Shown here one piece after another: positions 1 to 64,000 of a stretch of 64,000 bases of DNA. The notes under the pieces are model-generated. The model was not told the DNA's origin. It did no database searches and saw nothing but the letters and a program-made list of their open reading frames with translations. Source of the stretch: Vicinamibacteria bacterium (GTDB lineage: Bacteria; Acidobacteriota; Vicinamibacteria; Marinacidobacterales; Marinacidobacteraceae); assembly GCA_963668695.2 (NCBI GenBank), contig CAXXLQ010000004.1:544001-608000 (forward strand), given 5' to 3'. Each line of letters begins with the position of its first letter. Positions within the stretch are counted from its first letter, which is position 1. The position numbers were made by a program, and so were the translations under genes.

Positions 1-39
1 GGGCTGTTCTTCGGTCATGCTGTTCACCTGTAACGGCGA

Positions 40-876
40 TCAGTCCGCCGCGGTTTCCACCTCGACGCCCATGATGCGGCCGGCCTGGCCGATCGCGGCG
101 CCGGAAGCCGTGAAACCCCAGAAGAGGCCGGGCACCAGGCCCACCAGGAAGAGCGACACGGTGGCGCCGACGAGGATGCCGAACAGGACGAGGATCAGCA
201 GGAGCAGGATGTAGGTCCCCGGGTGGACGCGGATCCGTCGCAGACTGTTGACCCAACCAAGCGCCGGCCGGATCCGGTCGGTGGCGGCCAGTTGCATCAA
301 CCCCGCAGGAAGCAGCGCTTTGACAAAGCCGGCCAGCAGCACCACGAACCAACCGGTGACCACCAGACCGAAGACGGCGGCCGCCCCGATGAGGCCAGCT
401 CCCGCGACCGGGACGGCAACCAGCTCGGGAAGGATTTCGCCAAAGACATCGGGGCCCACCCCGATCTCCGTCACGGCGCCGACGACCCCGGCCAACACCC
501 CGCCGGCAATCCCGACCGCGATCATCCCGATCAGGAAACTGACCAGGAACAGCGCGCCCCCCACGACGGCCACCACGGCCCCATAGAGGAGGGCGACTAC
601 CACCGCCCGCAGACCGTCGGCGAGCTGGCTGGCCCAGGCGTTCCAGCCGGGCATCGGGTGTTCGTCGCCGCGGAGCGCGCCCCGCGCCGTCTGGACGGCA
701 AACCCGAGCAGCAGCAGCAGCCCGAGCCCGAAGACCGGGATCAGCAGAACCGCGAGGCAACCGATCCCCCACTTGCGGAACGCCATGGGATCGCGGAAGG
801 CGAACCCGAACAGGGAGCCGAGATCGAGACGCCCCCCGGGCGTCTCGACAGGAAGGGTTGCGTCTTCGTTCGTCAT
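40..876 (-). CDS. DUF4013-like multi-pass membrane protein
   Basis: AFRDP..KWGIG..LLIP..GF...A.RG..PMP.W pattern followed by several hydrophobic helices. Confidence 0.7.
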
Positions 877-924
877 GGTGTTGCGAGACCTCCGCGAGGC
901 TATCCTTTAGCGCCTTTCGCGCCG

Positions 925-3639
<2,715 letters not shown>

Positions 3640-4620
3640 TCAGCGGGCCGAAGTCGGCGTTTCTCCAGCGAGGATCCGCCGGAACACGCCCATTTCGATA
3701 TTCCCGCCGGAGACGACGCAGACGATCCGGCGCTTTCGGCCTTCCTCGCCCGAACGTCGCGGCACCCGGTCGGCGAGCGCCACCGCCACCGGGCTGGCGC
3801 CCGCGCCTTCGGCCACGATGCGGCTGCGGCCCGCGAGGATACGGACTGCCTCGGCGATCTCGTCGGGAGAGGCGAGCAGCGGCTCGTCGAGGAGCTCCTG
3901 GACCAGCGGCCACATCGGGTCCAGCACCGTGTTCCCGCCGATCCCGTCCACGAAGCTGGGCTGGGTATCGATCCACTGGGGAGCCCCATGGCGGACGGCG
4001 GCGGCGACCTTGGCCGAGGTGGTGACTTCCACCGGGTGGACCCGCGCCGGCGAGCCCTTCTGCCGGAGGGCGCTCGAAATGCCGCAACTCAGTCCCCCGC
4101 CCCCGAAGGGCACCAGGACGGCGTCCACGTTCGGCAGATCTTCGAGGATCTCCAGTCCGGCGGTGCCGTTGCCGGCCATCACCGGATCCCCTTCCACCGG
4201 GTGGACGAAGCGGGCGTCGGACCCCGGGTGGGTGTGGGTGACGATCGCCTTCCACCACTCGGCGAACGGCTCCACCACGATCTCCGCCCCCAGGGCGGCG
4301 ATGGCCTGACGTTTGTTTTCGGGCGAGGTCTCGGGAACCACCACGGTGCAGGGAACGCCCCGCTCCCGCGCCATGAAGGCAGCCGCCTGGGCCCAGTTCC
4401 CGGCGCTCGCGGTCACAACCCCGCGCGAGAGTTCCGCGTCGTCAAAGGACGCGAAGAGGTTGGCGGCAGCGCGGATCTTGAAGCAGGCGAAGGGCTGGAG
4501 GTTCTCCAGCTTCAGCCAGATCTCGTCCGGGCCGTCCACCGGCAGCCGGACCAGCGGCGTCCGGACCGCGTAGGGGGCGATCCGCGCGCGGGCCGCCTCG
4601 ATTTGTTCCAGGGGGATCAT
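3640..4620 (-). CDS. PLP-dependent threonine/serine dehydratase family enzyme
   Basis: LKLENLQP..FKIR (PLP lysine), SAGN, GGGGL, VSGGNI. Confidence 0.9.
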   Translation of the reverse strand: MIPLEQIEAARARIAPYAVRTPLVRLPVDGPDEIWLKLENLQPFACFKIRAAANLFASFDDAELSRGVVTASAGNWAQAAAFMARERGVPCTVVVPETSPENKRQAIAALGAEIVVEPFAEWWKAIVTHTHPGSDARFVHPVEGDPVMAGNGTAGLEILEDLPNVDAVLVPFGGGGLSCGISSALRQKGSPARVHPVEVTTSAKVAAAVRHGAPQWIDTQPSFVDGIGGNTVLDPMWPLVQELLDEPLLASPDEIAEAVRILAGRSRIVAEGAGASPVAVALADRVPRRSGEEGRKRRIVCVVSGGNIEMGVFRRILAGETPTSAR

Positions 4621-4798
4621 GGGCGCGGGAGTCTAAGCGGGAGCCTCAATCTGATGGCAAGCACCCGCGTTACGGGGTACGGGGCTCCTCCAGTCTGCCC
4701 CAGACGGCACAAGGCACGCCGACCGACGAACCGGAATAGGGAGTACCCACTCCCGGCATCCCAAGCAATCAGGGCACCCAGGCCCGCGTGCTCGCTAG

Positions 4799-5013
4799 CA
4801 GCCTGTGGTGGAACCCGGGTGAGCGCCGAGAGCGGGGAGGCGCCCGGCTGACAAGGCGCGTGAGGGAGGAATACCGAGTGTATTTCGACCGAAACGCAAC
4901 GCAGAGCGCCGCATAGCGCCAGTTCTCCCGGTGGGGGGGCGGTTCAGGCGGGATGCATCGCCGCTCGAGCCCCCACCGGGAGAACTGGGCCGCCTGGGTT
5001 TCACCACAGGCTG
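4799..5013. mobile_element. MITE family A copy 1 (215 bp, 2 cassettes)
   Basis: TIR CAGCCTGTGGTG...CACCACAGGCTG; CTAG on both sides (4795-4798, 5014-5017). Confidence 0.88.
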
Positions 5014-5033
5014 CTAGAGGACGGACTCGCGAA

Positions 5034-5402
5034 TCATCCGTCCGTTTCTTCCTTCGGGTGGCCACGCAGAGCGACGGTGATGGGTGCGCCTACGCCGAAC
5101 GCCGCGATGGAGATCGCCAGGACCGTGCTTCCCGTCGGGTAGCGTGCCCCGATCGCCGCGCCGAAACCCACAACTGCCAGAACAAAGGCGAGGATCTGCC
5201 CCAGGCGCACCTGGCTGGCGTACGTGCGAGCCGCACGTTCCTCCATCCCATGGCGGTGATCCCGGCGGGCTGCGGCGTCCTTCAGGATTTCTCCCGGGAG
5301 ATTCCCGTCAATTGCTTGGTACGCCTGCATCTCGGAGGCGGAGGGAAGTGGTCCACTGATCTGTACCCGTTGCAGAAACCTGACCGCCGCCCCTTCAACC
5401 AC
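5034..5402 (-). CDS. DUF2335-like membrane protein
   Basis: SGPLP.....Y......I......HR..E followed by two hydrophobic helices; start uncertain. Confidence 0.7.
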   Translation of the reverse strand: MVEGAAVRFLQRVQISGPLPSASEMQAYQAIDGNLPGEILKDAAARRDHRHGMEERAARTYASQVRLGQILAFVLAVVGFGAAIGARYPTGSTVLAISIAAFGVGAPITVALRGHPKEETDG

Positions 5403-5531
5403 TGCCGGATCGAGCGATCCGTCAGCCGATGATGTTGCGGCGAGCGGCGAGTCCTCCGACCCGTTTCCGTTGGGCCGATCTTCAGCTTGGCGTGACGACG
5501 ACTCGGTTGGTTTCGCCGCCGAAAACGTCGT

Positions 5532-5786
5532 TCACTGCGTCGATCTGGAGCGATCGGCTTCCGTCATCGCATCACGCAAATCACCGCCCAACGCAGCCCA
5601 ATCGGCCCACATACCTTCACCCTCGGAAAGCCAGGTTCTCCTTATCCGCGGTCGCGGATCGAACGCGGATGCAAATCCGATAAGGCACGCATTTCCTCTT
5701 GAATGGTGCCGCGGAAGCAGCCTCGCGATCGCCGCCAAAAGAGCGGCTTCCGCCCGGCGCCGAGAGTCATCCCTGACGTCGTCCAT
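5532..5786 (-). CDS. small hypothetical protein upstream of the DUF2335-like gene
   Basis: AGGAAA RBS before ATG; 'DWAALGGDLRDAM' motif often seen upstream of DUF2335 genes. Confidence 0.5.
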   Translation of the reverse strand: MDDVRDDSRRRAEAALLAAIARLLPRHHSRGNACLIGFASAFDPRPRIRRTWLSEGEGMWADWAALGGDLRDAMTEADRSRSTQ

Positions 5787-5902
5787 TTGGTTTCCTGCTA
5801 GCGCTCATCCGGGACTTTCCTGCCTCACAGCAACTTTTCCTTGAGCATCGGCCATTCTACGCTTGAACTGCTAAAGCCAAGCGTGGTGCGGGAATGACGC
5901 GG

Positions 5903-6670
5903 CTATGAAGCCTGTCGGGAGTACACGATCCGGATTCCCTCCAGCGTCAGGCGCTCGTTCACGAGGTCCACGACCCCGGTCCAGTCGGCCACCTGCTGGG
6001 CGAGCCCGCCGGTGGCGATCACCGTGTAGTTCCCGCCGAGTTCTTCCTTTAGCAGCCGGACCATCTCGCGCACCATTCCGGTCCAACCGAGGACGAGCCC
6101 CGACTGCATGGCGGCGACGGTGTGCGTCCCGACGACGCGCTTCGGCGGCCGGAGTTCCACTCGGGGCAGGCGGGCCGTCCGCCGGACCAGTGCTTCGGCG
6201 GAAACTCCGAGTCCGAGCGCGATGGCCCCGCCCCGATATTCCCCCTCCTCGGACACCACATCGAAGGTGAGCGCGGTACCCGCGTCCAGCACGATGGCGG
6301 CGACTCCGTAGAGGTGATGGACGGCCACCGTATTCGCGATCCGGTCCGGGCCGGTCTCCTCGGGGGTGTCCACCGCCAGGCGAATCCCGCGGGCGGTCTT
6401 GTGGTTCAGCACGAAGAGCGGGCTCCCGAAATAACGCTCGGCCAGGGTGCGCAGGACTTCGGTCGCCGAGGGAACCACGCTCGCCGCCGCGAGCCCGCCA
6501 ATGTCCGCCCGCGAAACGCCGGCTCCGGCAAGCAGGCTGTCGAGCAGCGGCGCCATCTCGTCGGCCAGCCGCTCGGCCTGGGTGGAAATCCGCCAGTCGC
6601 AGACCCAGCGTTCGCCGTCGTGGAGGCCGATGGCGGTCTTGGTGTTGCCGACGTCGAAGACGAGGAGCAT
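5903..6670 (-). CDS. coaX: type III pantothenate kinase
   Basis: MLLVFDVGNT, GPDR, DAGTA, GGAI, IATGG motifs; ATG 6670. Confidence 0.93.
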   Translation of the reverse strand: MLLVFDVGNTKTAIGLHDGERWVCDWRISTQAERLADEMAPLLDSLLAGAGVSRADIGGLAAASVVPSATEVLRTLAERYFGSPLFVLNHKTARGIRLAVDTPEETGPDRIANTVAVHHLYGVAAIVLDAGTALTFDVVSEEGEYRGGAIALGLGVSAEALVRRTARLPRVELRPPKRVVGTHTVAAMQSGLVLGWTGMVREMVRLLKEELGGNYTVIATGGLAQQVADWTGVVDLVNERLTLEGIRIVYSRQAS

Positions 6671-6698
6671 GGTTAGTCGCTGAATGCTACGGGAATGG

Positions 6699-7667
6699 TT
6701 ATCCCGTGTCCGACCCCGTCTTCGGGTCGCCGGAGGGGTGGCGCGCGGCGGTCGCGCGCCAGATCCCCGCCAGCACACTGCCGATGAGCGAATGGAAGAG
6801 GCTCGAAATGGCGCTTGGCACCGCAACCAGGGGGCTCGTGAAGTTCTGGCCGGCAAGGACTACCCCGAGCCCGGAGTTCTGCATGCCGACTTCGATCGAG
6901 ACCGTGCGCGCCGTCGCGACCCGGCGCGAAACGAGCCGGGTGAGCGCATAGCCGAAGAAGAACCCTCCCGCGTGGAGCAGGAACACCGCCACGATCAGCA
7001 GGTCGCCCGACTCGAGGATGATCGCCCGGCTGGAGCCGATGATGGAGGCCACGATCAGCGTGATCAGCACCACGGAGGTAAAGGGACCATAGGGGAGGAG
7101 TACCCGGGCGACGCCCCGGGCGTAGCGTCTCAGGAAGAGACCCGCCGCGATGGGAAAGATGACCACCTGAACCGTGCTGAGAAGCAGTCCGGCGGCCGGG
7201 ACGTCAATCCGGCTGCTCGCGAGCATGGAGGTCATCGCCGGCGTCATCAGCACCGACAGACTCGTCGAGACCGCCGTCATGGAGACGGAGAGCGGCACGT
7301 CGGCCAGGGCGAGATAGGAAATGACGTTCGAGGCCACCCCGCCGGGGCAACAGGAAACAAGGATCAGACCCACCGCGAACTCACGCGGGAGATCGAGCGC
7401 CCAGGCCACCGTCCAGCCCATCAGCGGCATCACCAGGTACTGAAGCACCACTCCGAGCCCGATGGGCGCCGGCCGCCGCAGAACGCGCCGGAAGTCGTCC
7501 ACTTCCAGCGTCAGCCCCATCCCCAACATGATGAGGCCCAATCCGACGGTGATCAGGTCGCCGCTGAACCAGGTGAAGACCTCCGGCCGCCAGAGCGCCA
7601 GCAGACTGGCGAGCAGAACCCAGACCGGAAACGCGAAGGTCCCAATCCGGAGGGCCCGGTGGAGCAC
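6699..7667 (-). CDS. bile acid:sodium symporter family transporter (PanS-like candidate)
   Basis: MLGMGLTL, QY.VMP, CCPGGVASNV, SIEVGMQNSGLG. Confidence 0.9.
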   Translation of the reverse strand: MLHRALRIGTFAFPVWVLLASLLALWRPEVFTWFSGDLITVGLGLIMLGMGLTLEVDDFRRVLRRPAPIGLGVVLQYLVMPLMGWTVAWALDLPREFAVGLILVSCCPGGVASNVISYLALADVPLSVSMTAVSTSLSVLMTPAMTSMLASSRIDVPAAGLLLSTVQVVIFPIAAGLFLRRYARGVARVLLPYGPFTSVVLITLIVASIIGSSRAIILESGDLLIVAVFLLHAGGFFFGYALTRLVSRRVATARTVSIEVGMQNSGLGVVLAGQNFTSPLVAVPSAISSLFHSLIGSVLAGIWRATAARHPSGDPKTGSDTG

Positions 7668-7757
7668 CGGGTGAGCTTAGTGGGGGGAAGAGCCGGGTTG
7701 AGTGCTGCGTCAGCCCCCCCGCGCTCGCGCGCCAGGAGCCGCTCGCCGGGGCTCTGT

Positions 7758-8891
7758 CTACCTGCGCCGTCTGGCCGTGAGGGTCAGCGACGGGCGGTCG
7801 CCGCCGGCGTGGACGAAATCCAGGACAAGGCGGCCTTCGGCGTCCCGGTGGGGTAGCGCCGGCTGGTCCAGCGAGGTGAGGTCCCAGCCCGGCGGCAGCA
7901 CGATCCGCGTCCGGGGACGGGCCAGGAAACGGAGCAGCCGGAGGTCCCCGTCCTCGAGCAGTTCAAGACCCGGATTGATCGCGGTCTGGTAAAGCCGGAC
8001 GCGCGCGCTCCCGCCCTCCGGAACCGGGTAGCCCAAATCGGCCACCAGGACCTTCACATCGGCGGGGAGGGGCGCCGGGGCATGGGGGATCGCGGCGGCC
8101 TCCTCCGCGGACACGATTCGGGTCGGCAGCTCGACCCCGCGGTCCACGTCGAGGGTCACGGGGTCGAGGATCTCGTCGGTGGGAATCAGCACCGAGAACA
8201 CCTGAGCCTGACCCGGGGTGTCCAGGAGCAGTTCCAGCGCGAGGCGCAGCCGGTGTTCGGCGGGATCCTCGAGCCAGTAGACGATGTTCTTCTCGTCTTC
8301 CGCCCGGAAGTCACCCTCGCCGGGGCGGACTGCTCCCGGGTCTCCGGGTTCGAATTCGAGCCGGACCGGGAGGGGCTCCGGACCCGGGTTCAGGATGCCC
8401 ACTTTGAGCCGTCCGTCCTCCACGGCGGTCTGCACGGGAAGCGTCGAACTCCCGAGAACGGTTCCCGGAGGCAGCACCACCGTGATCCGCCCCGGAGGCA
8501 CCGCGTGCTCGAAGATCAGTCCATCGGAATGCGGTCGCACGTAATGGGCCCGGTCTGCCGCCTCCTCGATGCGAAGACGCCGCTCCGCTCGTGCCCGAAG
8601 CGTCGTCCCGAGTGAAATCCGGAGCCCGTCGCCGGTTGGCGCGGAGGAGAGGGTGGATCCGGACGCCCGGTCGAGGGCGACGGCCCGTCCCGCATCGCTC
8701 CCGTGGGAGAGGGCGAACAGGTGCTCGCTGGTTCCGGCCCCCTCGACGATCCGATCCGAAACGATGCGGATTTCGGCTCCCGCCCCGATCTCGTAGCGCG
8801 TCGCGAGCGCCAGGATGCGGAAGGTGTCCGGTGGCTCGGCGGCGGCGGCAAAGGAACCCCACACCAGCGAAACGGCCAAGATTCTCTTCAT
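7758..8891 (-). CDS. secreted hypothetical protein with two similar beta-rich domains
   Basis: signal peptide MKRILAVSLVWGSFAAAA after GGAGG RBS; VVLPPG..GRL segment occurs twice. Confidence 0.65.
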   Translation of the reverse strand: MKRILAVSLVWGSFAAAAEPPDTFRILALATRYEIGAGAEIRIVSDRIVEGAGTSEHLFALSHGSDAGRAVALDRASGSTLSSAPTGDGLRISLGTTLRARAERRLRIEEAADRAHYVRPHSDGLIFEHAVPPGRITVVLPPGTVLGSSTLPVQTAVEDGRLKVGILNPGPEPLPVRLEFEPGDPGAVRPGEGDFRAEDEKNIVYWLEDPAEHRLRLALELLLDTPGQAQVFSVLIPTDEILDPVTLDVDRGVELPTRIVSAEEAAAIPHAPAPLPADVKVLVADLGYPVPEGGSARVRLYQTAINPGLELLEDGDLRLLRFLARPRTRIVLPPGWDLTSLDQPALPHRDAEGRLVLDFVHAGGDRPSLTLTARRRR

Positions 8892-9007
8892 CGCGCCTCC
8901 GGGAGCCGAACAGGAGCCCCAAGCGCGACTAGTGTTGTGTCTCCGAGCCGCACCCGCAACTTCGCGGATCCCCGCGCGAAGCGCGGCGCAGGAAATCAGG
9001 ACCCGGA

Positions 9008-10386
9008 ATGAACACCGAAAAAGCCGACCCGGACCAACTGGAGGGCCGGATCGCCGCCTGGCGCGCCCAGGTACTGGGGCATCCGATCCGGATGGCGCCG
9101 CACTGGAAGATTTGGAGGCGTCGCTCTCCGGGCAGTTCGATGCGCTCCGGCAGACGGGCCTGGACGCCGACGAGGCATTCCTGATCGCCCTGAAGCGGGT
9201 CGGCGAACGCCATGCCCCAACCCGGGAGTTCCTGGGCGAATACGCCCGCCGGGTCCTGAACCGCGAGGAGCCGCATCCGCCGGGGGCGCCGACCGGCGGC
9301 CTCGCCGGGGCCCAGCGGCGGGAAACGCTGGTGGTCTTCGGACTCGCCGCGCTCGCGGCCGTCGCGATCAGGCTCCCGGAGCTCTTCGGCTTTCCGCTCA
9401 CGGACGGCGGCGGGGTCTATGTGCGGAACCTGAGCCTCTTCGTCTTTCCGTGTCTCGCGGGCTATTTCGGGTGGAAGCGCCGGCTCGAACCCCCGAGCGC
9501 GATCAGGGTCGGGCTGGCCTTCGTCGCGGCCGCCGTCCTGGTCAACGCCTTTCCGTTTGCCCCGGAAGGAGCGACCGAGTCGCTCGCCGCGCTGCATCTC
9601 CCGGTTGCCCTGTGGATGGCCGTCGGGGTGGCCTACGCCGGCGGGCGCTGGAACAGCACCTCGCACCGCCTGAAATTCGTGAGGTTTTCCGGCGAACTGT
9701 TCATCCACTGCGTGCTGATCGGGCTCGGCGGCGTGGTGCTCATCGGGCTGACGCTCCTCACCTTCCGCGCCATCGGGGTGGACGCCGAGTGGCTGGTGGA
9801 GGAATGGGTGCTTCCCAGCGGAGCACTCGGAGCGATCGTGGTCGCGGCCTGGCTCGCCGACACGAAAGCGAGCGTGGCCGGGAACATGGCGCCGATGCTG
9901 ACCCGCATCTTCACCCCGCTCTTCGCTGCGGTCCTGATCACCTTCCTCCTGACGATGGCCTGGGCGGGAACCGGCATCCGAATGGAGCGTGAGGTGCTCA
10001 TCGGCTTCGATCTGCTCCTCGTGGTGGTCGTCGGGCTGGTTCTCTACGCGGTGGCGGCACGGAACCCCGCCGCCCCGCCCGGCGTCTTCGATGGCCTTCA
10101 GCTCGTCCTGGTGATTTCCGCGCTCGCCGCGGACGCGCTGGCGCTCGGAGCGATCGGCGCCCGGATCTCCGAGTTCGGCTTCAGCGCCAACCGGACGGCG
10201 GCGCTCGGCATCAACCTGATCCTGTTCGCCAACCTTGCCGGATCGGCCTGGCTCTACCTCCAGTTTCTCCGGAGGCGCGGTTCGGGCGCAGCGCTCGAGC
10301 GCTGGCAGACCGCCTTCCTGCCGGTGTACGCCGGTTGGGCGGCGGTAGTGGTCGCGGTGTTTCCACCGCTGTTCGGCTACCGCTAG
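9008..10386 (+). pseudogene. permease-prefix-domain / DUF4153-like membrane protein, frameshifted near 9081-9090
   Basis: ATG 9008 reads LEGRIAAWR; the continuation LEDLE..GLDADEAFLIALKRVG is in another frame; ATCCG is duplicated at the junction. Confidence 0.65.
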
Positions 10387-10407
10387 CAGCCGGTGGCAGC
10401 ACGGCCA

Positions 10408-11526
10408 ATGAGAACCTCGTCCCCGCCGCGATCGCCCGGATCACCGGTGCGTCCTCCGGACCCGCGCCACTACCGCGTCCCACGCCCGGTCATCGCGGTC
10501 GCGGGGTTCGTCTGCGCCCTGCTCCTGGACAGCAGTCCCGGCTGGGGGTACCGCTTCTACCCTTCGCGCGACGAGGACTCCATCGTCCCGCGCAGCGATA
10601 CGGCGAGGCATTGGCGGGAGACCGTATGGGGACCGGGCGACAGCCTGGTGTGGCACGTCCACGACGGTTCCGATTGGTCGCCGCATTTCGGGAGCGCCGA
10701 AGAGGTGGTCCCGCTGATCGAAACCGCGGCCGGAGTGTGGAGCCGGGTTGCGACCGCGGACCTCCGCATGCGGGTGGACGGCCTTGCCGAAGTTCAGGGC
10801 GCGGGGTTGGACGGCCTCAATCTCGTGGTCGTGGGAACCGAGGAACCCGAACGGAATTTCGCGCGGCGGTGGTCGGTTCGGAATCGCGCGACCGGCCGCT
10901 GGGAACACGTCGATTGCGATGTCACGCTCGGCGAGGGACGTCTCGAGAGAATCGCAGATGTTGATGTACCCAATCGCCTGAGCACGGTGATCCACGAGAT
11001 CGGCCATTGCATCGGCTTGTCGCACGCGGCGGTGACGCCGACAATGCGCTGGGATTTGGGCTGGACGGATTCGTCCGTCTGGCAGAAGGATCCGGTGATG
11101 TCCTACGGCTGGGACATTGACAACGAACTGGCCGGCGATGAGGTGATCGGAGCCTCGCTGCTTCGTCCGGCGCGCGGGTGGCTGCGAGCAACGGGAAGCA
11201 TCTCCGGATTGGTTCTGCACGACGGCGATCCGGCAGCCTTCGTTTCCGTCCATGTCCTGCGAAACGAGGGCGGCAGGGTGCGGCCCGGCGTTCAGGTGTT
11301 CACCAGCGAAACCGGCGAATTCCTTGCCGAGGGTCTCGCGCCCGGCGAGTACCTCCTCTGGATCCATCCGATCATCGCCCAAAACGCCCATGGACCCCTT
11401 GTCCAACAAGATGATTTCCTGTCGGACCTCAACGACTCCCTCGACTTGCAGATGCTCGTCGTGCGCGCCGGGCGGGAAACGCGGGCGGGCGAGTTCACCC
11501 TCTCGCGCGGACGGGTCGTCCCGTGA
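10408..11526 (+). CDS. secreted matrixin-like zinc metalloprotease with carboxypeptidase-regulatory-like C-terminal domain
   Basis: HEIGHCIGLSH zinc motif, Met-turn PVMSY, GSISG...G.F...GL.PG.Y. Confidence 0.8.
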   Translation: MRTSSPPRSPGSPVRPPDPRHYRVPRPVIAVAGFVCALLLDSSPGWGYRFYPSRDEDSIVPRSDTARHWRETVWGPGDSLVWHVHDGSDWSPHFGSAEEVVPLIETAAGVWSRVATADLRMRVDGLAEVQGAGLDGLNLVVVGTEEPERNFARRWSVRNRATGRWEHVDCDVTLGEGRLERIADVDVPNRLSTVIHEIGHCIGLSHAAVTPTMRWDLGWTDSSVWQKDPVMSYGWDIDNELAGDEVIGASLLRPARGWLRATGSISGLVLHDGDPAAFVSVHVLRNEGGRVRPGVQVFTSETGEFLAEGLAPGEYLLWIHPIIAQNAHGPLVQQDDFLSDLNDSLDLQMLVVRAGRETRAGEFTLSRGRVVP

Positions 11527-12356
11527 GCCGGGCGGCGAGACTCCTGGGAGCACTTGGAGCGCTCCTGGGGGCAGCCTGCGGCGGCGACGGCGGAGGAACG
11601 GCGCCGAGTGTCGTGGCGCCGGCAGTCCCGGAGGTGACCGTCTCCTTCGCCCGGAACGCGGTCACCGTTGGAGAAGGGGAGACCGCGGATATCGAGGTGC
11701 GGTATCGCATCAGCAGCCTTGCCAGTCCGGTCTCGCTGATGGTCTCCCCCCTGGACCAGGGAGCGGCTCCGGAAGACTACGAGCTGTCGGCCACGACCCT
11801 CGAGATCCCCGCCGGACAGGGGGTGAGCGGAACCGCGGCGCTGGCGTTCACGGCGCTCTCCGATGGCCGGATCTCGGAAGGAGAAGAGGTGGTGGCGCTG
11901 CGCCTCGTGCCGCCGGGGGGCGTCCGGGCCCAGCTTGGTAGCGACCTCGCGGTGACGATCGCCGACGGCCCGGGGGTCCCGTGTCCAGGCGTTGAGGTGC
12001 AGGCGTCCCCGGTCGCCCCGCTGGACTCCGTCCCACCGTGGCTGACGACGACCCTGGCGCTCCATCGGGAACCAGGCGCCGGACGCGTCCAGTTCGACTG
12101 GGAAGGACCGTATATCCATGACGAACACTGTGACGACGATGCGTGCCGTGAACGGTGGGAGACCCGATCCCCCTATTTCGAACTCAACGTGGTCGAGTGG
12201 CGGGTCGCGTCTTCCTCCGGCGGAACGGATCACTCGATGGACATCGAGTGGTTCGAATCCAAGACTGCCCGCCTCCGGTTCCGGTCGGCGGACGGGGCCT
12301 GCAAAGGCGAACCGACGGTCGCCTGCACATCGGCGGGCTGCGAACTGCGCCGGTAG
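11523..12356 (+). CDS. lipoprotein with Calx-beta-like domain
   Basis: lipobox LGAAC; VSF....V.EG...DY.......IPAG....D.I.EG.E. Confidence 0.7.
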   Translation: MSRAARLLGALGALLGAACGGDGGGTAPSVVAPAVPEVTVSFARNAVTVGEGETADIEVRYRISSLASPVSLMVSPLDQGAAPEDYELSATTLEIPAGQGVSGTAALAFTALSDGRISEGEEVVALRLVPPGGVRAQLGSDLAVTIADGPGVPCPGVEVQASPVAPLDSVPPWLTTTLALHREPGAGRVQFDWEGPYIHDEHCDDDACRERWETRSPYFELNVVEWRVASSSGGTDHSMDIEWFESKTARLRFRSADGACKGEPTVACTSAGCELRR

Positions 12357-12387
12357 CTGGTTCCGGGCGCTCCGCTATGCCCTCTTC

Positions 12388-12425
12388 GCATCAATATAGA
12401 GATACGACTTGATGCTATGATGCTA
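12388..12425 (+). promoter_or_regulatory. putative VapBC autoregulatory operator
   Basis: GCATCAA...TTGATGC inverted repeat plus a second TGATGC just upstream of the antitoxin ATG. Confidence 0.5.
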
Positions 12426-12427
12426 CT

Positions 12428-12697
12428 ATGCGCACGACACTGACGATCGAGCCGGATGTCGCGATCGAGATCGACAGACGGCGACGGGCCTCCGGCAACT
12501 CGCTAAAGCGGGTCGTCAACGGCCTGTTGCGAAAGGGACTGCGCGCCGAAGCCGAGACCCCGCCCCCGGCGCCGTATCGGTCGGAGACTTTCGATCTGCA
12601 CTTCCGACCCGGCATCGATCCGCTGAAGCTGAATCAGCTCGTGGACGAGTTGGACGTGGACGCCTTCCTGGAAAAGGAAGCGACGGATCGTCCGTGA
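12428..12697 (+). CDS. vapB: RHH-type VapB antitoxin
   Basis: MRTTLTI..DV...SLK.VVN.LLR.GL; coupled to a PIN-domain gene. Confidence 0.85.
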   Translation: MRTTLTIEPDVAIEIDRRRRASGNSLKRVVNGLLRKGLRAEAETPPPAPYRSETFDLHFRPGIDPLKLNQLVDELDVDAFLEKEATDRP

Positions 12698-13134
12698 TCC
12701 TTCCGGACGTCAACCTGCTGATCTACGCGATCAACCGGAACAGCCCCTTCCACGACCAAGCCCGCGAGTGGTGGGATGCCGCGGTCTCCGCGGGGACCGT
12801 CGCGCTGTGTTGGCCAGCCGTGGTTGGATTCCTGCGGCTTGCGACGAATCGCCGCGTCGTGGTCAATCCCCTGTCGGTGGAAAAGGCGACGGGCATCGTG
12901 GACACCTGGCTCGCTCGGCCCGACGTTCACTTGCTGGTCCCCACTTCCGCGCACTGGGGCATCCTGGCCAGCTTGCTGCGAGCCACCCAGGTCGGCGGGA
13001 ACCTGACCACCGACGCCCACCTCGCCGCCTACGCCATCGAGCACGGCTGCACCCTCGCCTCCAACGACGCCGACTTCGGACGGTTCCCGGGGCTGCGCTG
13101 GCGGAATCCGATCACGCCTTCCCGCGCCCGCTGA
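12694..13134 (+). CDS. vapC: PIN-domain VapC toxin
   Basis: ILPDVNLLIYA, DAHLAA.AIEHG, S.D.DF.RFPGL.W.NP. Confidence 0.92.
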   Translation: MILPDVNLLIYAINRNSPFHDQAREWWDAAVSAGTVALCWPAVVGFLRLATNRRVVVNPLSVEKATGIVDTWLARPDVHLLVPTSAHWGILASLLRATQVGGNLTTDAHLAAYAIEHGCTLASNDADFGRFPGLRWRNPITPSRAR

Positions 13135-13198
13135 CCCGCTGGCGGCGATCAGGTGGATCGGCGGCGATCAGGTCGGTTGGCGCCGATTGCCGGGTCGA

Positions 13199-14158
13199 TC
13201 AGAAGCGGAGGTTCAGGAAGAAGGTGAGGGCCGCGTAGGAGACGTTCTCCTCGGTCCGGATCCGGAAGGTGACCGGCTCGCTGCCGTCGAGGCGCAGTTG
13301 CGATGCGTGGCTCCGGAGGCGTTCCCATTCGGTCTCGTCCTCGAAGGGGGCGGAACGGACATAGCGCCCCTGGAAGCCGACGGAGGCCCGGTCGGAAACC
13401 TCCCAGTCCGCACCGGCGAGAGCCTGGAACGCCGAACGGCGGTCGCCCAGTTCTCCCTGTTTGCTCGTGGTCGTCGCGGCGAGATTCCTCCGGATCTCCT
13501 CCTCGTTCGGAAGTCCCGCCGCGGTGGCGATCTTCGTCGGGTCCACACTGCGCACCCAGAGGTCGCCGTAGTCCAGTTCGGTCCAGGAAACCCCGGCGCC
13601 GAGCCCGGCAAAGGGCGTCACCGGGCCGTCCACCGGCAGGTCGAAGAGCAGATTCACGAAGACGTTGTGTGACGACACGCTGCCGATCCGGTCTTCGGCG
13701 CGCACGATCTCGCCCTCCAGCTTCCCGGCGGTGTCGCCCGTCGCGCTCGCCACCGGAGAGGTCTGGTCGTACTCCGACTCCCGGTGGAAGGTCTCCACCT
13801 CCATGCGGAACCAGTCCGTGATCCGGTGACCGACCGCAAAGCCGGCGAAAACGCCGTTGGCCGGGTCGAAAGCAGTCTGCCAGCCCGCCGCGGAGCCCCG
13901 GTCGGGATCGGTGCAGCCGGGGATTTCCGCGTACCGCGGATTGATGAACTCGTCGCACCGGCTCGCCCGGTCGTTGCTCTTCCCGTGCAACATGACGCCC
14001 GTCGCGAGGTTCGCCCCGAGGTCCCCTCGCAGGTAGAAGCCCGAACGCTTTTCCTCAGCGGAGGCTCCGGACGCCGCAACGCAAAGGACCGTGACCGCAG
14101 CGGCCGCCAGACTGGCCGCGAACCTCTCGCGCCGGACGGGAGCGAAATGCGATTTCAT
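13199..14158 (-). CDS. outer-membrane beta-barrel (opacity/porin-like) protein
   Basis: signal peptide, GFY, R.E.E, P.AG.G.G, AFQ..AG, C-terminal Phe. Confidence 0.75.
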   Translation of the reverse strand: MKSHFAPVRRERFAASLAAAAVTVLCVAASGASAEEKRSGFYLRGDLGANLATGVMLHGKSNDRASRCDEFINPRYAEIPGCTDPDRGSAAGWQTAFDPANGVFAGFAVGHRITDWFRMEVETFHRESEYDQTSPVASATGDTAGKLEGEIVRAEDRIGSVSSHNVFVNLLFDLPVDGPVTPFAGLGAGVSWTELDYGDLWVRSVDPTKIATAAGLPNEEEIRRNLAATTTSKQGELGDRRSAFQALAGADWEVSDRASVGFQGRYVRSAPFEDETEWERLRSHASQLRLDGSEPVTFRIRTEENVSYAALTFFLNLRF

Positions 14159-14994
14159 CGGATGAGTTCGAAATCCGGGGCCTCCGGCACCACCCCCGCC
14201 CGTGCCGCCATCGAAAACAGCGCCCGAAGGGCCGCTTCTCCGGAATCTCCCATGTCGCGGGTGAGCGCCGAAACGTACATCTTGACGAACTGCCGGCCGA
14301 GCTCGCGGTCGAGGCCGCGGCCGAAGAGGAGGGCGTAGTCGAGCGCCTCGTCCTCATTCGCGTAGGCCCAGTCGATGCTCGCCCGCATCGCGCGATTCAC
14401 CTCGATCGCCAGATCCCGTCCCAGGTCGCGCCGCACGACGTCGAGCCCGAGCGGCAACGGCAGCCCGTGCTCCTCCTCGAAACGGACGCCGAAATCCGAG
14501 AGCAGGTGGAACCCGCGCGCCTCGTAGGTCAACTGCCCCTCGTGGATGACGACCCCCGCCTCGGCTCGGCCCTCTTCCACCGTCTCGAAAACCTGGTCGA
14601 AGGGCACCATGACCGGTTCGAACTCCCCGATGTAGCACCGGGCAAGGAGAGCCGCCGTGGTCCGGGGGCCGGGGAGCGCCACCCGGCGCCCCTGCAGGTC
14701 CTCCAGGTTTCCGGCTTTCCGGCTCACCACTACCGGGCCGTACCCCTCGCCCATGCTCGCGCCGCTCGCCATGATCCAGTAGCGATCCGCCACCGAGAGA
14801 TAGGCGTGCGCGGAGATCGCGGTGATCGGGAGTTCGCCGGCGAGAGCGCGATCGTTCAGGCTCTCGATGTCTTCGAGGACGTGCTCCACCTGGTAATCGC
14901 GAATGCGCACCGCGCCCCTGGCGAGGGCGCAGAACATGAAGGCGTCGTCAGGGTCGGGGCTGTGCCCGATGCGCAGGATGGGAGGAGGGGTCAC
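14155..14994 (-). CDS. mqnD: 1,4-dihydroxy-6-naphthoate synthase (MqnA/MqnD family)
   Basis: GHSPDPDDAFMF, DIE.LN, GYGP, IHEGQLTY, LPLPLG. Confidence 0.9.
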   Translation of the reverse strand: MTPPPILRIGHSPDPDDAFMFCALARGAVRIRDYQVEHVLEDIESLNDRALAGELPITAISAHAYLSVADRYWIMASGASMGEGYGPVVVSRKAGNLEDLQGRRVALPGPRTTAALLARCYIGEFEPVMVPFDQVFETVEEGRAEAGVVIHEGQLTYEARGFHLLSDFGVRFEEEHGLPLPLGLDVVRRDLGRDLAIEVNRAMRASIDWAYANEDEALDYALLFGRGLDRELGRQFVKMYVSALTRDMGDSGEAALRALFSMAARAGVVPEAPDFELIR

Positions 14995-15046
14995 GGACTC
15001 GTTCCTTTTGTTTGTGCGGAGGGAAGGGCGGAAGTATTGCCTTCAA

Positions 15047-15261
15047 CAGCCTGTGGCAAAACTCACGCGGCGTTCGACGGGCGATGCATCCCGGCTGAAC
15101 TGCCCCGCTTCGCGGTGCTCTGCGTTGCGTTTCGGTCGAAATACACCCGGGCCAGTTCTCCCGGTGGGGGCTCCTCTCTCACGCGCCTTGTCAGCCGGGC
15201 GCCTCGCCCCCACCGGGAGAACTGGCCGTCTCGGCGCTCACGTGAGTTTTGCCACAGGCTG
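15047..15261. mobile_element. MITE family A copy 2 (215 bp), overlapping the 3' end of udk
   Basis: TIR CAGCCTGTGGCAAAACTCACG; flanks TCAA / TTAG. Confidence 0.88.
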
Positions 15262-15847
15262 TTAGGCGCTCCGCGGCGCGGCCCACGCACACATCGCCCC
15301 AATCCATCGGAAAAACGAGGTCGGCGACACCCGCCGCGCCGGCGAGGTAGCGCCGCTGCGCCGGGATCACCATCGTCTCGAACCGGTCGCGCACCTCATC
15401 CGCCGAATAGGAGCGCCCCGCGCCATCCCTCTGGATGCGCCTCGAGAGCAGTTCATCGAGATCTCCCTCCAGCAGAATAGAGAGATCCGCCGCCTCGCGG
15501 ACCCGGGAATCCCAGAGGGCAAAGACCCCCTCCGCGACCACCAGGTTCGTCGGGCCGAGGGATCCGGACACCCGGCGCGCTCCGGTGCCGAAGTCGTAGG
15601 CGAAACGGGGGACGGTCCGACCGGAACGGAGCGTTCCGAGATGTTCGGCGAACAGATCGAGGTCATAGGACTCCGGCTCGTCGTAGTTGACCTTGGTGCG
15701 ATCGCTTCGGGACAGGTGGGAGGTATCCCGGTAGTAGTCGTCCTGGGAGAGCACCACCGGCTCCCAACCGGGAAACCGTTCCGCCAGAGCCCGGGCGAAG
15801 CGGGTCTTGCCGGCACAGGTCCAGCCGGCGATGGCGGCCACCCTCAC
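15191..15847 (-). CDS. udk: uridine kinase family protein (C-terminus supplied by MITE)
   Basis: IAG...AGKT P-loop, SQDDYY, NYDEP.S.D, P..YDF, RRI.RD; start GTG inferred. Confidence 0.8.
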   Translation of the reverse strand: MRVAAIAGWTCAGKTRFARALAERFPGWEPVVLSQDDYYRDTSHLSRSDRTKVNYDEPESYDLDLFAEHLGTLRSGRTVPRFAYDFGTGARRVSGSLGPTNLVVAEGVFALWDSRVREAADLSILLEGDLDELLSRRIQRDGAGRSYSADEVRDRFETMVIPAQRRYLAGAAGVADLVFPMDWGDVCVGRAAERLTACGKTHVSAETASSPGGGEAPG

Positions 15848-15916
15848 GCCCGGAACCGGCGGACTCCCGTCAGATTCCCCGTCAGATTCCCCATCAATTT
15901 CAAGGTCCGGCGCTAA

Positions 15917-16150
15917 CAGCCTGTGGTGGAACCCGGGTGAGCGCCGAGAGCGGCCAGTTCTCCCGGTGGGGGCGAGGCCCAGTTCTCCCGGTGGGGGTCC
16001 GGCTGACAAGGCGCGTGAGGGAGGAGCCCCCACCGGGAGAATGGGCCCGGGTGTATTGCGACCGAAACGCAACGCAGAACGGAGCGAAGCGGAGTGGTTC
16101 AGACGGGATGCATCGCCGCTCGAACGCCGCCTGGGTTTCACCACAGGCTG
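15917..16150. mobile_element. MITE family A copy 3 (234 bp, 3 cassettes), supplies the gatB stop
   Basis: TIRs present; flanks CTAA / CTAC. Confidence 0.88.
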
Positions 16151-17628
16151 CTACCGGCGTCCAGCACCCGCTCGAGCGCCGCCCGGGCCTCGCGCGCGTC
16201 CACCTTCCCCCGGAGTTCGCGCATCAGTTGGCCCACGAAGAAACCGATCACCTTCTTCTTGCCGGCGCGGTAGGCGTCCCGGTCCGCGGGGTGTGCGGCG
16301 ACCAGCCGGGTGGCGATCTCGTCCAGCCGGGCTCCGCCGGCCAGGTCGGCGAACCCCAGGTCGCTCATGAGTTCGCGGGCGGCGCGTCCGCTCTCGCACA
16401 TCGCGGCGAAGACCTCGCGCGCGGCGTTTCGCGGCAGTTCCTTCGCCGCCAGCAGATGCATCAGTTCACCGAGCCGTTCCGGCGCTACCGCGAGCTTTCC
16501 GTCCGCTTTCTCACGGGACGCGACTTCAGTGGTAATCCAGCCCGCGGCAACCGTCGCCGCCTGCCCGAGAGGCGAACCGGCGGCCGTCGCGGCGGCCAGC
16601 GTCGCCTCGTAGTAGTCCGCCAATTCGCGGCGCGCGGCAACCCGCTCGGCCTGATCGGCGGCGATCCCATGTTCGCTCCGGTAGCGGGCCGCGCGAGCGT
16701 CCGGGAACTCGGGAAGCTGACGACGCGCCGCATCCAGCAGGCCTTCCGGGAGCCGGAGCGGGGGAAGGTCGGGATCCGGGAAGTAGCGATAGTCGGCAGC
16801 GTCTTCCTTGCTGCGCATGGGCTCCGTGATCCCCCGCGCCTCGTCGTAAAGACGCGTCTCCTGGACGACCGGCCGTCCGGCGGCCAGGAGTTCGCGGTGC
16901 CGTTGCTCTTCGTACTCGAGGGCCCGGTGGAGGAACCGGAAGGAGTTCAGGTTCTTGAGCTCCACCTTGACCCCGTAACGGGGTTCCCCGCGCCGCCGGA
17001 CCGAGATGTTGCCGTCCATGCGGAGGTTGCCCTTCTCCATGTCCGCATCGGACACCCCGCAATAGACGATCCGGCGCCGTACCTCCCGCGCGTAAGCGCA
17101 GGCTTCAGCTACCGAGCGCATTTCCGGGTCACTCACGATTTCGATGAGCGGTACGCCGGCCCGGTTGAAATCCACTCCGCTGCGCCGGTCGGAGCCTCGG
17201 AAACCATCGTGGACCAGCTTTCCGGCGTCCTCTTCGATCTGGATCCGGTTGATCCCGATTGTGCGGTCCACCGCCTCGGAATCCGGGCCCGCGTCCAGCC
17301 GGACGCGGACGGCCCCGGCCTCCGCCAGCGGAAACTCGTACTGGGTGATCTGGTAGCCCTTGGGAAGGTCCGGATAGAAATAGTGCTTCCGTTCGAAGAC
17401 CGACTCTTCGTTGATTTCGCAGTCCAGGGCGAGCCCCGCGAGCACCGCGAGTTCCACCGCTCTCCGATTGGGTACCGGCAACGCTCCCGGGAGGCCGTAG
17501 CACACCGGGCAGAGGTGGGTGTTCGGCGGCGAACCGAACTCGTTCCGGCAGCCACAGAAGAGCTTCGTCCGGGTATCGAGCTGGACGTGCACCTCCAGCC
17601 CGATGACGGTTTCGAAAGCGTCGGTCAT
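16138..17628 (-). CDS. gatB: Asp-tRNA(Asn)/Glu-tRNA(Gln) amidotransferase subunit B
   Basis: VIGLEVHVQL, YFYPDLPKGYQITQ, NRAGVPLIEIV, DYRYFPDPDL. Confidence 0.97.
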   Translation of the reverse strand: MTDAFETVIGLEVHVQLDTRTKLFCGCRNEFGSPPNTHLCPVCYGLPGALPVPNRRAVELAVLAGLALDCEINEESVFERKHYFYPDLPKGYQITQYEFPLAEAGAVRVRLDAGPDSEAVDRTIGINRIQIEEDAGKLVHDGFRGSDRRSGVDFNRAGVPLIEIVSDPEMRSVAEACAYAREVRRRIVYCGVSDADMEKGNLRMDGNISVRRRGEPRYGVKVELKNLNSFRFLHRALEYEEQRHRELLAAGRPVVQETRLYDEARGITEPMRSKEDAADYRYFPDPDLPPLRLPEGLLDAARRQLPEFPDARAARYRSEHGIAADQAERVAARRELADYYEATLAAATAAGSPLGQAATVAAGWITTEVASREKADGKLAVAPERLGELMHLLAAKELPRNAAREVFAAMCESGRAARELMSDLGFADLAGGARLDEIATRLVAAHPADRDAYRAGKKKVIGFFVGQLMRELRGKVDAREARAALERVLDAGSSLW

Positions 17629-17689
17629 CTAGCCCGGATCACGAAACACGCGGCGGAAACCTGCCGGCGCGGCTATTTCCGACACCCAA

Positions 17690-18219
17690 CAGCGGGTGGC
17701 GACAGTCGGCCAGCGTCAACCTGCGGCGCGTAGCGCCGCAGGGGTGGGGTGTGGGGAGGGGTGTCCCCTCCCCACGAAAGACGGTGGCGCGAATCGCGCA
17801 GCGATTCGCGCCACAAGCAGCCTGTAGACAAAGTGACGTGAGCACCGAGAGTGGTGAGGCGCCCCGCTGACAAGGCGCGCGAGGGAGGAGCCCCCACCGG
17901 GAGAACTGGCCCGAGTGTATTTCGACCGAGGCGCAACGATGAGCCACGCGAAGCGGGGCGGCCAGTTCTCCCGGTGGGGGCCAGCCGGGATGTATCGCCG
18001 CTCGCTTCCGGAGCGGGGCGCGAGCACCGCGGAGACCCCGGAGCGAGAGGGACGGGGGACGGGTTCACCCGGCCCCCATCTCTCTTGGCTCGGGAATGCC
18101 GCGTAACTTTGTCCACAGGCTGCTCGCCCGTGGGGAAAGCGCCCCGCCTCCGAAGAACACCCGGGAATGGGTGTGCCTCCCCACGTGGGCGTGATGCGGG
18201 GTGCTTTTTCCACGGGCTG
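17690..18219. repeat. repeat family B copy interrupted by MITE A copy 4
   Basis: shares GGGGTGTGGGGAGGG..CCCTCCCC, GGCGCGAATCGC.CAGCGATTCGCG and GCGGGGTGCTTT..CCACGGGCTG with 57963-58152 and (reverse) 44483-44700. Confidence 0.75.
17818..18122. mobile_element. MITE family A copy 4 (2 cassettes plus an extra ~90 bp insert)
   Basis: ends CAGCCTGTAGACAAAGT...ACTTTGTCCACAGGCTG. Confidence 0.8.
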
Positions 18220-20007
18220 CTAGTTCGCGTACAACGCTTTGATCTGGTCGGTGTACCGCTCCGCCACCACCCGACGCCTCACCTTCATGGTGGGCGTCAG
18301 TTCCCCGCTCTCGATGGAAAAGGCCGCCGTCACCACGGCGATCTTCTTGATTCGCTCGAACGACGCGAACCCTTCGCTCAACCGGTCGATCTCGGACATG
18401 AGGTGCTTCTGCACCCGGTTGTCGCGGGCTATCGCCTCCGGGCCGTCGGCAGGAATTCCCTTGCGTTTGCACCACCGTTCAAGCTGATCGAAGTCGGGCG
18501 CGACCAGCGCCGAGAGGAACGGCTTGCCGTCCCCGACCATTACCAGTTCCGTGATGTACACACTCGACTTGAGCCTCCCCTCGATCGGCTGCGGCGCAAC
18601 GCTCTTGCCGCCGGCGGTGACGAGCAGATCCTTCTTGCGATCCGTGATTCGCAAGAAGCCATCCTCATCAAACTCGCCGACATCTCCGGTGTGAAACCAG
18701 CCGTCCACGACCGCCTTCCGGGTGGCTTCGTCGTTGCCGAAGTACCCCTTCATCACGTTGTGGCCACGGCAGAGGATCTCGCCGTCCGCGGCGATCTTGA
18801 CGTCCACTCCGCGAATGGGAATACCGACCGAGCCGAACCGGAAGCGGTCGAGACGGTTCACGGTAATGACCGGCGAGGTCTCCGTCAGGCCGTAGCCCTC
18901 GATCACGACCCAGCCGGCAGCCAGGAAGAACTCGGCAACGTCGCGGGGGAGCGCCGCGCCCCCGGAGACGAAGAGGCGCACGCGCCCGCCCATCCGGGCG
19001 TGGAGCTTGCTGAACACCAGCTTCGTGGCCACCGCGTACTTCAGTTTCAACCCGACGGAAGGCGTGGTTCCGTCCTGGCGATGGCGGCCGACTTCGTAGC
19101 CGACCGCAAACGCCCAATTGAAGATCTTCTGCTTCAGCGGACTCCCGGCAGCAGCCGACTCGAGGACCCGGTCCCGCATCTTCTCGTAGAAGCGGGGCAC
19201 ACAGGCCATCACGGTGGGATGGACCTCGCCGATGTTCTGGACCAGGGTGTCCATGCTCTCGGCGATGGCGATCGTGACCCCGGCGTGCGGATAGAGGTAG
19301 TGGGCCACCATCCGGGCAAACACGTGGCTGTAAGGCAGCACCGAAATCGCCCGATCCTCCGGAGTGAGCCTCAGCGCTTCGTGGGAGGCCAGGGTGTTCT
19401 GAACGAGATTCTGCTGGCTGAGCATCACCCCCTTCTCCTTCCCCGTGGTTCCGGAGGTGTAGATGATGGTGGCGACGTCATCGCCGGAAACTGCCGCCGC
19501 GAGGCGCTCGGCCGCCCCGGAATCCACCCCGCGAGACCCCTTCCCCGCGTCCGTCACCGCCGACCAGGACCGTGCTCCCGAGCCCGCGACGGGAGGGTCG
19601 AGAGTGAAGATCATCTCGACGTCGGGCAGCGAATCCCGGACCTCGGCGATCTTCGCCTGTTGTTCGGCAGAAGACGCGATGACCACCCTCGCCCCCGAGT
19701 CCCGAATGATGTGGGCGGCCCGCTGCGCGGGGAGCGTCGGGTAGATCGGAACCGTGACCGCACCCAGGATCTGGAGTCCCGCCTCGATGATGAACCACTC
19801 CAGACGGTTCTCCGAAAGGAGCACCACCCGGTCTCCCTTCCGCACCCCCCGCATCGAAAGGCCCACGGCCGCATCCCGCGCAGCATCGAGCCAGTCCGCT
19901 GACGAGAGCTTTTTCCACTCGCCTCCCACCTTGTGGAGGATGGCGTCATCCTTGTTGTGCCGGGCACAGGCGGCGGCAAATAGCTGATTGATGGTCTGCG
20001 CTTCCAT
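18220..20007 (-). CDS. long-chain fatty acid--CoA ligase
   Basis: YTSGTTG.KG, GYGLTET, GWFHTGD.G, DRKK. Confidence 0.93.
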   Translation of the reverse strand: MEAQTINQLFAAACARHNKDDAILHKVGGEWKKLSSADWLDAARDAAVGLSMRGVRKGDRVVLLSENRLEWFIIEAGLQILGAVTVPIYPTLPAQRAAHIIRDSGARVVIASSAEQQAKIAEVRDSLPDVEMIFTLDPPVAGSGARSWSAVTDAGKGSRGVDSGAAERLAAAVSGDDVATIIYTSGTTGKEKGVMLSQQNLVQNTLASHEALRLTPEDRAISVLPYSHVFARMVAHYLYPHAGVTIAIAESMDTLVQNIGEVHPTVMACVPRFYEKMRDRVLESAAAGSPLKQKIFNWAFAVGYEVGRHRQDGTTPSVGLKLKYAVATKLVFSKLHARMGGRVRLFVSGGAALPRDVAEFFLAAGWVVIEGYGLTETSPVITVNRLDRFRFGSVGIPIRGVDVKIAADGEILCRGHNVMKGYFGNDEATRKAVVDGWFHTGDVGEFDEDGFLRITDRKKDLLVTAGGKSVAPQPIEGRLKSSVYITELVMVGDGKPFLSALVAPDFDQLERWCKRKGIPADGPEAIARDNRVQKHLMSEIDRLSEGFASFERIKKIAVVTAAFSIESGELTPTMKVRRRVVAERYTDQIKALYAN

Positions 20008-20499
20008 GGGTCACCTCCCGGCGCCCATCTTAGTCAACGGCTCCCGCGCGCGCAGCCCCCGCACGCGCAGCCACAGCCCAGGATCGGCCGCGGTACCGGA
20101 GTCCACGGCCGACGGAACATCACGGATCGCCGGTCGGAGGGGGCCGCGCTGCCCGGCCGGGAACGCCGGTGTTCACACCAGGAGCGCTGGGCAGTTCTCC
20201 CGGTGGGGCCCTTCAGACCGGCATCGCGGCCGCAGGCCGCGAAACTCCCATCGCTAACCGCGAAAAAGCGCGGGGACGGCTGGGAGCGCCAGTCTTCAGA
20301 CCTGTGTCGCGGCCCAGGGCCGCGAGAGCCCCTCCGTCGACGTTCATGGGTCAGCCCACCCCTATCGGGCCAGATCGCGCGACCAGAAACTTCCCGGTGT
20401 TCGGCGTCTACGCTTTGCGCCGCGTCGTCGCACCCCGACCACTGGGGCAATGCTGGTCCCCACCGGGAGAACCCTCTCCGCGCAGCGTCATCCCCTCCC

Positions 20500-21099
20500 A
20501 TGTTCGAACTCGTCTATCCCGTGGCGCTGTTCGCGGTCTCGATGTCCATTACCCCCGGACCCAACAACGTCATGGTGACCGCTTCGGGGGCGAACTTCGG
20601 ATACCGGCGGACGATCCCGCATCTCCTGGGAATCGGCCTCGGATTCCCGGCAATGGTTTGCGCGGTCGGGTTCGGTCTCGGGGGCGTCTTCGACGCGGTC
20701 CCCGAGGTACACACCGTCCTCCAGTACGTGGGCTCCGCGTACATCCTCTGGATGGCCTGGAAGATCGCAACGGCCAGCGGGATCAGCCGGGCGCAGCAAA
20801 AACCAGGGCGTCCGCTCACCTTCCTGCAAGCCGCCGGCTTCCAGTGGGTCAACCCGAAGGGCTGGGTGGTCGCGATCGGAGCGATCAGCGCATATACGAC
20901 CCTCCAGGGAGATCTCTTTTTCGAGGTCGGGGTGATCACGCTGACCTTCGCCTGCGTGAACTATCCCTGCGCCTCGCTCTGGACCCTCTTCGGGGTCGGA
21001 ATCGGGCGGCTCCTGAAGCGCGGCAGGTGGCTCCGGATCTTCAACGTGGCAATGGGGCTGCTCCTCGTCACCTCCATCGTGCCCCTGTTCGCCCGCTGA
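20500..21099 (+). CDS. LysE family translocator
   Basis: SITPGPNN, FQWVNPK.W. Confidence 0.92.
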   Translation: MFELVYPVALFAVSMSITPGPNNVMVTASGANFGYRRTIPHLLGIGLGFPAMVCAVGFGLGGVFDAVPEVHTVLQYVGSAYILWMAWKIATASGISRAQQKPGRPLTFLQAAGFQWVNPKGWVVAIGAISAYTTLQGDLFFEVGVITLTFACVNYPCASLWTLFGVGIGRLLKRGRWLRIFNVAMGLLLVTSIVPLFAR

Positions 21100-21262
21100 G
21101 CCAAAGGAGCGGTCAAGAGTCGGGATCCTGGCCCGGCGCGAGGGGTCCGCCGGCGATCCAGCGCTGGAGACATCCGTTCTCCTCCGGGCCCCTTACCCCT
21201 TCCTCGGGGACATCTCTCCGTGGGAGGGCGTAGCGAGCGGTCTGTTAGGATGCCGGGCTCAT

Positions 21263-22198
21263 ATGGCCACGGTGGAGGGGCGCGGGAATCCGGGCGCGAG
21301 CGCCGACAACCGTCCCGGTCCGCAGGTCCCCAAGGGCCTGTTCGTTCGCTGCGACGGATGCTCGGAGATCGTCTACGGACGGGCGCTCCGCGAGAACCTT
21401 GAGGTCTGTCCGCGTTGTGACTTCCACATGCGGCTCGGGGCGCGCGACCGCATCGAGATGCTCGTGGACGAGGGTGTGTATCGGGAGATCTCGGGGGGCA
21501 TCCGATCCAACGATCCGCTCCGCTTCCGGGACCGGGTGGACTACTGTGACCGGCTCCGCAAGGGAGCCGAAATCACCGGCCTCGACGACGCCATCATCGT
21601 AGTGCGCGCCGAGATCGAGCGGACTCCGGTGGTTCTCGCCGTCATGGAATACGCCTTCATCGGCGGCAGCATGGGCGTCGTGGTCGGCGAGGAGATTGCC
21701 CGGGCGGTGGAAACCGCTTGCGACGCACGCATCCCGCTGATCGTGGTCTCCTGTTCGGGCGGCGCCCGGATGCAGGAAGGCGCGCTTTCGCTGATGCAGA
21801 TGGCGAAGATTGCGTCGGCGCTCGCCGTACTCGACGACGCGGGAGTGCCCTACGTCTCGCTGCTTACCCATCCCACCACCGGGGGAGTCACGGCCAGCTA
21901 CGCGATGCTCGGCGATCTGAACCTCGCCGAGCCCGGAGCCCTGATCGGCTTCGCCGGCCCTCGCGTGATCCAGCAGACGATTCGCGGCGAACTGCCTCCG
22001 GGCTTCCAGCGTTCCGAATTCCTGCTCGACCACGGGATGCTCGACCGGGTGGTCCACCGCCGTGAGCTTCGCGGCGTGCTGGGCGGCCTCCTGCGATTCA
22101 TGTACGAGCCCGCCGGAGCGACGGCTTCAGCGGAGGAGGACACCGCCGCCAAGGTGCAGACCGCACCGGAGCCGGCGCTGGTCCGCGCCGTCCGATAG
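21263..22198 (+). CDS. accD: acetyl-CoA carboxylase carboxyltransferase beta subunit
   Basis: Zn finger C..C...C..C, GGSMG.VVGE, SGGARMQEG, PTTGGV.AS. Confidence 0.96.
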   Translation: MATVEGRGNPGASADNRPGPQVPKGLFVRCDGCSEIVYGRALRENLEVCPRCDFHMRLGARDRIEMLVDEGVYREISGGIRSNDPLRFRDRVDYCDRLRKGAEITGLDDAIIVVRAEIERTPVVLAVMEYAFIGGSMGVVVGEEIARAVETACDARIPLIVVSCSGGARMQEGALSLMQMAKIASALAVLDDAGVPYVSLLTHPTTGGVTASYAMLGDLNLAEPGALIGFAGPRVIQQTIRGELPPGFQRSEFLLDHGMLDRVVHRRELRGVLGGLLRFMYEPAGATASAEEDTAAKVQTAPEPALVRAVR

Positions 22199-22224
22199 AG
22201 CGGGCGCTCCATCCCGCTCCTGAA

Positions 22225-22451
22225 CAGCCGGTGGACAAAGTCGCGTGGCGTTCGGCCGGCGATCCATCCCGGCTGAACCACGCCGCTTCGCGTCGTTCAT
22301 CGTTCCGCTTCGGCCGAAATACAGCCAGGCCAGTTCTCCCGGTGGGGGCTCCTCCCTCGCGCGCCTTGTCAGCCGGGTTGTCAGCCGGGCGCCTCCCCCC
22401 CACCGGGAGAACCGCGGGCCTCGGCGCTCACGTCACGTTGCCCACCGGCTG
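22225..22451. mobile_element. MITE family A copy 5 (227 bp: 2 cassettes plus a 12-bp duplication), between accD and folC
   Basis: TIR CAGCCGGTGG...CCACCGGCTG; flanks TGAA / TTAA. Confidence 0.85.
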
Positions 22452-22471
22452 TTAACAGCCGGATCGGTACC

Positions 22472-23884
22472 ATGCAGTACGAGGACGCGCTCGCGTTCCT
22501 CCGGGAACGTGAACAGTTCCACGTCAAGGTAGGTACCCGGAACATCCGGCTGCTCGCCAAGGCGCTCGGCCACCCCGAACGCCGGTTCCCCTCCGTGGTG
22601 GTGGCGGGGACGAACGGGAAGGGGTCCACGGTCGCCATTCTGGACTCGATCCTGCGCGCCCACGGACTGCGGGTGGGACGTTTCACCTCCCCGCATCTCG
22701 TATCCATCAACGAGCGCATCCTGGTGAACGGCCGTCAGCTTCCGAATGAGGAGTTCGCCGACCTGGTGGGGGCGATCGCGTCGGCTGCCCGCGGCCTGCT
22801 TCCGGACCAGCAGCCATCGTTCTTCGAAACGATCACCGGGGCCGCTTTCCTGGCGTTCGCCCGGCACGGGCTCGACGCCGCGGTCTTCGAGGTGGGGATG
22901 GGCGGACGCTGGGACGCCACTACCGCGACCGACGCTCCGCTCGGCCTCGTGACCCGCATCGCGCTCGATCACGAACGCTATCTCGGTCGCACCGTCGCCG
23001 AGATCGCCGGCGAAAAAGGGGCGGTGGCCCGTCCCGGGGGAGAACTGCTGATCGCCCCGCAGGAACCGGAGGCCGCCGCGGTGCTCCACGAGAGCGCCCG
23101 TAAGCGGGGCGCCCGTCCGCGGGACCTGGCCGTCGAAACCGAGACCGACTTCACGATCCTCCGTGCCGGAGCGACGGGTCGGCTCCTTACGCCCGAAGCC
23201 ACTTACGACGATCTCTGGCTCCCGCTCCCGGGGCGCCACCAACTCGACAATCTGGCGCTCGCGGTCCGGGGGGCGGAACGGTTCTTCGCGCGCGAGGAAC
23301 TGGGAACGCTCGACCCCGTGCGGGTCCGTCAGGGCGTCTCCGCGGTCCGCTGGCCGGGCCGGCTCGAGTGGTTGCCCCGAGAGGGCGCTCGTCCACGCGT
23401 GCTCCTCGATGCCGCCCACAATCCCAGCGGCGCCGAGCGGCTGGCCGACTACCTGGGTTCCCTCGGCCGGAACGGCCGGCGGGTGCTGGTCTTCGGAGCG
23501 ATGCGCGACAAACGCGTCGAGGGGATGTTGCCCCCCCTGGCGCCGCACTTCCAGCGGGTGGTGCTGACCGCCGCCGCCAACCGCCGGGCCCTCTCCGCCG
23601 CTGACCTGCGAGTGCGAGCAACCAGCGAAGCGGTGTTTTCCGCGAACGGAACCCGCTGCGAGGCCGTGGAGCAGGTCCCGGACGCGCTCGCGCGCGCCTT
23701 CCGGCTCGCCGGTGAGTCAGGCGAGGTCGTGATCGCCGGATCCATCTACCTCCTCGGGGACGCTCTCAAGACGCTGCGATCGGAGGAAGGCGACGGCATT
23801 GACCAGAGCGTGATCGAGATGCCGGTGGTCCCGACGGATCGGGTCAGCCAGGCGGGAACCGATCGACAGACCTCAGCGGCCTGA
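22472..23884 (+). CDS. folC: folylpolyglutamate synthase/dihydrofolate synthase
   Basis: VAGTNGKGS, FTSPHL..NERI, EVGMGGR.DAT, WPGR, DAAHNP, GSIYL.G. Confidence 0.95.
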   Translation: MQYEDALAFLREREQFHVKVGTRNIRLLAKALGHPERRFPSVVVAGTNGKGSTVAILDSILRAHGLRVGRFTSPHLVSINERILVNGRQLPNEEFADLVGAIASAARGLLPDQQPSFFETITGAAFLAFARHGLDAAVFEVGMGGRWDATTATDAPLGLVTRIALDHERYLGRTVAEIAGEKGAVARPGGELLIAPQEPEAAAVLHESARKRGARPRDLAVETETDFTILRAGATGRLLTPEATYDDLWLPLPGRHQLDNLALAVRGAERFFAREELGTLDPVRVRQGVSAVRWPGRLEWLPREGARPRVLLDAAHNPSGAERLADYLGSLGRNGRRVLVFGAMRDKRVEGMLPPLAPHFQRVVLTAAANRRALSAADLRVRATSEAVFSANGTRCEAVEQVPDALARAFRLAGESGEVVIAGSIYLLGDALKTLRSEEGDGIDQSVIEMPVVPTDRVSQAGTDRQTSAA

Positions 23885-23929
23885 CCGCCGTACACTCCCC
23901 GCGCCTGAACCGCCCGTGTTCTCCATCTG

Positions 23930-25699
23930 ATGCGCCTTTCCCACCATTTCGGCCTCACGCTCCGTGAAGCGCCGGCCGGCATTGAAGCCGAGAGCCACCG
24001 GTTCCTGCTGCGGGCCGGTTTCATCCGGCAACTCGGGCAGGGTCTGTATTCCTACCTGCCGCTCGCGCACCGATCCATCACCCGGATCGAGAACATCCTG
24101 CGCGAGGAAATGAACCGGATCGGCGGGCAGGAAATGACCATGCCGGTCGTCCACCCGGCCGAAATCTGGCGCCGGTCGGGTCGCTACGACGCCGTCGGCC
24201 CCGAAATGGCGCGGTTCAAGGACCGGAAGAACAGTGACCTCGTCCTCGCCATGACCCACGAGGAGGTGGTGGCCGACCTCTGCCGGACCGAAATCCGTTC
24301 CCACCGGCAGCTTCCGCAGCTCGTCTACCACATCCAGACCAAGTTCCGGGACGACCCCCGCCCCCGGGCCGGACTCATCCGGGTCCGCGAGTTCACCATG
24401 AAGGACTCCTACACCCTCGACCACGACGCCGCGGGTCTGGCTCGGCAGTACCGCGCCCACTACGAGGCGTACTTCCGCATCTTCGGCCGGTGCGGACTGC
24501 CCACCATCGCCGTCGGCTCCGACGTCGGGATGATGGGTGGCAGCCAGGCGCACGAGTTCATGTACCTCACGCCGGTGGGCGAGGACACCCTGGTGCTCTG
24601 CGACGCCTGCGGCTATTCCGCCAACCGCCAGATCGCCCGCTTCTCGAAGGCGCCGGCGGAACCCGAAACGCCGCTTCCCCTCGAACGGGTCGCGACGCCG
24701 GGAGCCCGGACGATCCGCGAGCTGGCGGAGTTCCTCAAGGTCCCGGCGGCGCGGACCGCGAAGGCCGTGTTCCTCACCGCCGGCCTCGACGGCGGCGCCC
24801 GCGAGGAACTGGTGGTCGCCATCGTCCGCGGCGACATGGACGTCAACGAGACGAAGCTCGCGAACGCGGTCGAGGCTTCCTGGCTCCGTCCGGCGGAGGA
24901 CGAGGCGATCCGGAGCGCCGGCGCTACCCCGGGATACGCCTCCCCGATCGGGCTCAGCTCGGGCACGGTGGTGGTGGACGATGGGGTCCCGGCATCACCG
25001 AACCTGGTGGCGGGGGCGAACGAGCAGGACGTGCACTTCCGGAACGTGAACGCGGGACGGGACTACGACCCCGGACTGGTAACCGACATCGCGGTGGCGG
25101 AGGACGGCCATTCCTGCGTGGAATGCGGAGAGCCGCTCCGCACTTCCCGCGGCGTCGAGGTCGGCAATATCTTCCAGCTCGGCACCCGCTACGGGGACGC
25201 CGCCGGGGCTCGCTTCCTCGACGAATCGGGAGCCGAACGCCCTATCTGGATGGGCTCCTACGGCATCGGCTCGGGACGCCTGCTGGCATGTGTAGCGGAA
25301 GAACATCACGACGAAAACGGCCTCTGCTGGCCGATGAGCGTCTCTCCCTATGACGTTCACCTCATTCCGCTCGTCGGACGTTCGGCCGAGCAGGATGAAG
25401 CCGGACGGCAGGCGGAACGACTGCACGACAGTCTTGAGGAAGCGGGATTCGAAGTACTGCTCGACGACCGGGACGAGCGCGCGGGGGTGAAGTTCGCGGA
25501 CGCCGATCTGATCGGGATTCCGCTGCGGGTGGTGATCTCCCGCCGGTCCCTGGACCGGGGCGGCGTGGAAGTTCGGGTGCGGGGAGGGGAATCCGCGGAA
25601 ATCGTGCCGCTGGAGCACCTCGCGGAAGCCCTCGCATCACGCCGGGCGGAACTCCTGGGCCGCATCGAGGCAGCGGTCCGGATCCCGGAATTCGGCTGA
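23930..25699 (+). CDS. proS: proline--tRNA ligase (with editing domain)
   Basis: THEE, QTKFRD.PRPR.GLIR.REF.MKD.Y, EVGNIF.LG, GVKF.DADLIGIP. Confidence 0.96.
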   Translation: MRLSHHFGLTLREAPAGIEAESHRFLLRAGFIRQLGQGLYSYLPLAHRSITRIENILREEMNRIGGQEMTMPVVHPAEIWRRSGRYDAVGPEMARFKDRKNSDLVLAMTHEEVVADLCRTEIRSHRQLPQLVYHIQTKFRDDPRPRAGLIRVREFTMKDSYTLDHDAAGLARQYRAHYEAYFRIFGRCGLPTIAVGSDVGMMGGSQAHEFMYLTPVGEDTLVLCDACGYSANRQIARFSKAPAEPETPLPLERVATPGARTIRELAEFLKVPAARTAKAVFLTAGLDGGAREELVVAIVRGDMDVNETKLANAVEASWLRPAEDEAIRSAGATPGYASPIGLSSGTVVVDDGVPASPNLVAGANEQDVHFRNVNAGRDYDPGLVTDIAVAEDGHSCVECGEPLRTSRGVEVGNIFQLGTRYGDAAGARFLDESGAERPIWMGSYGIGSGRLLACVAEEHHDENGLCWPMSVSPYDVHLIPLVGRSAEQDEAGRQAERLHDSLEEAGFEVLLDDRDERAGVKFADADLIGIPLRVVISRRSLDRGGVEVRVRGGESAEIVPLEHLAEALASRRAELLGRIEAAVRIPEFG

Positions 25700-25714
25700 C
25701 GTACGGAGGGTTAA

Positions 25715-25893
25715 CAGCCTGTGGATAAAGTGACGTGAGCACCGAGGCCGGTGAGGCGCCCGGCTGACAAGGCGCGCGAGGGAGGAATACCGAGTGTATT
25801 TCGACCGATGTGCAACGCAGAGCGTCGCGAAGCGGCGCGGTTCAGCCGGGATGCATCGCCGGTCGAATGCCGCGTGACTTTGTCCACAGGCTG
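25715..25893. mobile_element. MITE family A copy 6, minimal cassette-free form (179 bp)
   Basis: TIR CAGCCTGTGGA.AAAGT.ACG; flanks TTAA / TTAG; no 19-nt cassette. Confidence 0.88.
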
Positions 25894-25908
25894 TTAGCAG
25901 GGCAGCCA

Positions 25909-27324
25909 GTGCTCCAACCCGTTTCCGTCCCGCTGATCGTCCTCGCACTGCTTTCGGCCGGCTGCCTCTACGGACTGATCGTTCGACCTCTCTGGCAGCG
26001 GCGCCGAGAGCGGCGGAACTCCTACGCGTTCCACGACGCGCAGGGCCGGCTGGCCATCCAGCCTTCGGCGTTCCAGCTCCTGAAACCAACGAGCACCGCC
26101 GACCTGCTGATGGTGGACCCGCTCGTTCAGGAAGCGATCCTCCAGGAGACCGAGCGGAGCGGTACCGACCCGTGCGACGTGCTGGTGCAGGCGCGGGGTT
26201 ACGCCCGGGAGATCGTTCCGTCGCTGAGCGCCGGCTTCTACTTCCGCCTCATCCACGGACCCGTGAAGCGATGGATGCTCCGGCTCTTCCGGGTCCGGGT
26301 GCGGTACCTGGACGAGGAAGCGATCGTGCGGGCGGCCAGAACCTCAACGCCGGTCTTTGTCCTGAATCACCGCAGCAATCTCGACTACGTGATCGCCGCC
26401 ACTTCGCTCGCCGACCGGGCCATCCTCTCGTTCGCGGTGGGCGAATGGGCGCGTTACTGGCCGCTTGAAGGGCTGCTCCGCGCCCTCGGCGGCTTCTTCG
26501 TCCGACGGGGGTCGGGCAATCCGCTCTACCGGGCCGTCCTCGCCGCCCACGTCAAGACCGCGACTCGCGCCGGAGTCCCGCAGGCGTTCTTCATCGAGGG
26601 CCGCTTTTCCGATGACGGGAGGCTGGGGAGTCCCCGCCTCGGCCTGCTCGACTACGCCGTCCGGGCCTTCGATCCGGAGTCGCGGCGCGATGTGGCGTTC
26701 GTCCCGGTGGCGGTGAACTACGACCGGGTCATCGAGGACAAGAACCTCCAGATCATGAAGGCTCAGGGCAAACGCGCCACCCGGACCGGATCGTGGCGAG
26801 CTACCGCCGCCTTTCTCGGCCACCAGCTCTGGCTGCGCCTCAACCGCCGCTGGCGGCCCTTCGGCTACGCCACCCTCAGCGTGGGCGAACCGGTATCGCT
26901 CAGGGACTGGCTCGCGAGCCGGGACTTCGACCCCCGGGAAGCCGACCGCGGGGAACGCTTCCAGGAGGTCGGATGTCTCGCCGAACACCTCATGCGGCGC
27001 ATCGCCGAAATCATGCCGGTGCTGCCGGTCCCGCTGATGGCGACGGTGATCCGGAACGGGGGAGAGGAGGGAATCACGCGGGCCGAGGCGCGCGCCGCCG
27101 CCTTCAAAATCCTCGAGACGCTCGCGGTCCGCCCCGGCGAGCCGGACATCCCTCCCGAGGATTGGGAGCCGGCGGTCGAACTTGGGCTCCAGCTCCTGAT
27201 CCAGCGGCAGATGGTGAAAGCCGAGCGGGAAAGGCTCACCATCGTCGAGCCGCGCCGCCACTTCGTGAACTACTACGCGAACAGCATCGCGCACCTGGTG
27301 CCCGAACGGGCCGGGGTTCCGTAG
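25909..27324 (+). CDS. glycerol-3-phosphate/phospholipid acyltransferase (PlsB/PlsC-like)
   Basis: NHRSNLDY (HX4D), GGFFVRR, FFIEG..S..G, FVPV..NYDRV. Confidence 0.85.
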   Translation: MLQPVSVPLIVLALLSAGCLYGLIVRPLWQRRRERRNSYAFHDAQGRLAIQPSAFQLLKPTSTADLLMVDPLVQEAILQETERSGTDPCDVLVQARGYAREIVPSLSAGFYFRLIHGPVKRWMLRLFRVRVRYLDEEAIVRAARTSTPVFVLNHRSNLDYVIAATSLADRAILSFAVGEWARYWPLEGLLRALGGFFVRRGSGNPLYRAVLAAHVKTATRAGVPQAFFIEGRFSDDGRLGSPRLGLLDYAVRAFDPESRRDVAFVPVAVNYDRVIEDKNLQIMKAQGKRATRTGSWRATAAFLGHQLWLRLNRRWRPFGYATLSVGEPVSLRDWLASRDFDPREADRGERFQEVGCLAEHLMRRIAEIMPVLPVPLMATVIRNGGEEGITRAEARAAAFKILETLAVRPGEPDIPPEDWEPAVELGLQLLIQRQMVKAERERLTIVEPRRHFVNYYANSIAHLVPERAGVP

Positions 27325-27349
27325 GAATCCCGCCGAGTTTGGGGCGGCT

Positions 27350-28582
27350 TCAGGGAAGCCTCATCCTTGGCAGTCGCCCGTAGGTGAGCGTCCGCCACGC
27401 CCATTCCAGCGGCCCGTAGGAAAACCGGCGCAGCCAGATCGGCGACAGCCACAACTGGAGCGCCCACACCGCGAAGACGACCAGGAGCTGCTGGTACCTC
27501 TCCACGCGGCCGTAAAGACCCAGCCCGTGGCCGTAGAAGATCGAGGTGCAGAGCACCGTCTGGAGCAGGTAGTTCGTGAAGGCCATCCGTCCGACCGCGG
27601 CCAACCGCGCCTGGAGGTCCGGGAGGATTCCCCGCCGGACGGCGAGCATCACCAGGCCCAGATACCCGAGCGCCATCGGGACACATCCCCACGTGTTGAA
27701 CAGCTCACCGAAGAACATCGAGCGCTGCCAGCTCCAGTCGCCGGCAAAGTTCCACCAGATGCCGAAAGCGACGAGCGGCGCGCCGGCGAGCAGTCCAACC
27801 GCGGTGAGTCTCCGGTAGAAGCGATCGTCCTTCGCGGCGCTCAGGACTCCCCATTTGTAGAGCGCCATGCCGATCAGCATCAGGCCGCCGCAGAACCAGA
27901 GGACGAAGAACGGCACCGTGCCGAGATGGATGCCGAGCGCCTGCTCCATCCGCAGCGGCTGCTGCCCGCTCCACCCGCCTCGGTAAGCCGCGATCTCGGC
28001 GTCGAGTGCGGACGAATCCGGCGCCCACTCCATCTCGACCTCCTGGGTTACCTCCTCCGGAAGGCCCGGAACCAGCAGGGCGGCGCCGACAAGCAGAAAC
28101 ACCAGGCTCGTCACCGAGAAGAGCGCCGACCCGGCGACCAGCAGCGTCCGCGGCCGCCAGCGGCGCGCCAGATACACCAGACAACCGCAGACCGCGTACG
28201 GCACCAGGATGTCGCCGACCCAGAGGAGGTAAGCGTGGGCCAGTCCGAACGCCAGCAGCCAACCCATGCGGCGGTAGTGCCAGACCGCCGGCCGCCCGCC
28301 CCGGGCCTCGATCCGGTCGGCGAAGAGACAGATTCCGGCGCCGAACAGAAGGGAAAAGAGCGTGAGGAACTTCTGGCTGGCGAGCAGTTGACTCAGGGTC
28401 CAGACGCCAAGGTTGATCCCCGAGAGGTCGCCCCAGGCCGTCGGGTTGCCGTACGCCGCGATCGGCATCGCGAAGAGCTGGATGTTCATCACCAGGATGC
28501 CGAGCAGCGCGAAGCCGCGCAGCACGTCCAGGCTCTTGATCCGGGAGCCGACTTCGGTCGGCTTCGCCGGAGGGTCGCTCAC
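27350..28582 (-). CDS. DUF418 domain membrane protein
   Basis: RI.SLD.LRGFALLGIL.MNI, GDIL..YA, GRMAFTNYL.Q, GPLEW.WR. Confidence 0.9.
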   Translation of the reverse strand: MSDPPAKPTEVGSRIKSLDVLRGFALLGILVMNIQLFAMPIAAYGNPTAWGDLSGINLGVWTLSQLLASQKFLTLFSLLFGAGICLFADRIEARGGRPAVWHYRRMGWLLAFGLAHAYLLWVGDILVPYAVCGCLVYLARRWRPRTLLVAGSALFSVTSLVFLLVGAALLVPGLPEEVTQEVEMEWAPDSSALDAEIAAYRGGWSGQQPLRMEQALGIHLGTVPFFVLWFCGGLMLIGMALYKWGVLSAAKDDRFYRRLTAVGLLAGAPLVAFGIWWNFAGDWSWQRSMFFGELFNTWGCVPMALGYLGLVMLAVRRGILPDLQARLAAVGRMAFTNYLLQTVLCTSIFYGHGLGLYGRVERYQQLLVVFAVWALQLWLSPIWLRRFSYGPLEWAWRTLTYGRLPRMRLP

Positions 28583-28583
28583 A

Positions 28584-29270
28584 TCAGGTTTCTGAGGAGT
28601 CCGCCCGCTGGACGCCGCGATAGAGCCAGGCGGCAAACGGAGTCGCGATCGCCGCCCCGAGGATCTCCATCAGCACGAACGCCGGGGCGTCGAGCGGACG
28701 GATCCCGCAGAAGGTGTCGGTGAAGCTCCGCGCCAGGGTGACCGCCGGATTCGCGAAGGAAGTGGAGGCGGTGAACCAGCAGGCCGCGAAGATGTAAATC
28801 CCTACGGCCGCCGCCACCGCCTGTGGGCGGACCTTGATGCAGCCGAAGATGGTCAGGATCAGACCGAAGGTGGCTACGACTTCCGAGACCCACTGGCCGG
28901 GACCGGTGCGGACCTGGGTCGCGACCTGAATGAGCGGCAGGTCGAACATCAGGTGCGTCACGAGCATTCCGACAAGGCCGCCGGCCGCCTGCACCACGAC
29001 GTAGAGCCCGGCGTCCCGCCCGGAGATCTCCCGCCGGAGCAGGAATGCCAGGGTGACGGCGGGATTGATGTGACAACCCGACACCGGGGCGAACAGCCAG
29101 ATGAGGACGACGAGAGCGGCGCCGATGGCGGCAGTGCAGCCGATGAGCGCGACGCCATCGTTCCCGGCCGACAGGTTGTCGGCCATGATGCCGGAACCGA
29201 TGATTGCGACGAGCAGCCCCGCGGTCCCGAGGAACTCGGCGGCGAGGCGCCGGGTCAGCATGGGAATCAC
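28584..29270 (-). CDS. MIP/aquaporin family channel (AqpS-like)
   Basis: AEF.GT, SG.H.NPAVT, WFTASTSFANPAVT. Confidence 0.9.
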   Translation of the reverse strand: MIPMLTRRLAAEFLGTAGLLVAIIGSGIMADNLSAGNDGVALIGCTAAIGAALVVLIWLFAPVSGCHINPAVTLAFLLRREISGRDAGLYVVVQAAGGLVGMLVTHLMFDLPLIQVATQVRTGPGQWVSEVVATFGLILTIFGCIKVRPQAVAAAVGIYIFAACWFTASTSFANPAVTLARSFTDTFCGIRPLDAPAFVLMEILGAAIATPFAAWLYRGVQRADSSET

Positions 29271-29316
29271 TCCGGCCGGATGGCAGTCCCGGAGCCCGGC
29301 GCGTCCGCGGGAGGAA

Positions 29317-30240
29317 TCAGCCGAGCAGGCTCAGATCGGCACGCCCGTCGCGGATCGGGGGACACCAGAAGTACGCGCCGGTCACCGGCCTCGTGAACCG
29401 GAACAGGTGATCCACGATCCGGTCCGAAGCCCCGACCATCCGGGAGAGGTGGTATTCGAAAGCGTCGAGCGTGTTGCCGAAGGCTACGAACACGAGACCG
29501 GCCCGCTGCGCGTCCGCCCAGGGCATGGAGCGGCGGAGCAGAAAGGCGGGCGGGTCGGGGGCTTCCTGTTCGGTGCGTTTCACGTGGGCCGCGTCCGGCC
29601 CGTCCTCGAGTTCCACATTGTCGCTCTTTCGCCGGCCGATGATGTGGTCTTGTGTCTGCGAGGAAAAGGATTCGAAGCGGTCGAGGTCGTGGACCCACTG
29701 CTGCACCGCCACGAAGGAGGACCCGTCGAGCCCGGGGCCGTGGCCGGCGACCAGCGCCGCCTCCGCGGCGTCATCTCCCTTCGGGTTCTCGGTTCCGTCC
29801 TCGTAGCCGGTGAGATCGAGGCCGGTCCGGTAGCGAAAGGCGTCCACCACCGAGTCCAGGACGAAGGCGCCGGAAAGCGCCTTTTCCACCCGGCGCGTCT
29901 CGTGGACGAGTTCGCCCCGTTCCTCGGCCCGGAGCCAGAGCCAGAGTTCGGCCGGGGTCGCAGGAACGCTGAATCCGGGTCCGCTGGACGCCGGGACGTC
30001 CCGAAGTCCGGGGACCGCGGCCCCCAGCTCGCGCACCAGCGACTGGCCCAGGCCGAAGACGAGCGGCAGTCCGGGATGGGGATCGGCGAGCCGCTCGAGG
30101 GCTTCGCGCGGGCTGGGCGCCGAGGGGCGGCGGCGGAAGGTGAGGTAGCGCGCGTGGGACGGGATTTCGGCCAGCACGCCGGGCTGGGGAAGGGACGACT
30201 GCGATCCGGATTGGGGTCCCCTGTTCATTCGTTCGTTCAT
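29317..30240 (-). CDS. Dyp-type peroxidase
   Basis: DLTGY.DGTENP, Q.W.HDL, IIGR, AHV, LLRRS.PW. Confidence 0.92.
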   Translation of the reverse strand: MNERMNRGPQSGSQSSLPQPGVLAEIPSHARYLTFRRRPSAPSPREALERLADPHPGLPLVFGLGQSLVRELGAAVPGLRDVPASSGPGFSVPATPAELWLWLRAEERGELVHETRRVEKALSGAFVLDSVVDAFRYRTGLDLTGYEDGTENPKGDDAAEAALVAGHGPGLDGSSFVAVQQWVHDLDRFESFSSQTQDHIIGRRKSDNVELEDGPDAAHVKRTEQEAPDPPAFLLRRSMPWADAQRAGLVFVAFGNTLDAFEYHLSRMVGASDRIVDHLFRFTRPVTGAYFWCPPIRDGRADLSLLG

Positions 30241-30311
30241 TCTCTTGTTCAAAGAAAGGTAGCGTGCTGACTACGCTCGGGTCTCTCGCGACGGCGTCCG
30301 TCGGCTGGACG

Positions 30312-32072
30312 AACATGTCGCTCTAGCGGAGTCTCCCGACCCGAACATGTCGCTCTAGCGAAGCCGGCCGGAATCAACATGTCGCTCTAACAGGGTCTCC
30401 CGCCCCGAACATGTCGCTCTAGCGAAGCCGGCCGGAATCAACATGTCGCTCTAGCAGGGTCTCCCGACCCGAACATGTCGCTCTAGCGAAGCCGGCCGGA
30501 ATCAACATGTCGCTCTAGCGGGGTCTCCCGCCCCGAACATGTCGCTCTAGCGAAGCCGGCCGGGATCAACATGTCGCTCTAGCGGGTCTCCCGACCCGAA
30601 CATGTCGCTCTAGCGAAGCCGGCCGGAATCAACATGTCGCTCTAGCGGGTCTCCCGCCCCGAACATGTCGCTCTAGCGAAGCCGGCCGGAATCAACATGT
30701 CGCTCTAGCGGGGTCTCCCGCCCCGAACATGTCGCTCTAGCGAAGCCGGCCGGAATCAACATGTCGCTCTAGCGGGTCTCCCGACCCGAACATGTCGCTC
30801 TAGCGAAGCCGGCCGGAATCAACATGTCGCTCTAGCGGGTCTCCCGACCCGAACATGTCGCTCTAGCGAAGCCGGCCGGAATCAACATGTCGCTCTAGCG
30901 GGTCTCCCGACCCGAACATGTCGCTCTAGCGAAGCCGGCCGGAGTCAACATGTCGCTCTAGCGGGTCTCCCGCCCCGAACATGTCGCTCTAGCGAAGCCG
31001 GCCGGAATCAACATGTCGCTCTAGCGGGTCTCCCGACCCGAACATGTCGCTCTAGCGAAGCCGGCCGGAATCAACATGTCGCTCTAGCGGGTCTCCCGCC
31101 CCGAACATGTCGCTCTAGCGAAGCCGGCCGGAATCAACATGTCGCTCTAGCGGGGTCTCCCGACCCGAACATGTCGCTCTAGCGAAGCCGGCCGGAATCA
31201 ACATGTCGCTCTAGCGGGGTCTCCCGCCCCGAACATGTCGCTCTAGCGAAGCCGGCCGGAATCAACATGTCGCTCTAGCGGGTCTCCCGCCCCGAACATG
31301 TCGCTCTAGCGAAGCCGGCCGGAATCAACATGTCGCTCTAGCGGGGTCTCCCGCCCCGAACATGTCGCTCTAGCGAAGCCGGCCGGAATCAACATGTCGC
31401 TCTAGCAGGGTCTCCCGCCCCGAACATGTCGCTCTAGCGAAGCCGGCCGGAATCAACATGTCGCTCTAGCGGGGTCTCCCGCCCCGAACATGTCGCTCTA
31501 GCGAAGCCGGCCGGAAGGGTCGCTCTAGCAGGGTCTCCCCCGTCGCTCGCCTCTGGAACGCTTAACATGTCGCTCTAGCGAAGCCGGCCGGAATCAACAT
31601 GTCGCTCTAGCGGGGTCTCCCGCCCCGAACATGTCGCTCTAGCGAAGCCGGCCGGAATCAACATGTCGCTCTAGCCGGGGTCTCCCGCCCCGAACATGTC
31701 GCTCTAGCGAAGCCGGCCGGAATCAACATGTCGCGAACTAGCGAAGCCGGCGGGGGTCTCCCGCCCCGAACATGTCGCTCTAGCGAAGCCGGCCGGAATC
31801 AACATGTCGCTCTAGCGGGTCTCCCGGTCCGAACATGTCGCTCTAGCGAAGCCGGCCGGAATCAACATGTCGCACTAGCGGGGTCTCCCGGTCCGAACAT
31901 GTCGCTCTAGCGAAGCCGGCCGGAATCAACATGTCGCTCTAGCGGGTCTCCCGGCCGAACATGTCGCTCTAAGCGAAGTCGCTCTAGCAGAAACATGTCG
32001 CTCTAGCGAAGGTCTCCCGGCCGGAATCAACATGTCGCACTAGCGGGGTCTCCCGGCGGGGAACATGTCGCA
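30312..32072. repeat. non-coding tandem array: core AACATGTCGCTCTAGC alternating with two fixed spacers, period ~63-64 bp, about 27 units
   Basis: read directly; spacers (G/A)GGGTCTCCCG(A/C)CCCG and GAAGCCGGCCGGAATC; irregular at ~31515-31565, ~31735 and after ~31960. Confidence 0.97.
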
Positions 32073-32273
32073 TTGGGGAAGCGCTCTCGCCCGCATCCGG
32101 CGGGCGGTGCCGGCGTGAATGCCCCCACCGGGAGGACTGGCCGGCGTTCCCAATTCGGCCTTCCCGATTCGGCGGCGCGATCGGGGTGAGGACCGTGGGC
32201 CCGCAGACCCCTTTTGGTCACCAACTGCCCGGAGGTCGGCGGTTCCCTCGCTTCGGTAGAGTCCCTGAACGCC

Positions 32274-33752
32274 ATGCTCTCCCGACGCTTTCTCATTCCG
32301 CTCTTGCTCGTTTTCGCCGGCGGCCCCGCCGCGGCGCAGGACACGCCGATCTTCACCGAGGACTTCCCTGCCGCCGAGTTCCAGGCGCGCCGCAGGGCCG
32401 TCATGGACGCTCTCGGACCCGGGGCGATTGCGCTATTGCAGGGGGCGCCGTCCCCCCTCGGGTACATCCGCTTTCGGCAGACCAATTCCTTCTACTACCT
32501 GAGCGGAGTGGAGACGCCGCACGCCTACCTGGTGCTGAACGGCACGACGGGCCACTCGTCGCTCTACCTGCCGCCGCAGGACGACCGCCGCGAATCGTCA
32601 GAGGGACGCCTCCTGACTTCCGACGACGCGGACCTCGCCCGGGAAAAGACCGGCGTGGCCGAGGTGCACCCGAACTGGAAACTGAGCGACCACCTCGCCC
32701 GCCTCGCCTGGAGTCCGAATCCGCCGGTGGTCCACACCCCGCTCGCCCCCGCCGAACTCGCGGCGATGAGCCGGGACCTGGCGACCCGCGGCAACTCCGA
32801 CATCGCGAACGACCCCTGGGACGCGCGCCCCTCGCGCGAAGCGATCTTCGTGTCCCGCCTCGAGGGACGGTTCCCGCGGCTGGAGATTCGCGACCTGACC
32901 CCGGTGCTCGACCGGGCGCGGCTCGTGAAGAGCGAACGCGAGATCGCCCTCATCACCAAAGCCACCCGCCTTTCCGGGTTCGCGCTCATGGAGGCCATGC
33001 GCTCCACCGCCCCCGGGATCTACGAACGGGAACTCGACGCCGTCGGGAAGTTCCTCTTCTACCGGGACGGCGCCCAGTCGGACGCCTACTACTCGCTGGT
33101 GGCGACGGGAACGAACGCCTGGTATCCGCACTATCACCGGGGGGCGAGCCGGCTCGGCGACGGCGAGTTGATCCTGATGGACTACGCGCCCGACGTCGGC
33201 TACTACACGAGCGACGTGACCCGCATGTGGCCGGTGAACGGGGTCTGGAGCGAGTGGCAGCGCGATCTCTACGGCTTCTATCTCGCCTGCTACCAGGCGA
33301 TCCTCGACGCCATCCGGCCCGGGGATGTCGCCACCGTAATGGGCGATGCCGCCACCCGCATGGAGGAGATCGTGCGGGATTGGCCGTTCACGAAACCCCA
33401 CTACCGGCCGGCGGCGGAAGCCTTCGTGGCCGCCTACCGCCGCCGCGCCGCCGGCCGCCCGAACGGGGTGGGTCACGGTGTGGGAATGGCGGTCCACGAT
33501 GTCGGCAATGCCGACGGGACGCTCACCCCGGGCATGGTATTCACCATCGAGCCGCAGTTCCGGGTGCCCGAGGACCGGATCTACATCCGCCTGGAGGACG
33601 TCATCGTCGTCACCGAAGACGGCGCCGAAAACATCTCGGAGTTCGTTCCGATGGACATGGACGCCATCGAGGCGCTGATGGCGGAACCCGGGCTGCTGGA
33701 CCGCTACCCGAGTCCCCTCGACGCCTTCCCGGACCCCGGCGGACCGCGGTGA
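32274..33752 (+). CDS. Xaa-Pro aminopeptidase (M24) with signal peptide
   Basis: FRQ...FYYLSG.E.P, R.VKS..EI, D......Y.SDVTR, GHGVGM.VHD, TIEP, RLED. Confidence 0.9.
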   Translation: MLSRRFLIPLLLVFAGGPAAAQDTPIFTEDFPAAEFQARRRAVMDALGPGAIALLQGAPSPLGYIRFRQTNSFYYLSGVETPHAYLVLNGTTGHSSLYLPPQDDRRESSEGRLLTSDDADLAREKTGVAEVHPNWKLSDHLARLAWSPNPPVVHTPLAPAELAAMSRDLATRGNSDIANDPWDARPSREAIFVSRLEGRFPRLEIRDLTPVLDRARLVKSEREIALITKATRLSGFALMEAMRSTAPGIYERELDAVGKFLFYRDGAQSDAYYSLVATGTNAWYPHYHRGASRLGDGELILMDYAPDVGYYTSDVTRMWPVNGVWSEWQRDLYGFYLACYQAILDAIRPGDVATVMGDAATRMEEIVRDWPFTKPHYRPAAEAFVAAYRRRAAGRPNGVGHGVGMAVHDVGNADGTLTPGMVFTIEPQFRVPEDRIYIRLEDVIVVTEDGAENISEFVPMDMDAIEALMAEPGLLDRYPSPLDAFPDPGGPR

Positions 33753-33766
33753 ATCAGTCTATCCAT

Positions 33767-33889
33767 ATTGTATTTCGTTCCATCCGATGGAATAAATTGC
33801 AACTATATTGTCCGATATCAGGAACGGCTGACTGCAAGATGTGACAATTCATATTGCGCTACATTCCATATGATGGAAGGAAACGCAAT
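33767..33889 (+). promoter_or_regulatory. two palindromic operators upstream of abiEi
   Basis: TTCCAT-N3-ATGGAA at 33778-33792 and 33864-33878, each inside an ATTG..CAA(T/C) outer inverted repeat; locally AT-rich. Confidence 0.7.
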
Positions 33890-33890
33890 A

Positions 33891-34715
33891 ATGTTGTCCA
33901 AGACGGCCACCGGACAGGGGATCAGTGCCCGCAATCGGCACCGGCTCGCCGGGCTGCTCCGGGGGGTCGAGGGGCCGTTCACGGTCGGCGACGCGTCCGA
34001 AGTCTTGGACACCGACGCGGCCCGCACCCGGCGGTTCCTCGCCTACCTGGCCGCGCAGGGCTGGCTTATCCGGATCCGATCCGGAATCTACGAACGGGCG
34101 CCACTCGAAGTCGCCGGTCCCGTCGGTCGGGAGAGAATGTGGGCCAAGGCATACCGGATCTTCGCCCCCTGCTACCTCGGGGGCTTCACCGCCGCCTCCT
34201 ACTGGGGTCTGACGGAACAGTTCTTCCGCAATGTGATGGTGCTCAGCACCCGGTGGACCCGGAATCGCCGACCCACAATCCAGGGCGTGCAGTACGAGGT
34301 CAAGGTAATCGCCCCGAAGCGGCTGTTCGGGACCCGGTTGGGCTGGGACGAGGATCTGAGGGTCGAGTTCTCGGACCCGGCCCGCACCATCGTGGACACC
34401 CTGGACGATCCTGCGATGGGCGGCGGCATACGACAAGTGGCGGACACGGTCCAGAACTTCTTTCTGTTCGCGGAACTGCGAAACGACGAACGCCTGCTCG
34501 AGTACATCGAGCGGTTCGGCAACCGGTCGCTCTACAAGCGGCTCGGCTACCTGATCGAGAAACTGGAGATCGATGCGCCCGAGGTGCTGGAGACCTGCGC
34601 GCGGCGCATGAGTCAGGGAGTCGTCCGCCTCTATCCTGGCGGTCCCGATATCGGGCGGCCGGTAAAGCGTTGGCGGCTGATCGTGAACTCCACCATCGCC
34701 CCCCACGACTCATGA
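33891..34715 (+). CDS. abiEi: type IV TA antitoxin, AbiEi family (wHTH)
   Basis: L.YL...GWL.RIR.G.Y, YLGG..AA.YWGLTEQ, SDP.RTIVD.L, KRLGYL.E; ATGA overlap with the toxin start. Confidence 0.88.
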   Translation: MLSKTATGQGISARNRHRLAGLLRGVEGPFTVGDASEVLDTDAARTRRFLAYLAAQGWLIRIRSGIYERAPLEVAGPVGRERMWAKAYRIFAPCYLGGFTAASYWGLTEQFFRNVMVLSTRWTRNRRPTIQGVQYEVKVIAPKRLFGTRLGWDEDLRVEFSDPARTIVDTLDDPAMGGGIRQVADTVQNFFLFAELRNDERLLEYIERFGNRSLYKRLGYLIEKLEIDAPEVLETCARRMSQGVVRLYPGGPDIGRPVKRWRLIVNSTIAPHDS

Positions 34716-34851
34716 TTTCCAGGGCGCGCCTCCGACTCGGCGCGCAGGAATGGGGTGTCGGGGATGTTGTCGTCGAGAACGACTATGTCCTCGGCTGGCT
34801 GCTGTGGGGAATCGGCTCCGACAAAACGCTCCGGGAGCAGTGGGTGTTCAA

Positions 34852-35049
34852 CAGCCTGTGGCAAAACCCACGCGGCGTTCGACCGGCGATCCATCCCGGC
34901 TGAGCCACTCCGCTTCGCTGTGTTCTGCGTTGCGTTTCGGTCGAAATACACCCGGTATTCCTCCCTCACGCGCCTTGTCAGCCGGGCGCCTCGCCCCCAC
35001 CGGGAGAACTGGCCAACCTCGGCGCTCACGTGGGTTTCACCACAGGCTG
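34852..35049. mobile_element. MITE family A copy 7 (198 bp, 1 cassette) inside abiEii
   Basis: TIRs present; flanks TCAA / TTAA; net 202-nt insertion shifts the frame. Confidence 0.92.
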
Positions 35050-35734
35050 TTAAGGGCGGGACCTGCCTCAAGAAGTGCTATCTCAGCGACCATCGGTTTT
35101 CCCAGGATCTCGACTTCACCGTCCGGAAGGGTGGTCCCGTCGGGCCTGCAGCGGTGCTCCCGATACTGCGGCCGCTGCTGCAGCGGGTGAGCGATGCCTC
35201 CGGACTCGACTTCGCCGTCGCCGAACCCCGGTTGGACCTCCACCGGGGAAGGAACTTCGCCCGGGGCCGCATCTACTACACCGGTCCGCGCCGTGCCCGC
35301 ATGCCGACCCGGCTCATTCTGGATCTCAGCGGCGAGGAACTCCTCGCCGTGGAGCCGGAATGGAGAACTGTGCTCCATGACTACGGAGAAAAGCTTCCCC
35401 CGCCGGCGACGGTGCTGTGCTATCCGCTGGTTGAAGTATTCGCGGAGAAGATCCGCGCAATGGGAGAGCGGGGACGCCCGCGGGATCTCTACGACCTCGT
35501 CAGCGTGTTCCTCAGACCGGAGGTTCGGCCAGATCCGGCGGAGGTCCGACCGGTGCTGGCGCGGAAGTGCGCGCACAAAGGGATTCCGGTTCCGGACCTC
35601 GAATCCGTCCGCGCTGCAGAGACGCTGGCCGAGCTCAAGTCCGAGTGGAGGCACATGCTGGACCGACAGATGGCCGTGGTCCCCTCGCTCGACGACACGT
35701 GGGGCGAACTCCCGGCCTTCTTCCGCTGGCTCAA

Positions 35735-35988
35735 CAGCCTGTGATGAAACCCACGCGGCCCAGTTCTCCCGGTGGGGGCTCGAGCGGCGATGCATCCCGC
35801 CTGAACCGCCCCCCCACCGGGAGAACTGGCGCTTTGCGGCGCTCTGCGTTGCGTTTCGGTCGAAATACACCCGGGCCAGTTCTCCCGGTGGGGGCTCCTC
35901 CCTCACGCGCCTTGTCAGCCGGGCGCCTCGCCCCCACCGGGAGAACTGGCCAACCTCTCGGCGCTCACCCGGGTTCCACCACCGGCTG
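35735..35988. mobile_element. MITE family A copy 8 (254 bp, 4 cassettes) in the 3' end of abiEii
   Basis: TIRs present; flanks TCAA / TTAA. Confidence 0.9.
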
Positions 35989-36056
35989 TTAAGCCGGAGA
36001 AGTGTTGACACCCGCCCGGCATCGGCGCCGGGCTCGCGAAGGGGGCCGCTCCGACC

Positions 36057-36347
36057 TCAGCCGGCCGGGTCCGCCCAAACCGCAGCGAGAGAGATCGGGT
36101 GTTCCGCATGCAGACGGCGGAGGAAGTCGGTGGCCGGCAGGCAAAGGGCGCCGGCGATCAGTAACCGGCGCGTTCCGCGATAGTCGGCCCACGCGCGAAG
36201 GTGCTCGGCCACCAGTCCTTCCAAGGCGGCACCCTCAATCTCGCTGGGACGGTCAAGCGCACCGGCCGGACGTGACGGCATTTCAGTATCTATTCCGCCA
36301 CTTTGGCGATCAAAGTGGCATGTCGAAAGCCGAAATACCCTTCTCAC
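36057..36347 (-). pseudogene. remnant of a DUF4143/AAA ATPase C-terminus
   Basis: EIEGAALEGLVAEHLRAW.DY joined directly to 'CLP..DFLRRL'; no P-loop part. Confidence 0.5.
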
Positions 36348-36404
36348 GCCTCATTGGCGCGACAACCGAGGCCACCGAGGCCCTCCGGCGAGGCCCTCCG
36401 GGCG

Positions 36405-37025
36405 CTACTGACCGTTCCTGGCCAGATACGCCCGCGACGCCTCCGCGTCCTGCAGCGGTACCACCTTGTCAGGATCCACCCGAACCATGAGGTAGGTGAT
36501 GTGGTCCTCGATCCGGGTGAACTGATGGCCGGTTCCGGCAGGAACGACCAGCATGTCACCGGCCGTGAGCTCGTAGGTCACCCCGTCCCGCACCGCGGCG
36601 GCGTTGTTTCCCGGCCCGTTCAGGAACTGCACCGCCCGGTTGTCGGCCGGGCGCCGGCGCTTGTCCACGAGGTCCGGCCCGGTGAGGTTCGTTCCCGAAC
36701 CGCTGAGCACGAAGTACACCTCGGTCACGAGGTCGTGTTCGGCGACCGAGTGCGGTCCCGGCGCCTCGAGGGCGCCCCGCTTCACGAGCGCGATCTGGAC
36801 ATTCGCCTTGCCGATGTCCAGGGAGCGGACCTGCAGATCGGTCAGCCCGGTCGCGTCGGCGACCCGCTCGTATGCCTCAAGCTCCTCGGCGGCGACGAAG
36901 TCCGCATCGCACATGTCGCAACTCGGGGCGGGACCCTCATCCTGGGCGCCGCCGGAAACCCGTCCGAGGGCGAAAGCCGCCACCACGGCCAGCGCCGTTA
37001 CTCCCAAGGCCTTCTTGTTCATCAC
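36405..37025 (-). CDS. secreted cupin-domain protein
   Basis: signal peptide; EH..VTEVYFVLSG.G and GD..VVPAGT.H.F. Confidence 0.8.
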   Translation of the reverse strand: MMNKKALGVTALAVVAAFALGRVSGGAQDEGPAPSCDMCDADFVAAEELEAYERVADATGLTDLQVRSLDIGKANVQIALVKRGALEAPGPHSVAEHDLVTEVYFVLSGSGTNLTGPDLVDKRRRPADNRAVQFLNGPGNNAAAVRDGVTYELTAGDMLVVPAGTGHQFTRIEDHITYLMVRVDPDKVVPLQDAEASRAYLARNGQ

Positions 37026-37149
37026 TCGCTCCTTCCCGCAAGGGGATCATTCCGACTATATGCCGGGGTCCCGCGGGAACGACCCGGCGTGACGCACGTT
37101 CTCACTTGGGCGACAATCCGCGCGGTACCCGAGGGGACGACCGACCACC

Positions 37150-39642
37150 ATGCTTCATGAATTCACCGAGGCGCTGAAGAGCCTCTCCAAGCGGCCGGGG
37201 TTCGCCCTGCTGGTGTGCGTCCCGCTCGCCCTGGGCATCGGGGCAACCTCGACCGTGTTCTCGGCGGTATACGGGGTCCTGCTCAAGGCTCCGGCGTACG
37301 ACGAGCCCGAACGTCTGGTGCAGGTTTGGGAGCGGCGCCCGCGGCTACCGATGCCGGACGAAGTGGCGGCCTTTTCGACCGACCACTTCCGGGAGTGGCG
37401 GGACGCCAATACCGTCTTCGACGGGTTGGCGATGTACGGCGACCGGCCGGTCGCCTACCGCGGGCTCTCCGGGGCGCCCGGTGAGCCACGCCCCCTGTTC
37501 GCCGAACAGGTCTCACCGGAGCTCTTCGAGATCCTGGGCGTTTCGCCGCACCTGGGACGCGCCTTCCGTCCGGAAGAAGCGACGCCGGGGCGCGACGCGG
37601 TCGCCGTCCTCGGTCACGCCTTCTGGATGCGGGAGTTCGGCGGCGACCCGGCGGTCGTCGGCCAAACGCTGCGCCTGGACGACCGCAATGTCGAGGTCAT
37701 CGGAATCGCGCCGCGCGACTTCGGATTCCCGATCCCGACCACCGAGATCTACCTCCCCTACCCGACGAGGCCACCCGCCAATCTCCAGCCGGGACAGATC
37801 CGGCTCGAACTCGTGCAGGTGGTCGGCCGGCTGCGGGACGGCATCAGCATCGAACAGGCGGAAGCCGAAGCGGCGGCCCTGATTGCCCGGCTGAGCGAAG
37901 AGAGCGACATCCAGCGCATGATGAACGAGGGGGTGTCGGTGCACCTGAGTTCGTTCACCGAGCGATCCACCCGGCGCATCCGCCAGCCGCTGATCGCGCT
38001 TTTCGGGGTCACCGTGCTCGTTTTGCTCATCGTGTGCGGCAACGTGGCCAACCTCCTGCTCACCCGGGCCGCCTGGCGCCAGCGCGAACTCGCGGTGCGG
38101 AGCGCCCTGGGCGCCGGCCGCTCGCGGCTGGTCAAGCGGCTGTTCGCGGAGAGCGTGCTGCTCGCCGGTGCGGCGGGGGCCCTGGGGGTGCTGCTGGCCG
38201 TGGGTGGCGCCGGAATCGTCCGTTCGCTCACCGTGCTCGGCCTGCCGCAACTGGCGGCCGCCGGGGTGGATGCCCGGGTCGTCGCCTTCACCTTCGGGAT
38301 CGCCGGCCTGGCGGCGCTGGTGTTCGGAACATTGCCGGCGCTGCGCGCCTCTTCCCGGGACCCCTCGGCGGCCCTCGACGCTTCGGCCCGCGGTGAGTCC
38401 ACTGCCCTGGGCGGCAGCACGCGCGGCGTGGGGCGCCGCGGACTTTTCGCCGCCCTCCAACTGGCCCTCGCGCTGCCGCTGCTGATCGGCGCGGGGCTGC
38501 TGACCCGGAGCTTCCTGGCCCTCGTCAGCGCGCCACCCGGCTACGAACCCGCGAACACCGTGGCCTTCGAAGTCCAGCTCGCGGCCAGCCGGTATCCGGA
38601 TCCGGAAGCGCAGACGGCGGTGCTCGACCGCATCCGCGAGTCGCTGGGCGCGATCCCGGGGGTGACGCAGGCGGGCATCGTGGACACCCTGCCGCTGAGC
38701 GGCGAACGCGCGGTGATCGGCTTCCAGCGGATCAGCGAGGATCCGATCACCGACCCCAACCAGGTTCCCCGGGCCCTGCTCCGCCGCGTCTCGCCCGGGT
38801 ATTTCCGCGCCATGGGCATTCCCCTGCGCGAGGGACGGGCGTTCGAGGAGACGGACCGCGCCAACCCGGCCGGGGTATCCGTCGTGAACCAGAGCCTCGT
38901 CGGGCGCTACCTCTCCGATCCGCCGGTGGGTCTGGAACTGCGGGGTCTGGGGGAGATCGTCGGCGTGGTCGGCGACGTGTACGAAGAAGGCGTGGACAGT
39001 CCGCCGGAACCGATCCTCTACCGCTTGATCGGGGACGCCCGGGTGCCCGCCCCCCGTGAGGTGACCAACATGAGCGTGGTCCTCCGCCATGCGGCCGGCG
39101 CCTCGGTGATGCAGGCGGCGGCGGCGCGACTCAAGGAAGTGGATCCCGAACTCGCCGCCCTGAACCCACGTACTCTCGGGGACCGCATCCGTGAATCGGT
39201 CGCCCAGCCCCGGCTCTACGCGCTGCTCCTCGGCGCCTTTGCCATCGCCGCGGCCCTCCTCGCCGCCTGGGGTGTGTTCGGGGTGGTCGGGTTCCAGGCG
39301 AACGCGCGCATACCGGCGCACGGCGTGCGGATGGCGTTCGGCGCCACCCCCAGGGACATCCGCCGCCTGGTGCTCGGGGACGCCCTGCGGATCGCCGCGC
39401 TCGGTCTCTTGCCGGGGCTGCTCCTGGTCTTCTTCCTGGTGCGCGTCGTCCAAAGCGAGCTGAGCCCGCTCCTCTTCCAGATCACCCCGCTGGACCCCAC
39501 CGTGTACGTCCTGGTTCCTCTGCTGCTCTTCGTGGCGGTGGTGGCGGCCGCCCTCCAGCCGGCCGCCACCGCCGCCCGCCTCGACGTCGTACAGGCGCTC
39601 AGGTCCGAACATCCGCGGCCCGTAAAGAGCTGGTTCGCCTGA
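37150..39642 (+). CDS. ADOP-family duplicated ABC permease (MacB/FtsX-like)
   Basis: K.PGF..LALGIGA....FS.V..VLL, VLLI.C.NVANLLL.R...R.RELAVR.ALGA. Confidence 0.92.
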   Translation: MLHEFTEALKSLSKRPGFALLVCVPLALGIGATSTVFSAVYGVLLKAPAYDEPERLVQVWERRPRLPMPDEVAAFSTDHFREWRDANTVFDGLAMYGDRPVAYRGLSGAPGEPRPLFAEQVSPELFEILGVSPHLGRAFRPEEATPGRDAVAVLGHAFWMREFGGDPAVVGQTLRLDDRNVEVIGIAPRDFGFPIPTTEIYLPYPTRPPANLQPGQIRLELVQVVGRLRDGISIEQAEAEAAALIARLSEESDIQRMMNEGVSVHLSSFTERSTRRIRQPLIALFGVTVLVLLIVCGNVANLLLTRAAWRQRELAVRSALGAGRSRLVKRLFAESVLLAGAAGALGVLLAVGGAGIVRSLTVLGLPQLAAAGVDARVVAFTFGIAGLAALVFGTLPALRASSRDPSAALDASARGESTALGGSTRGVGRRGLFAALQLALALPLLIGAGLLTRSFLALVSAPPGYEPANTVAFEVQLAASRYPDPEAQTAVLDRIRESLGAIPGVTQAGIVDTLPLSGERAVIGFQRISEDPITDPNQVPRALLRRVSPGYFRAMGIPLREGRAFEETDRANPAGVSVVNQSLVGRYLSDPPVGLELRGLGEIVGVVGDVYEEGVDSPPEPILYRLIGDARVPAPREVTNMSVVLRHAAGASVMQAAAARLKEVDPELAALNPRTLGDRIRESVAQPRLYALLLGAFAIAAALLAAWGVFGVVGFQANARIPAHGVRMAFGATPRDIRRLVLGDALRIAALGLLPGLLLVFFLVRVVQSELSPLLFQITPLDPTVYVLVPLLLFVAVVAAALQPAATAARLDVVQALRSEHPRPVKSWFA

Positions 39643-39709
39643 CGGGCGCCAGCAGCCCGGGTGAGCTCTCCCGGGAACACTTGGGGGGAACGGTCGTAGT
39701 AATCGCCGG

Positions 39710-41254
39710 ATGAAGAGCGGGTTAGGATTGATCTGGTTGCCAAAGTTTCCCCGCCGTTGGCGTCTCCTGGCCGGACTGGGCACTCTGGGGATCCTGACCC
39801 TCTACCGGGTTGGGTCCGACACCCCGGAAGAGCCGGACGAAGAAAGAGCGGAGCCGGAGAGCATCGTCTCCCCCTGCCCTCCCGGCGAAGGCGTGGAAGG
39901 TGGTCTCTGCGGAACGCTCGAGGTCCCGGAGGACCGGGCGAACCCCGAGGGAAGGAAGATCGCGCTGAACATCCTCGTGGTGCCGGCCGCCGAGCAGGGC
40001 GGCGAGCCGGACCCGGTCTTCTTCCTGGCCGGGGGGCCGGGACAGGCCGCCACGGAACTCGCCCCTCTCCTCCGACGAGCCGTTCCGGACCTGTTCCTTC
40101 GCCGGGACTTCGTGTTCGTGGACCAACGGGGGACCGGAGACTCCAATCCGCTGACCTGCGACTTCCTCGAGGAGCGGGTCACCTACTTCGACAGCGTTCC
40201 CGAAGAGTTGTCGGAAGCGGACTGGAGGGAGTGCCTCGACTCGCTGGATGCGGACCCGGAGCACTACACGACGCCCGTCGCCATGGACGATCTCGAAGAA
40301 GTGCGGGTGGCTCTCGGCTACGGACCAATCAATGTCTGGGGCGGCTCCTACGGCACCCGCGCGGCCACCGTCTTCCTCCGGCGCTACCCGCAGAGCGTCC
40401 GCACGGTGATCCTCGACGGGGTGGCCCCGGTGGATATGCGGATCCCGTTGCACTTCGCAGAGGACGGCCAGCGGGCCCTGACCCTGCTCATCGAATCCTG
40501 CGCCGCGGACGCCGCGTGCGACGCCCGCTTTCCGGACCTCGCGAATTCCATCGAGACGCTGCTCGCGAGCCTCGATCGGGATCCGCCCCCGCGCTACCGC
40601 GTCCGTCATCCCCGGACCGGGGATTGGCAGGAGATCGCCATCGGACGCGAACTGGTGGCCGGGGTGCTGCGGGCTGTGCTCTACAACCCGACGAGCGCCT
40701 CGGTCATCCCGCTGATGATCGAGAGCGCGCTCGACGGCGACTTCGGCCCCATCCTGGTGTTCGCCGATCCGGTCGCCGGGCCCCAGCTCGCTATCGGCAT
40801 GTTCTTGTCGGTGTTGTGCGCCGAGGATGTCCCCTTCCTGACCACGGACGAAGCGGCGCAGGCTGCCGAGGAGAGTTTCCTTGACACGCTCACGGCCGAG
40901 CAGATGCAGGAGGCGTGCGCTGTTTGGCCGCGCGGCGAGATCCCGCCCGGCTACCGGGAGCCTGTCGAGTCCGAAGCGCCGGTGCTGATCCTGTCCGGCG
41001 AACTGGATCCGGTGACCCCCCCGCGCTGGGGGGACCATGCCGCCGCCACGCTCCCGAATTCCCGGCACCTCATCGTCCCGGGCACGGGGCACGGCGCCAT
41101 GATGGCCGGCTGCGCCCCCGAACTGATCGGGGAGTTCCTCGATTCCGCCGATCCCGCCGCCCTGGACGCCGATTGCCTGTCCGGCATCTCCCGGCCTCCT
41201 TTCTGGAAGTCGGCAACCGGCCCCGGCGCTCCGAGATCGGACTCCCAGCCGTGA
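39710..41254 (+). CDS. alpha/beta hydrolase (TAP-like peptidase)
   Basis: GGPG, DQRGTG.S, GGSYGT nucleophile, D.VTP, GH. Confidence 0.9.
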   Translation: MKSGLGLIWLPKFPRRWRLLAGLGTLGILTLYRVGSDTPEEPDEERAEPESIVSPCPPGEGVEGGLCGTLEVPEDRANPEGRKIALNILVVPAAEQGGEPDPVFFLAGGPGQAATELAPLLRRAVPDLFLRRDFVFVDQRGTGDSNPLTCDFLEERVTYFDSVPEELSEADWRECLDSLDADPEHYTTPVAMDDLEEVRVALGYGPINVWGGSYGTRAATVFLRRYPQSVRTVILDGVAPVDMRIPLHFAEDGQRALTLLIESCAADAACDARFPDLANSIETLLASLDRDPPPRYRVRHPRTGDWQEIAIGRELVAGVLRAVLYNPTSASVIPLMIESALDGDFGPILVFADPVAGPQLAIGMFLSVLCAEDVPFLTTDEAAQAAEESFLDTLTAEQMQEACAVWPRGEIPPGYREPVESEAPVLILSGELDPVTPPRWGDHAAATLPNSRHLIVPGTGHGAMMAGCAPELIGEFLDSADPAALDADCLSGISRPPFWKSATGPGAPRSDSQP

Positions 41255-41982
41255 TCGAGGCCTCCGGTCTCAAGAAGACCTTCGGCAGCGTGGTGGCCGT
41301 CAAGGACGTGAGCTTTCGCGCCGAGGACGGACAGATCACGGGCCTCGTCGGCCCGAATGGGGCCGGAAAATCCACCACCCTGCGGATGCTCTACGGCCTG
41401 ATGGCGCCGGAGGCGGGCAACGTCGCCGTGGATGGAGTGGACGTCCAACGGGAAACGATGGCGGCGCAGGAGCGCATCGGGGCCCTTCCGGACTCGCACT
41501 CCCTGTACCCACGGCTGACCGGCCGCGAGAACATCCGCTACTTCGCGCAGCTTCGCCGTCTTCCGCGAGACGAAGCCGAGGCCCGGATCGCGGAGTTCGT
41601 CCGGCTGCTGGAGATGGACGACTTCGTGGACCGGCGGGCAAAGGGCTATTCGCACGGAGAGCGCTCCCGGGTGCTCCTCGCCCGGGCGCTGGTCCACGAG
41701 CCCCAAAACGTCCTCCTCGACGAGCCGACAAACGGGCTGGACGTGATGAGCACCCGGCGCATGCGGGACCTGATCCGCGAGCTGCGGGCGCGGGGCTGCG
41801 CGGTGCTCTTTTCGAGCCACATCATGCAGGAGGTTTCCCTCCTCTGCGACCAGATCGTGATCATCGCGGCCGGGCGGGTGGTCGCCTCGGGGTCCCCCGA
41901 CGCGATCCGCGACGCGGCGGGGTGTGAGGACCTCGAGGATGCCTTCGTCAGCCTCACCGGTCCCCAGGAAGCGAGGGCCTAG
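41251..41982 (+). CDS. ABC transporter ATP-binding protein (NatA-like)
   Basis: GPNGAGKST, LLDEPTNGLD, FSSH. Confidence 0.92.
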   Translation: MIEASGLKKTFGSVVAVKDVSFRAEDGQITGLVGPNGAGKSTTLRMLYGLMAPEAGNVAVDGVDVQRETMAAQERIGALPDSHSLYPRLTGRENIRYFAQLRRLPRDEAEARIAEFVRLLEMDDFVDRRAKGYSHGERSRVLLARALVHEPQNVLLDEPTNGLDVMSTRRMRDLIRELRARGCAVLFSSHIMQEVSLLCDQIVIIAAGRVVASGSPDAIRDAAGCEDLEDAFVSLTGPQEARA

Positions 41983-42233
41983 CAGCCGGTGCTGAAACCC
42001 AGGCGGCCCAGTTCTCCCGGTGGGGGCTCGAGCGGCGATCCATCCCGGCTGAACCACTCCGCTTCGCTCCGTTCTGCGTTGCGTTTCGGTCGAAATACAC
42101 TCGGGCCAGTTCTCCCGGTGGGGGCTCCTTCCTCACGCGCCTTGTCAGCCGGGCCCCCACCGGGAGAACTGGCCCCACCGGGAGAACTGGGCCTCACCGC
42201 TCTCGGCGCTCACCCGGGTTCCACCACAGGCTA
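41983..42233. mobile_element. MITE family A copy 9 (251 bp, 4 cassettes) between ATPase stop and permease start
   Basis: flanks CTAG (contains the stop) and CTAA (overlaps the ATG). Confidence 0.88.
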
Positions 42234-42236
42234 CTA

Positions 42237-43400
42237 ATGCGAGGCGCCGCCACCGTCTTCCGGAAGGAGCTCGTCGACGGGATCCGCGACCGGCGGGCCT
42301 TCATTGCGGTCCTGGTTTCGATCAGCATCTTCCCGATCATGATGCTGTTGATCGGCCGCTTCGGCGAGGGAATCCGCGACGAGGTGCGGAACATGGAAGT
42401 GCCGGTGGAAGGCCGGGAAAACGCTCCCGCGCTCGTCGAATGGCTCGAACGGCAGCCGGGTCTCGAACTGACCCCGGCCCCCGAGGACCCGGAGTCCGCG
42501 GTGCAGGAACACGAGGTGGATCTGGTGCTTCGGATCCCGGCGGACTACGAGGAGCGGTTCGCAGAGGGACGGCCGGCAGAAGTGGAACTGGTCGCCGACA
42601 GTTCGCGGGCGGCGGCAGGGGCGAAGGCGCGCCGCGTCACGGGGCTGCTCGAGGGTTACGCGAACGAGGTCGCCGCCCTGCGCCTCATCAGCCGGGGGGT
42701 GAGCCCGCTGCTCATCCGCCCGCTTGCCGTCGAGCGCGCGGAGGTCTTCAGTTCCCGGCGGCGGACGGCCTTTTCCACTCTCGGCTTCATCCCGATGTTC
42801 CTCCTGATGAACGCCTTCTTCGGCGGCATGCAGATCGCCTCGGACGCCATTGCCGGCGAACGCGAGCGGGGGTCGATCGAGGCGCTGCTGCTGAACGCGG
42901 TTCCGGGGCGCCTTCTCATTCTCGGGAAGTGGGCGGCGGCGGCGACCTTCGCCGTCTTCCTGACGCTCCTCGGCCTCGGCACCTGCGTGGTGGTGCTGCG
43001 GTTCATGCCGGGCGCGCTGAACATCTCGCCGAGCGCCGGTGACTGGGCGCTCGTGGGGCTTGCCGCCCTCCCGCTTGCGCTCTTCTGCTCGGCGCTGCAG
43101 GTGGTGGTCTCGACCTACGCGAAGTCCTACAAGGAGGCGCAGACCTATTTCGGCTACGTGGCCTTCCTCCCGATGATCCCCTTCTTCGCGGTCACCTTCA
43201 ATTTGGTGGAGCAGGGGACCTGGACGGCCTTCATCCCGATTCTCGGCCAGCATCTGATGATCCTGAACGTGATCGCCGGCGAAACGATCGCGACCTGGGA
43301 ACTGGCGCTGGCCGGATTCATCGCCCTCGCCGCCGCCTGGGCGCTCCTGCGGTTCGCCTCATCCCTCTTCGTCCGCGAGAGCGTCGTCTTCGTCCGCTGA
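42237..43400 (+). CDS. ABC-2 permease (NatB-like)
   Basis: VFRKEL.D..RDRR, D.IAGERERGS.E.LL, AKSYKEAQTY. Confidence 0.9.
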   Translation: MRGAATVFRKELVDGIRDRRAFIAVLVSISIFPIMMLLIGRFGEGIRDEVRNMEVPVEGRENAPALVEWLERQPGLELTPAPEDPESAVQEHEVDLVLRIPADYEERFAEGRPAEVELVADSSRAAAGAKARRVTGLLEGYANEVAALRLISRGVSPLLIRPLAVERAEVFSSRRRTAFSTLGFIPMFLLMNAFFGGMQIASDAIAGERERGSIEALLLNAVPGRLLILGKWAAAATFAVFLTLLGLGTCVVVLRFMPGALNISPSAGDWALVGLAALPLALFCSALQVVVSTYAKSYKEAQTYFGYVAFLPMIPFFAVTFNLVEQGTWTAFIPILGQHLMILNVIAGETIATWELALAGFIALAAAWALLRFASSLFVRESVVFVR

Positions 43401-44041
43401 GCGGACGGCCATCACGGCCTGGATCCGGCGTCCTTCCAGCCGGTACTTCCGTTCGAAGTTGGACCCGCGAGTTCCCCCTCGCGCGCGGACGCCGGCGGCT
43501 CGTAGGGACAGGCGTCGAGCTTCTTCCGGGACGCCAGCGCCCGCTCGATCTCGGCGAAGTACTCCGGGGCATCCGTGACCACTCGCAGCGAAGCTCCGGG
43601 CGCCAGCACCCGTTCGCAGGCGGCGAGGAAGTCCGGCTGAATCAGCAGGCGGCGATGCGCGTGCCGCCGTTTCGGCCAGGGATCGGGGAAATACGCGTGC
43701 AGGCCGGCAACCGAACCTGCAGGCAGCGCTTCCAGGGTCTCGCGAGCATCCCCCCGGACGATCCGGGCGTTCGGCCGTTCCCGCCGGCAGAGCCGGTCCG
43801 CGGCGTACAACCAGTAGCGGCGGGCCCGTTCCACCCCGACAAAGAGGACATCCGCACGGATCTCGGACTCGGCGACCAGGAAGGAACCCTTGCCCGAGCC
43901 GATCTCCACCTCGAGCGGAGCGTCTCGCCGGCTTGCTTCAAACAGCCGGCGTGGGTCTCCCGGCCGCTCCAGCTCTTCCAGAATGAACCCGTAACCGGCC
44001 GGATCGGCGTCCCGGCGGGTGCGGACGTGGCTACGGCCCAT
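43359..44041 (-). CDS. trmB: tRNA (guanine-N7)-methyltransferase; 1-nt frameshift near 43465
   Basis: EIGSGKG.FL, GVE, FPDPWPK.RH..RRL, TD..Y; the conserved NFERKY...GR tail lies in a shifted frame. Confidence 0.85.
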
Positions 44042-44045
44042 CTAG

Positions 44046-44478
44046 CAACCTGTGGTGGAACCCGGGTGAGCGCCGAGGCTGGCCAGTCTCCCGGTGGGGG
44101 CGAGGCGCCCGGCTGACAAGGCGCGTGAGGGAGGAGCCCCCACCGGGAGAACTGGCCCGGGTGTATTTCGACCGAAACGCAACGCAGAACGGAGCGAAGC
44201 GGAGTGGTCAACAGCCGGTGGTGGAACCCGCGTGAGCGCCGAGGTCAGTGAGGCGCCCGGCTGACAAGGCGCGTGAGGGAGGAATACCTGGTGTATTTCG
44301 ACCGAAACGCAACGATGAGCGGCGCGCAGCGACGCGGTCAGCCGGGATGAATCGCCGGCCGAGCCCCCACCGGGAGAACTGGGCCGCGTGGGTTTCATCA
44401 CCGGCTGTTTGGCCGGGATGGATCGCCGGCCGAGCCCCCACCGGGAGAACTGGGCCGCCTGGGTTTCACCACAGGCTG
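44046..44478. mobile_element. MITE family A copy 10 containing nested copy 11 (44212-44407)
   Basis: outer flanks CTAG / CTAA; inner copy has its own TIR CAGCCGGTG...CACCGGCTG and splits GGAGTGGT|GCCGGGATG. Confidence 0.85.
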
Positions 44479-44482
44479 CTAA

Positions 44483-44700
44483 CCCGAGGGGAGAGCACCC
44501 CGCACGCTTCCGCGGACAACACACGTGCCAAATCTGGCGGTTTGTGCGCGTGCGGGGCGCTTTCCCCTCGGGGTGATGGCGCGAATCGCTCCGCGATCCG
44601 CGCCATCGTCTTTCGCGGGGAGGGGAAACCCCTCCCCGCACCCCTCCCGCGCGGCGCTCGGCGCCGCGGACTGCTGCCGCCAAACCTCCGCCACCAACTG
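44483..44700. repeat. repeat family B copy (reverse orientation)
   Basis: reverse-complement match to 57963-58152. Confidence 0.72.
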
Positions 44701-44701
44701 C

Positions 44702-45499
44702 TTAACGGGCGTTCCCGCTCCGGCGTTGGCTGAAGAGCCAGTCGTAGAGGCCCTCCTCGCGATAGGCCGGGATCCAGGAGTTGTGCGCGACGCCGGGATA
44801 CTCGGTGTAACGAGGTTGCGCTCCCGCCGCTTCGAGCGCGGCGACCATGCGCCGGGACTCTTCGGTGGGTACCCGCCGATCCTCTCCGCCGTGGAAGGCC
44901 CACACCGGAATGTCTCGAACCACCCGCGCCGTTTCGGTCCAGGGGTCTTCCGGATGAGTAGCGGATGGATGCCAGTCGGGCACGGGCATCCGGGTCCGCG
45001 AGGTGGTTACGCCGCCGCAGACCGGAACCAGGGCCGCGAAGCGCTCCGGGTAGCGAAAGGCGAGAGCCCACGTCCCGTAGCCGCCCAGCGAGAGTCCGGT
45101 GAGGTAGGTCCGCTCGGGATCGCCGCCGAACTCGGCAACCGCCGCATCGAGCGAGGCGAGCGCCATCCGTTCGATCTCGGGAGTCCCCCACCAGGCGCCT
45201 CGCGGCGACTGGGGCATCACCACCAGCGCGGGGAAATCGGACCGCTCCCGAAGAACGGCGGGCAGTCCGATCTCGGTCTGCCGCACGCCGTCGGAGCCCA
45301 CCTGCCCGCCGCCGTGGAGGAAGAGGATGACCGGGGGATTCGTTTCGGCGCCGGACAGCACGGCGGCGGGTACGAAGACCTGCCACCCGTACGTTCGGCC
45401 GTCCAATTCCGTGGTCCGGGCCAGAACCTGCCCGTCCTCCGCGGAAGCCGCGGGGGCCGGCAACAGGCTCAGAGCAAGACCGAGCAGGACGAAGCGCAT
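44702..45499 (-). CDS. secreted esterase/peptidase (alpha/beta hydrolase)
   Basis: P.ILFLHG.G, YLTGLSLGGYG, WAFHG..D..VP, HNSW. Confidence 0.88.
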   Translation of the reverse strand: MRFVLLGLALSLLPAPAASAEDGQVLARTTELDGRTYGWQVFVPAAVLSGAETNPPVILFLHGGGQVGSDGVRQTEIGLPAVLRERSDFPALVVMPQSPRGAWWGTPEIERMALASLDAAVAEFGGDPERTYLTGLSLGGYGTWALAFRYPERFAALVPVCGGVTTSRTRMPVPDWHPSATHPEDPWTETARVVRDIPVWAFHGGEDRRVPTEESRRMVAALEAAGAQPRYTEYPGVAHNSWIPAYREEGLYDWLFSQRRSGNAR

Positions 45500-45601
45500 G
45501 GCGGCGGATGCTACTTCGGACGCGGCGCGGGGTCGCCCGGGCGGTCGCATTCGACCAGGAGTGGAGGCATTCATCCAGGAGAGCCAAACCGCGCTCCGTC
45601 C

Positions 45602-45628
45602 GTGGTATATACCGTGATATATTCCATG
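45602..45628 (+). promoter_or_regulatory. putative VapBC operator
   Basis: GGTATATACC palindrome followed by GATATATTCC upstream of vapB. Confidence 0.55.
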
Positions 45629-45656
45629 GTCCGGGAGAGCTTCCCGGGAGGGTTCC

Positions 45657-45908
45657 ATGCCGGAGGAAGTTGCCTATCGAGGCGTCGCCAAGATCTTTTG
45701 GAACGGCCGCAGCCAGGCGGTGCGGCTGCCGGCACCGTGTCGTTTTGACGCGCTTGAGGTGGAAGTCGTGAAGCGCGGGCGGGAAGTCATTCTGCGCCCC
45801 CGCGGCAAGGACTGGGACGCCTTTTTCGACTCGATCACACCCGGATCGTGGCCCGCGCGCGAACAGCCGCCACTCGACGACGTACCCGACTTTGACGTTC
45901 TTCCTTGA
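45657..45908 (+). CDS. vapB: AbrB/SpoVT-type VapB antitoxin
   Basis: AKIF.NGRSQAVRLP...RF. Confidence 0.9.
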   Translation: MPEEVAYRGVAKIFWNGRSQAVRLPAPCRFDALEVEVVKRGREVILRPRGKDWDAFFDSITPGSWPAREQPPLDDVPDFDVLP

Positions 45909-46293
45909 CACCGACATCTGCGTTCATCTCCTCAGGGGCGACGAAGCACCGCGGGAGCACTTCCGACGACATGCGCCGGAGACTCGCTTGTCGGCCATCG
46001 CGTATGCCGAACTCCGCTTCGGCCTTGCACGTTCGACCCGGCGCTCCGAGAACCAAGAGCGGCTGGAAGCGCTTTGCCGCGGACTGGACATCGTGCCCTT
46101 CGACGAGGACGCGGCGGTCCACTACGGCGAGATCCGGCGGGAACTCAGCCGGCGGGGCGAGTTGATCGGCGCGAACGACCTCCTGATCGCGGCGCACGCC
46201 CGAAGTCGCGGCGCCACGCTGGTGACGAACAACGAACGCGAGTTCCGGCGGGTGCCGGACCTGCGGATCGAGAACTGGCTGCGGCCCGAATGA
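45892..46293 (+). CDS. vapC: PIN-domain VapC toxin
   Basis: LDTDIC, EL.FG, IG.NDLLIAAHA, LVTNN.REF.RVP.L..ENW. Confidence 0.92.
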   Translation: MTFFLDTDICVHLLRGDEAPREHFRRHAPETRLSAIAYAELRFGLARSTRRSENQERLEALCRGLDIVPFDEDAAVHYGEIRRELSRRGELIGANDLLIAAHARSRGATLVTNNEREFRRVPDLRIENWLRPE

Positions 46294-46336
46294 TGCGGCC
46301 CGATCTCCCCAGATTCATGACGAGAGGAGTTTCCCC

Positions 46337-46837
46337 ATGAACATCGCCGAAGGCTTCGCCGCGGAATTCCAGGTGGAGGCCGCCGCCACGCGCACGTTCC
46401 TCGAGCGCTTCGAGGACGAGCACGCCGACTGGCAACCCCACGACAAGTCGATGACCCTCTCGCGGCTGGCGACGCACGTCGTGGAATGCCCCGGCTGGGT
46501 CTTCAGCATCCTGGACGGCGACCACTTCGATTTCGGCACGACCGACTACCAGTCGCCGCATTGGAAGACCCGCGACGAACTGCTCGCCAACCACGAGCGG
46601 ATAGGAGCCGGATTCCTGGAGCGTCTTGAGGGGCGGGACGACGAGTTCATGCGCGCTCCCTGGCGCCTGCTCAACAACGGTCACGTGCTCCAGGAGACGG
46701 TCCGGGACCGAGCGGTGCGGGGGTTCATCCTGAGCCACCTGATCCACCACCGCGGCCAGCTCAGCGTGTACTACCGGCTGCTCGGGATCGCGGTGCCGGG
46801 GCCCTACGGCCCCTCGGCGGACGACCACAACGGCTAG
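46337..46837 (+). CDS. DinB family protein
   Basis: W.PH.KSM.L..LA.H, HLIHHRGQL.VY.R. Confidence 0.9.
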   Translation: MNIAEGFAAEFQVEAAATRTFLERFEDEHADWQPHDKSMTLSRLATHVVECPGWVFSILDGDHFDFGTTDYQSPHWKTRDELLANHERIGAGFLERLEGRDDEFMRAPWRLLNNGHVLQETVRDRAVRGFILSHLIHHRGQLSVYYRLLGIAVPGPYGPSADDHNG

Positions 46838-46961
46838 CCGTCCGAAACCCAAAACCCACCACGGGAGCCCGTCTCGACCCGCGAACTGACCCTCGCGCCA
46901 CCGTCCCGCCGGGGGCGCGCGCCGAACGTTCCACCCACTCGGTTGGTGGCGAACCGGACCC

Positions 46962-48215
46962 GTGCGCGCTGACCGGACCGCGCTCGTGCTGGGTGCGGGC
47001 GCCATCGGTCTGTCCTGCGCCTACTTCCTCCGGCGCGCGGGATGGGATGTCACGCTCGTTGACCAGGGCCAGCCCGGCCACGGAGCGACCTGGGGCACCG
47101 CCGGGCTGCTCTGCCCTGCGCATTCGCAGCCGCTCCCCGGCCCGGGGGTGCTGGCGAAGGCCCTTCGCTGGATGCTCCGGGACGACAGCCCCTTCCACGT
47201 CCGCTTCCGCCTGGATCCGGCCCTCCCCGGATGGCTTCTCGGCTTCGCCCGGGCGTGCACCCGCGCCCGGTCCCGCGAGGGATTCCGGGCCATCTGCGCG
47301 CTGTCCGCGCTGAGCCTCGCTCTTTACGAAGAGGTCCTCGAACGGGGCGATGCCGACTTCTTTTTCGAGCGGCGCGGCGGCTACTGGGCTTTTTTGACCG
47401 AGGCGGGGGTAGCGCACGCCCGGGCGGAAGCCGGCGAGCTGCGGCGAAACGGTTTCCCGGTCGATTTCCTGGTCGGCGACGGCGCCCGCGAGCGGGAACC
47501 GGCGCTTTCCGCCTCGGTCCGGGCCGCGGTCTTCCTCCACGGGGATGCGCACGGATCGAGCCTCGGCTTCGCGGAGTCGCTCGCCGCCACCCTGAAGCGG
47601 CAGGGGGTCCGGGTGCAAACCGGCGTCCGGGCGCTGCGGCTGCTCCGTGACGGCGACCGGATCTACGGCGCGGAGGTGCTGGCGGGCGACGGCGCGCGCG
47701 CAGAGCGCATCGCCGGCGAGACGGTTCTGGCGCTCGGCGCCTTCTCCCCCGCCCTGGCCCGCACCGCCGGTGTCCGGCTTCCGATCCAGGCGGCGAAGGG
47801 TTACAGCGCGACGGTTCGGACGTTCGCGGGAGTGCCGGCGATCCCGGTCACGGTGGCGGAACGGAAGGTCATCATCACACCGCTCCAGGACCAGGTGCGT
47901 TTCGCGGGGACACTGGAACTCGCGGGGTTTGACGCGAGCCTCAACCAGCGGCGCTACCAAGCGGTGATCGCGGGCGGCCAGGCCGGGCTTCGGGCGCCCA
48001 TCCCGCTAGAGGACGAAGTCGCCTGGTCCGGCTTCCGGCCCCTGACCCCGAGCAGCATCCCGTTCATCGGGCGGCCCCGCAGGCGGGACGGCCTGCTGGT
48101 CGCCGCCGGCCACGGGATGCTCGGTTTCACCCAGGCGCTCGGCACCGGCCGGCTGGTTCAACAACTCGCCGACGGCGAGCCGCCAAGCGTCGACCCGGCC
48201 CCCTACTCCCCGTAG
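46962..48215 (+). CDS. FAD-dependent D-amino acid dehydrogenase-like oxidoreductase
   Basis: GAGAIG, KGYS, W.GFRPLTP...P.IG, GHGMLG.T. Confidence 0.88.
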   Translation: MRADRTALVLGAGAIGLSCAYFLRRAGWDVTLVDQGQPGHGATWGTAGLLCPAHSQPLPGPGVLAKALRWMLRDDSPFHVRFRLDPALPGWLLGFARACTRARSREGFRAICALSALSLALYEEVLERGDADFFFERRGGYWAFLTEAGVAHARAEAGELRRNGFPVDFLVGDGAREREPALSASVRAAVFLHGDAHGSSLGFAESLAATLKRQGVRVQTGVRALRLLRDGDRIYGAEVLAGDGARAERIAGETVLALGAFSPALARTAGVRLPIQAAKGYSATVRTFAGVPAIPVTVAERKVIITPLQDQVRFAGTLELAGFDASLNQRRYQAVIAGGQAGLRAPIPLEDEVAWSGFRPLTPSSIPFIGRPRRRDGLLVAAGHGMLGFTQALGTGRLVQQLADGEPPSVDPAPYSP

Positions 48216-48315
48216 GGCGTCGGCAACGAGGGACCGCCGGCCTCCAGGCCGGCATCGCCCGCCCGACAGGGCGACGAAACCCGCGACGCCAATCTATCCG
48301 GACGGCGGATCGGCG

Positions 48316-49473
48316 TCAGCCCACGCCGCCAGGCGACCTCCCGGCGCGGTGCAGGATGTAATCCGCGAAGCTCGGAATGCCCATCTCCCAGACCGCAGAG
48401 GAGGTCTCCCACACGATGCCCAGGTCACGGAGGGTCGTGAGCAGCGATCCCCTGTCGAGGAGGACCGATTCCCGCTGCGCCACCAGCAACAACAACTTGC
48501 TGAGGTCGCGGTCATCAACCCGCCCTCCCTGGGTGGCGGCGAGACGGGCGAGCGGTGCCAAGACTTCTTCGACTTCGCGCTCCCGCGCCTCATCGAACCG
48601 TTCGGCGTAAAACCCTTCGATGACGACACGGGCCGTATCCACCGCCTCCTCAGCGCACTTTCCGGTGACGGTCGGTTCGCCGTCTCGGACAGCCGTATCC
48701 CAGGCGGCGCTGCCCAGAAGCTGGACGAAGTAGGGGTAATCCTGCGATGCCCGCCCGAGGCGCGCGCGAGCATCGTCGTCCATCGGTCGTCCGGCAGCCT
48801 CGGCCGGCTTCGTCAAGGCCGCAGTCGTCGCTGCGGGATCCAGCCGCCCGATCGGCAGCTTCTCGAAAGCCCGCTCCGCGAATGTCCCCGCGCGCCGGAT
48901 CTTCCTCGGCGCGTCGGGAGTTCCGGCTGCGATGACCATATACGGCAGCGCGTCACTCCCGGCGTTCTGGACGGCTTCGAAAAAAGCGCGGCCCGCCCCT
49001 GGATCCATCGTCTGGGCCTCGTCCAGCAGTACTACCAGCGGCTCCGACACCGCCTGCACCCAGGCAGAAAACAGGCGGGACACATTTCTCGTAGGGGCGC
49101 CGGGCTGGGTCGTAGCTCCGATGGGTCCGAGCTGGACGCCGCTCAGACGGTCCTCGGTGAGGCCGGCGCGTTCCTGGAGTTCCTGGACCAGCACCTCCCG
49201 TGCCCGGACCGCGTCGGCAGGCAGCCGTTCCGCCCGCATGCCGAGTGCGCGAGCCCGATCCGCGATGCGCTCCAGCAGGACCGTCTTGCCGTTGCCCCGC
49301 GGACCGTAGAACAGGATGCCCTGAGCCGGAGGGACGCCGCCGGCGAGTTCGTCGAGCCGCCGTTCGGCAAGGGCGAGTTCTTTGTCCCTTCCCGCCAGCA
49401 ACGGAGGCATCTGGCCCGCCCCCGGCCGAAACGGGTTCCCGTTGCCTCCGGCCCTGACCCCGGCCCTGACCAT
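48316..49473 (-). CDS. AAA/P-loop ATPase
   Basis: NPF.PG.G..PP.LAGR, GPRGNGKT, LLDEAQ, YPYFVQ. Confidence 0.85.
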   Translation of the reverse strand: MVRAGVRAGGNGNPFRPGAGQMPPLLAGRDKELALAERRLDELAGGVPPAQGILFYGPRGNGKTVLLERIADRARALGMRAERLPADAVRAREVLVQELQERAGLTEDRLSGVQLGPIGATTQPGAPTRNVSRLFSAWVQAVSEPLVVLLDEAQTMDPGAGRAFFEAVQNAGSDALPYMVIAAGTPDAPRKIRRAGTFAERAFEKLPIGRLDPAATTAALTKPAEAAGRPMDDDARARLGRASQDYPYFVQLLGSAAWDTAVRDGEPTVTGKCAEEAVDTARVVIEGFYAERFDEAREREVEEVLAPLARLAATQGGRVDDRDLSKLLLLVAQRESVLLDRGSLLTTLRDLGIVWETSSAVWEMGIPSFADYILHRAGRSPGGVG

Positions 49474-49520
49474 GGTCGGAGCCTACCGCAGCAGTCACGG
49501 GCCCGCGGTTCCCGCCGGGA

Positions 49521-49855
49521 CTACGCCGGGCTTCGGGACAGACGCCCCAGCGCCGGCACGGTAACCGCCCCGTAGACGGCTCCGAACAGGGCTCCGAACA
49601 GGGCCCCGAACAACGGACTTCCCCCTCGAACCCGATGGCCCCGCCCACCGCGGTGGTCACGACGGCGGCCAGCAGGAACCCGCCGAGGCTCGCGATCGCC
49701 AGCCTACCGGCCATCGGCGCGCGGAGGCGCAGCACCAGCCAGTGTGCAGCGAGAAACGCTCCGACCCCGACGACAAACGCCGCGGCCACCCCCAGCGCTT
49801 CCTGTCCGGCAAGGGACAGAGCCTTGAACGCCACGAAACCCGCGGCCGCAGTCAC
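49521..49855 (-). pseudogene. truncated, frameshifted paralogue of the 55788-56482 membrane protein
   Basis: AHWLVLR..AP..GGF...GFEGE then, in a shifted frame, SPLFGALFGALFGAVYG; 5' end abuts MITE copy 12. Confidence 0.7.
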
Positions 49856-49859
49856 CTAA

Positions 49860-49995
49860 CAGCCTGTGGTGGAACCCGGGTGAGCGCCGAGAGCGGCCAG
49901 TTCTCCCGGTGGGGGCGAGGCGCCCGGCTGACAAGGCGCGTGAGGGAGGAGCCCCCACCGGGAGAACTGGGCCGCGTGGGTTTCACCACAGGCTG
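49860..49995. mobile_element. MITE family A copy 12, internally deleted (136 bp)
   Basis: TIRs intact; flanks CTAA / TTAA; the segment between two same-orientation cassette sites is missing. Confidence 0.85.
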
Positions 49996-50136
49996 TTAAG
50001 AGCGCCTGGAGCGCCGGCTTCGGCCGGCAACCGAACCGTCCGCGGAGCGACGGTGGAACTCGCGGACGCAATGACGCTCGGTGGCACGACGGCTTTGTCT
50101 ACCCGAGGTTGGAGCGCCGCATCCACCGGGTGCGGA

Positions 50137-50199
50137 GTCAATGACACTTGACATTCAGCGGTGCGTGGGGTAGGGTGTACGGAGTCAAGTGTCGTTTAC
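50137..50199 (+). promoter_or_regulatory. sigma70 promoter with XRE-type operators
   Basis: TTGACA 50148-50153, 17 bp, TAGGGT 50171-50176; GTCAA-N6-TTGAC at 50137-50152 and GTCAA-N6-TTTAC at 50184-50199. Confidence 0.7.
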
Positions 50200-50222
50200 G
50201 TTTTATCAAGGAGAGAAGACTC

Positions 50223-50648
50223 ATGGAACAGGCAAGAAGATCCTGGTTCTGGGGCCATTGCGGCACGGACCGAGATCGCATGAACCAGCGTCGGATGGTC
50301 ATCAGCGCGATGGCCTGGATGGGAGCGTGGCTCGCTCTGATCTACGTCATTGGCCGCGACTGGTTGTCGGCATTCGCGGCCACGGCGGCGTCGGTGGTGC
50401 CGCTGGCTCTGGGGGTGGGGATGATCGTCGCGTACCGGCGCTATCTGGGCGAGACCGACGAGTTGCGACGCAAGATCGAAGTCGATGCCCTCGCGTTGGC
50501 GTTCGGCGTCGGGCTGGTCGGAGCGTTCAGCTACGTGTTGCTGGAACGCGCCGGTGCGGTGGCGAAGGCCGATCCGATGCAACTCGTCATGCTCATGGTG
50601 GCCACCTACGTGATCGGCGTGGTGGTGGGGCATCGGCGGTACGGCTGA
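50223..50648 (+). CDS. small membrane protein co-transcribed with an XRE regulator
   Basis: four hydrophobic helices, DEL.RKI..ALA; TGATG coupling. Confidence 0.75.
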   Translation: MEQARRSWFWGHCGTDRDRMNQRRMVISAMAWMGAWLALIYVIGRDWLSAFAATAASVVPLALGVGMIVAYRRYLGETDELRRKIEVDALALAFGVGLVGAFSYVLLERAGAVAKADPMQLVMLMVATYVIGVVVGHRRYG

Positions 50649-50899
50649 TGAGGAACCGGCTCAAGGTGCTGCGCGCCGAACGCGACTGGACGCAGGCGCA
50701 ACTCGCCGGTGAGCTCGATGTCTCAAGGCAGACGGTGAATGCCATCGAGACCGGCAAGTTCGATCCGAGCTTGCCGCTGGCGTTCAAGATCGCCCGGCTG
50801 TTCACGATGTCGATCGAGCAGGTCTTCGAACCTGAGGCGGCGCAACCGGCCACGGCAACTGGCAAGACCCCAAAGGCGGCGCGCAAGTCCATCCCCTGA
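50648..50899 (+). CDS. XRE-family HTH transcriptional regulator
   Basis: MRNRLKVLRAER.WTQA.LA..L.VSRQTVNAIETGK.DPSLPLAF. Confidence 0.93.
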   Translation: MRNRLKVLRAERDWTQAQLAGELDVSRQTVNAIETGKFDPSLPLAFKIARLFTMSIEQVFEPEAAQPATATGKTPKAARKSIP

Positions 50900-51072
50900 C
50901 CGCACGCTCATTTTCGCGATCGGTGCGGCGCGACCTATTCGAAGGCCTCTTCGTCGAATCGGCCGGGATTCCCGTCGCCCGCGTGCGTGAACACCGCGAC
51001 GCCGACCTTCTCCTCCGGGGCTCAACAGCGTCCGGGTCCTTCGGGAGTGGACGGTCGCCGCCTCAACCAGCC

Positions 51073-52215
51073 CTACAGTCTCCGTAGATAGGCCGACACG
51101 ACCGGATCCACCAACGTCCAGCGCCCGTCGTCCTCCTGTCGGATCAGGTCTTCCCGTTCCAACACCTCCCTGGCCTGGTTCCCGGTTGAGGTGGGAAGGC
51201 GAAGGGCGGACAGGAAGCGGTACGAACCGGGATGCTCCACCCCGCCGTCCATGTGCGCAATCGCCCGCAGGACGGCGCGCTGGCTGGGTGAGAGGCGGAT
51301 CACTCGGCCGGCGGCAATGCGTCCTTCCTCTTCGACAATCCGGGACCATTGCGCGTCTACCGACTCGGGCGTGGGGGGCCGCCGCGCCCCCCAAAGCCGG
51401 GCACAGAGCGCGTTGACGTAGTAAGGGTGCCGGGCAGTGAGCCTGAGGACCCTGCCAATCGCACCGTCGGTCGCGGCCCGCCGCCAGCGCGTTTCGCTGG
51501 CGCGCCGGATGAACGCTTGGTAGTCGGCCTCGCCGATGCGGTCGAGAGTCATCTTCCGGCAAAGGCGGTAGAGCGGTCGTTCCTCCTCCTCGAACATCGC
51601 CGCCAGCAGGTGTTTCTGGCTACCGGAGAACAGGTAGGTGACATTTGCGGATCGCTCCACGGCGTGCCGGATCGCGCCTTCCAGACTGCGTGGCGCCGTC
51701 CGCGGAGAAAGCTGGGCGAGTTGCTGGAACTCATCGAGCACCATCACCACCCGCCGCTGAACCGCCCCCGCCGCCCGATCGAGCCCGAGCAGCATCTCCA
51801 TGATCCCGCGTGCCGGGGGAGCCGGCGGCGAGAGCCTGAGCTTCAGACCCATCGCGCCAAAGGAGAACTCGGGCGCGAGCGCCCGAAAGGCATCGCCAAG
51901 CTTTTCGCTCGCTTTCCGGCCGTTTGGCGCCATCCGGGCACTGACCTCTTCAACAGCGGCCCGCAGTCGCCCTTCAAGATCCTCGGCGTCATGCGCAACG
52001 AGAAGGTCAACTGTCGCCGAAGCGATCGCCCCGCCGGCAAGATCCTGGAGCACCTGTTCGACAAGGCTGGTCTTGCCCATCCGGCGGCGGCCCCAGAGCC
52101 AGGTGTGCGCTCCGGCGCCGATGTTGTGCCTGAGTTCGGCGCGCTCCTCGGTGCGGTTGCAGTGGGCGTCCCCGGTGGCGATTCCAAGCGGGAAAAGGTT
52201 GGGGCCGGCGCGCAT
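51073..52215 (-). CDS. AAA ATPase (archaeal-ATPase-like, wHTH tail)
   Basis: G.RRMGKTSL, LDEFQ, FSGS, HPYY.N.LC, DP. Confidence 0.85.
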   Translation of the reverse strand: MRAGPNLFPLGIATGDAHCNRTEERAELRHNIGAGAHTWLWGRRRMGKTSLVEQVLQDLAGGAIASATVDLLVAHDAEDLEGRLRAAVEEVSARMAPNGRKASEKLGDAFRALAPEFSFGAMGLKLRLSPPAPPARGIMEMLLGLDRAAGAVQRRVVMVLDEFQQLAQLSPRTAPRSLEGAIRHAVERSANVTYLFSGSQKHLLAAMFEEEERPLYRLCRKMTLDRIGEADYQAFIRRASETRWRRAATDGAIGRVLRLTARHPYYVNALCARLWGARRPPTPESVDAQWSRIVEEEGRIAAGRVIRLSPSQRAVLRAIAHMDGGVEHPGSYRFLSALRLPTSTGNQAREVLEREDLIRQEDDGRWTLVDPVVSAYLRRL

Positions 52216-52547
52216 AAACCTGATTCTACTCCAATACTTTATGGAACGTTCTATTCCGTTCCGTATATCTACGTTCCACTATTTGCGGGTGCCATCAGCG
52301 CGGCGCCCCACCCGGCGTCGGCGTTTTGCGTTCAGCCCGGTACGCGATCGACAGGGGCGTGTCGTGGACCGGACGTTTCCTGCGGCACTTCCTGTACGAG
52401 GGCGGGGACCACCGGCGAACAAACCGATGGGGAGATCGTCCCCGGCCCGACTGGCTACGATTGCCACCCCACGCCGCACGTCGATGAGACGCCGCATCCC
52501 GGGCGCTTCAGGATCATCGTGGCGGAAGTGCGACACGGAGGAACTTC

Positions 52548-54602
52548 ATGCGCCTGATTGCGACCACGATCGTTTCCTGTTTGCTGCTGGCAACGGGAAT
52601 CGCGGAAGCGGAGCTGGTTCGCCTGCGGGTGGAACGCCGCGAAACCGTAGCGAACGGCATGTCGTTCGGGCTGGCCGGGCCCTACGAAAAGCTCGTCGGC
52701 ATGGCTGACTTCGCCCTCGATCCTGACGGGCCGCGGAATGGAATCATCGTGGACCTGTCCCTCGCGCCGAGGAACGCCGATGGCCATGTCGAGTTCAGCG
52801 CGGAGTTCTTCCTGCTGAAACCGGTGGATCCGACTCGCGGCAACGGGCGGCTCTTCTACGAAGCGGGAAACCGGGGCTCGAAACGGATCCTGGTGACGTT
52901 CCAGAAGGCGGCGCGGGCGTCCGATCCGATGACTGCGGAAGAGTTCGGCGACGGGGCGCTGATGCGTGACGGTTTCTCGCTGCTCTGGTTGGGTTGGCAG
53001 TGGGACACGCCCGAGGGACGGATGCGGATGACCATGCCGATCGCGACCGAGGGCGGCAATCCGATTGCCGGGCCGACTACCGGGCCGACTACCGGGCCGA
53101 TTACCGGATTAGTGCGCGGCAACTTCATCGTTGCCGCCCGGGACCAGCCCGGGCTGCTCGCCGATCGCGGTCATGCGGCCTATTCGGTCGTCGGCCCCGG
53201 GAACGATGAGCACGCCATGACGGTGCGGGACCTTCCGGCCGATCCGCCGGAGACGGTGCCTCGGGGCGCGTGGCGATTCACCGAGCCCGGCGTCGTGGAG
53301 CTCGACGGCGGATTCGAGCCGGGCCGCATCTACGACGTGGTCTATCTCAGCCGGGATCCAAAGGTGGTCGGCGTCGGGCTCGCAGGCACGCGCGACATCG
53401 TCAGTTTCTTCAAGTACGACACCAGCGAAGCGAACCCGCTACCCGGCATCCGCTACGCGATCGGCTGGGGCGTGTCGCAGACCGGACGCTTCCTGCGGCA
53501 CTTCCTGTATGAGGGCTTCAATGAGGACGAGCAGGGTCGCCAGGTCTTTGACGGGGTCTTCGATCAGGTGGGCGGCGCCGGACGGGGCTCCTTCAATCAT
53601 CGGTTCGGGCAGGCGTCACGCGACGCCGAGCAGCACCTGAATTTCCTGTTTCCGGTGGACATGTTTCCGTTCACCGATGCGACGACGACGGACCCGGTAA
53701 CCGGCGAAACCGACGGTCTGCTGGAACGGACGGAGGCCACCGGGACGACACCGAAGCTGTTTCACGTGTTGACCAACTCGGAGTACTTCAACCGGGCCGG
53801 ATCGCTCGTTCACACCGACGTGACCGGCTCCCGGGATATCGAACCACCCGCGACCAGCCGCATCTACTTCATCTCGTCGGCGCCGCACGTCCTCGGTCGC
53901 TTTCCGCCGCAGCCCAACCCGAACGAATCGTTTCGCGGGCAGGCGCCGATGAATACCCTGGCCTACGCGCCCGTGATACGCGCCCTGTTCCGGGCGCTCG
54001 ACGCCTGGGTCGCCACCGGAGACGAGCCGCCTCCGAGCCTCTATCCGCGCATCGGCAACGGCACGCTCGCGCCGCCGGCGGACGCCGGCTGGCCGAACGT
54101 CCCCGGGTTCAGCCTTCCGCAGCATCCGCTGACGGCGCTGCGTCTCGATTTCGGACCCGACTGGGACCGGGGCATCGTGACCCGTGAACCACCCGGAATC
54201 GGCGCCCCCTTCATCCAGCTCGTGCCGGCCGTGGACGCCGACGGGAACGATCGCGCCGGGATCCGGATGCCCGAGCTGGCGGTGCCGCTCGCGACCCACA
54301 CCGGATGGAACTACCGGCACGCGAGCATCGGCGCTCCGGATCGTCTGTCCGGGGAGATTGGCTCCTACTTCGCCTTTCCGCGAACCCGTGCGGAAGGTGA
54401 GGAGTCCGGCGATCCGCGGCGATCCATCGAGGAGCGGTACCGCGACCGGAACGACTATCTGGGAAGAGTGACCCAGGCCGCGCTCAAACTGGTGAGCCGG
54501 GGCTATCTGCTGACCGCCGACCTCCCGAACATCCTCATTCGGGCCAGCAGGCACTATGACTGGGCAACATCGGAACCCGAACGGAGCGGCGACCGCCGCT
54601 AG
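52548..54602 (+). CDS. secreted alpha/beta hydrolase domain protein
   Basis: signal peptide, G.YEKL.G, GWQWD, GVSQTGRFLR, VD.DGN...G. Confidence 0.85.
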   Translation: MRLIATTIVSCLLLATGIAEAELVRLRVERRETVANGMSFGLAGPYEKLVGMADFALDPDGPRNGIIVDLSLAPRNADGHVEFSAEFFLLKPVDPTRGNGRLFYEAGNRGSKRILVTFQKAARASDPMTAEEFGDGALMRDGFSLLWLGWQWDTPEGRMRMTMPIATEGGNPIAGPTTGPTTGPITGLVRGNFIVAARDQPGLLADRGHAAYSVVGPGNDEHAMTVRDLPADPPETVPRGAWRFTEPGVVELDGGFEPGRIYDVVYLSRDPKVVGVGLAGTRDIVSFFKYDTSEANPLPGIRYAIGWGVSQTGRFLRHFLYEGFNEDEQGRQVFDGVFDQVGGAGRGSFNHRFGQASRDAEQHLNFLFPVDMFPFTDATTTDPVTGETDGLLERTEATGTTPKLFHVLTNSEYFNRAGSLVHTDVTGSRDIEPPATSRIYFISSAPHVLGRFPPQPNPNESFRGQAPMNTLAYAPVIRALFRALDAWVATGDEPPPSLYPRIGNGTLAPPADAGWPNVPGFSLPQHPLTALRLDFGPDWDRGIVTREPPGIGAPFIQLVPAVDADGNDRAGIRMPELAVPLATHTGWNYRHASIGAPDRLSGEIGSYFAFPRTRAEGEESGDPRRSIEERYRDRNDYLGRVTQAALKLVSRGYLLTADLPNILIRASRHYDWATSEPERSGDRR

Positions 54603-54609
54603 CTGGCCA

Positions 54610-54848
54610 GAGAACCCCGGCCAGTGCTGCCGGTGGGGGCCTTCACACCAGCCACGGCGGCGCGAAGGCTGGGAACGCTGGTTCACACCGGCATCGCGCG
54701 GGAGCGCGAAACTGGCGCCGATGACTCTGCGCCCTGTCTGCGCCCTGTTAGCGCCCGGTTAGCGTGAGTGCCGCACCACCTTTTTCATTGCGGGCGGGGT
54801 ATGCCAGCGGACCCGATCATGAGGGTTTCGCCCGCTGGAGGCCGGCAC
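54610..54848. repeat. repeat family C copy (reverse of 61104-61300)
   Basis: shared blocks GAAACCCTCATGATCGG, ATGAAAAAGG, GTTTCGCGCTCCCGCGCGATG, GCCGGTGTGAAC..GCGTTCCC. Confidence 0.7.
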
Positions 54849-54969
54849 CGGCCGCCTCGTCCAGCGGCTCGCGGGCGGCGGAGCCCCAAGCGTGGACCCG
54901 GCCCTCTACGCGCCGCGGTAGTCCCGCAACCGGAGGCGGCGCCGCCGCACGGGATAACTTCCGGTGCCT

Positions 54970-55383
54970 TCAGGGCAGAACCCGAACTCCAGCGTCCCGA
55001 GCGGCCGCCCCGAGTTCGCGGTCGAGCGTGGCGAGAGGGATTCGTCGGCGCATCGCGAGTTCGAGATACGCCGCGTCGTGCACACAAAGCCGCTGGTCGC
55101 GTGCTACGCGCAGCGAATCCGTGAACGCGCGCGTCCCGGTCTCCGGGTCCGTCTCGATGGGCAGCGCCGCAAGCCGCTCAAGAAGATCAGGCCAGATCTC
55201 CTCCTTGATCCGTCCGCGTCGAGTTGCCACCAACAACACATTGGCGACCTCGATGGGCCAAAGCCCCGGAACAACAGCCGTGTTCTCGACCAGCGAGTCC
55301 CGGAGCGCCACGGTGCCGGCCACGGCTTCGTCCGGGAGGATCCACGCCATTGTCACGGAGCAATCGAGAACGAACGGCATCAA
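54970..55383 (-). CDS. vapC: PIN-domain VapC toxin
   Basis: FVLDCSV..AW..DE, W..EV.N, DAAYLELA, LATLD..L. Confidence 0.9.
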   Translation of the reverse strand: MMPFVLDCSVTMAWILPDEAVAGTVALRDSLVENTAVVPGLWPIEVANVLLVATRRGRIKEEIWPDLLERLAALPIETDPETGTRAFTDSLRVARDQRLCVHDAAYLELAMRRRIPLATLDRELGAAARDAGVRVLP

Positions 55384-55628
55384 GGTTTACGCTCCGAGCG
55401 CGCCTCTCGGATCAGTTCGTGGGCCGTCGGCGTACCCATCGTGTGCGCTGCCTGGAACTCAGCCAGCCAATCAATGGCCGCTTGGATCGCGTCGCGCGAA
55501 CGGGCGTGAACCGGACAGAGTTCCGCGACCGGCGTACCGTGTTTCGTAATGGTGAACCGCTCGCCCTGCCGAACGCGCTCCAAGAGCTTCGGCAAATGTG
55601 TCTTTGCTTCGTATGCGCCAATTTCCAT
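55380..55628 (-). CDS. Phd/YefM antitoxin
   Basis: IGAYEAKTHL..LL.RV..GE...ITKHG.PVA.L. Confidence 0.92.
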   Translation of the reverse strand: MEIGAYEAKTHLPKLLERVRQGERFTITKHGTPVAELCPVHARSRDAIQAAIDWLAEFQAAHTMGTPTAHELIREARSERKP

Positions 55629-55646
55629 GATTCTGTAGGTACCTCG

Positions 55647-55665
55647 GACTAGCCGAACACTAGTC
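55647..55665 (-). promoter_or_regulatory. putative Phd operator
   Basis: GACTAG-N7-CTAGTC palindrome upstream of the antitoxin. Confidence 0.5.
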
Positions 55666-55787
55666 TGAACCTCAGCGCGTCAATACCGTATGACGGCGGG
55701 TGACGTGTCGTGCCCGCCGCCGAGATCGCGCGCCGCCCCCGCGAGCGCCATCAGTGCCCGGTGGTCCGCCGGAGGGCGCAGGCGGCG

Positions 55788-56482
55788 CTATGACGTGGTT
55801 CGCACGGTCCGCCCGAGCGCCAGTACGGTGATCCACCCGTACACCGCTCCGAACAGTGCCCCGAACAGCGGACTCTCCCCCTCGAACCCGAGGGTCGCGC
55901 CCACCGCCACGGTGACGCCTGCGCCCAGGACGAAACCGCCGGCGCTGGCGGCGGCCAACAGGCCGGCTCGCGGGGCGTACCGCCGAAGGACGAGCCAGTG
56001 CGCGAGGACGAAGGCGGTGAGCCCCACCGCGGCGGGCACCGCCGGCGGCTCGGGGTAACCGGCCAGGCCCAGGGCCTCGTCGGCGGCGAAGCCCGCGGCG
56101 GCAGCGGCCGCCCCGGCGGCGGCAAGGGCCGCGGGCCAGCGGGCCGCCCACGAGACCCGCTGGCGCAGCAGCAGCCACTGGGCGAGCGCGATCCCGCCGA
56201 GGACTCCGCCCCCCGCAACGGCCCCGACGACGGCTTCCCCGACCACGCTGCCCAATGCCTCGTGCGCCGCGCCCCCCACCAGGTAGGAAAGCGGCCGCGC
56301 CACTGCCCCGGCCACCGCCATCCCGGCCGCGCTGGCGACCACCCAGCGAATCCGGAATCCGCGGTCCGTCAGTCCGTCCGGTTCCGGCAGTCCGTCCGGT
56401 TCCGGCAGTCCGTCCGGTTCCGGCAGTCCGGTTCCGGTTCCGGCAGTCCGTCCGGTTCCGGCAGTCCGGCCGGTTCCGGCAT
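55788..56482 (-). CDS. Ala/Gly-rich membrane protein; N-terminal LPEPDG repeats out of frame with ATG 56482
   Basis: RWVVAS.AG, G.AQWL.LR, AHWLVLRR, GAVYG.IT; open frame 55788-56342. Confidence 0.7.
56370..56479. repeat. 18-bp tandem repeat x6 (one 20-bp variant)
   Basis: CAGTCCGTCCGGTTCCGG units. Confidence 0.9.
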
Positions 56483-56507
56483 GCTCGTTGACGACCCGTT
56501 TGCGCCC

Positions 56508-57944
56508 TCAGCGGACCTTTTCGGAGTAGTTCACGCCGACGTAGATGCGGGCGACCGCCCCGTCTTCGTTCATCTCGAAGCGCACGAGTTCGCCGTGGGC
56601 GCCGAACCCGTCGCTCTCCAGGCGGAACACGTGGGATTCGTCGGTGGAACGCAGAGTCCCCTTCGAGCGGTCGGGATTTTCCGAAAGCGGCGAGAAGATC
56701 ACCAGTTCATCCTCGAGGCGCAAAACGCTCGTGTCCCCCCATCGGTTCCGGTAGGTTCCGAGGTAGATGTCCCAATCGGGGTCGTAGGTGACGGTCTCCT
56801 CTTCCTCCTTCGCGAGGGGCGCAGCGACCCACTCGAACGCCTTGTCCAGGAAGCGGCCGGGATTTCCGTCACCCGCGTTCGTGAACACCACGACGCCGAC
56901 CTTCTCCTCGGGGCTCAACTGGGTCTGGGTGCGGTAGCCGGGGTAGGAGCCACCGTGGCCGATGAGGTCGCGGTCCTCGGTATGGCGCACGGAAAAACCA
57001 AGCCCCCAGCCGCTGTCCCAGGAAGGCTGGACCCAGTGGACCCGCTGCATTTCGAGCAGCGTGTTGGTCGCCAGGACCTCATCGCTCCGGCGGTCACGCA
57101 CCCGCAGCTGCCACTGGAGGAACTTCAGCATGTCCGGGACGGAGGAGGAGACCCCGGTCGCGGGATCGAAGGCCCGGGCGTCCACGAAGGGCATGCTCTG
57201 CCGGCTGCCGTCCGCCAGCCGCCGGCCGTATCCCGTGGCCAGGCGGCCTTGGTGGTCGGCCGGAATGGGACCCACGCTCGTCGAGTCCATCCCGAGCGGC
57301 TCCAGGACTGCCTGGTTCACGAGTTCGGCGAACGGCGTTCCGGAGGCGGCCTCCGCCACCATCCCGGCGAGGGTGAAGCCCAGGTTCGAGTACTTCCATT
57401 TGGTCTCGGTGGGGTAGGTGGTTTCCTGATCGGAGATGGTGTCGCGCACCGCCTCCGCCTCGGGAAACTCGAAATCGGTCCACGCCGGGTGGATGGACTC
57501 CCGCGGCAGACCGGCGGTGTGGGTGAGGAGGTGCCGGAGGGTCACCGGACGGGCCTGGGGATGGCGGTTCTCGATATCGAACCACGGAAGGTGGGTCGCG
57601 ACCTCATCATCCAGGCGAAGCGCACCGGCGTCCCGGGCACGGAGCACGCTGATCGCGGTGAAGAGCTTCGAGTGCGAGGCGATGCGGAAGATGGAGTCCT
57701 CGGCCATCGGCGTCATCGGGTCCAGCGACGCGTGGCCGTAGGCCTTGAGCCAGACGATGTCCTGATCGTGGACGATTCCGATCACGAGTCCGACCCCCGT
57801 GTACTCAACGTGTGAGCGAATCCACTCGTCGAGCATGGTGAGTCCGGCCTGGACCTTCGGGTCGGGATGCTCCGCCGCGCGGGCGGGCGGGCCGAGCAGG
57901 AGTGCGGCGAGAACAGCGCCCGCCAGAGCGATTTGTCGGAACAT
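56508..57944 (-). CDS. serine hydrolase, beta-lactamase class C-like
   Basis: FRIASHSK (SxxK), LLTHTAGL, YSN, GHGG. Confidence 0.92.
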   Translation of the reverse strand: MFRQIALAGAVLAALLLGPPARAAEHPDPKVQAGLTMLDEWIRSHVEYTGVGLVIGIVHDQDIVWLKAYGHASLDPMTPMAEDSIFRIASHSKLFTAISVLRARDAGALRLDDEVATHLPWFDIENRHPQARPVTLRHLLTHTAGLPRESIHPAWTDFEFPEAEAVRDTISDQETTYPTETKWKYSNLGFTLAGMVAEAASGTPFAELVNQAVLEPLGMDSTSVGPIPADHQGRLATGYGRRLADGSRQSMPFVDARAFDPATGVSSSVPDMLKFLQWQLRVRDRRSDEVLATNTLLEMQRVHWVQPSWDSGWGLGFSVRHTEDRDLIGHGGSYPGYRTQTQLSPEEKVGVVVFTNAGDGNPGRFLDKAFEWVAAPLAKEEEETVTYDPDWDIYLGTYRNRWGDTSVLRLEDELVIFSPLSENPDRSKGTLRSTDESHVFRLESDGFGAHGELVRFEMNEDGAVARIYVGVNYSEKVR

Positions 57945-57962
57945 TCTCGTAGGGGCTGTCAG

Positions 57963-58152
57963 CAGCCTGCGGCGCGAAGCGCCGGGGAAGGGGTGTGGGG
58001 AGGGGTTCCCCTCCCCGCGAAAAAAGGTGGCGCGAATCGCGCAGCGATTCGCGACATCACCCGGGAGAAAAGTGTCCCGCGCTCGGAACCCCGGCCGGAT
58101 TCGGCACCCTTATGCGCCTGCGAACGGCGCGGGGTGCTTTTCCCACGGGCTG
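57963..58152. repeat. repeat family B copy
   Basis: CAGCCTGCGG...CCACGGGCTG, abuts the TAA stop of the amidohydrolase. Confidence 0.75.
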
Positions 58153-59343
58153 TTATCTGCGGAAGACGACGGCGCCGTCCACCAGGACCACCGCGGTCTT
58201 GGCGTAGGTGCCGATGGGATGCGAATCCCAGATAACGACATCGGCATCAAGGCCAGGGGCGAGGCTCCCGATCCGGTCGTCCACCCCCAGGATCGCCGCC
58301 GCGTCGGACGTGACCGCGGTGAGCGCCGCTTCCCGGGGAAGCCCGTGCGCCCAGGCGACGATCGCTTCCATCGCGACCGAACGGCCTCGGGAGCCGAAGG
58401 TGGAGAGCGCGATCTTCACGCCGGCGGCATGGAGAATGCCCGCCGTCGCGGGCGTGTGGCCCTTGAGTTCCATCGGGCCTCCGTCTCCGATCCCGATGAC
58501 CGAAGGACCGACCACCACCGGAATCCCCGCCTCGGCAAGCCGGGCCGCCACCGTGGAGGCGCCGGCCGCCTGATCGAGGACCAGGCGCAGATCGAACTCC
58601 CCGGCTACCCGGAGCGCCGTCTCGATGTCGTCGGGCTTGTTGGCGAGCATCCGGAGCGGGATTTCTCTGGAGAGCAGCCGGCCCAGCGTCCGCCCGGCTT
58701 CTCCTTCAAAGGCGTCCTCTCCCGCCCGGATCAAGGTGTTCCGGAGGTCGAAGATCATGCCCTGCCGCGTGGTGCGCCCGCGCGGCGCCTCGCGGCCCGG
58801 CGGCGAGTCCCCTACCGCCGATTCGCCGAAAGAGGCCGCTACCGCCACCTCCTCGGCCAGGAGGGCGGTCTCCGCGGGCCCGGAGAGCTTCACGACCGCC
58901 CCCGTGCCGCCGATCAGGAGCCGCGGATCGGGCGCCAGATACACCGCCGTGACGCCGGATTGGAGCCACAGGGGAGCCAGGTTCTCAGCGAAGCGATCCG
59001 CGGCGCGCACCTCGGGTGCGATCGCTGCGTCGGGATCGCCGCCCAGGCTGACGAGCCCCCCGCCCTCTCCCGGAGAAGTGCCGAGAAGCGTCTGGGCGTC
59101 AATGAAACCGGGAGTGACGACCATCCCCTCGGCCGAGATCACGTCGGCGCCCTCGGGAAGCTCGATTCCCGGGCCGATGGCGGTGATCTTCCCGTCCTCG
59201 ATGAGGACTGTCGCGCCCGCCAGGACCTCGCCGGCTCCGGTGTGGACTTCGCCGCCGACGATCGCTATCGGCTGCGCGGCGGCGAGCACCGGCAGTCCCA
59301 GCGCGAGCGCCGCGGGAACCAGGCGGCGGAACGGACCTGGCAT
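58153..59343 (-). CDS. amidohydrolase-family protein lacking metal-binding HxH
   Basis: TPGFIDAQT, GSL.PG.DAD.VIW. Confidence 0.85.
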   Translation of the reverse strand: MPGPFRRLVPAALALGLPVLAAAQPIAIVGGEVHTGAGEVLAGATVLIEDGKITAIGPGIELPEGADVISAEGMVVTPGFIDAQTLLGTSPGEGGGLVSLGGDPDAAIAPEVRAADRFAENLAPLWLQSGVTAVYLAPDPRLLIGGTGAVVKLSGPAETALLAEEVAVAASFGESAVGDSPPGREAPRGRTTRQGMIFDLRNTLIRAGEDAFEGEAGRTLGRLLSREIPLRMLANKPDDIETALRVAGEFDLRLVLDQAAGASTVAARLAEAGIPVVVGPSVIGIGDGGPMELKGHTPATAGILHAAGVKIALSTFGSRGRSVAMEAIVAWAHGLPREAALTAVTSDAAAILGVDDRIGSLAPGLDADVVIWDSHPIGTYAKTAVVLVDGAVVFRR

Positions 59344-60608
59344 TACCAACCCTCCGGCACCACGTTGCCGAAGACGTTGTACCCCGTCTCGCGGTTGAAG
59401 ACCTCAACCCCATCCACGAAGACCCGCATCACCAGGCTCTCGTAGGCCAGCGGGTCCGCGCCGCCGAGGATGGCGATGTCGGCGTCCATGCCGACTTCCA
59501 GGCTGCCGATCCTGTCTTCCAGGTGAAAGATGCGGGCGCCGTTCAGCGTGAGGGCCTTGAGTGCCTCTTCCGGCGGCATGCCCTGTCGCACGAACATCGC
59601 GCCGGTGTGGCGCAGCCAGTAGGGGTGGCCGTCCGGAGGATCCTGATGGAAGGCGACCAGCCCGCCGAGTTCCACGAGCCGCACCGGACCGAGGAGATCC
59701 TCGCTCTCGCGGCTGTCACCCGGCAAGATGGGGCCGTAACTCACCGGCATCCCGAGTTCGTGGAGTTCCTCCGCGAGCGCCAGGGTCGCCCCGCCGTGAT
59801 GGATGTAGGCATCGAGGTCGAACCGGCGCTTGATTTCCATGGCGTGGCGCATTTGCTGCTCGCTGCTCGAATGGATGCCGAGGACCCACTCGCGGGTCAG
59901 TAGCCGGCCGAGCGCCTCCCGCGTGAGGTTCCGGGGCGGCCTGGCCTGCTCGGGATCCGCCTCGTGCGCGGCGATGGCGTCGAGGTACTCCTGGGCGGCC
60001 TCCAGTTCGCCGCTCAGCAGATCGAAGACCTCCTGCTCGTTCTCGGGGAAGTTCGGATACGGCGTCGTTGCCCGGATGGCGAACTTGATCCCGCCGGGGG
60101 CGAGGAACATGTCCTCCACCGTCCCGCCGCGCATCTTCACGAGCGCCGACTGGCCGCTGTTGGGGCTCCGGCTGCCGGTGGTGATGTTCTGGGTGGTGAT
60201 GCCCGAGGCGACCGCCAGGGCGAACGCGGGATCTCCGGAGTCCAGCCCGTCGATCGCCCGCACGTGGGCATTGATCGGACTCGACAGTTCGTTGTTGTTG
60301 GATCCCGTCGCCGGCAGGTTGAGCACCTTGAAGCCGGTGTGGGAATGCGTCTCGATGATCCCCGGGATGACGCTCATTCCGGTGGCGTCCACCACCTCTG
60401 CGCCCGCCGGAACCGACACCTCGGCCCCCACCGCTTCGATCTTCCCGTCCCGGATCAGCACCGTGCCTCCCGGGATCGGCTCGGAACTCACCGGGTACAC
60501 GAGCCCTCCGGTAATGGCGATGACCCCCTCCCCAGAAGATCCCGGCCCACAGGCGAACGCAGCAAGCGCCGCCCCCAACGCAATACCGAGGACCGATCTA
60601 CCCTTCAT
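59343..60608 (-). CDS. amidohydrolase-family lipoprotein
   Basis: lipobox AFAC, PGIIETHSH, GSLEVG.DADI. Confidence 0.87.
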   Translation of the reverse strand: MKGRSVLGIALGAALAAFACGPGSSGEGVIAITGGLVYPVSSEPIPGGTVLIRDGKIEAVGAEVSVPAGAEVVDATGMSVIPGIIETHSHTGFKVLNLPATGSNNNELSSPINAHVRAIDGLDSGDPAFALAVASGITTQNITTGSRSPNSGQSALVKMRGGTVEDMFLAPGGIKFAIRATTPYPNFPENEQEVFDLLSGELEAAQEYLDAIAAHEADPEQARPPRNLTREALGRLLTREWVLGIHSSSEQQMRHAMEIKRRFDLDAYIHHGGATLALAEELHELGMPVSYGPILPGDSRESEDLLGPVRLVELGGLVAFHQDPPDGHPYWLRHTGAMFVRQGMPPEEALKALTLNGARIFHLEDRIGSLEVGMDADIAILGGADPLAYESLVMRVFVDGVEVFNRETGYNVFGNVVPEGW

Positions 60609-60884
60609 GGTTCCGATTCGCCACTCTATCAGGGACTGGGAACGCCGGCCCTCAGAGGGGCGTTGCCCCAGGGAGCTGGGCAAGAACCGCACCCTACCGA
60701 CCCGTGTGCAGAGCGCGCAACCGTGGGACCGCCACCCCATGGCAGTTGCGGATCAGTCGCTGGAATCGTTGCAAATGTGCTGCTGGAATCGTTGCAAAAC
60801 CGCTGTTGGCCCGAAAGTTCCTCCGCGAGGGACGACCGGCTGAGCGACAGCACGGTTTCGTTCGCCTCCGGCGGACAGTGCTAG

Positions 60885-61099
60885 CAGCCTGTGGTGAAAC
60901 CCAGGCGGCGTTCGGCCGGCGATCCATCCCGGCTGAACCGCGTCGCTTCGCGCCGCTCATCGTTGCGTTTCGGTCGAAATACACCCGGGCCAGTTCTCCC
61001 GGTGGGGGCTCCTCCCTCACGCGCCTTGTCAGCCGGACCCCCACCGGGAGAACTGGGCCTCGCCGGCCTCGGCGCTCACCCGGGTTCCACTACAGACTG
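60885..61099. mobile_element. MITE family A copy 13 (215 bp, 2 cassettes)
   Basis: left TIR intact after CTAG; right TIR degenerate (CTACAGACTG) followed by CCAG. Confidence 0.82.
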
Positions 61100-61103
61100 C
61101 CAG

Positions 61104-61300
61104 GCCCCACCGGGAGAAACCCTCATGATCGGATCCTCCTGCACACCCTCGCCCGTCATGAAAAAGGCGCAGCCCTCACCCTGGCAAGGCGCAACGTCAT
61201 CAGCGCTGGTTTCGCGCTCCCGCGCGATGTGCCGGTGTGAACACCGGCGTTCCCGTGCGGACGGCGCCATCTGGCTGGGTGGGAGGGCGCTCCCGGCCCG
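61104..61300. repeat. repeat family C copy
   Basis: reverse match to 54610-54848; partial copies at ~20160-20250 and 32108-32151. Confidence 0.7.
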
Positions 61301-61324
61301 CAGTCCCTATAAAGTGGCGCCCGC

Positions 61325-62204
61325 ATGACAGGCGCGTGGGCCAACGTGGATGGCTGCATCAGTCCCGCCGACGAGGCGCGGGTGAGTCCGGTGGACCGGG
61401 GATTTCTCTACGGGGAGGCCGTCTACGAGAACCTGCGGACGTATGGGCACGTCCCGTTCCTCTTCGCGCGGCACCTGACACGGCTCCGGCACTCGGCGGA
61501 GTTCCTGAGGGTTCCGGTCGCGATCTCGGACGCCGGCATCACCGCCCGCCTCCAGGCGACCCAGCGGGCCGCGGGAATCCGGCGAACACTCGCTCCGGGT
61601 GATCCTGACGGCCGGCCCCCAGGGCGGCGAACCTTCGCTCATCATCCTGGTGCGTCCGCTTCCGCCGCTACCGGTGGATCCGGAACGGGACGGGGTCGGG
61701 GTCCTGCTGTCGGACTGGATACGCGCCGCTCCGGGAGGACTTCCAGCCGACGTGAAGACCCACAGCACCCTGCTGGGTGCCCGGCTTGCCGTGCGCGAGG
61801 CGGAAGGAGCCGGGGCCCACGAGGCGGTCATTCGCGGAGCCGCGGGAGATCTCACCGAGGGGGCGACATCGAATCTCTTCCTCGTGGAGGACGGGGTGGT
61901 CCGCACCCCCCCACTCGAGGACGGGTTGCTGCCGGGGATTACCCGCGCACTCGTCTTGGAGGTTCTGCAGGAACTGGGTGTCCCGTTCGAGGAGACACCG
62001 CTGGCGCCTGACCGGATCACCGGCGCCGGCGAAGCGTTCCTTACGAGCTCGTCCCGGGAGGTGCTGCCCGTGACCTGGGCGGTGACCCCCGGAGAGGCGC
62101 GCAGAAGCATCGGAACCGGGAAGCCCGGTCCTCTCACCCGGCGCGCGCTTGCCGGCTATCGGAGCGCGGTCAACCGGTTGCTGGGCGAGTCCCTTCCCGC
62201 CTGA
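61325..62204 (+). CDS. class IV aminotransferase (IlvE/PabC/Dat-like), frameshift near 61580
   Basis: DRGFLYGE..YE, HL.RL..SA in one frame; RVILTAG, KT, TEG..SNLF, LLPGITR, EAFLTSS in the next. Confidence 0.82.
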
Positions 62205-62252
62205 ATTCAGCGGACGGGCAGGCTGTCAGCGGTGGTACATTCGCCGGTGGAC

Positions 62253-64000
62253 ATGTTCGTGGCCCTGCCCCGCGGAAGGGCCCGAAGCCGTTTCCTTCTG
62301 CCAGGAATCGCGGCTGTCCTTTTTCCCTTCCTGACCCACCCGGTGGCTTCTTCCCAGGAACGGGTGGATTTCGAGACGGTGCGATTCGATCGCCGGTTGC
62401 CGGCGGTTCGCGCCACCGGGCCCATCCGGATCGACGGCATCCTCGACGAGGACGAGTGGGCAGGGGCGCCGGTCGCTTCCGGATTCACGCAGGGCAACCC
62501 GAACGAAGGAATGCCGGCGACCTTCGAGACCGAAGTGCGGGTGCTCTACGACGACGAGTTCCTCTACGTCGGCGCCTTCGCCCACGACGACGAGCCCGAC
62601 GGGATCATCGTGAACGACCTGTCGCGCGATTTCTCGACCCGTGCCGGCGACATCTTCGGGGTGGTGCTGGACACGTTCCACGACCGGCGAAACGGCTACA
62701 TGTTCGAGACGAACCCCGCCGGCGCCAAGTTCGACGGGCAGATTTTCAACGAGGGACGGGAGTTCAACCGCGACTGGGACGGCGTCTGGTACGTCAGCAC
62801 CCAGCGGGTTTCCGGCGGCTACCGCGTCGAGATGGCGATCCCGTTCAAGACGCTGCGGTTTCGTGAGAGCCCCGAACAGATCTGGGGCATCAACTTCCTG
62901 CGGCGCGTCCGCCGCCTGAACGAGGACGCCTTCTGGGCGCCGATCCCGCGGTTCTTCAACTTCGCCCGCGTCTCGTACTCGGGATCCCTTGAAGGACTCA
63001 CCGGTCTGGAGGCGGGCGGCCGCTTCAAGGTCACGCCCTACATCGGCGGTGACCTGAGCCAGGACGCCGATGCGGACGCGGCCACCTCGTTCGACGCCGG
63101 CCTCGACGCCAAGGTGCTGATCGGCACGGGGCTCAACCTGGACCTCACCGTGAACACCGACTTCTCACAGGTCGAAGCCGATATCCAGCAGGTGAACCTG
63201 ACCCGGTTCAGCCTGTTCTTCCCGGAGAAACGGGATTTCTTCATCGAGAACTCGGGCATCTTCCGCTTCGGCGTTCCGACCGATTCGCGGGTACAGCAGT
63301 TTCGGGCCGACTTCGGCCAGGCCTTCAATCCGGCGGTATTGCGCGCGAGCCAGAGCCGCGGGGACGACCTGCACCTCTTCTTCAGCCGGCGCATCGGCCT
63401 GTCACCACAAGGGACGCCGATTTCGGTGCTCGGCGGCGGCCGGCTCACCGGCAGGGCCGGCGCTTACGAACTCGGAGTGATGAGCATCCAGACCGGCGAA
63501 CACGCCGAATCCCCCTTCACCGAGAACTTCTCGGCCACCCGGCTGCGGAGAAATCTCGGGGAAAACTCCGATGTGGGCGCGATCTTCCTGAATCGGCAAG
63601 CCGGCGGCGGGAGCAACGACTACAACCGGGCGGTCGGCGCCGACGCGAACATCCGGGTCACCCCGGAACTGGAGGTGAACTCCTACTACGCGCGCACCAT
63701 GAGCCCCGGGAGTTCCGGCAACAACCAGGCCGGCCGCGTCGCGGCCAACTGGGACAGCCGGCTCTGGCAGGCCCGGGGGGCCTGGTCGGTGCTTCAGGAC
63801 GAGTTCAACCCGGAGATGGGGTTCGCCCCCCGAATCGGCATCCGGCGGATTCTCGGTTACCTCGGCTACCACTACCGCCCCGACTGGTGGAGCGATTTCC
63901 TGCGGGAGTTCAATCCCCACTTCGAGTACAGCGGCTACACGGACTCGGATGGGGAACTCGTCAGCCGCTACGCGAACATGCACTTCTCCTTCCGGCACCA
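62253..64000 (+). CDS. CBM9-like / DUF5916 outer-membrane protein, 3'-partial
   Basis: signal-like N-terminus, I.IDG.LDE..W, TVNTDFSQVEAD...VNLTRF.LFFPEKR.FF.E; runs off the window. Confidence 0.85.
   Translation, partial: MFVALPRGRARSRFLLPGIAAVLFPFLTHPVASSQERVDFETVRFDRRLPAVRATGPIRIDGILDEDEWAGAPVASGFTQGNPNEGMPATFETEVRVLYDDEFLYVGAFAHDDEPDGIIVNDLSRDFSTRAGDIFGVVLDTFHDRRNGYMFETNPAGAKFDGQIFNEGREFNRDWDGVWYVSTQRVSGGYRVEMAIPFKTLRFRESPEQIWGINFLRRVRRLNEDAFWAPIPRFFNFARVSYSGSLEGLTGLEAGGRFKVTPYIGGDLSQDADADAATSFDAGLDAKVLIGTGLNLDLTVNTDFSQVEADIQQVNLTRFSLFFPEKRDFFIENSGIFRFGVPTDSRVQQFRADFGQAFNPAVLRASQSRGDDLHLFFSRRIGLSPQGTPISVLGGGRLTGRAGAYELGVMSIQTGEHAESPFTENFSATRLRRNLGENSDVGAIFLNRQAGGGSNDYNRAVGADANIRVTPELEVNSYYARTMSPGSSGNNQAGRVAANWDSRLWQARGAWSVLQDEFNPEMGFAPRIGIRRILGYLGYHYRPDWWSDFLREFNPHFEYSGYTDSDGELVSRYANMHFSFRH

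Follow-up and report, generated by a model that had tools for sequence, protein, structure and literature searches.

Very small mobile repeated elements, SDR1–8, have been described in Nostocaceae cyanobacteria (Elhai et al. 2008, Genome Res 18:1484). They are reportedly tiny fixed oligomers that are dispersed in high copy number, precisely nested in other repeats or minitransposons, sometimes tandem or nested, and present in filled and empty versions of one host, and they are not known to have an assigned enzyme. A 19-nt cassette, CCCCCACCGGGAGAACTGG, from a sponge-associated member of the Vicinamibacteria (Acidobacteriota) shares all these properties, including the lack of an assigned enzyme, and by analogy the SDRs appear to be its closest precedent. 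As in the SDR type, which comprises oligomers of about 20–27 nt, a highly repeated and dispersed unit is inserted precisely into repeats that have empty counterparts. The cassette, with 1,613 copies, measures 19–20 nt and is slightly shorter than the SDRs, which are reportedly 21–27 nt long. It also differs in replacing 0–3 nt of its host and in belonging to a bacterium of another phylum. SDR4–6 are said to share a hairpin backed by compensatory changes, whereas the cassette has no hairpin of its own.

REP and REPIN elements are mobilised by RAYT proteins (Bertels and Rainey 2011), and are described there, in terms that also fit the cassette, as short and very abundant extragenic motifs that often form hairpins as inverted pairs (PMC3116915). 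The likeness extends to the clade studied here, which has a RAYT with a cognate REP, REP-B, that hosts the cassette. However, the cassette is non-palindromic, whereas a REP is an imperfect palindrome of 20–40 nt and the host REP-B a palindrome of 18 nt. It is not itself the REP but an insert within REPs and MITEs, the genomes richest in it lack RAYT, and the REP-B copies flanking RAYT in congeners are free of it. Empty copies, too, contain the stretch that separates paired cassettes, so a pair is not a REPIN unit. The BIMEs of Escherichia coli are mosaics of palindromic units and short linker motifs that alternate regularly between REPs. They resemble the cassette-bearing repeats in being modular and combinatorial assemblies of a few fixed short motifs in extragenic repeats, but the latter use a single motif, which switches between presence and absence independently at each of several set positions within a transposon-like scaffold and whose state changes from strain to strain. 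Quasi-palindrome template switching gives complex replacements in hairpins, with inverted copies on the opposite arm. It cannot account for one oligomer recurring at sites and in repeats that are unrelated, and complementary cassette pairs co-occur no more strongly than same-strand pairs.

The cassette and its host repeats

The window, the 64,000-nucleotide stretch of DNA that was analysed, contains thirty matches to the cassette at up to two mismatches (24 exact, two with one mismatch and four with two), close to the 33 or so counted by hand in the initial annotation. Dinucleotide shuffles of the window gave 0.01 matches on average, and none of 100 reached thirty. The whole 4.1-Mb source genome (G000) contains 1,613 matches, 1,123 of them exact, with 797 on the plus and 816 on the minus strand, a count inflated by roughly 100 copies because ~265 kb of the assembly is duplicated. 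The commonest 14-mers of the genome are parts of the cassette. The 19-nt core is mostly preceded by G, giving a 20-mer. The cassette is not self-complementary, as had been noticed from the outset, and the 20-mer folds no better than shuffled sequences (z of 0.45 and −0.10). Its orientation has no replichore bias (fraction on the plus strand 0.51 versus 0.48). Neither terminal inverted repeats (TIRs) nor a target-site duplication was found on the cassette, and 0–3 nt are replaced where it enters, so it does not qualify as a MITE in the sense of a non-autonomous DDE transposon.

Nearly all copies reside in two hosts, a 177-nt MITE (MITE A), which unlike the cassette has TIRs and TAG/TAA-type flanks, and REP-B. 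The cassette borders are exact in at least twelve contexts in G000 and in further contexts in other genera; the same 19-mer ends recur at five main and at least four rare sites of MITE A, at two or more positions of REP-B and in other hosts. Statistics for MITE A draw on subsets of 361, 269 or 171 copies with clean boundaries, from a total of roughly 550–650. The main sites, in scaffold coordinates, are 35−, 42−, 73+, 119−, and 153+, each with a fixed orientation, and the rare ones are 32/33+, 109−, 125− and 137+. Among 269 copies, 29 of the 32 possible presence/absence combinations of the main sites were seen, which bears out the original impression of about six positions used in both orientations and varied combinations. 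Sites 119− and 153+ occupy roughly mirrored positions of a local hairpin.

The cassette usually enters by exchange of 1–3 nt (overall range 0–3) for G or another base plus the 19-mer, which lengthens the host by 18 or 19 nt net without a target duplication, as in GGAG+cassette+CCC versus GGAATACC. The alternative description of the insert as a 16-mer with a duplicated GCC did not hold up, since the GCC duplication is not consistent. Entry may often take place at the few A/T-containing positions of the GC-rich repeats. In REP-B, whose palindrome has a single A:T pair in its lower stem, the cassette substitutes one partner of that pair and can do so on either strand.

The lengths of 406 TIR-delimited MITE A elements peak at 177 (70 elements), 195/196 (54), 213/214 (45), 231/232 (46), 249/250 (25) and 267/268 nt (12), in steps of 18 nt. 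Removal of the 18-mer returns 259 of 361 elements to 176–178 nt, so the ladder of lengths tracking cassette number, first seen in a handful of copies, is general. Tandem cassettes occur at site 42 only, with a period of 18, up to five copies and two-to-one changes between haplotypes, and include the pair that the initial annotation had singled out in the window. Head-to-tail copy-number variation does not fit the other sites of MITE A.

Cassettes are much more uniform than their hosts. Per-site diversity is 0.011–0.022 for the cassette, a value somewhat truncated by calling at up to three mismatches, whereas the scaffold reaches 0.139, about ten times as much, and the outer TIR 0.068. No variation was seen among the 42 cassettes at site 119, and 90 of the 96 at site 153 are alike, in both cases with two flanking nucleotides per side counted in. 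The GGAGGAC variant is present in 34 of 212 cassettes at the adjacent sites 35 and 42 and in one of 242 at sites 73, 119 and 153, and this confinement favours local inheritance over a single master template. No template locus was found. Flanks of low copy number border only 22 of the 1,631 copies, which are almost all situated in short REP-B units.

Individual copies in the window

The cassette numbers first read from the MITE A copies starting at 25715 (none), 34852 (one), 4799, 15047 and 60885 (two), 15917 (three), and 41983 and 35735 (four) were all recovered, whereas the supposed one-cassette copy at 44212 belongs to a composite element. The cassette itself keeps out of ordinary coding sequence, as had been stated, but one of its host MITEs does not, because it breaks up a frame that three relatives have intact.

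Table 1. Cassette-bearing repeats and related features of the window, with the state of orthologous loci in relatives.
Feature	Position	Strand	Cassettes	Remarks
MITE A	4796..5018 (ends within ~5 nt)	+	2: 4919–4937 (−, site 119), 4970–4988 (+, site 153)	inverted pair gives hairpin of −32.9 kcal/mol, z −5.55
MITE A	15044..15272	−	2: 15152–15170 (−), 15207–15225 (+)	G008: same copy and cassettes; G004: no MITE; G001: 7-nt remnant only
MITE A	15917..16150	+	3: 15954–15972 (−), 15979–15997 (−), 16027–16045 (+, 2 mismatches)	no MITE in G001, G008, G004
MITE A	17819..18121	+	17891–17909 (+), 17962–17980 (−)	additional, separate 90-nt insert nested at scaffold position 149
Cassette-like 19-mer, 2 mismatches	20191..20209	−
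MITE A	22226..22459	−	22330–22348 (−), 22397–22415 (+, 2 mismatches)	one cassette in G004, none in G008
MITE A, 177-nt scaffold	25713..25897	+	0	reference for site numbering; G008 and G004: MITE of other subfamily in opposite orientation
Cassette (1 mismatch) in REP-B-type palindrome, outside MITE A	32122..32140	+
MITE A	34852..35057	−	1: 34994–35012 (+)	splits frame unbroken in G001, G008, G004
MITE A	35735..35996	−	4: 35760 (−), 35811 (+), 35876 (−), 35931 (+)	G008: deletion between two direct cassette copies; G004: different cassette set and 53-nt module duplication
MITE A	41983..42237	−	4: 42008 (−), 42106 (−), tandem pair 42154–42190 (+, period 18)	G001: four cassette sites differ, flanks 99% identical; metagenome contig joins 41982 to 42238 (MITE-free allele)
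Composite of partial and full MITE A, duplicated 53-nt end module	44047..44486	+	44137, 44364, 44435 (+)	decayed cassette with 1-nt deletion near 44085; G004: plain 177-nt MITE without cassette
MITE A fragment	49860..50003	.	inverted pair 49897–49915 (−), 49952–49970 (+)
Cassette-like 19-mer, 2 mismatches	54621..54639	−		may be chance match or decayed copy
MITE A	60885..61100	−	2: 60990–61008 (−), 61038–61056 (+)	no MITE in G001

Cassette state, flanking haplotypes and scaffold tree

Individual sites have repeatedly become filled or empty, on differing flank haplotypes. Fitch reconstruction on the tree of cassette-stripped scaffolds counted 43, 41, 20 and 46 changes, compared with shuffled-label means of 45.1, 46.8, 25.5 and 48.6. 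The five cassette sites need 0.78–0.95 of the shuffled-label changes, so that their state is almost random on the tree, whereas the ratio is 0.29–0.67 for 13 of 14 SNP columns left out as controls on the same tree. The r2 between cassette and SNP is 0.04 at 1–3 nt (n=8) and 0.015 at 4–6 nt (n=6), in bins that are small, compared with 0.27 and 0.20 between SNPs at the same distances. Flank haplotypes are shared proportionately by filled and empty copies, the main three at site 42 having 22/48, 14/32 and 8/14.

The cassette also differs between otherwise nearly identical sequences. Internal duplicates of G000, which are 99.3% identical (0.67% diverged), disagree on the presence of the cassette at eight of about 107 cassette positions. 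Several of these differences are the sole change within hundreds of nucleotides, and one is accompanied by at least four linked changes, as in a conversion. Orthologs of G000 and its relative G001 with 99% identical flanks differ at four cassette sites, and further loci differ likewise; single cassettes can distinguish orthologous MITEs as they do the haplotypes. The initial annotation had argued that neither a single ancestral insertion nor slippage could account for the cassettes, and the randomness on the tree, the lack of linkage to SNPs 1–6 nt away and the differences between orthologs bear this out.

If the ancestral MITE had contained every cassette, the ladder could reflect losses only, and deletions between direct cassette copies as well as a microhomology deletion within a cassette were indeed seen. 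This explanation is very improbable and is already contradicted by the empty alleles, which hold ATA, AC, AT or TC, letters that cannot be derived by deletion from the filled allele. MITE A is nearly devoid of cassettes in genomes G010 and G032, the diversity of the cassette is far below that of the scaffold, and the cassette also resides in REP-B and occupies different sites in other genera.

Origin and spread of the cassette

The 18-mer, at up to one mismatch, is present in 22 of 61 related genomes, all from one family and belonging to five genera whose coding DNA is only ~72% identical, and it occupies different sites in other genera. Matches to a MITE marker and cassettes number 106 and 15 in the congener G010, 53 and 1 in G032, and 651 and 1,566 in G000. 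Because G010 and G032 hold MITE A with few cassettes, the cassette is best read as a secondary invader of the repeat. Public assemblies produced by several projects contain the exact 19-mer in at least 95 stretches, short-read contigs contain its letters, and the stretch is present in 14 runs from seven studies. There is next to no chance that the cassette is a sequencing adapter or an assembly artefact: nothing specific speaks for this apart from the redundant part of the assembly, and the independent assemblies, the relatives and the short-read contigs contradict it, as does the constant location of the motif at defined positions inside repeats.

The initial annotation proposed that an HUH/RAYT-type or reverse-transcriptase activity writes the oligomer. 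Neither a Y1_Tnp/RAYT nor a reverse transcriptase was found in G000. The family model, and likewise the G001 protein used as a query with E values of up to 1, detected no RAYT in G000 or in G004 (776 cassettes), G018 (259), G031 (70) and G037. However, 13 of 15 congeners have a RAYT, which passes NCBIfam NF047646 (94.6 bits, cut-off 80) and is bordered by REP-B palindromes, including arrays of six and eleven in G010. An HUH tyrosine transposase tied to REP-B might cut hairpin DNA and write the cassette by strand transfer, with G000 and G004 having recently lost the gene and retained relics, and the replacement of one member of the A:T pair in REP-B would be in keeping with this. We consider such an origin unlikely. 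Cassette load does not follow the presence of RAYT, as G010 and G012 have the gene and only 15 and 8 cassettes, whereas G000, G004 and G018 are cassette-rich without it. The RAYT loci that were read, 4.3–5 kb each, contain no cassettes; near-identical duplicates in the RAYT-free G000 assembly still vary in cassette state; and the cassette lacks palindromy, a GTAG or CGTC tag and replichore bias.

A more serious alternative, which we regard as possible but not probable, requires no dedicated activity. A few rare illegitimate events of template switching or quasi-palindrome correction would have made the filled alleles, and ectopic gene conversion between the hundreds of MITE and REP copies would have spread them, with large-loop heteroduplex repair moving only the loop of 18–20 nt while flanking mismatches are restored, and with biased repair or selection for the motif maintaining uniformity. 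Every host is a multi-copy repeat, so the copies could serve as templates for each other, and both states of each site are canonical, replaced letters included, as expected of copying from another repeat copy. The confinement of the GGAGGAC variant to sites 35 and 42, the haplotype difference with linked SNPs, and the variation among near-identical duplicates in a genome without RAYT or reverse transcriptase point in the same direction. The G001 genome itself contains possible donors for the sites newly occupied in its ortholog, with site 109 seen four times among 64 sampled cassettes. On the other hand, cassette state shows no linkage to SNPs 1–6 nt away, although SNPs at such distances are linked among themselves; homoplasy on the tree is far greater at cassette sites than at SNPs; and the cassette is about ten times less diverse than the scaffold. 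The scaffolds diverge by ~14%, a level expected to suppress homologous exchange. Conversion requires shared flanks, and therefore leaves unexplained the identical cassettes at unrelated sites and at other sites in other genera.

The explanation that we prefer, to which we give about an even chance, is that a putative trans-acting activity has inserted the cassette, as a discrete module, into hairpin repeats again and again and with precision, and that conversion, slippage and deletion have reshuffled it afterwards. In this view, the cassette would have invaded secondarily the hairpin-forming repeats found in one family of sponge-associated Vicinamibacteria. The primary step may be precise, sequence-specific placement by an activity able to recognise the cassette or to synthesise it on a fixed template, with hairpin or single-stranded DNA of the GC-rich repeats as the probable substrate; this activity is presumably not a reverse transcriptase or RAYT encoded in G000. 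Against this explanation, the searches yielded neither an enzyme nor a template locus. Four secondary processes were observed: the number of tandem copies changes with a period of 18, stretches between direct cassette copies are deleted, an occasional conversion carries linked SNPs along, and cassettes decay through microhomology deletion. Together with primary placement, they may produce the 18-nt ladder and the near-random combinations of sites. The interpretation of the initial annotation is thus partly supported: the recurrence and the exact ends agree with repeated writing of a fixed oligomer, but some of the pattern comes from tandem change, deletion and at least one conversion-like event. 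With about 1,600 copies, exact placement within hairpin repeats and differences between near-identical strains, the cassette ranks among the smallest DNA units that seem to be mobile or copied independently.

Cassette copies and their host repeats

The 19-mer cassette CCCCCACCGGGAGAACTGG has 30 matches in the window with at most two mismatches, of which 24 are exact, whereas the shuffled mean is 0.01. The window corresponds to C4:544001–608000 in the assembly of the source genome (G000; 4.10 Mb, four contigs, 67% G+C). This assembly contains 1,613 matches to the 19-mer, 1,123 of them exact, and the strands carry 797 (+) and 816 (−), counts inflated by about 100 cassettes because part of the assembly is present twice. 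The commonest 14-mers of the genome are those within the cassette, with approximately 1,350 copies each, and the best-conserved 14-mer of MITE A, the main host of the cassette, has approximately 550. Two repeat families house nearly all copies. About 1,400 of the 1,631 matches to the 18-nt core (18-mer) are located in five MITE contexts, and variants of the palindromic repeat REP-B account for most of the 210 found elsewhere. A unique master or template locus was not seen: just 22 of the 1,631 copies have low-copy flanks, nearly all of them in short REP-B contexts. The window has no Rfam match at the gathering score. A tRNA or tmRNA origin of the cassette was rejected, the nearest of 58 ARAGORN genes having four mismatches in a doubtful 98-nt call.

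The MITE A scaffold is 177 nt long, with the ends TAG-CAGCCTGTGG...CCACAGGCTG-CTA, and forms a long hairpin with compensatory covariation, for example between columns 33/147, 16/162, and 62/95. The initial annotation described a ladder of MITE A lengths that tracks cassette number. Strict pairing of TIRs delimited 406 elements, and these reproduced the ladder, with peaks at 177, 195/196, 213/214, 231/232, 249/250, and 267/268 nt. The statistics presented here rest on cleanly delimited subsets of the approximately 550–650 MITE A copies (361, 269, or 171), and stripping of the 18-mer core shrinks 259 of the 361 to 176–178 nt. The cassette numbers claimed for the named MITE copies were confirmed in the window, and so was the tandem pair at 42154–42190, which has a period of 18. 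Cassette sites were numbered by mapping MITE A copies onto a cassette-free copy. As initially proposed, the cassette occupies several scaffold positions in both orientations and in different combinations: there are five main sites, the orientation is fixed at each, 29 of 32 presence/absence sets were seen among 269 copies, and the sites are nearly independent of one another.

Cassette sites in MITE A (scaffold coordinates) and REP-B, with letters replaced, net length change, and Fitch changes of cassette state
Site	Strand	Copies filled	Letters replaced	Net change (nt)	Fitch changes	Shuffled mean
35	−	81/269	none or one letter	+19	6	7.0
42	−	82/269, often tandem	GC	+18	43	45.1
73	+	104/269	ATA, by G + 19-mer + C	+18	41	46.8
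119	−	45/269	GC	+18	20	25.5
153	+	96/269	AC	+18	46	48.6
32/33	+	rare				
109	−	rare	TC	+18		
125	−	rare				
137	+	rare	AT	+18		
REP-B			one letter: A13 or, on the other strand, its partner T6	+19		

The REP-B palindrome is 18 nt long (GCCGGTCTGAAGACCGGC or GCCGGTGTGAACACCGGC), and in a third variant of this host the cassette lies directly 3′ of GCCGG. About 35 MITE A copies carry one or two extra units of the 53-nt 3′ end module. Another nested element, approximately 90 nt long (GCTTCCGGAGCGGGGCGC...CTTCTGGCTCGG), is inserted at scaffold position 149 in the copy at window 17819–18121 and in about ten others.

The cassette is not palindromic, as had been noted, and has no hairpin of its own, with z values of 0.45 and −0.10 for the lone fold. 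An inverted pair of cassettes, such as that at sites 119 and 153, forms a strong hairpin (z −5.55), and 264 of 457 cassettes are paired with another cassette in predicted single-strand folds. Selection for complementary pairs was rejected, since the odds ratios of opposite-strand pairs (1.2–3.2) do not exceed the value of 5.3 for 73/153, a pair on the same strand.

Junctions, uniformity, and independence from the flanks

The comparison of filled and empty alleles showed that target duplication is absent from the cassette junctions and that, as observed initially, the cassette replaces nucleotides at some sites, the number replaced being 0–3. Except at site 73, a net gain of 18 nt reflects the substitution of one base (mostly G) and the 19-mer for two letters. 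The empty alleles hold letters that cannot be derived by deletion from the filled ones. Therefore, descent from an ancestor with all cassettes through simple losses is contradicted.

Diversity per site is 0.011–0.022 in the cassette, 0.139 in the MITE A scaffold, and 0.068 in the outer TIR. All 42 cassettes compared at site 119 are identical, as are 90 of 96 at site 153. The GGAGGAC variant of the cassette was found in 34 of 212 copies at the adjacent sites 35 and 42, but in one of 242 elsewhere in the MITE sites compared. Fitch counts of cassette state were obtained on a maximum-likelihood tree inferred from 171 scaffolds after stripping of the cassettes and masking of the junction columns, and the significance of their comparison with the shuffled means is overstated because MITE copies are related. 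As a control, the tree was rebuilt for each of 14 SNP columns, and each time the tested column was masked along with the adjacent columns and the one it pairs with; 13 of these columns required 0.29–0.67 of the shuffled changes, and the remaining one 0.86. In small distance bins, the r2 between cassette and SNP is 0.04 at 1–3 nt (n=8) and 0.015 at 4–6 nt (n=6), whereas that between SNPs is 0.27 and 0.20, respectively. Flank haplotypes of 6+6 nt are common to filled and empty copies, in proportion. Since cassette state is almost unlinked to adjoining polymorphisms, the same site has changed state, by gain or loss, often and on varied backgrounds, and the tract ends at the junction.

The exact ends of the cassette, its many sites, its uniformity, its independence from the flanks, and its conservation across genera fit best a reading in which we place about as much confidence as doubt: the cassette may be a discrete module. 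A precise, sequence-specific activity, which we infer, would place the cassette, and ordinary recombination would subsequently shuffle and wear down the placed copies. The main rival explanation is short-patch ectopic conversion, in which just the 18–20-nt heteroduplex loop would be transferred. Conversion is consistent with the canonical alleles formed by the filled and empty states and with the fact that the GGAGGAC variant is confined to sites 35 and 42, although we consider it unlikely overall.

Variation among orthologs, strain haplotypes, and related genomes

The window is collinear with the related genomes G001, G004, and G008. The MITE at 41983–42237 is common to G001, where its flanks are 99% identical, and four cassette sites differ between the two copies. 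The same locus carries a deletion between two direct cassette copies in G008 and is MITE-free in five more distant congeners. Other orthologous MITE loci display one, two, or four cassette differences and few point differences, and one orthologous locus contains a plain 177-nt copy in G004 versus a four-cassette composite in G000.

Several additional rearrangements were observed at these loci. At window 41960–42190, G004 retains a 45-nt MITE tail, left by a deletion that runs from AGCCTCACCGG, located 3′-terminally in the upstream gene, to a similar sequence in the MITE; this tail is now fused to the gene and supplies its end. The MITE A copy at 34852–35057 adds 202 nt and splits a frame (...WVFKGGTCLKKCY...) that is unbroken in G001, G008, and G004. 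At 25713–25897, a TAA-type target holds one MITE A subfamily in G000, G008 and G004 carry a different subfamily there in reverse orientation, and the site is empty in G001; the explanation is either independent insertion at a hot spot or replacement of one MITE by the other. A long tandem array at 30300–32100 consists of units of about 32 nt (64-nt double period) that begin with AACATGTCGCTCTAGCGG and continue with a variable part, of which two versions alternate. G000 and G001 differ in the length of the array, which by its look is not a CRISPR array.

Approximately 265 kb of the G000 assembly is present twice at 98.4–99.7% identity: contig C1 corresponds to C4:304–421 kb and C3 to C4:3.505–3.538 Mb, and at the two ends of C4, 13–148 kb corresponds to 3.783–3.914 Mb. 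The duplicated regions are probably co-assembled strain haplotypes, which agrees with the 9.3% contamination figure, and they provide strain-level comparisons. The duplicates have 1,770 mismatches in 265,395 aligned nt (0.67%) and share 99 of the 102 cassettes of the first members, with three cassettes first-only and five second-only. Loci that differ just by the cassette, which the initial annotation had proposed to look for, do exist: at sites 42 and 73, the duplicates are distinguished by four clean swaps between canonical alleles, one of which is the sole change in 468 nt. One swap carries at least four linked changes and resembles conversion, and this haplotype event speaks for that explanation. 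Two further differences are tandem changes from two copies to one, and another is a 15-nt microhomology deletion within the cassette. The public runs containing the window are sponge metagenomes; when searched for cassette polymorphism, their contigs, broken at repeats, yielded just an allele that lacks the MITE and, at the ends of contigs, letters of the cassette.

The motif is present in Vicinamibacteria and 'Candidatus Marinacidobacterium' MAGs. With at most one mismatch, the 18-mer occurs in 22 of the 61 related genomes surveyed. These 22 represent five genera of one family, and the 33 genomes of other families all lack it. A control pattern gave 0–1 matches in the same survey. The reading of the cassette as an artefact is contradicted. 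Cassettes and MITE-A marker hits, respectively, number 1,566 and 651 in G000, 776 and 442 in G004, 747 and 310 in G001, 692 and 402 in G008, 259 and 23 in G018, 15 and 106 in G010, 1 and 53 in G032, and 0 and 2 in G017; across the 28 genomes of the family, cassette load runs from 0 to 1,566. The lone cassette of G032 sits in a MITE. Because MITE A occurs almost without cassettes in some congeners, the cassette arrived later. Other genera carry the same core elsewhere in hosts that resemble MITE A and REP-B but have diverged from them. Conversion provides a poor account of cassettes that are identical at unrelated sites and across genera. A second form of the cassette, CCCCTACCGGGAGAACCGG, which combines C5>T with T17>C, is present in MITEs of G037 (loci L122 and L146) and has four exact matches in G000, including at C4:631528, 806989, and 1633236. 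Literature searches on Marinacidobacterium, on repeats and MITEs of Vicinamibacteria, and on papers citing the small dispersed repeats of cyanobacteria yielded no prior description of the cassette.

Candidate machinery and significance

The initial annotation suggested RAYT-type strand transfer or reverse-transcriptase-templated insertion as the writing activity. Neither suggestion was borne out in this form: Y1_Tnp/RAYT and RVT_1 were not found in G000 (marker completeness 91.7%). Reverse transcriptase was detected in four of 28 genomes of the family, but not in G000, G004, G008, or G018. RAYT is encoded by 13 of 15 congeners, and the protein from G001 scores 94.6 bits against NCBIfam NF047646 (cut-off 80). 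The RAYT genes of G001, G008, and G010 (loci L160, L161, and L162) are flanked by REP-B palindromes, and REP-B is thus the cognate REP of the congener RAYT. The G010 locus contains REP-B arrays of six (period about 85) and eleven (period 80) units. None of the three loci contains a cassette. Neither the family model nor the G001 protein (E up to 1) found RAYT in the cassette-bearing genomes G000, G004, G018, G031, and G037. An origin of the cassette from RAYT is historically possible, but we regard it as highly improbable, since it is at odds with the distribution of RAYT and cassettes among genomes: the five genomes just named have cassettes without RAYT, and G010 and G012 have RAYT and few cassettes. 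REP-B is present in the RAYT-free genomes G000 and G004. Replication-strand bias, as expected of IS200/IS605-like single-strand insertion, was ruled out by + fractions of 0.51 and 0.48 in the two replichores.

The search for IS ends carrying the motif, also proposed initially, led to MITE arrays, tandem arrays, or repetitive ORFs as the multi-copy segments of at least 500 nt; a scan for TIR pairs at two mismatches was too noisy for use. The single IS110-family element of G000 (C4:482,100–483,880; L167:600–2380) is located within a REP-B variant, the halves of which (...CCGGAGGTC and CGGCGTTCC) border it, and not at a cassette site. Targeting of REPs by IS110/IS1111 elements is known. TnpB had no match above the cut-off in G000, and the other enzyme families detected there, with seven DDE_Tnp_1 matches and one Cas1, could not be tied to the cassette.

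A system that uses neither reverse transcriptase nor RAYT might write a fixed 19–20-nt oligomer at defined points of hairpin repeats, and might have done so hundreds of independent times in this lineage, replacing 0–3 nt and producing no target duplication. We put this forward tentatively, as a possibility that we doubt more than we believe. If it is true, the system would be a bacterial 'oligonucleotide writer' and the cassette the smallest mobile unit with exact ends.

The cassette is neither a REP/REPIN nor a MITE and is probably not a plain tandem repeat, as adjacent copies that vary in number are confined to site 42; it belongs to a kind that is known but unexplained. Its nearest precedent is the small dispersed repeats (SDRs) of Nostocaceae (Elhai et al. 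2008), which are reported to be likewise tiny fixed oligomers nested precisely within other repeats; SDR5 reportedly inserts exactly in HIP1. The cassette differs from the SDRs in its phylum and probably in its sequence, in the lack of its own hairpin, and in its replace-and-insert junctions. How units too small for transposase binding sites spread has been a question since the description of the cyanobacterial SDRs. The cassette offers a richer test bed, with approximately 1,600 copies, a handful of defined sites, and clean filled and empty alleles, and the closed congener genomes extend from those whose MITEs lack cassettes up to a ratio of about 2.4 cassettes to each MITE marker hit. Together with the strain differences within the assembly, these properties make the mechanism approachable by comparative genomics and long-read population data. 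The cassettes break short-read assemblies of these sponge symbionts. Within hundreds of intergenic elements, they form direct and inverted repeats of 19 bp and thereby give rise to deletions and strong hairpins beside genes.

Follow-up and report, generated by a model that had tools for sequence, protein, structure and literature searches.

Eukaryotic chromosomes are the textbook setting of non-coding satellites that reach kilobase scale, have higher-order units and whole-turn helical phasing, and carry a constrained core resembling a protein-binding box; in bacteria such satellites are rarely documented. In alpha-satellite DNA, tandem monomers arranged in higher-order units evolve in concert, a short protein-binding box (the CENP-B box) is conserved within an otherwise drifting monomer, related families make up a 'library' that shifts in abundance between species, and transposon insertions are attracted. 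The MIRU/VNTR loci of mycobacteria consist of non-coding intergenic tandem units of tens of bp, with one unit found at many loci and with copy numbers that are polymorphic among close relatives. In sopC of plasmid F, other tandem-repeat centromeres and iterons, direct tandem repeats each carry a conserved site of ~16 bp in a fixed helical phase. REP/BIME elements are short repeats, abundant in intergenic DNA, that serve as preferred targets of particular insertion sequences (IS) (PMC1525189, in part). For IS21, target selection involves IstA and IstB, with IstB decamers curving the target DNA and proposed to favour flexible or curved sites (PMC11208146, in part). Searches outside subscription journals and supplements found no published description of the satellite reported here or of a comparable bacterial or sponge-symbiont satellite, and no literature on 'Marinacidobacterium'.

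The window, a 64,000-nucleotide stretch of DNA, contains at 30312-32072 a real non-coding satellite of 1.76 kb with a 63-64-bp repeat unit. The array and its surroundings comprise the following features, in which G001 and G004 are congeneric genomes.

29317..30252, minus strand: Dyp-type peroxidase gene, dyp (Pfam Dyp_perox_C, E 2.1e-37)
30284..30311, plus strand: left edge, remnant of a decayed unit (..TCTCGCGACGGCGTCCGTCGGCTGGACG), kept in G001 and G004
30312..31516, plus strand: regular part, 19 x 63-bp unit (core, spacer A, core, spacer B), from TRF and the unit listing
31517..31563, plus strand: disrupted segment, a truncated core and non-repeat filler, read directly; core-to-core gap 77 bp
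31564..32045, plus strand: decayed part, ~7 x 64-bp units showing indels, unit fusions and variant cores (AACATGTCGCACTAGC), from TRF and the unit listing
32057..32072, plus strand: terminal degenerate core AACATGTCGCATTGGG, read directly; the same end remnant occurs in G001
32081..32159, strand unassigned: copy of a very abundant dispersed REP-like element of ~70 bp, unrelated to the satellite, from BLAST of the flank
32214..33752, plus strand: Xaa-Pro-type aminopeptidase gene (Pfam Peptidase_M24, E 1.2e-41; AMP_N, E 6.9e-17)

The 16-bp core, AACATGTCGCTCTAGC, has 52 matches with no more than two mismatches (48 of them exact), all on the plus strand between 30312 and 32044, compared with an expectation of 0 from 100 shuffles. 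The sequence-only reading had counted roughly 55 cores, one every 31-32 bp; the strict count is lower, and a few further degenerate cores, such as that at 32057-32072, bring the total near that figure. Each 63-64-bp unit is a dimer of two ~32-bp subunits, each formed by a core and a GC-rich spacer of 15-17 nt. Spacer A, GGG(G)TCTCCCG[A/C]CCCG, and spacer B, GAAGCCGGCCGGAATC, alternate strictly between cores in the unit listing, and most variation in the window array lies in spacer A. TRF resolves a first block at 30312-31516 (period 63, 19.0 copies, match 97%) and a second at 31564-32026 (period 64, 7.0 copies, match 87%, indels 8%). In the unit listing the array is disrupted at 31503-31563. 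The strict alternation, the higher-order unit, the concentration of variation in spacer A and the decay towards the right end were all read correctly from the letters, as were the location between divergent dyp and aminopeptidase genes and the lack of open reading frames: no ORF of at least 80 aa was found within 30317-32026. The dyp start codon is 59 bp away from the first core. On by-eye alignment to the family unit, the left-edge remnant at 30284..30311 appears to retain the family spacer motif GTCGGCTGG. The right flank was considered as a sequence common to the left flank of another array and rejected, being the unrelated REP-like element, which is present in hundreds of copies; the flank that carries it has 123 BLAST matches in the genome, in both orientations. 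G-quadruplex and GATC/Dam-site ideas were also rejected, these motifs being found in other arrays and absent from that in the window.

The window array is one locus of a genus-specific non-coding minisatellite family. Contig C4 of the 4.1-Mb 'Ca. Marinacidobacterium' (Vicinamibacteria) metagenome-assembled genome, hereafter G000, carries six distinct arrays of the core with 304 cores in total, the largest reaching 86 cores and 2.9 kb, and within any one array all cores lie head-to-tail on the same strand. Tandem core pairs occur in 14/15 congeners and in 0/12 genomes from six sister genera. Among GTDB representatives only four assemblies, named Ca. Marinacidobacterium or Vicinamibacteria, have the tandem core, and it has 0 matches in JGI metagenome contigs. 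The sequence-only reading had proposed looking for the core in the genome and its relatives and held that absence from relatives would speak against it; the family proved widespread in the genus, though the window locus itself is empty in three congeners. At this dyp-aminopeptidase locus the core count is 52 in G000, 31 in G001, 5 in G004 and 0 in G008, G009 and G010. The number of tandem pairs per genome ranges ~100-fold, from ~280 down to 2, and G000 and G001 exceed G004 and G008 in the size of every array. Several arrays are kept at orthologous loci in species that differ by ~8-10% in flanking DNA. The arrays expand, contract and homogenise locally, which accounts for their array-specific spacers and for the several-fold differences in copy number between species; growth and homogenisation would most likely proceed via replication slippage and unequal recombination. 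Array edges are decayed without a common polarity, and no leader common to the arrays was found. A candidate leader, a motif duplicated before small arrays in three congeners, was rejected: it occurs at one locus only in G000 and is the right end of an IS21-like element.

In form, the family resembles MIRU/VNTR-type minisatellites, with an intergenic non-coding unit of 63-64 bp, six unlinked loci and the 52/31/5/0 copy-number series. However, its arrays are far longer than those of MIRU and have a two-subunit higher-order unit, a tightly constrained bipartite core, whole-turn phasing, and sister families in which the spacer is kept and the core changed. Stop codons in the Marinacidobacterium arrays also leave no small overlapping ORFs, unlike in MIRU. 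Because the family is confined to one Vicinamibacteria genus, homology to the mycobacterial units is unlikely.

The core has the form AACATGTCGC-NN-TAGC (16 bp). Its two blocks, ACATGTCGC and TAGC, whose centres lie about one helical turn apart, are near-invariant across arrays and species, whereas variation is found in the two intervening bases and in the spacers. Within seven arrays, 27/3850 sites at the 14 conserved core positions were off consensus (0.70%), compared with 213/4373 in the spacers (4.9%) and 82/550 at core positions 11-12 (14.9%), where units were picked by core similarity (<=3-5 mismatches) and core conservation is biased upward, a bias that does not explain the free positions 11-12. 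The direction of constraint was identical in 7/7 arrays, and Fisher p-values for it overstate independence because the units of one array have a common ancestry. When 781 units drawn from numerous arrays and species are compared, conservation at positions 2-10 and 13-16 is mostly 98-100% and falls to 90-97% at some positions in other species. Constraint that is so much stronger on the core than on the spacers is what a protein-loading array, as foreseen by the earlier reading, predicts, with binding itself putative. Avoidance of a restriction site was rejected, as ACATGT occurs at 1.02 of expectation.

Three sister satellites (families 2-4) have the spacer scaffold in common with the window family (family 1) and have different cores. 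Together the four related families comprise 21 arrays and ~21.5 kb, and satellites make up ~0.55% of the G000 genome by summed spans. A short palindrome or inverted repeat is present in the core of every family (ACATGT, GCATGC, GATATC and CTCCA-N3-TGGAG), and the sister families have a nested distribution like that of a satellite 'library', with family 2 in 6/15 and family 4 in 2/15 congeners. Core spacings are all 21 or 31-33 bp, equal to 2 or 3 helical turns: 31/33 in family 1 (31-32/32 in the window array), 32 in both family 2 and family 3, and 21/32 in family 4. In a wedge model with assumed parameters, a unit completes 6.01-6.06 or 4.98-4.99 turns, and among random controls of 48-73 bp whole turns were completed at periods 53 and 63-64 only. 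These values agree with the proposal, made from the letters, that the cores face one side of the helix. The conserved period could reflect plain inheritance, since indels are rarer than substitutions. Intrinsic curvature was rejected, as the same model bent real units no more than random segments of the same period; the window array, at the 95th percentile under these assumed parameters, was almost straight.

We regard the family as a MIRU-like minisatellite in which constraint maintains the bipartite core, most probably in the putative role of a phased protein-binding site, and assign this reading a probability of about 0.5. The core would be recognised by a sequence-specific DNA-binding protein, probably a dimer, of which the arrays would load many copies along one helix face. 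On this reading the sister satellites represent a single scaffold that would have been re-coded for other cores. No DNA-binding gene recurs among the 20 protein neighbours of the arrays in G000 and the 60 in other genomes. No solitary core exists outside the arrays anywhere in the genome, which leaves the suggestion of a repressor sponge without support and counts against a regulator with a regulon, which would usually have some solitary sites. Further, with tandem pairs falling to 2 per genome and the window locus vacant in three congeners, any function of the arrays is therefore dispensable or dosage-free.

These same observations fit a selfish or neutral satellite that brings the host no benefit, in which the core is kept since amplification or homogenisation needs it, for example as a nicking or recombination hotspot, so that only units with an intact core multiply. 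The wide copy-number span within the genus, the graded core counts at the window locus, the library-like spread of sister families, the lack of both solitary sites and a partner gene, and the decayed edges without shared polarity all favour this explanation, and the larger arrays of G000 and G001 fit a genome-wide change in turnover rate. However, slippage and unequal exchange work on whole units and should not spare 14 bases while the intervening two vary at 14.9%, to our knowledge no bacterial enzyme amplifies tandem units via a 16-bp site, and several arrays persist at orthologous loci despite the divergence of their flanks. A selfish satellite is possible and, in our judgement, somewhat doubtful.

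A broader and rather improbable reading is that the four sister satellites form a 'satellitome' on one phased scaffold, each core read by its own DNA-binding protein, with one-sided nucleoprotein tracts that would serve as chromosomal landmarks and, in addition, direct IS21/IS630-type transposition to harmless DNA. If true, this arrangement would give bacteria an equivalent of the protein-boxed satellites of eukaryotes that act as transposon safe havens. The family differs from alpha-satellite in lying on a bacterial chromosome, in its 32/64-bp unit as opposed to 171 bp, in having no centromere role, and in that protein binding at its core is putative. The series of 0, 5, 31 and 52 units at one locus, together with the nested ages of the families, makes the birth, expansion and core replacement of a satellite traceable in a ~4-Mb symbiont genome.

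Insertion sequences are found repeatedly in these satellites. An IS21-like element has 14 near-identical copies in G001, of which 12 are inserted in the four satellite families, one in another tandem repeat and one in unique DNA; the copies have differing 5-bp target duplications (GAACC, ACATG, CATGT, GCTGG) and both orientations. Insertion at varying positions and in four families suggests that target choice by this element is regional or shape-based, not sequence-based. The shape of array DNA or of its nucleoprotein would make preferred landing sites for IS21-type elements, with the IstB helper picking by shape. This pile-up in phased satellites parallels the IstA/IstB target selection described in PMC11208146, although satellites are not described as targets in the part of that source cited here and the preference is inferred from 14 genomic copies. 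The accumulation of this active IS21-type element offers a natural, testable substrate for the open question of how IstB-type AAA+ helpers select targets by the shape of DNA. In G000, a solo IS21 end lies inside array a2553, and an IS630-like end abuts the TA within the CTAG of array a2887's terminal core. Mutator, DDE_Tnp_1 and rve transposase genes adjoin other arrays. A by-eye match of 10/16 with a gap between the core and an IS630 terminal repeat, considered as the origin of the core, was judged to be chance.

It is conceivable that selection favours the arrays as 'landing pads', harmless DNA in which transposable elements are soaked up; the CTAG of every core would draw IS630-type elements, and the phased deformable DNA those of IS21 type. 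Besides the insertions just described, this idea is favoured by the scarcity of CTAG outside the arrays in G000 (0.30 of expectation) and by the excess of IS21-like copies in the satellites of G001, where the satellite fraction used for comparison is that of a different genome, G000. However, an insertion bias is an effect and no proof of a selected function, that IS21 element has no intact counterpart in G000 (30% identity for the best match), the genome with the largest arrays, and the IS630-like ends of G000 number just four. We consider a selected landing pad unlikely.

Transcription of the array into a repetitive non-coding RNA was another alternative raised from the letters. Such an RNA could act as a sponge or as a precursor of processed small RNAs, and we find this reading quite unlikely. 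Read-through or divergent transcription is possible for an array between divergent genes, and segments of two units form somewhat better folds than shuffled sequences do (z = -0.95 to -3.08). However, these folds reflect ACAUGU self-pairing of adjacent cores and differ among arrays and strands, and no pairing is common to the spacers of different arrays. Rfam 15 gave 0 matches at E<=1 for 29500-33000 on both strands, no sigma-70-like promoter was found within 29900-32500, and the arrays have neither a shared leader nor a shared polarity. In X20, the one metatranscriptome run with any shared sequence, represented by contigs only, a single 215-nt contig matched, within dyp and with 10 differences; it leaves the junction uncovered and has no bearing on the absence of transcription.

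The centromere- or iteron-like role that the sequence-only reading proposed is very unlikely. The form of the array, with phased direct tandem repeats that each carry a short conserved site, does resemble a sopC/parC-like centromere or replication-control array. In contrast to those systems, no ParA, ParB or Rep gene occurs among the neighbouring proteins (the same 20 in G000 and 60 elsewhere), the six chromosomal loci are scattered without relation to the skew-defined origin or terminus, copy number falls from 52 to zero at the window locus, which three congeners lack, and the core is not a full palindrome. Genomes of this genus carry two ParB_N genes each, as do those of sister genera that lack the satellite. 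The idea that array orientation follows the replichores was rejected, as strands do not track the skew-defined replichores. Nor do the arrays resemble CRISPR, having a 16-bp core as opposed to 23-55-bp repeats, just two spacer types that both recur, no common polarity, and no Cas family among the 20 and 60 neighbours. REPs are hairpin palindromes of alternating orientation with site-specific IS homing, whereas the satellites are head-to-tail, with cores on one strand per array, a palindrome of only 6 bp, and IS21-like insertions at varying positions.

Assembly expansion, or an integrated rolling-circle or RT concatemer, has the regularity of the array in its favour and is close to negligible given the sequencing depth and independent assemblies described below, the absence of an RT gene among the annotated array neighbours, and the 0 viral contigs with a tandem core. 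The window array is no assembly artefact. The sequence-only reading had called for a depth check on array length and had held that reads showing only a few units would undo it; instead, three studies show word depth to increase ~30-130-fold at the edge of the array, from 155 to 7,377-16,468 (X1), from 211 to 11,881-27,588 (X2) and from 6.9 to 197-536 (X9), and contigs join dyp to the array in X1 and X2. Arrays of this kind break short-read assemblies and are prone to being miscalled as CRISPR or neglected in annotation. Separate assemblies of three species place arrays at the dyp-aminopeptidase locus, each with its own variants, and the '309-kb' array was assembled twice, on contigs C1 and C4, as copies identical at 559 bp.

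The array at 30312–32072 of the window (a574, named by its position in kb on contig C4 of the source MAG, G000) is built from a 16-bp core, AACATGTCGCTCTAGC, found there in 52 copies at ≤2 mismatches (48 exact), on the + strand only, with 0 copies in 100 shuffles. When the array is cut at its cores, spacer A (GGG(G)TCTCCCG[A/C]CCCG) and spacer B (GAAGCCGGCCGGAATC) alternate strictly. Only 59 bp separate the dyp start codon from the first core, and no ORF of ≥80 aa lies inside the array.

29317–30252, − strand, Dyp-type peroxidase gene (dyp), flanking a574
30312–31516, + strand, regular part of a574 (TRF: 63-bp unit × 19.0 copies, 97% match)
31503–31563, single disrupted stretch of a574
31564–32026, + strand, right part of a574 (TRF: 64-bp unit × 7.0 copies, 87% match)
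32214–33752, + strand, M24/AMP_N aminopeptidase gene, flanking a574 and divergent from dyp

The core and spacer arrangement, the lack of ORFs, the divergent flanking genes, and the decay toward the right end, where irregularity rises, are all as a sequence-only reading had described them.

G000 is a 4.1-Mb MAG of 67% G+C in four contigs, and the window corresponds to C4:544001–608000. We aligned dyp and the first ~96 bp of a574 to Logan contigs of four sequencing runs. Summed word depth, which is not a copy number and counts other arrays as well, rose from dyp to array from 155 to 7,377–16,468 in run X1, from 211 to 11,881–27,588 in X2, and from 6.9 to 197–536 in X9. These three runs come from different studies, and the rise shows a very high abundance of the repeat in the raw data of independent samples; several runs containing the locus carry the label sponge metagenome. 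Contigs in X1 and X2 span the dyp–array junction. Array a309 was assembled twice, with identical 559-bp span and units, on C4 and on contig C1 (144 kb), a 99.5%-identical second copy of C4:304–421 kb. At the a574 locus, two other species, independently assembled, carry arrays with their own variants. The depth rise, bridging contigs, double assembly, and assemblies of other species establish that the array is not an assembly artefact, the concern for which a depth check had been proposed. Contigs C2 and C3 match parts of C4 at 92–99.7%, and C1, C2, and C3 are probably strain variants binned together (listed contamination 9.3%).

With two bases left variable, the core (AACATGTCGC-NN-TAGC) totals 304 copies on C4, grouped into six distinct arrays (family 1).

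Family-1 arrays of G000 (position on C4, strand, cores)
a309: 309 kb, +, 19
a574: 574 kb, +, 52
a976: 976 kb, −, 86
a1574: 1574 kb, +, 40
a2553: 2553 kb, +, 64
a2887: 2887 kb, −, 43

All six alternate ~15-nt and ~17-nt spacers (GGGATCTGSCGGGGG and GGGRTCGGCTGGRGYCG types) that are uniform inside one array and different among arrays, a574 having the most divergent pair. Array strands do not agree with the GC-skew replichores (minimum at ~1.08 Mb, with a parB gene; maximum at ~3.06 Mb). Gene neighbours differ at each array. The genome search suggested by the sequence-only reading recovered the core at six arrays but no ParB or RT gene among 20 neighbour proteins. The surroundings of a976 (C4 969724–985021: SNF2 helicase with DUF3670, PAPS-reductase-like protein, methyltransferase-HNH protein) and a1574 (C4 1568071–1581345: Type ISP restriction-modification enzyme) look like defence islands. 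A flank seemingly common to the arrays was rejected as a shared feature: window 32081–32159, with 123 BLAST matches in the genome, is a copy of a separate REP-like element of ~70 bp (GGGAACGCCGGCCAGTCCTCCCGGTGGGGG...CCGGCAC...) present in hundreds of places. It occurs within ~150 bp of 4–5 of the 6 arrays and also clusters by itself, at periods of 71, 90, and 148–185 bp.

Family 1 is a non-coding, multi-locus satellite that is restricted to one genus and turns over quickly. When one genome from each GTDB species was scanned for two tandem cores, 22 stretches came up, all of them in four assemblies whose titles read 'Candidatus Marinacidobacterium sp.' or 'Vicinamibacteria bacterium', and there were 0 matches to the tandem core in viral contigs or in JGI metagenome contigs. 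The relaxed core ACATGTMGCNNTAG forms tandem pairs in 14 of 15 congeners (the remaining one is 66% complete) and in none of 12 genomes that represent six sister genera in the family; the exact core is absent from all 16 genomes checked in other families of the order. Tandem pairs per genome range from 2 (G010, a two-contig assembly) up to 261 (G001) and 279 (G000).

Cores at the dyp–aminopeptidase locus in G000 and congeners (flanking nucleotide identity)
G000: 52 (reference)
G001: 31 (~94.5%)
G004: 5 (~92%)
G008: 0 (~90.5%)
G009: 0 (~84%)
G010: 0 (no identity figure)

The five units of G004 already show locus-specific spacer types; therefore, the array was seeded before the split of G000, G001, and G004 and expanded later. 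Judged by Pfam names of neighbours (QueG, PAPS-reductase/SNF2, CCDC90-like/HipA, Iso_dh, and HMGL), the six arrays of G000 appear to have counterparts in G001 (6 of 6), G004 (at least four), and G008 (three). As a rule, G004 and G008 have smaller arrays than G000 and G001. Decay has no common polarity: a574 decays 3′, and four others are more heterogeneous 5′.

The bipartite core is constrained much more tightly than its surroundings. Across 781 units from these genomes, core positions 2–10 and 13–16 are mostly 98–100% conserved (some 90–97% in species other than G000), positions 11–12 are 45–67% conserved, and spacer positions 45–100%. Within arrays, units found at ≤5 mismatches, and via the core itself, were sorted into alternating classes and compared with the class consensus, excluding sub-classes of <4 units and odd-length units (3/52, 2/31, 0/18, 13/88, 1/39, 2/64, and 1/42 per array). 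Differences amounted to 27/3850 (0.70%) at the 14 conserved core positions, 82/550 (14.9%) at positions 11–12, and 213/4373 (4.9%) in spacers. The core fell below the spacers in 7/7 arrays, with Fisher p <0.05 in 6/7, although these p-values overstate independence because units share ancestry. The clearest case is the G001 array at the dyp–aminopeptidase locus (core 0/322 vs spacers 44/368). Two conserved blocks, ACATGTCGC, whose midpoint is the palindrome ACATGT, and TAGC, lie on either side of the two free bases with their centres ~10 bp apart, a pattern that would fit a protein contacting two successive major grooves.

Whole-genome TRF of G000 found 145 tandem regions of ≥250 bp (107 kb total), which include coding repeats, REP clusters, one CRISPR array, and three further satellites with a similar GC-rich spacer and different cores.

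Satellite families of G000 (core; arrays; cores; spacing; C4 positions)
Family 1: AACATGTCGC-NN-TAGC; 6; 304; 31/33 bp (a574: 31–32/32)
Family 2: GCATGCGTCTAT; 6; 126; 32 bp; 172393, 422945, 975843, 1173385, 3551664, 3734734
Family 3: GATATCGCACCCAGTTCC; 3; 34; 32 bp; 833110, 1174040, 1487283
Family 4: ACTCCACGCTGGAGC; 6; 216; 21/32 bp, alternating; 122070, 424253, 2093439, 2741073, 3276751, 3896065

Together they comprise 680 cores in 21 arrays (~21.5 kb of summed spans), with families 2 and 3 adjoining at 1.173 Mb and families 2 and 1 at 0.976 Mb. Their spread among congeners is nested (family 1 in 14/15, family 2 in 6/15, family 4 in 2/15), and families 1, 2, and 4 occur in 0/12 genomes outside the genus. 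Cores are phased by whole turns: spacings of 31 bp (112) and 33 bp (105) in family 1, 32 bp in families 2 (89) and 3 (28), and 21 bp (86) and 32 bp (75) in family 4, which differ by one helical turn, correspond to two or three turns. A wedge model, with assumed dinucleotide parameters, supports this phasing, predicting 6.01–6.06 turns per 63–64-bp unit, in line with the ~3/6 turns suggested from the sequence, and 4.98–4.99 per 53-bp unit. Tandem arrays made in silico from random genomic segments, over periods of 48–75, coil only at 53, 63–64, and 74. Intrinsic curvature of the units is not supported, as real units bend no more in this model than random units of equal period (34th–95th percentile; the a574 unit, at the 95th, is nearly straight). 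Several other repeats were seen on C4. A 30-bp tandem array of 36 copies (TCCCCGGCGTGGTCCCCGCGATACGGAGTA, 2329596–2330693) lies outside the 32-bp scaffold and whole-turn phasing; a conventional CRISPR-like array (3280876–3283455, period ~61, repeat GGTCCATCCCCGCGCGTGCGGGGGAA...) is unrelated to the satellites; and arrays of 351-bp period, divisible by 3, at 2804007–2826733 (64.5 copies) and 3762099–3769062 (19.8 copies) presumably encode giant repetitive proteins.

We propose that the core is a putative protein-recognition site presented on one face of the helix, and that arrays would grow and homogenise through slippage and unequal exchange. The main rival, a selfish satellite that needs the core for its own amplification, accounts equally well for the 100-fold copy-number range and the absence of solitary sites, but no known enzyme would read 14 bases while skipping two in between. 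A repressor sponge, suggested earlier, is not supported: the half-core ACATGTCGC is found 21 times outside arrays (~23 expected) and never precedes NNTAGC, leaving no solitary site of operator type. A repetitive ncRNA is not supported either, with no Rfam match at E≤1, no sigma-70-like promoter in 29900–32500, and two-unit folds (z −0.95 to −3.08) that rest on ACAUGU pairing of adjacent cores and are unlike among arrays and strands. The centromere- or iteron-like reading is opposed by the absence of Par and Rep families from the 20 neighbour proteins in G000 and 60 in other genomes, and by ParB_N genes numbering 2 per genome in 25/28 genomes and 3 in three (two congeners, one sister-genus genome), a count that therefore does not follow the satellites. 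Cas and RT families are likewise missing from these neighbours, and an RT concatemer finds no support. The two ParB_N genes of G000 (C4 1089361 and 3084073) are conserved family-wide, the first likely marking the origin at the GC-skew minimum and the second the terminus near the maximum.

In G001, split arrays contain an IS21-family element of 2,493 bp encoding IstA (470 aa, with Mu-transpos_C_2) and IstB (265 aa), with ends TGTAGGAGAC... and ...TCTCTTGACA and sub-terminal repeats. The four insertions that were dissected differ in their 5-bp target duplications (GAACC, ACATG, CATGT, and GCTGG), and insertions occur in both orientations relative to the cores; therefore, they are independent events. 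Among 14 near-identical copies in G001 (loci L056–L075), with flanks assigned by pattern for family 1 and by eye for the others, family 1 contains 5 copies and families 2/3 contain 6; a family-4-like array, a REP-type tandem repeat, and unique DNA have one copy each. This placement of 12/14 within satellites, which make up ~0.55% of the G000 genome, shows a strong insertion bias in this sister species. According to PMC11208146, IstB decamers curve target DNA, and a structure-based choice of flexible or curved sites is proposed there. Homing of IS21 to the arrays would reflect their shape or occupancy. An IS-mediated inversion could explain why copies L063 and L074 lie in opposite orientation with their flank types exchanged (family 3|family 2 vs family 2|family 3).

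In genomes without the intact IS21-like element, a solo right end of it is left in or next to arrays. One such end lies inside a2553 (C4 ~2554150–2554300), the duplicated motif GTGCG.AA.AGT.GGTGTCTC, also found at loci L011, L012, and L015. An IS630-like element (DDE_3 fragment, C4 2886555–2887222) ends in the terminal core of a2887, at the TA within its CTAG, with a 123-bp copy of that end on the opposite side of the array (C4 2888576–2888698). Only four such ends occur in the G000 genome, and CTAG outside arrays is at 0.30 of expectation.
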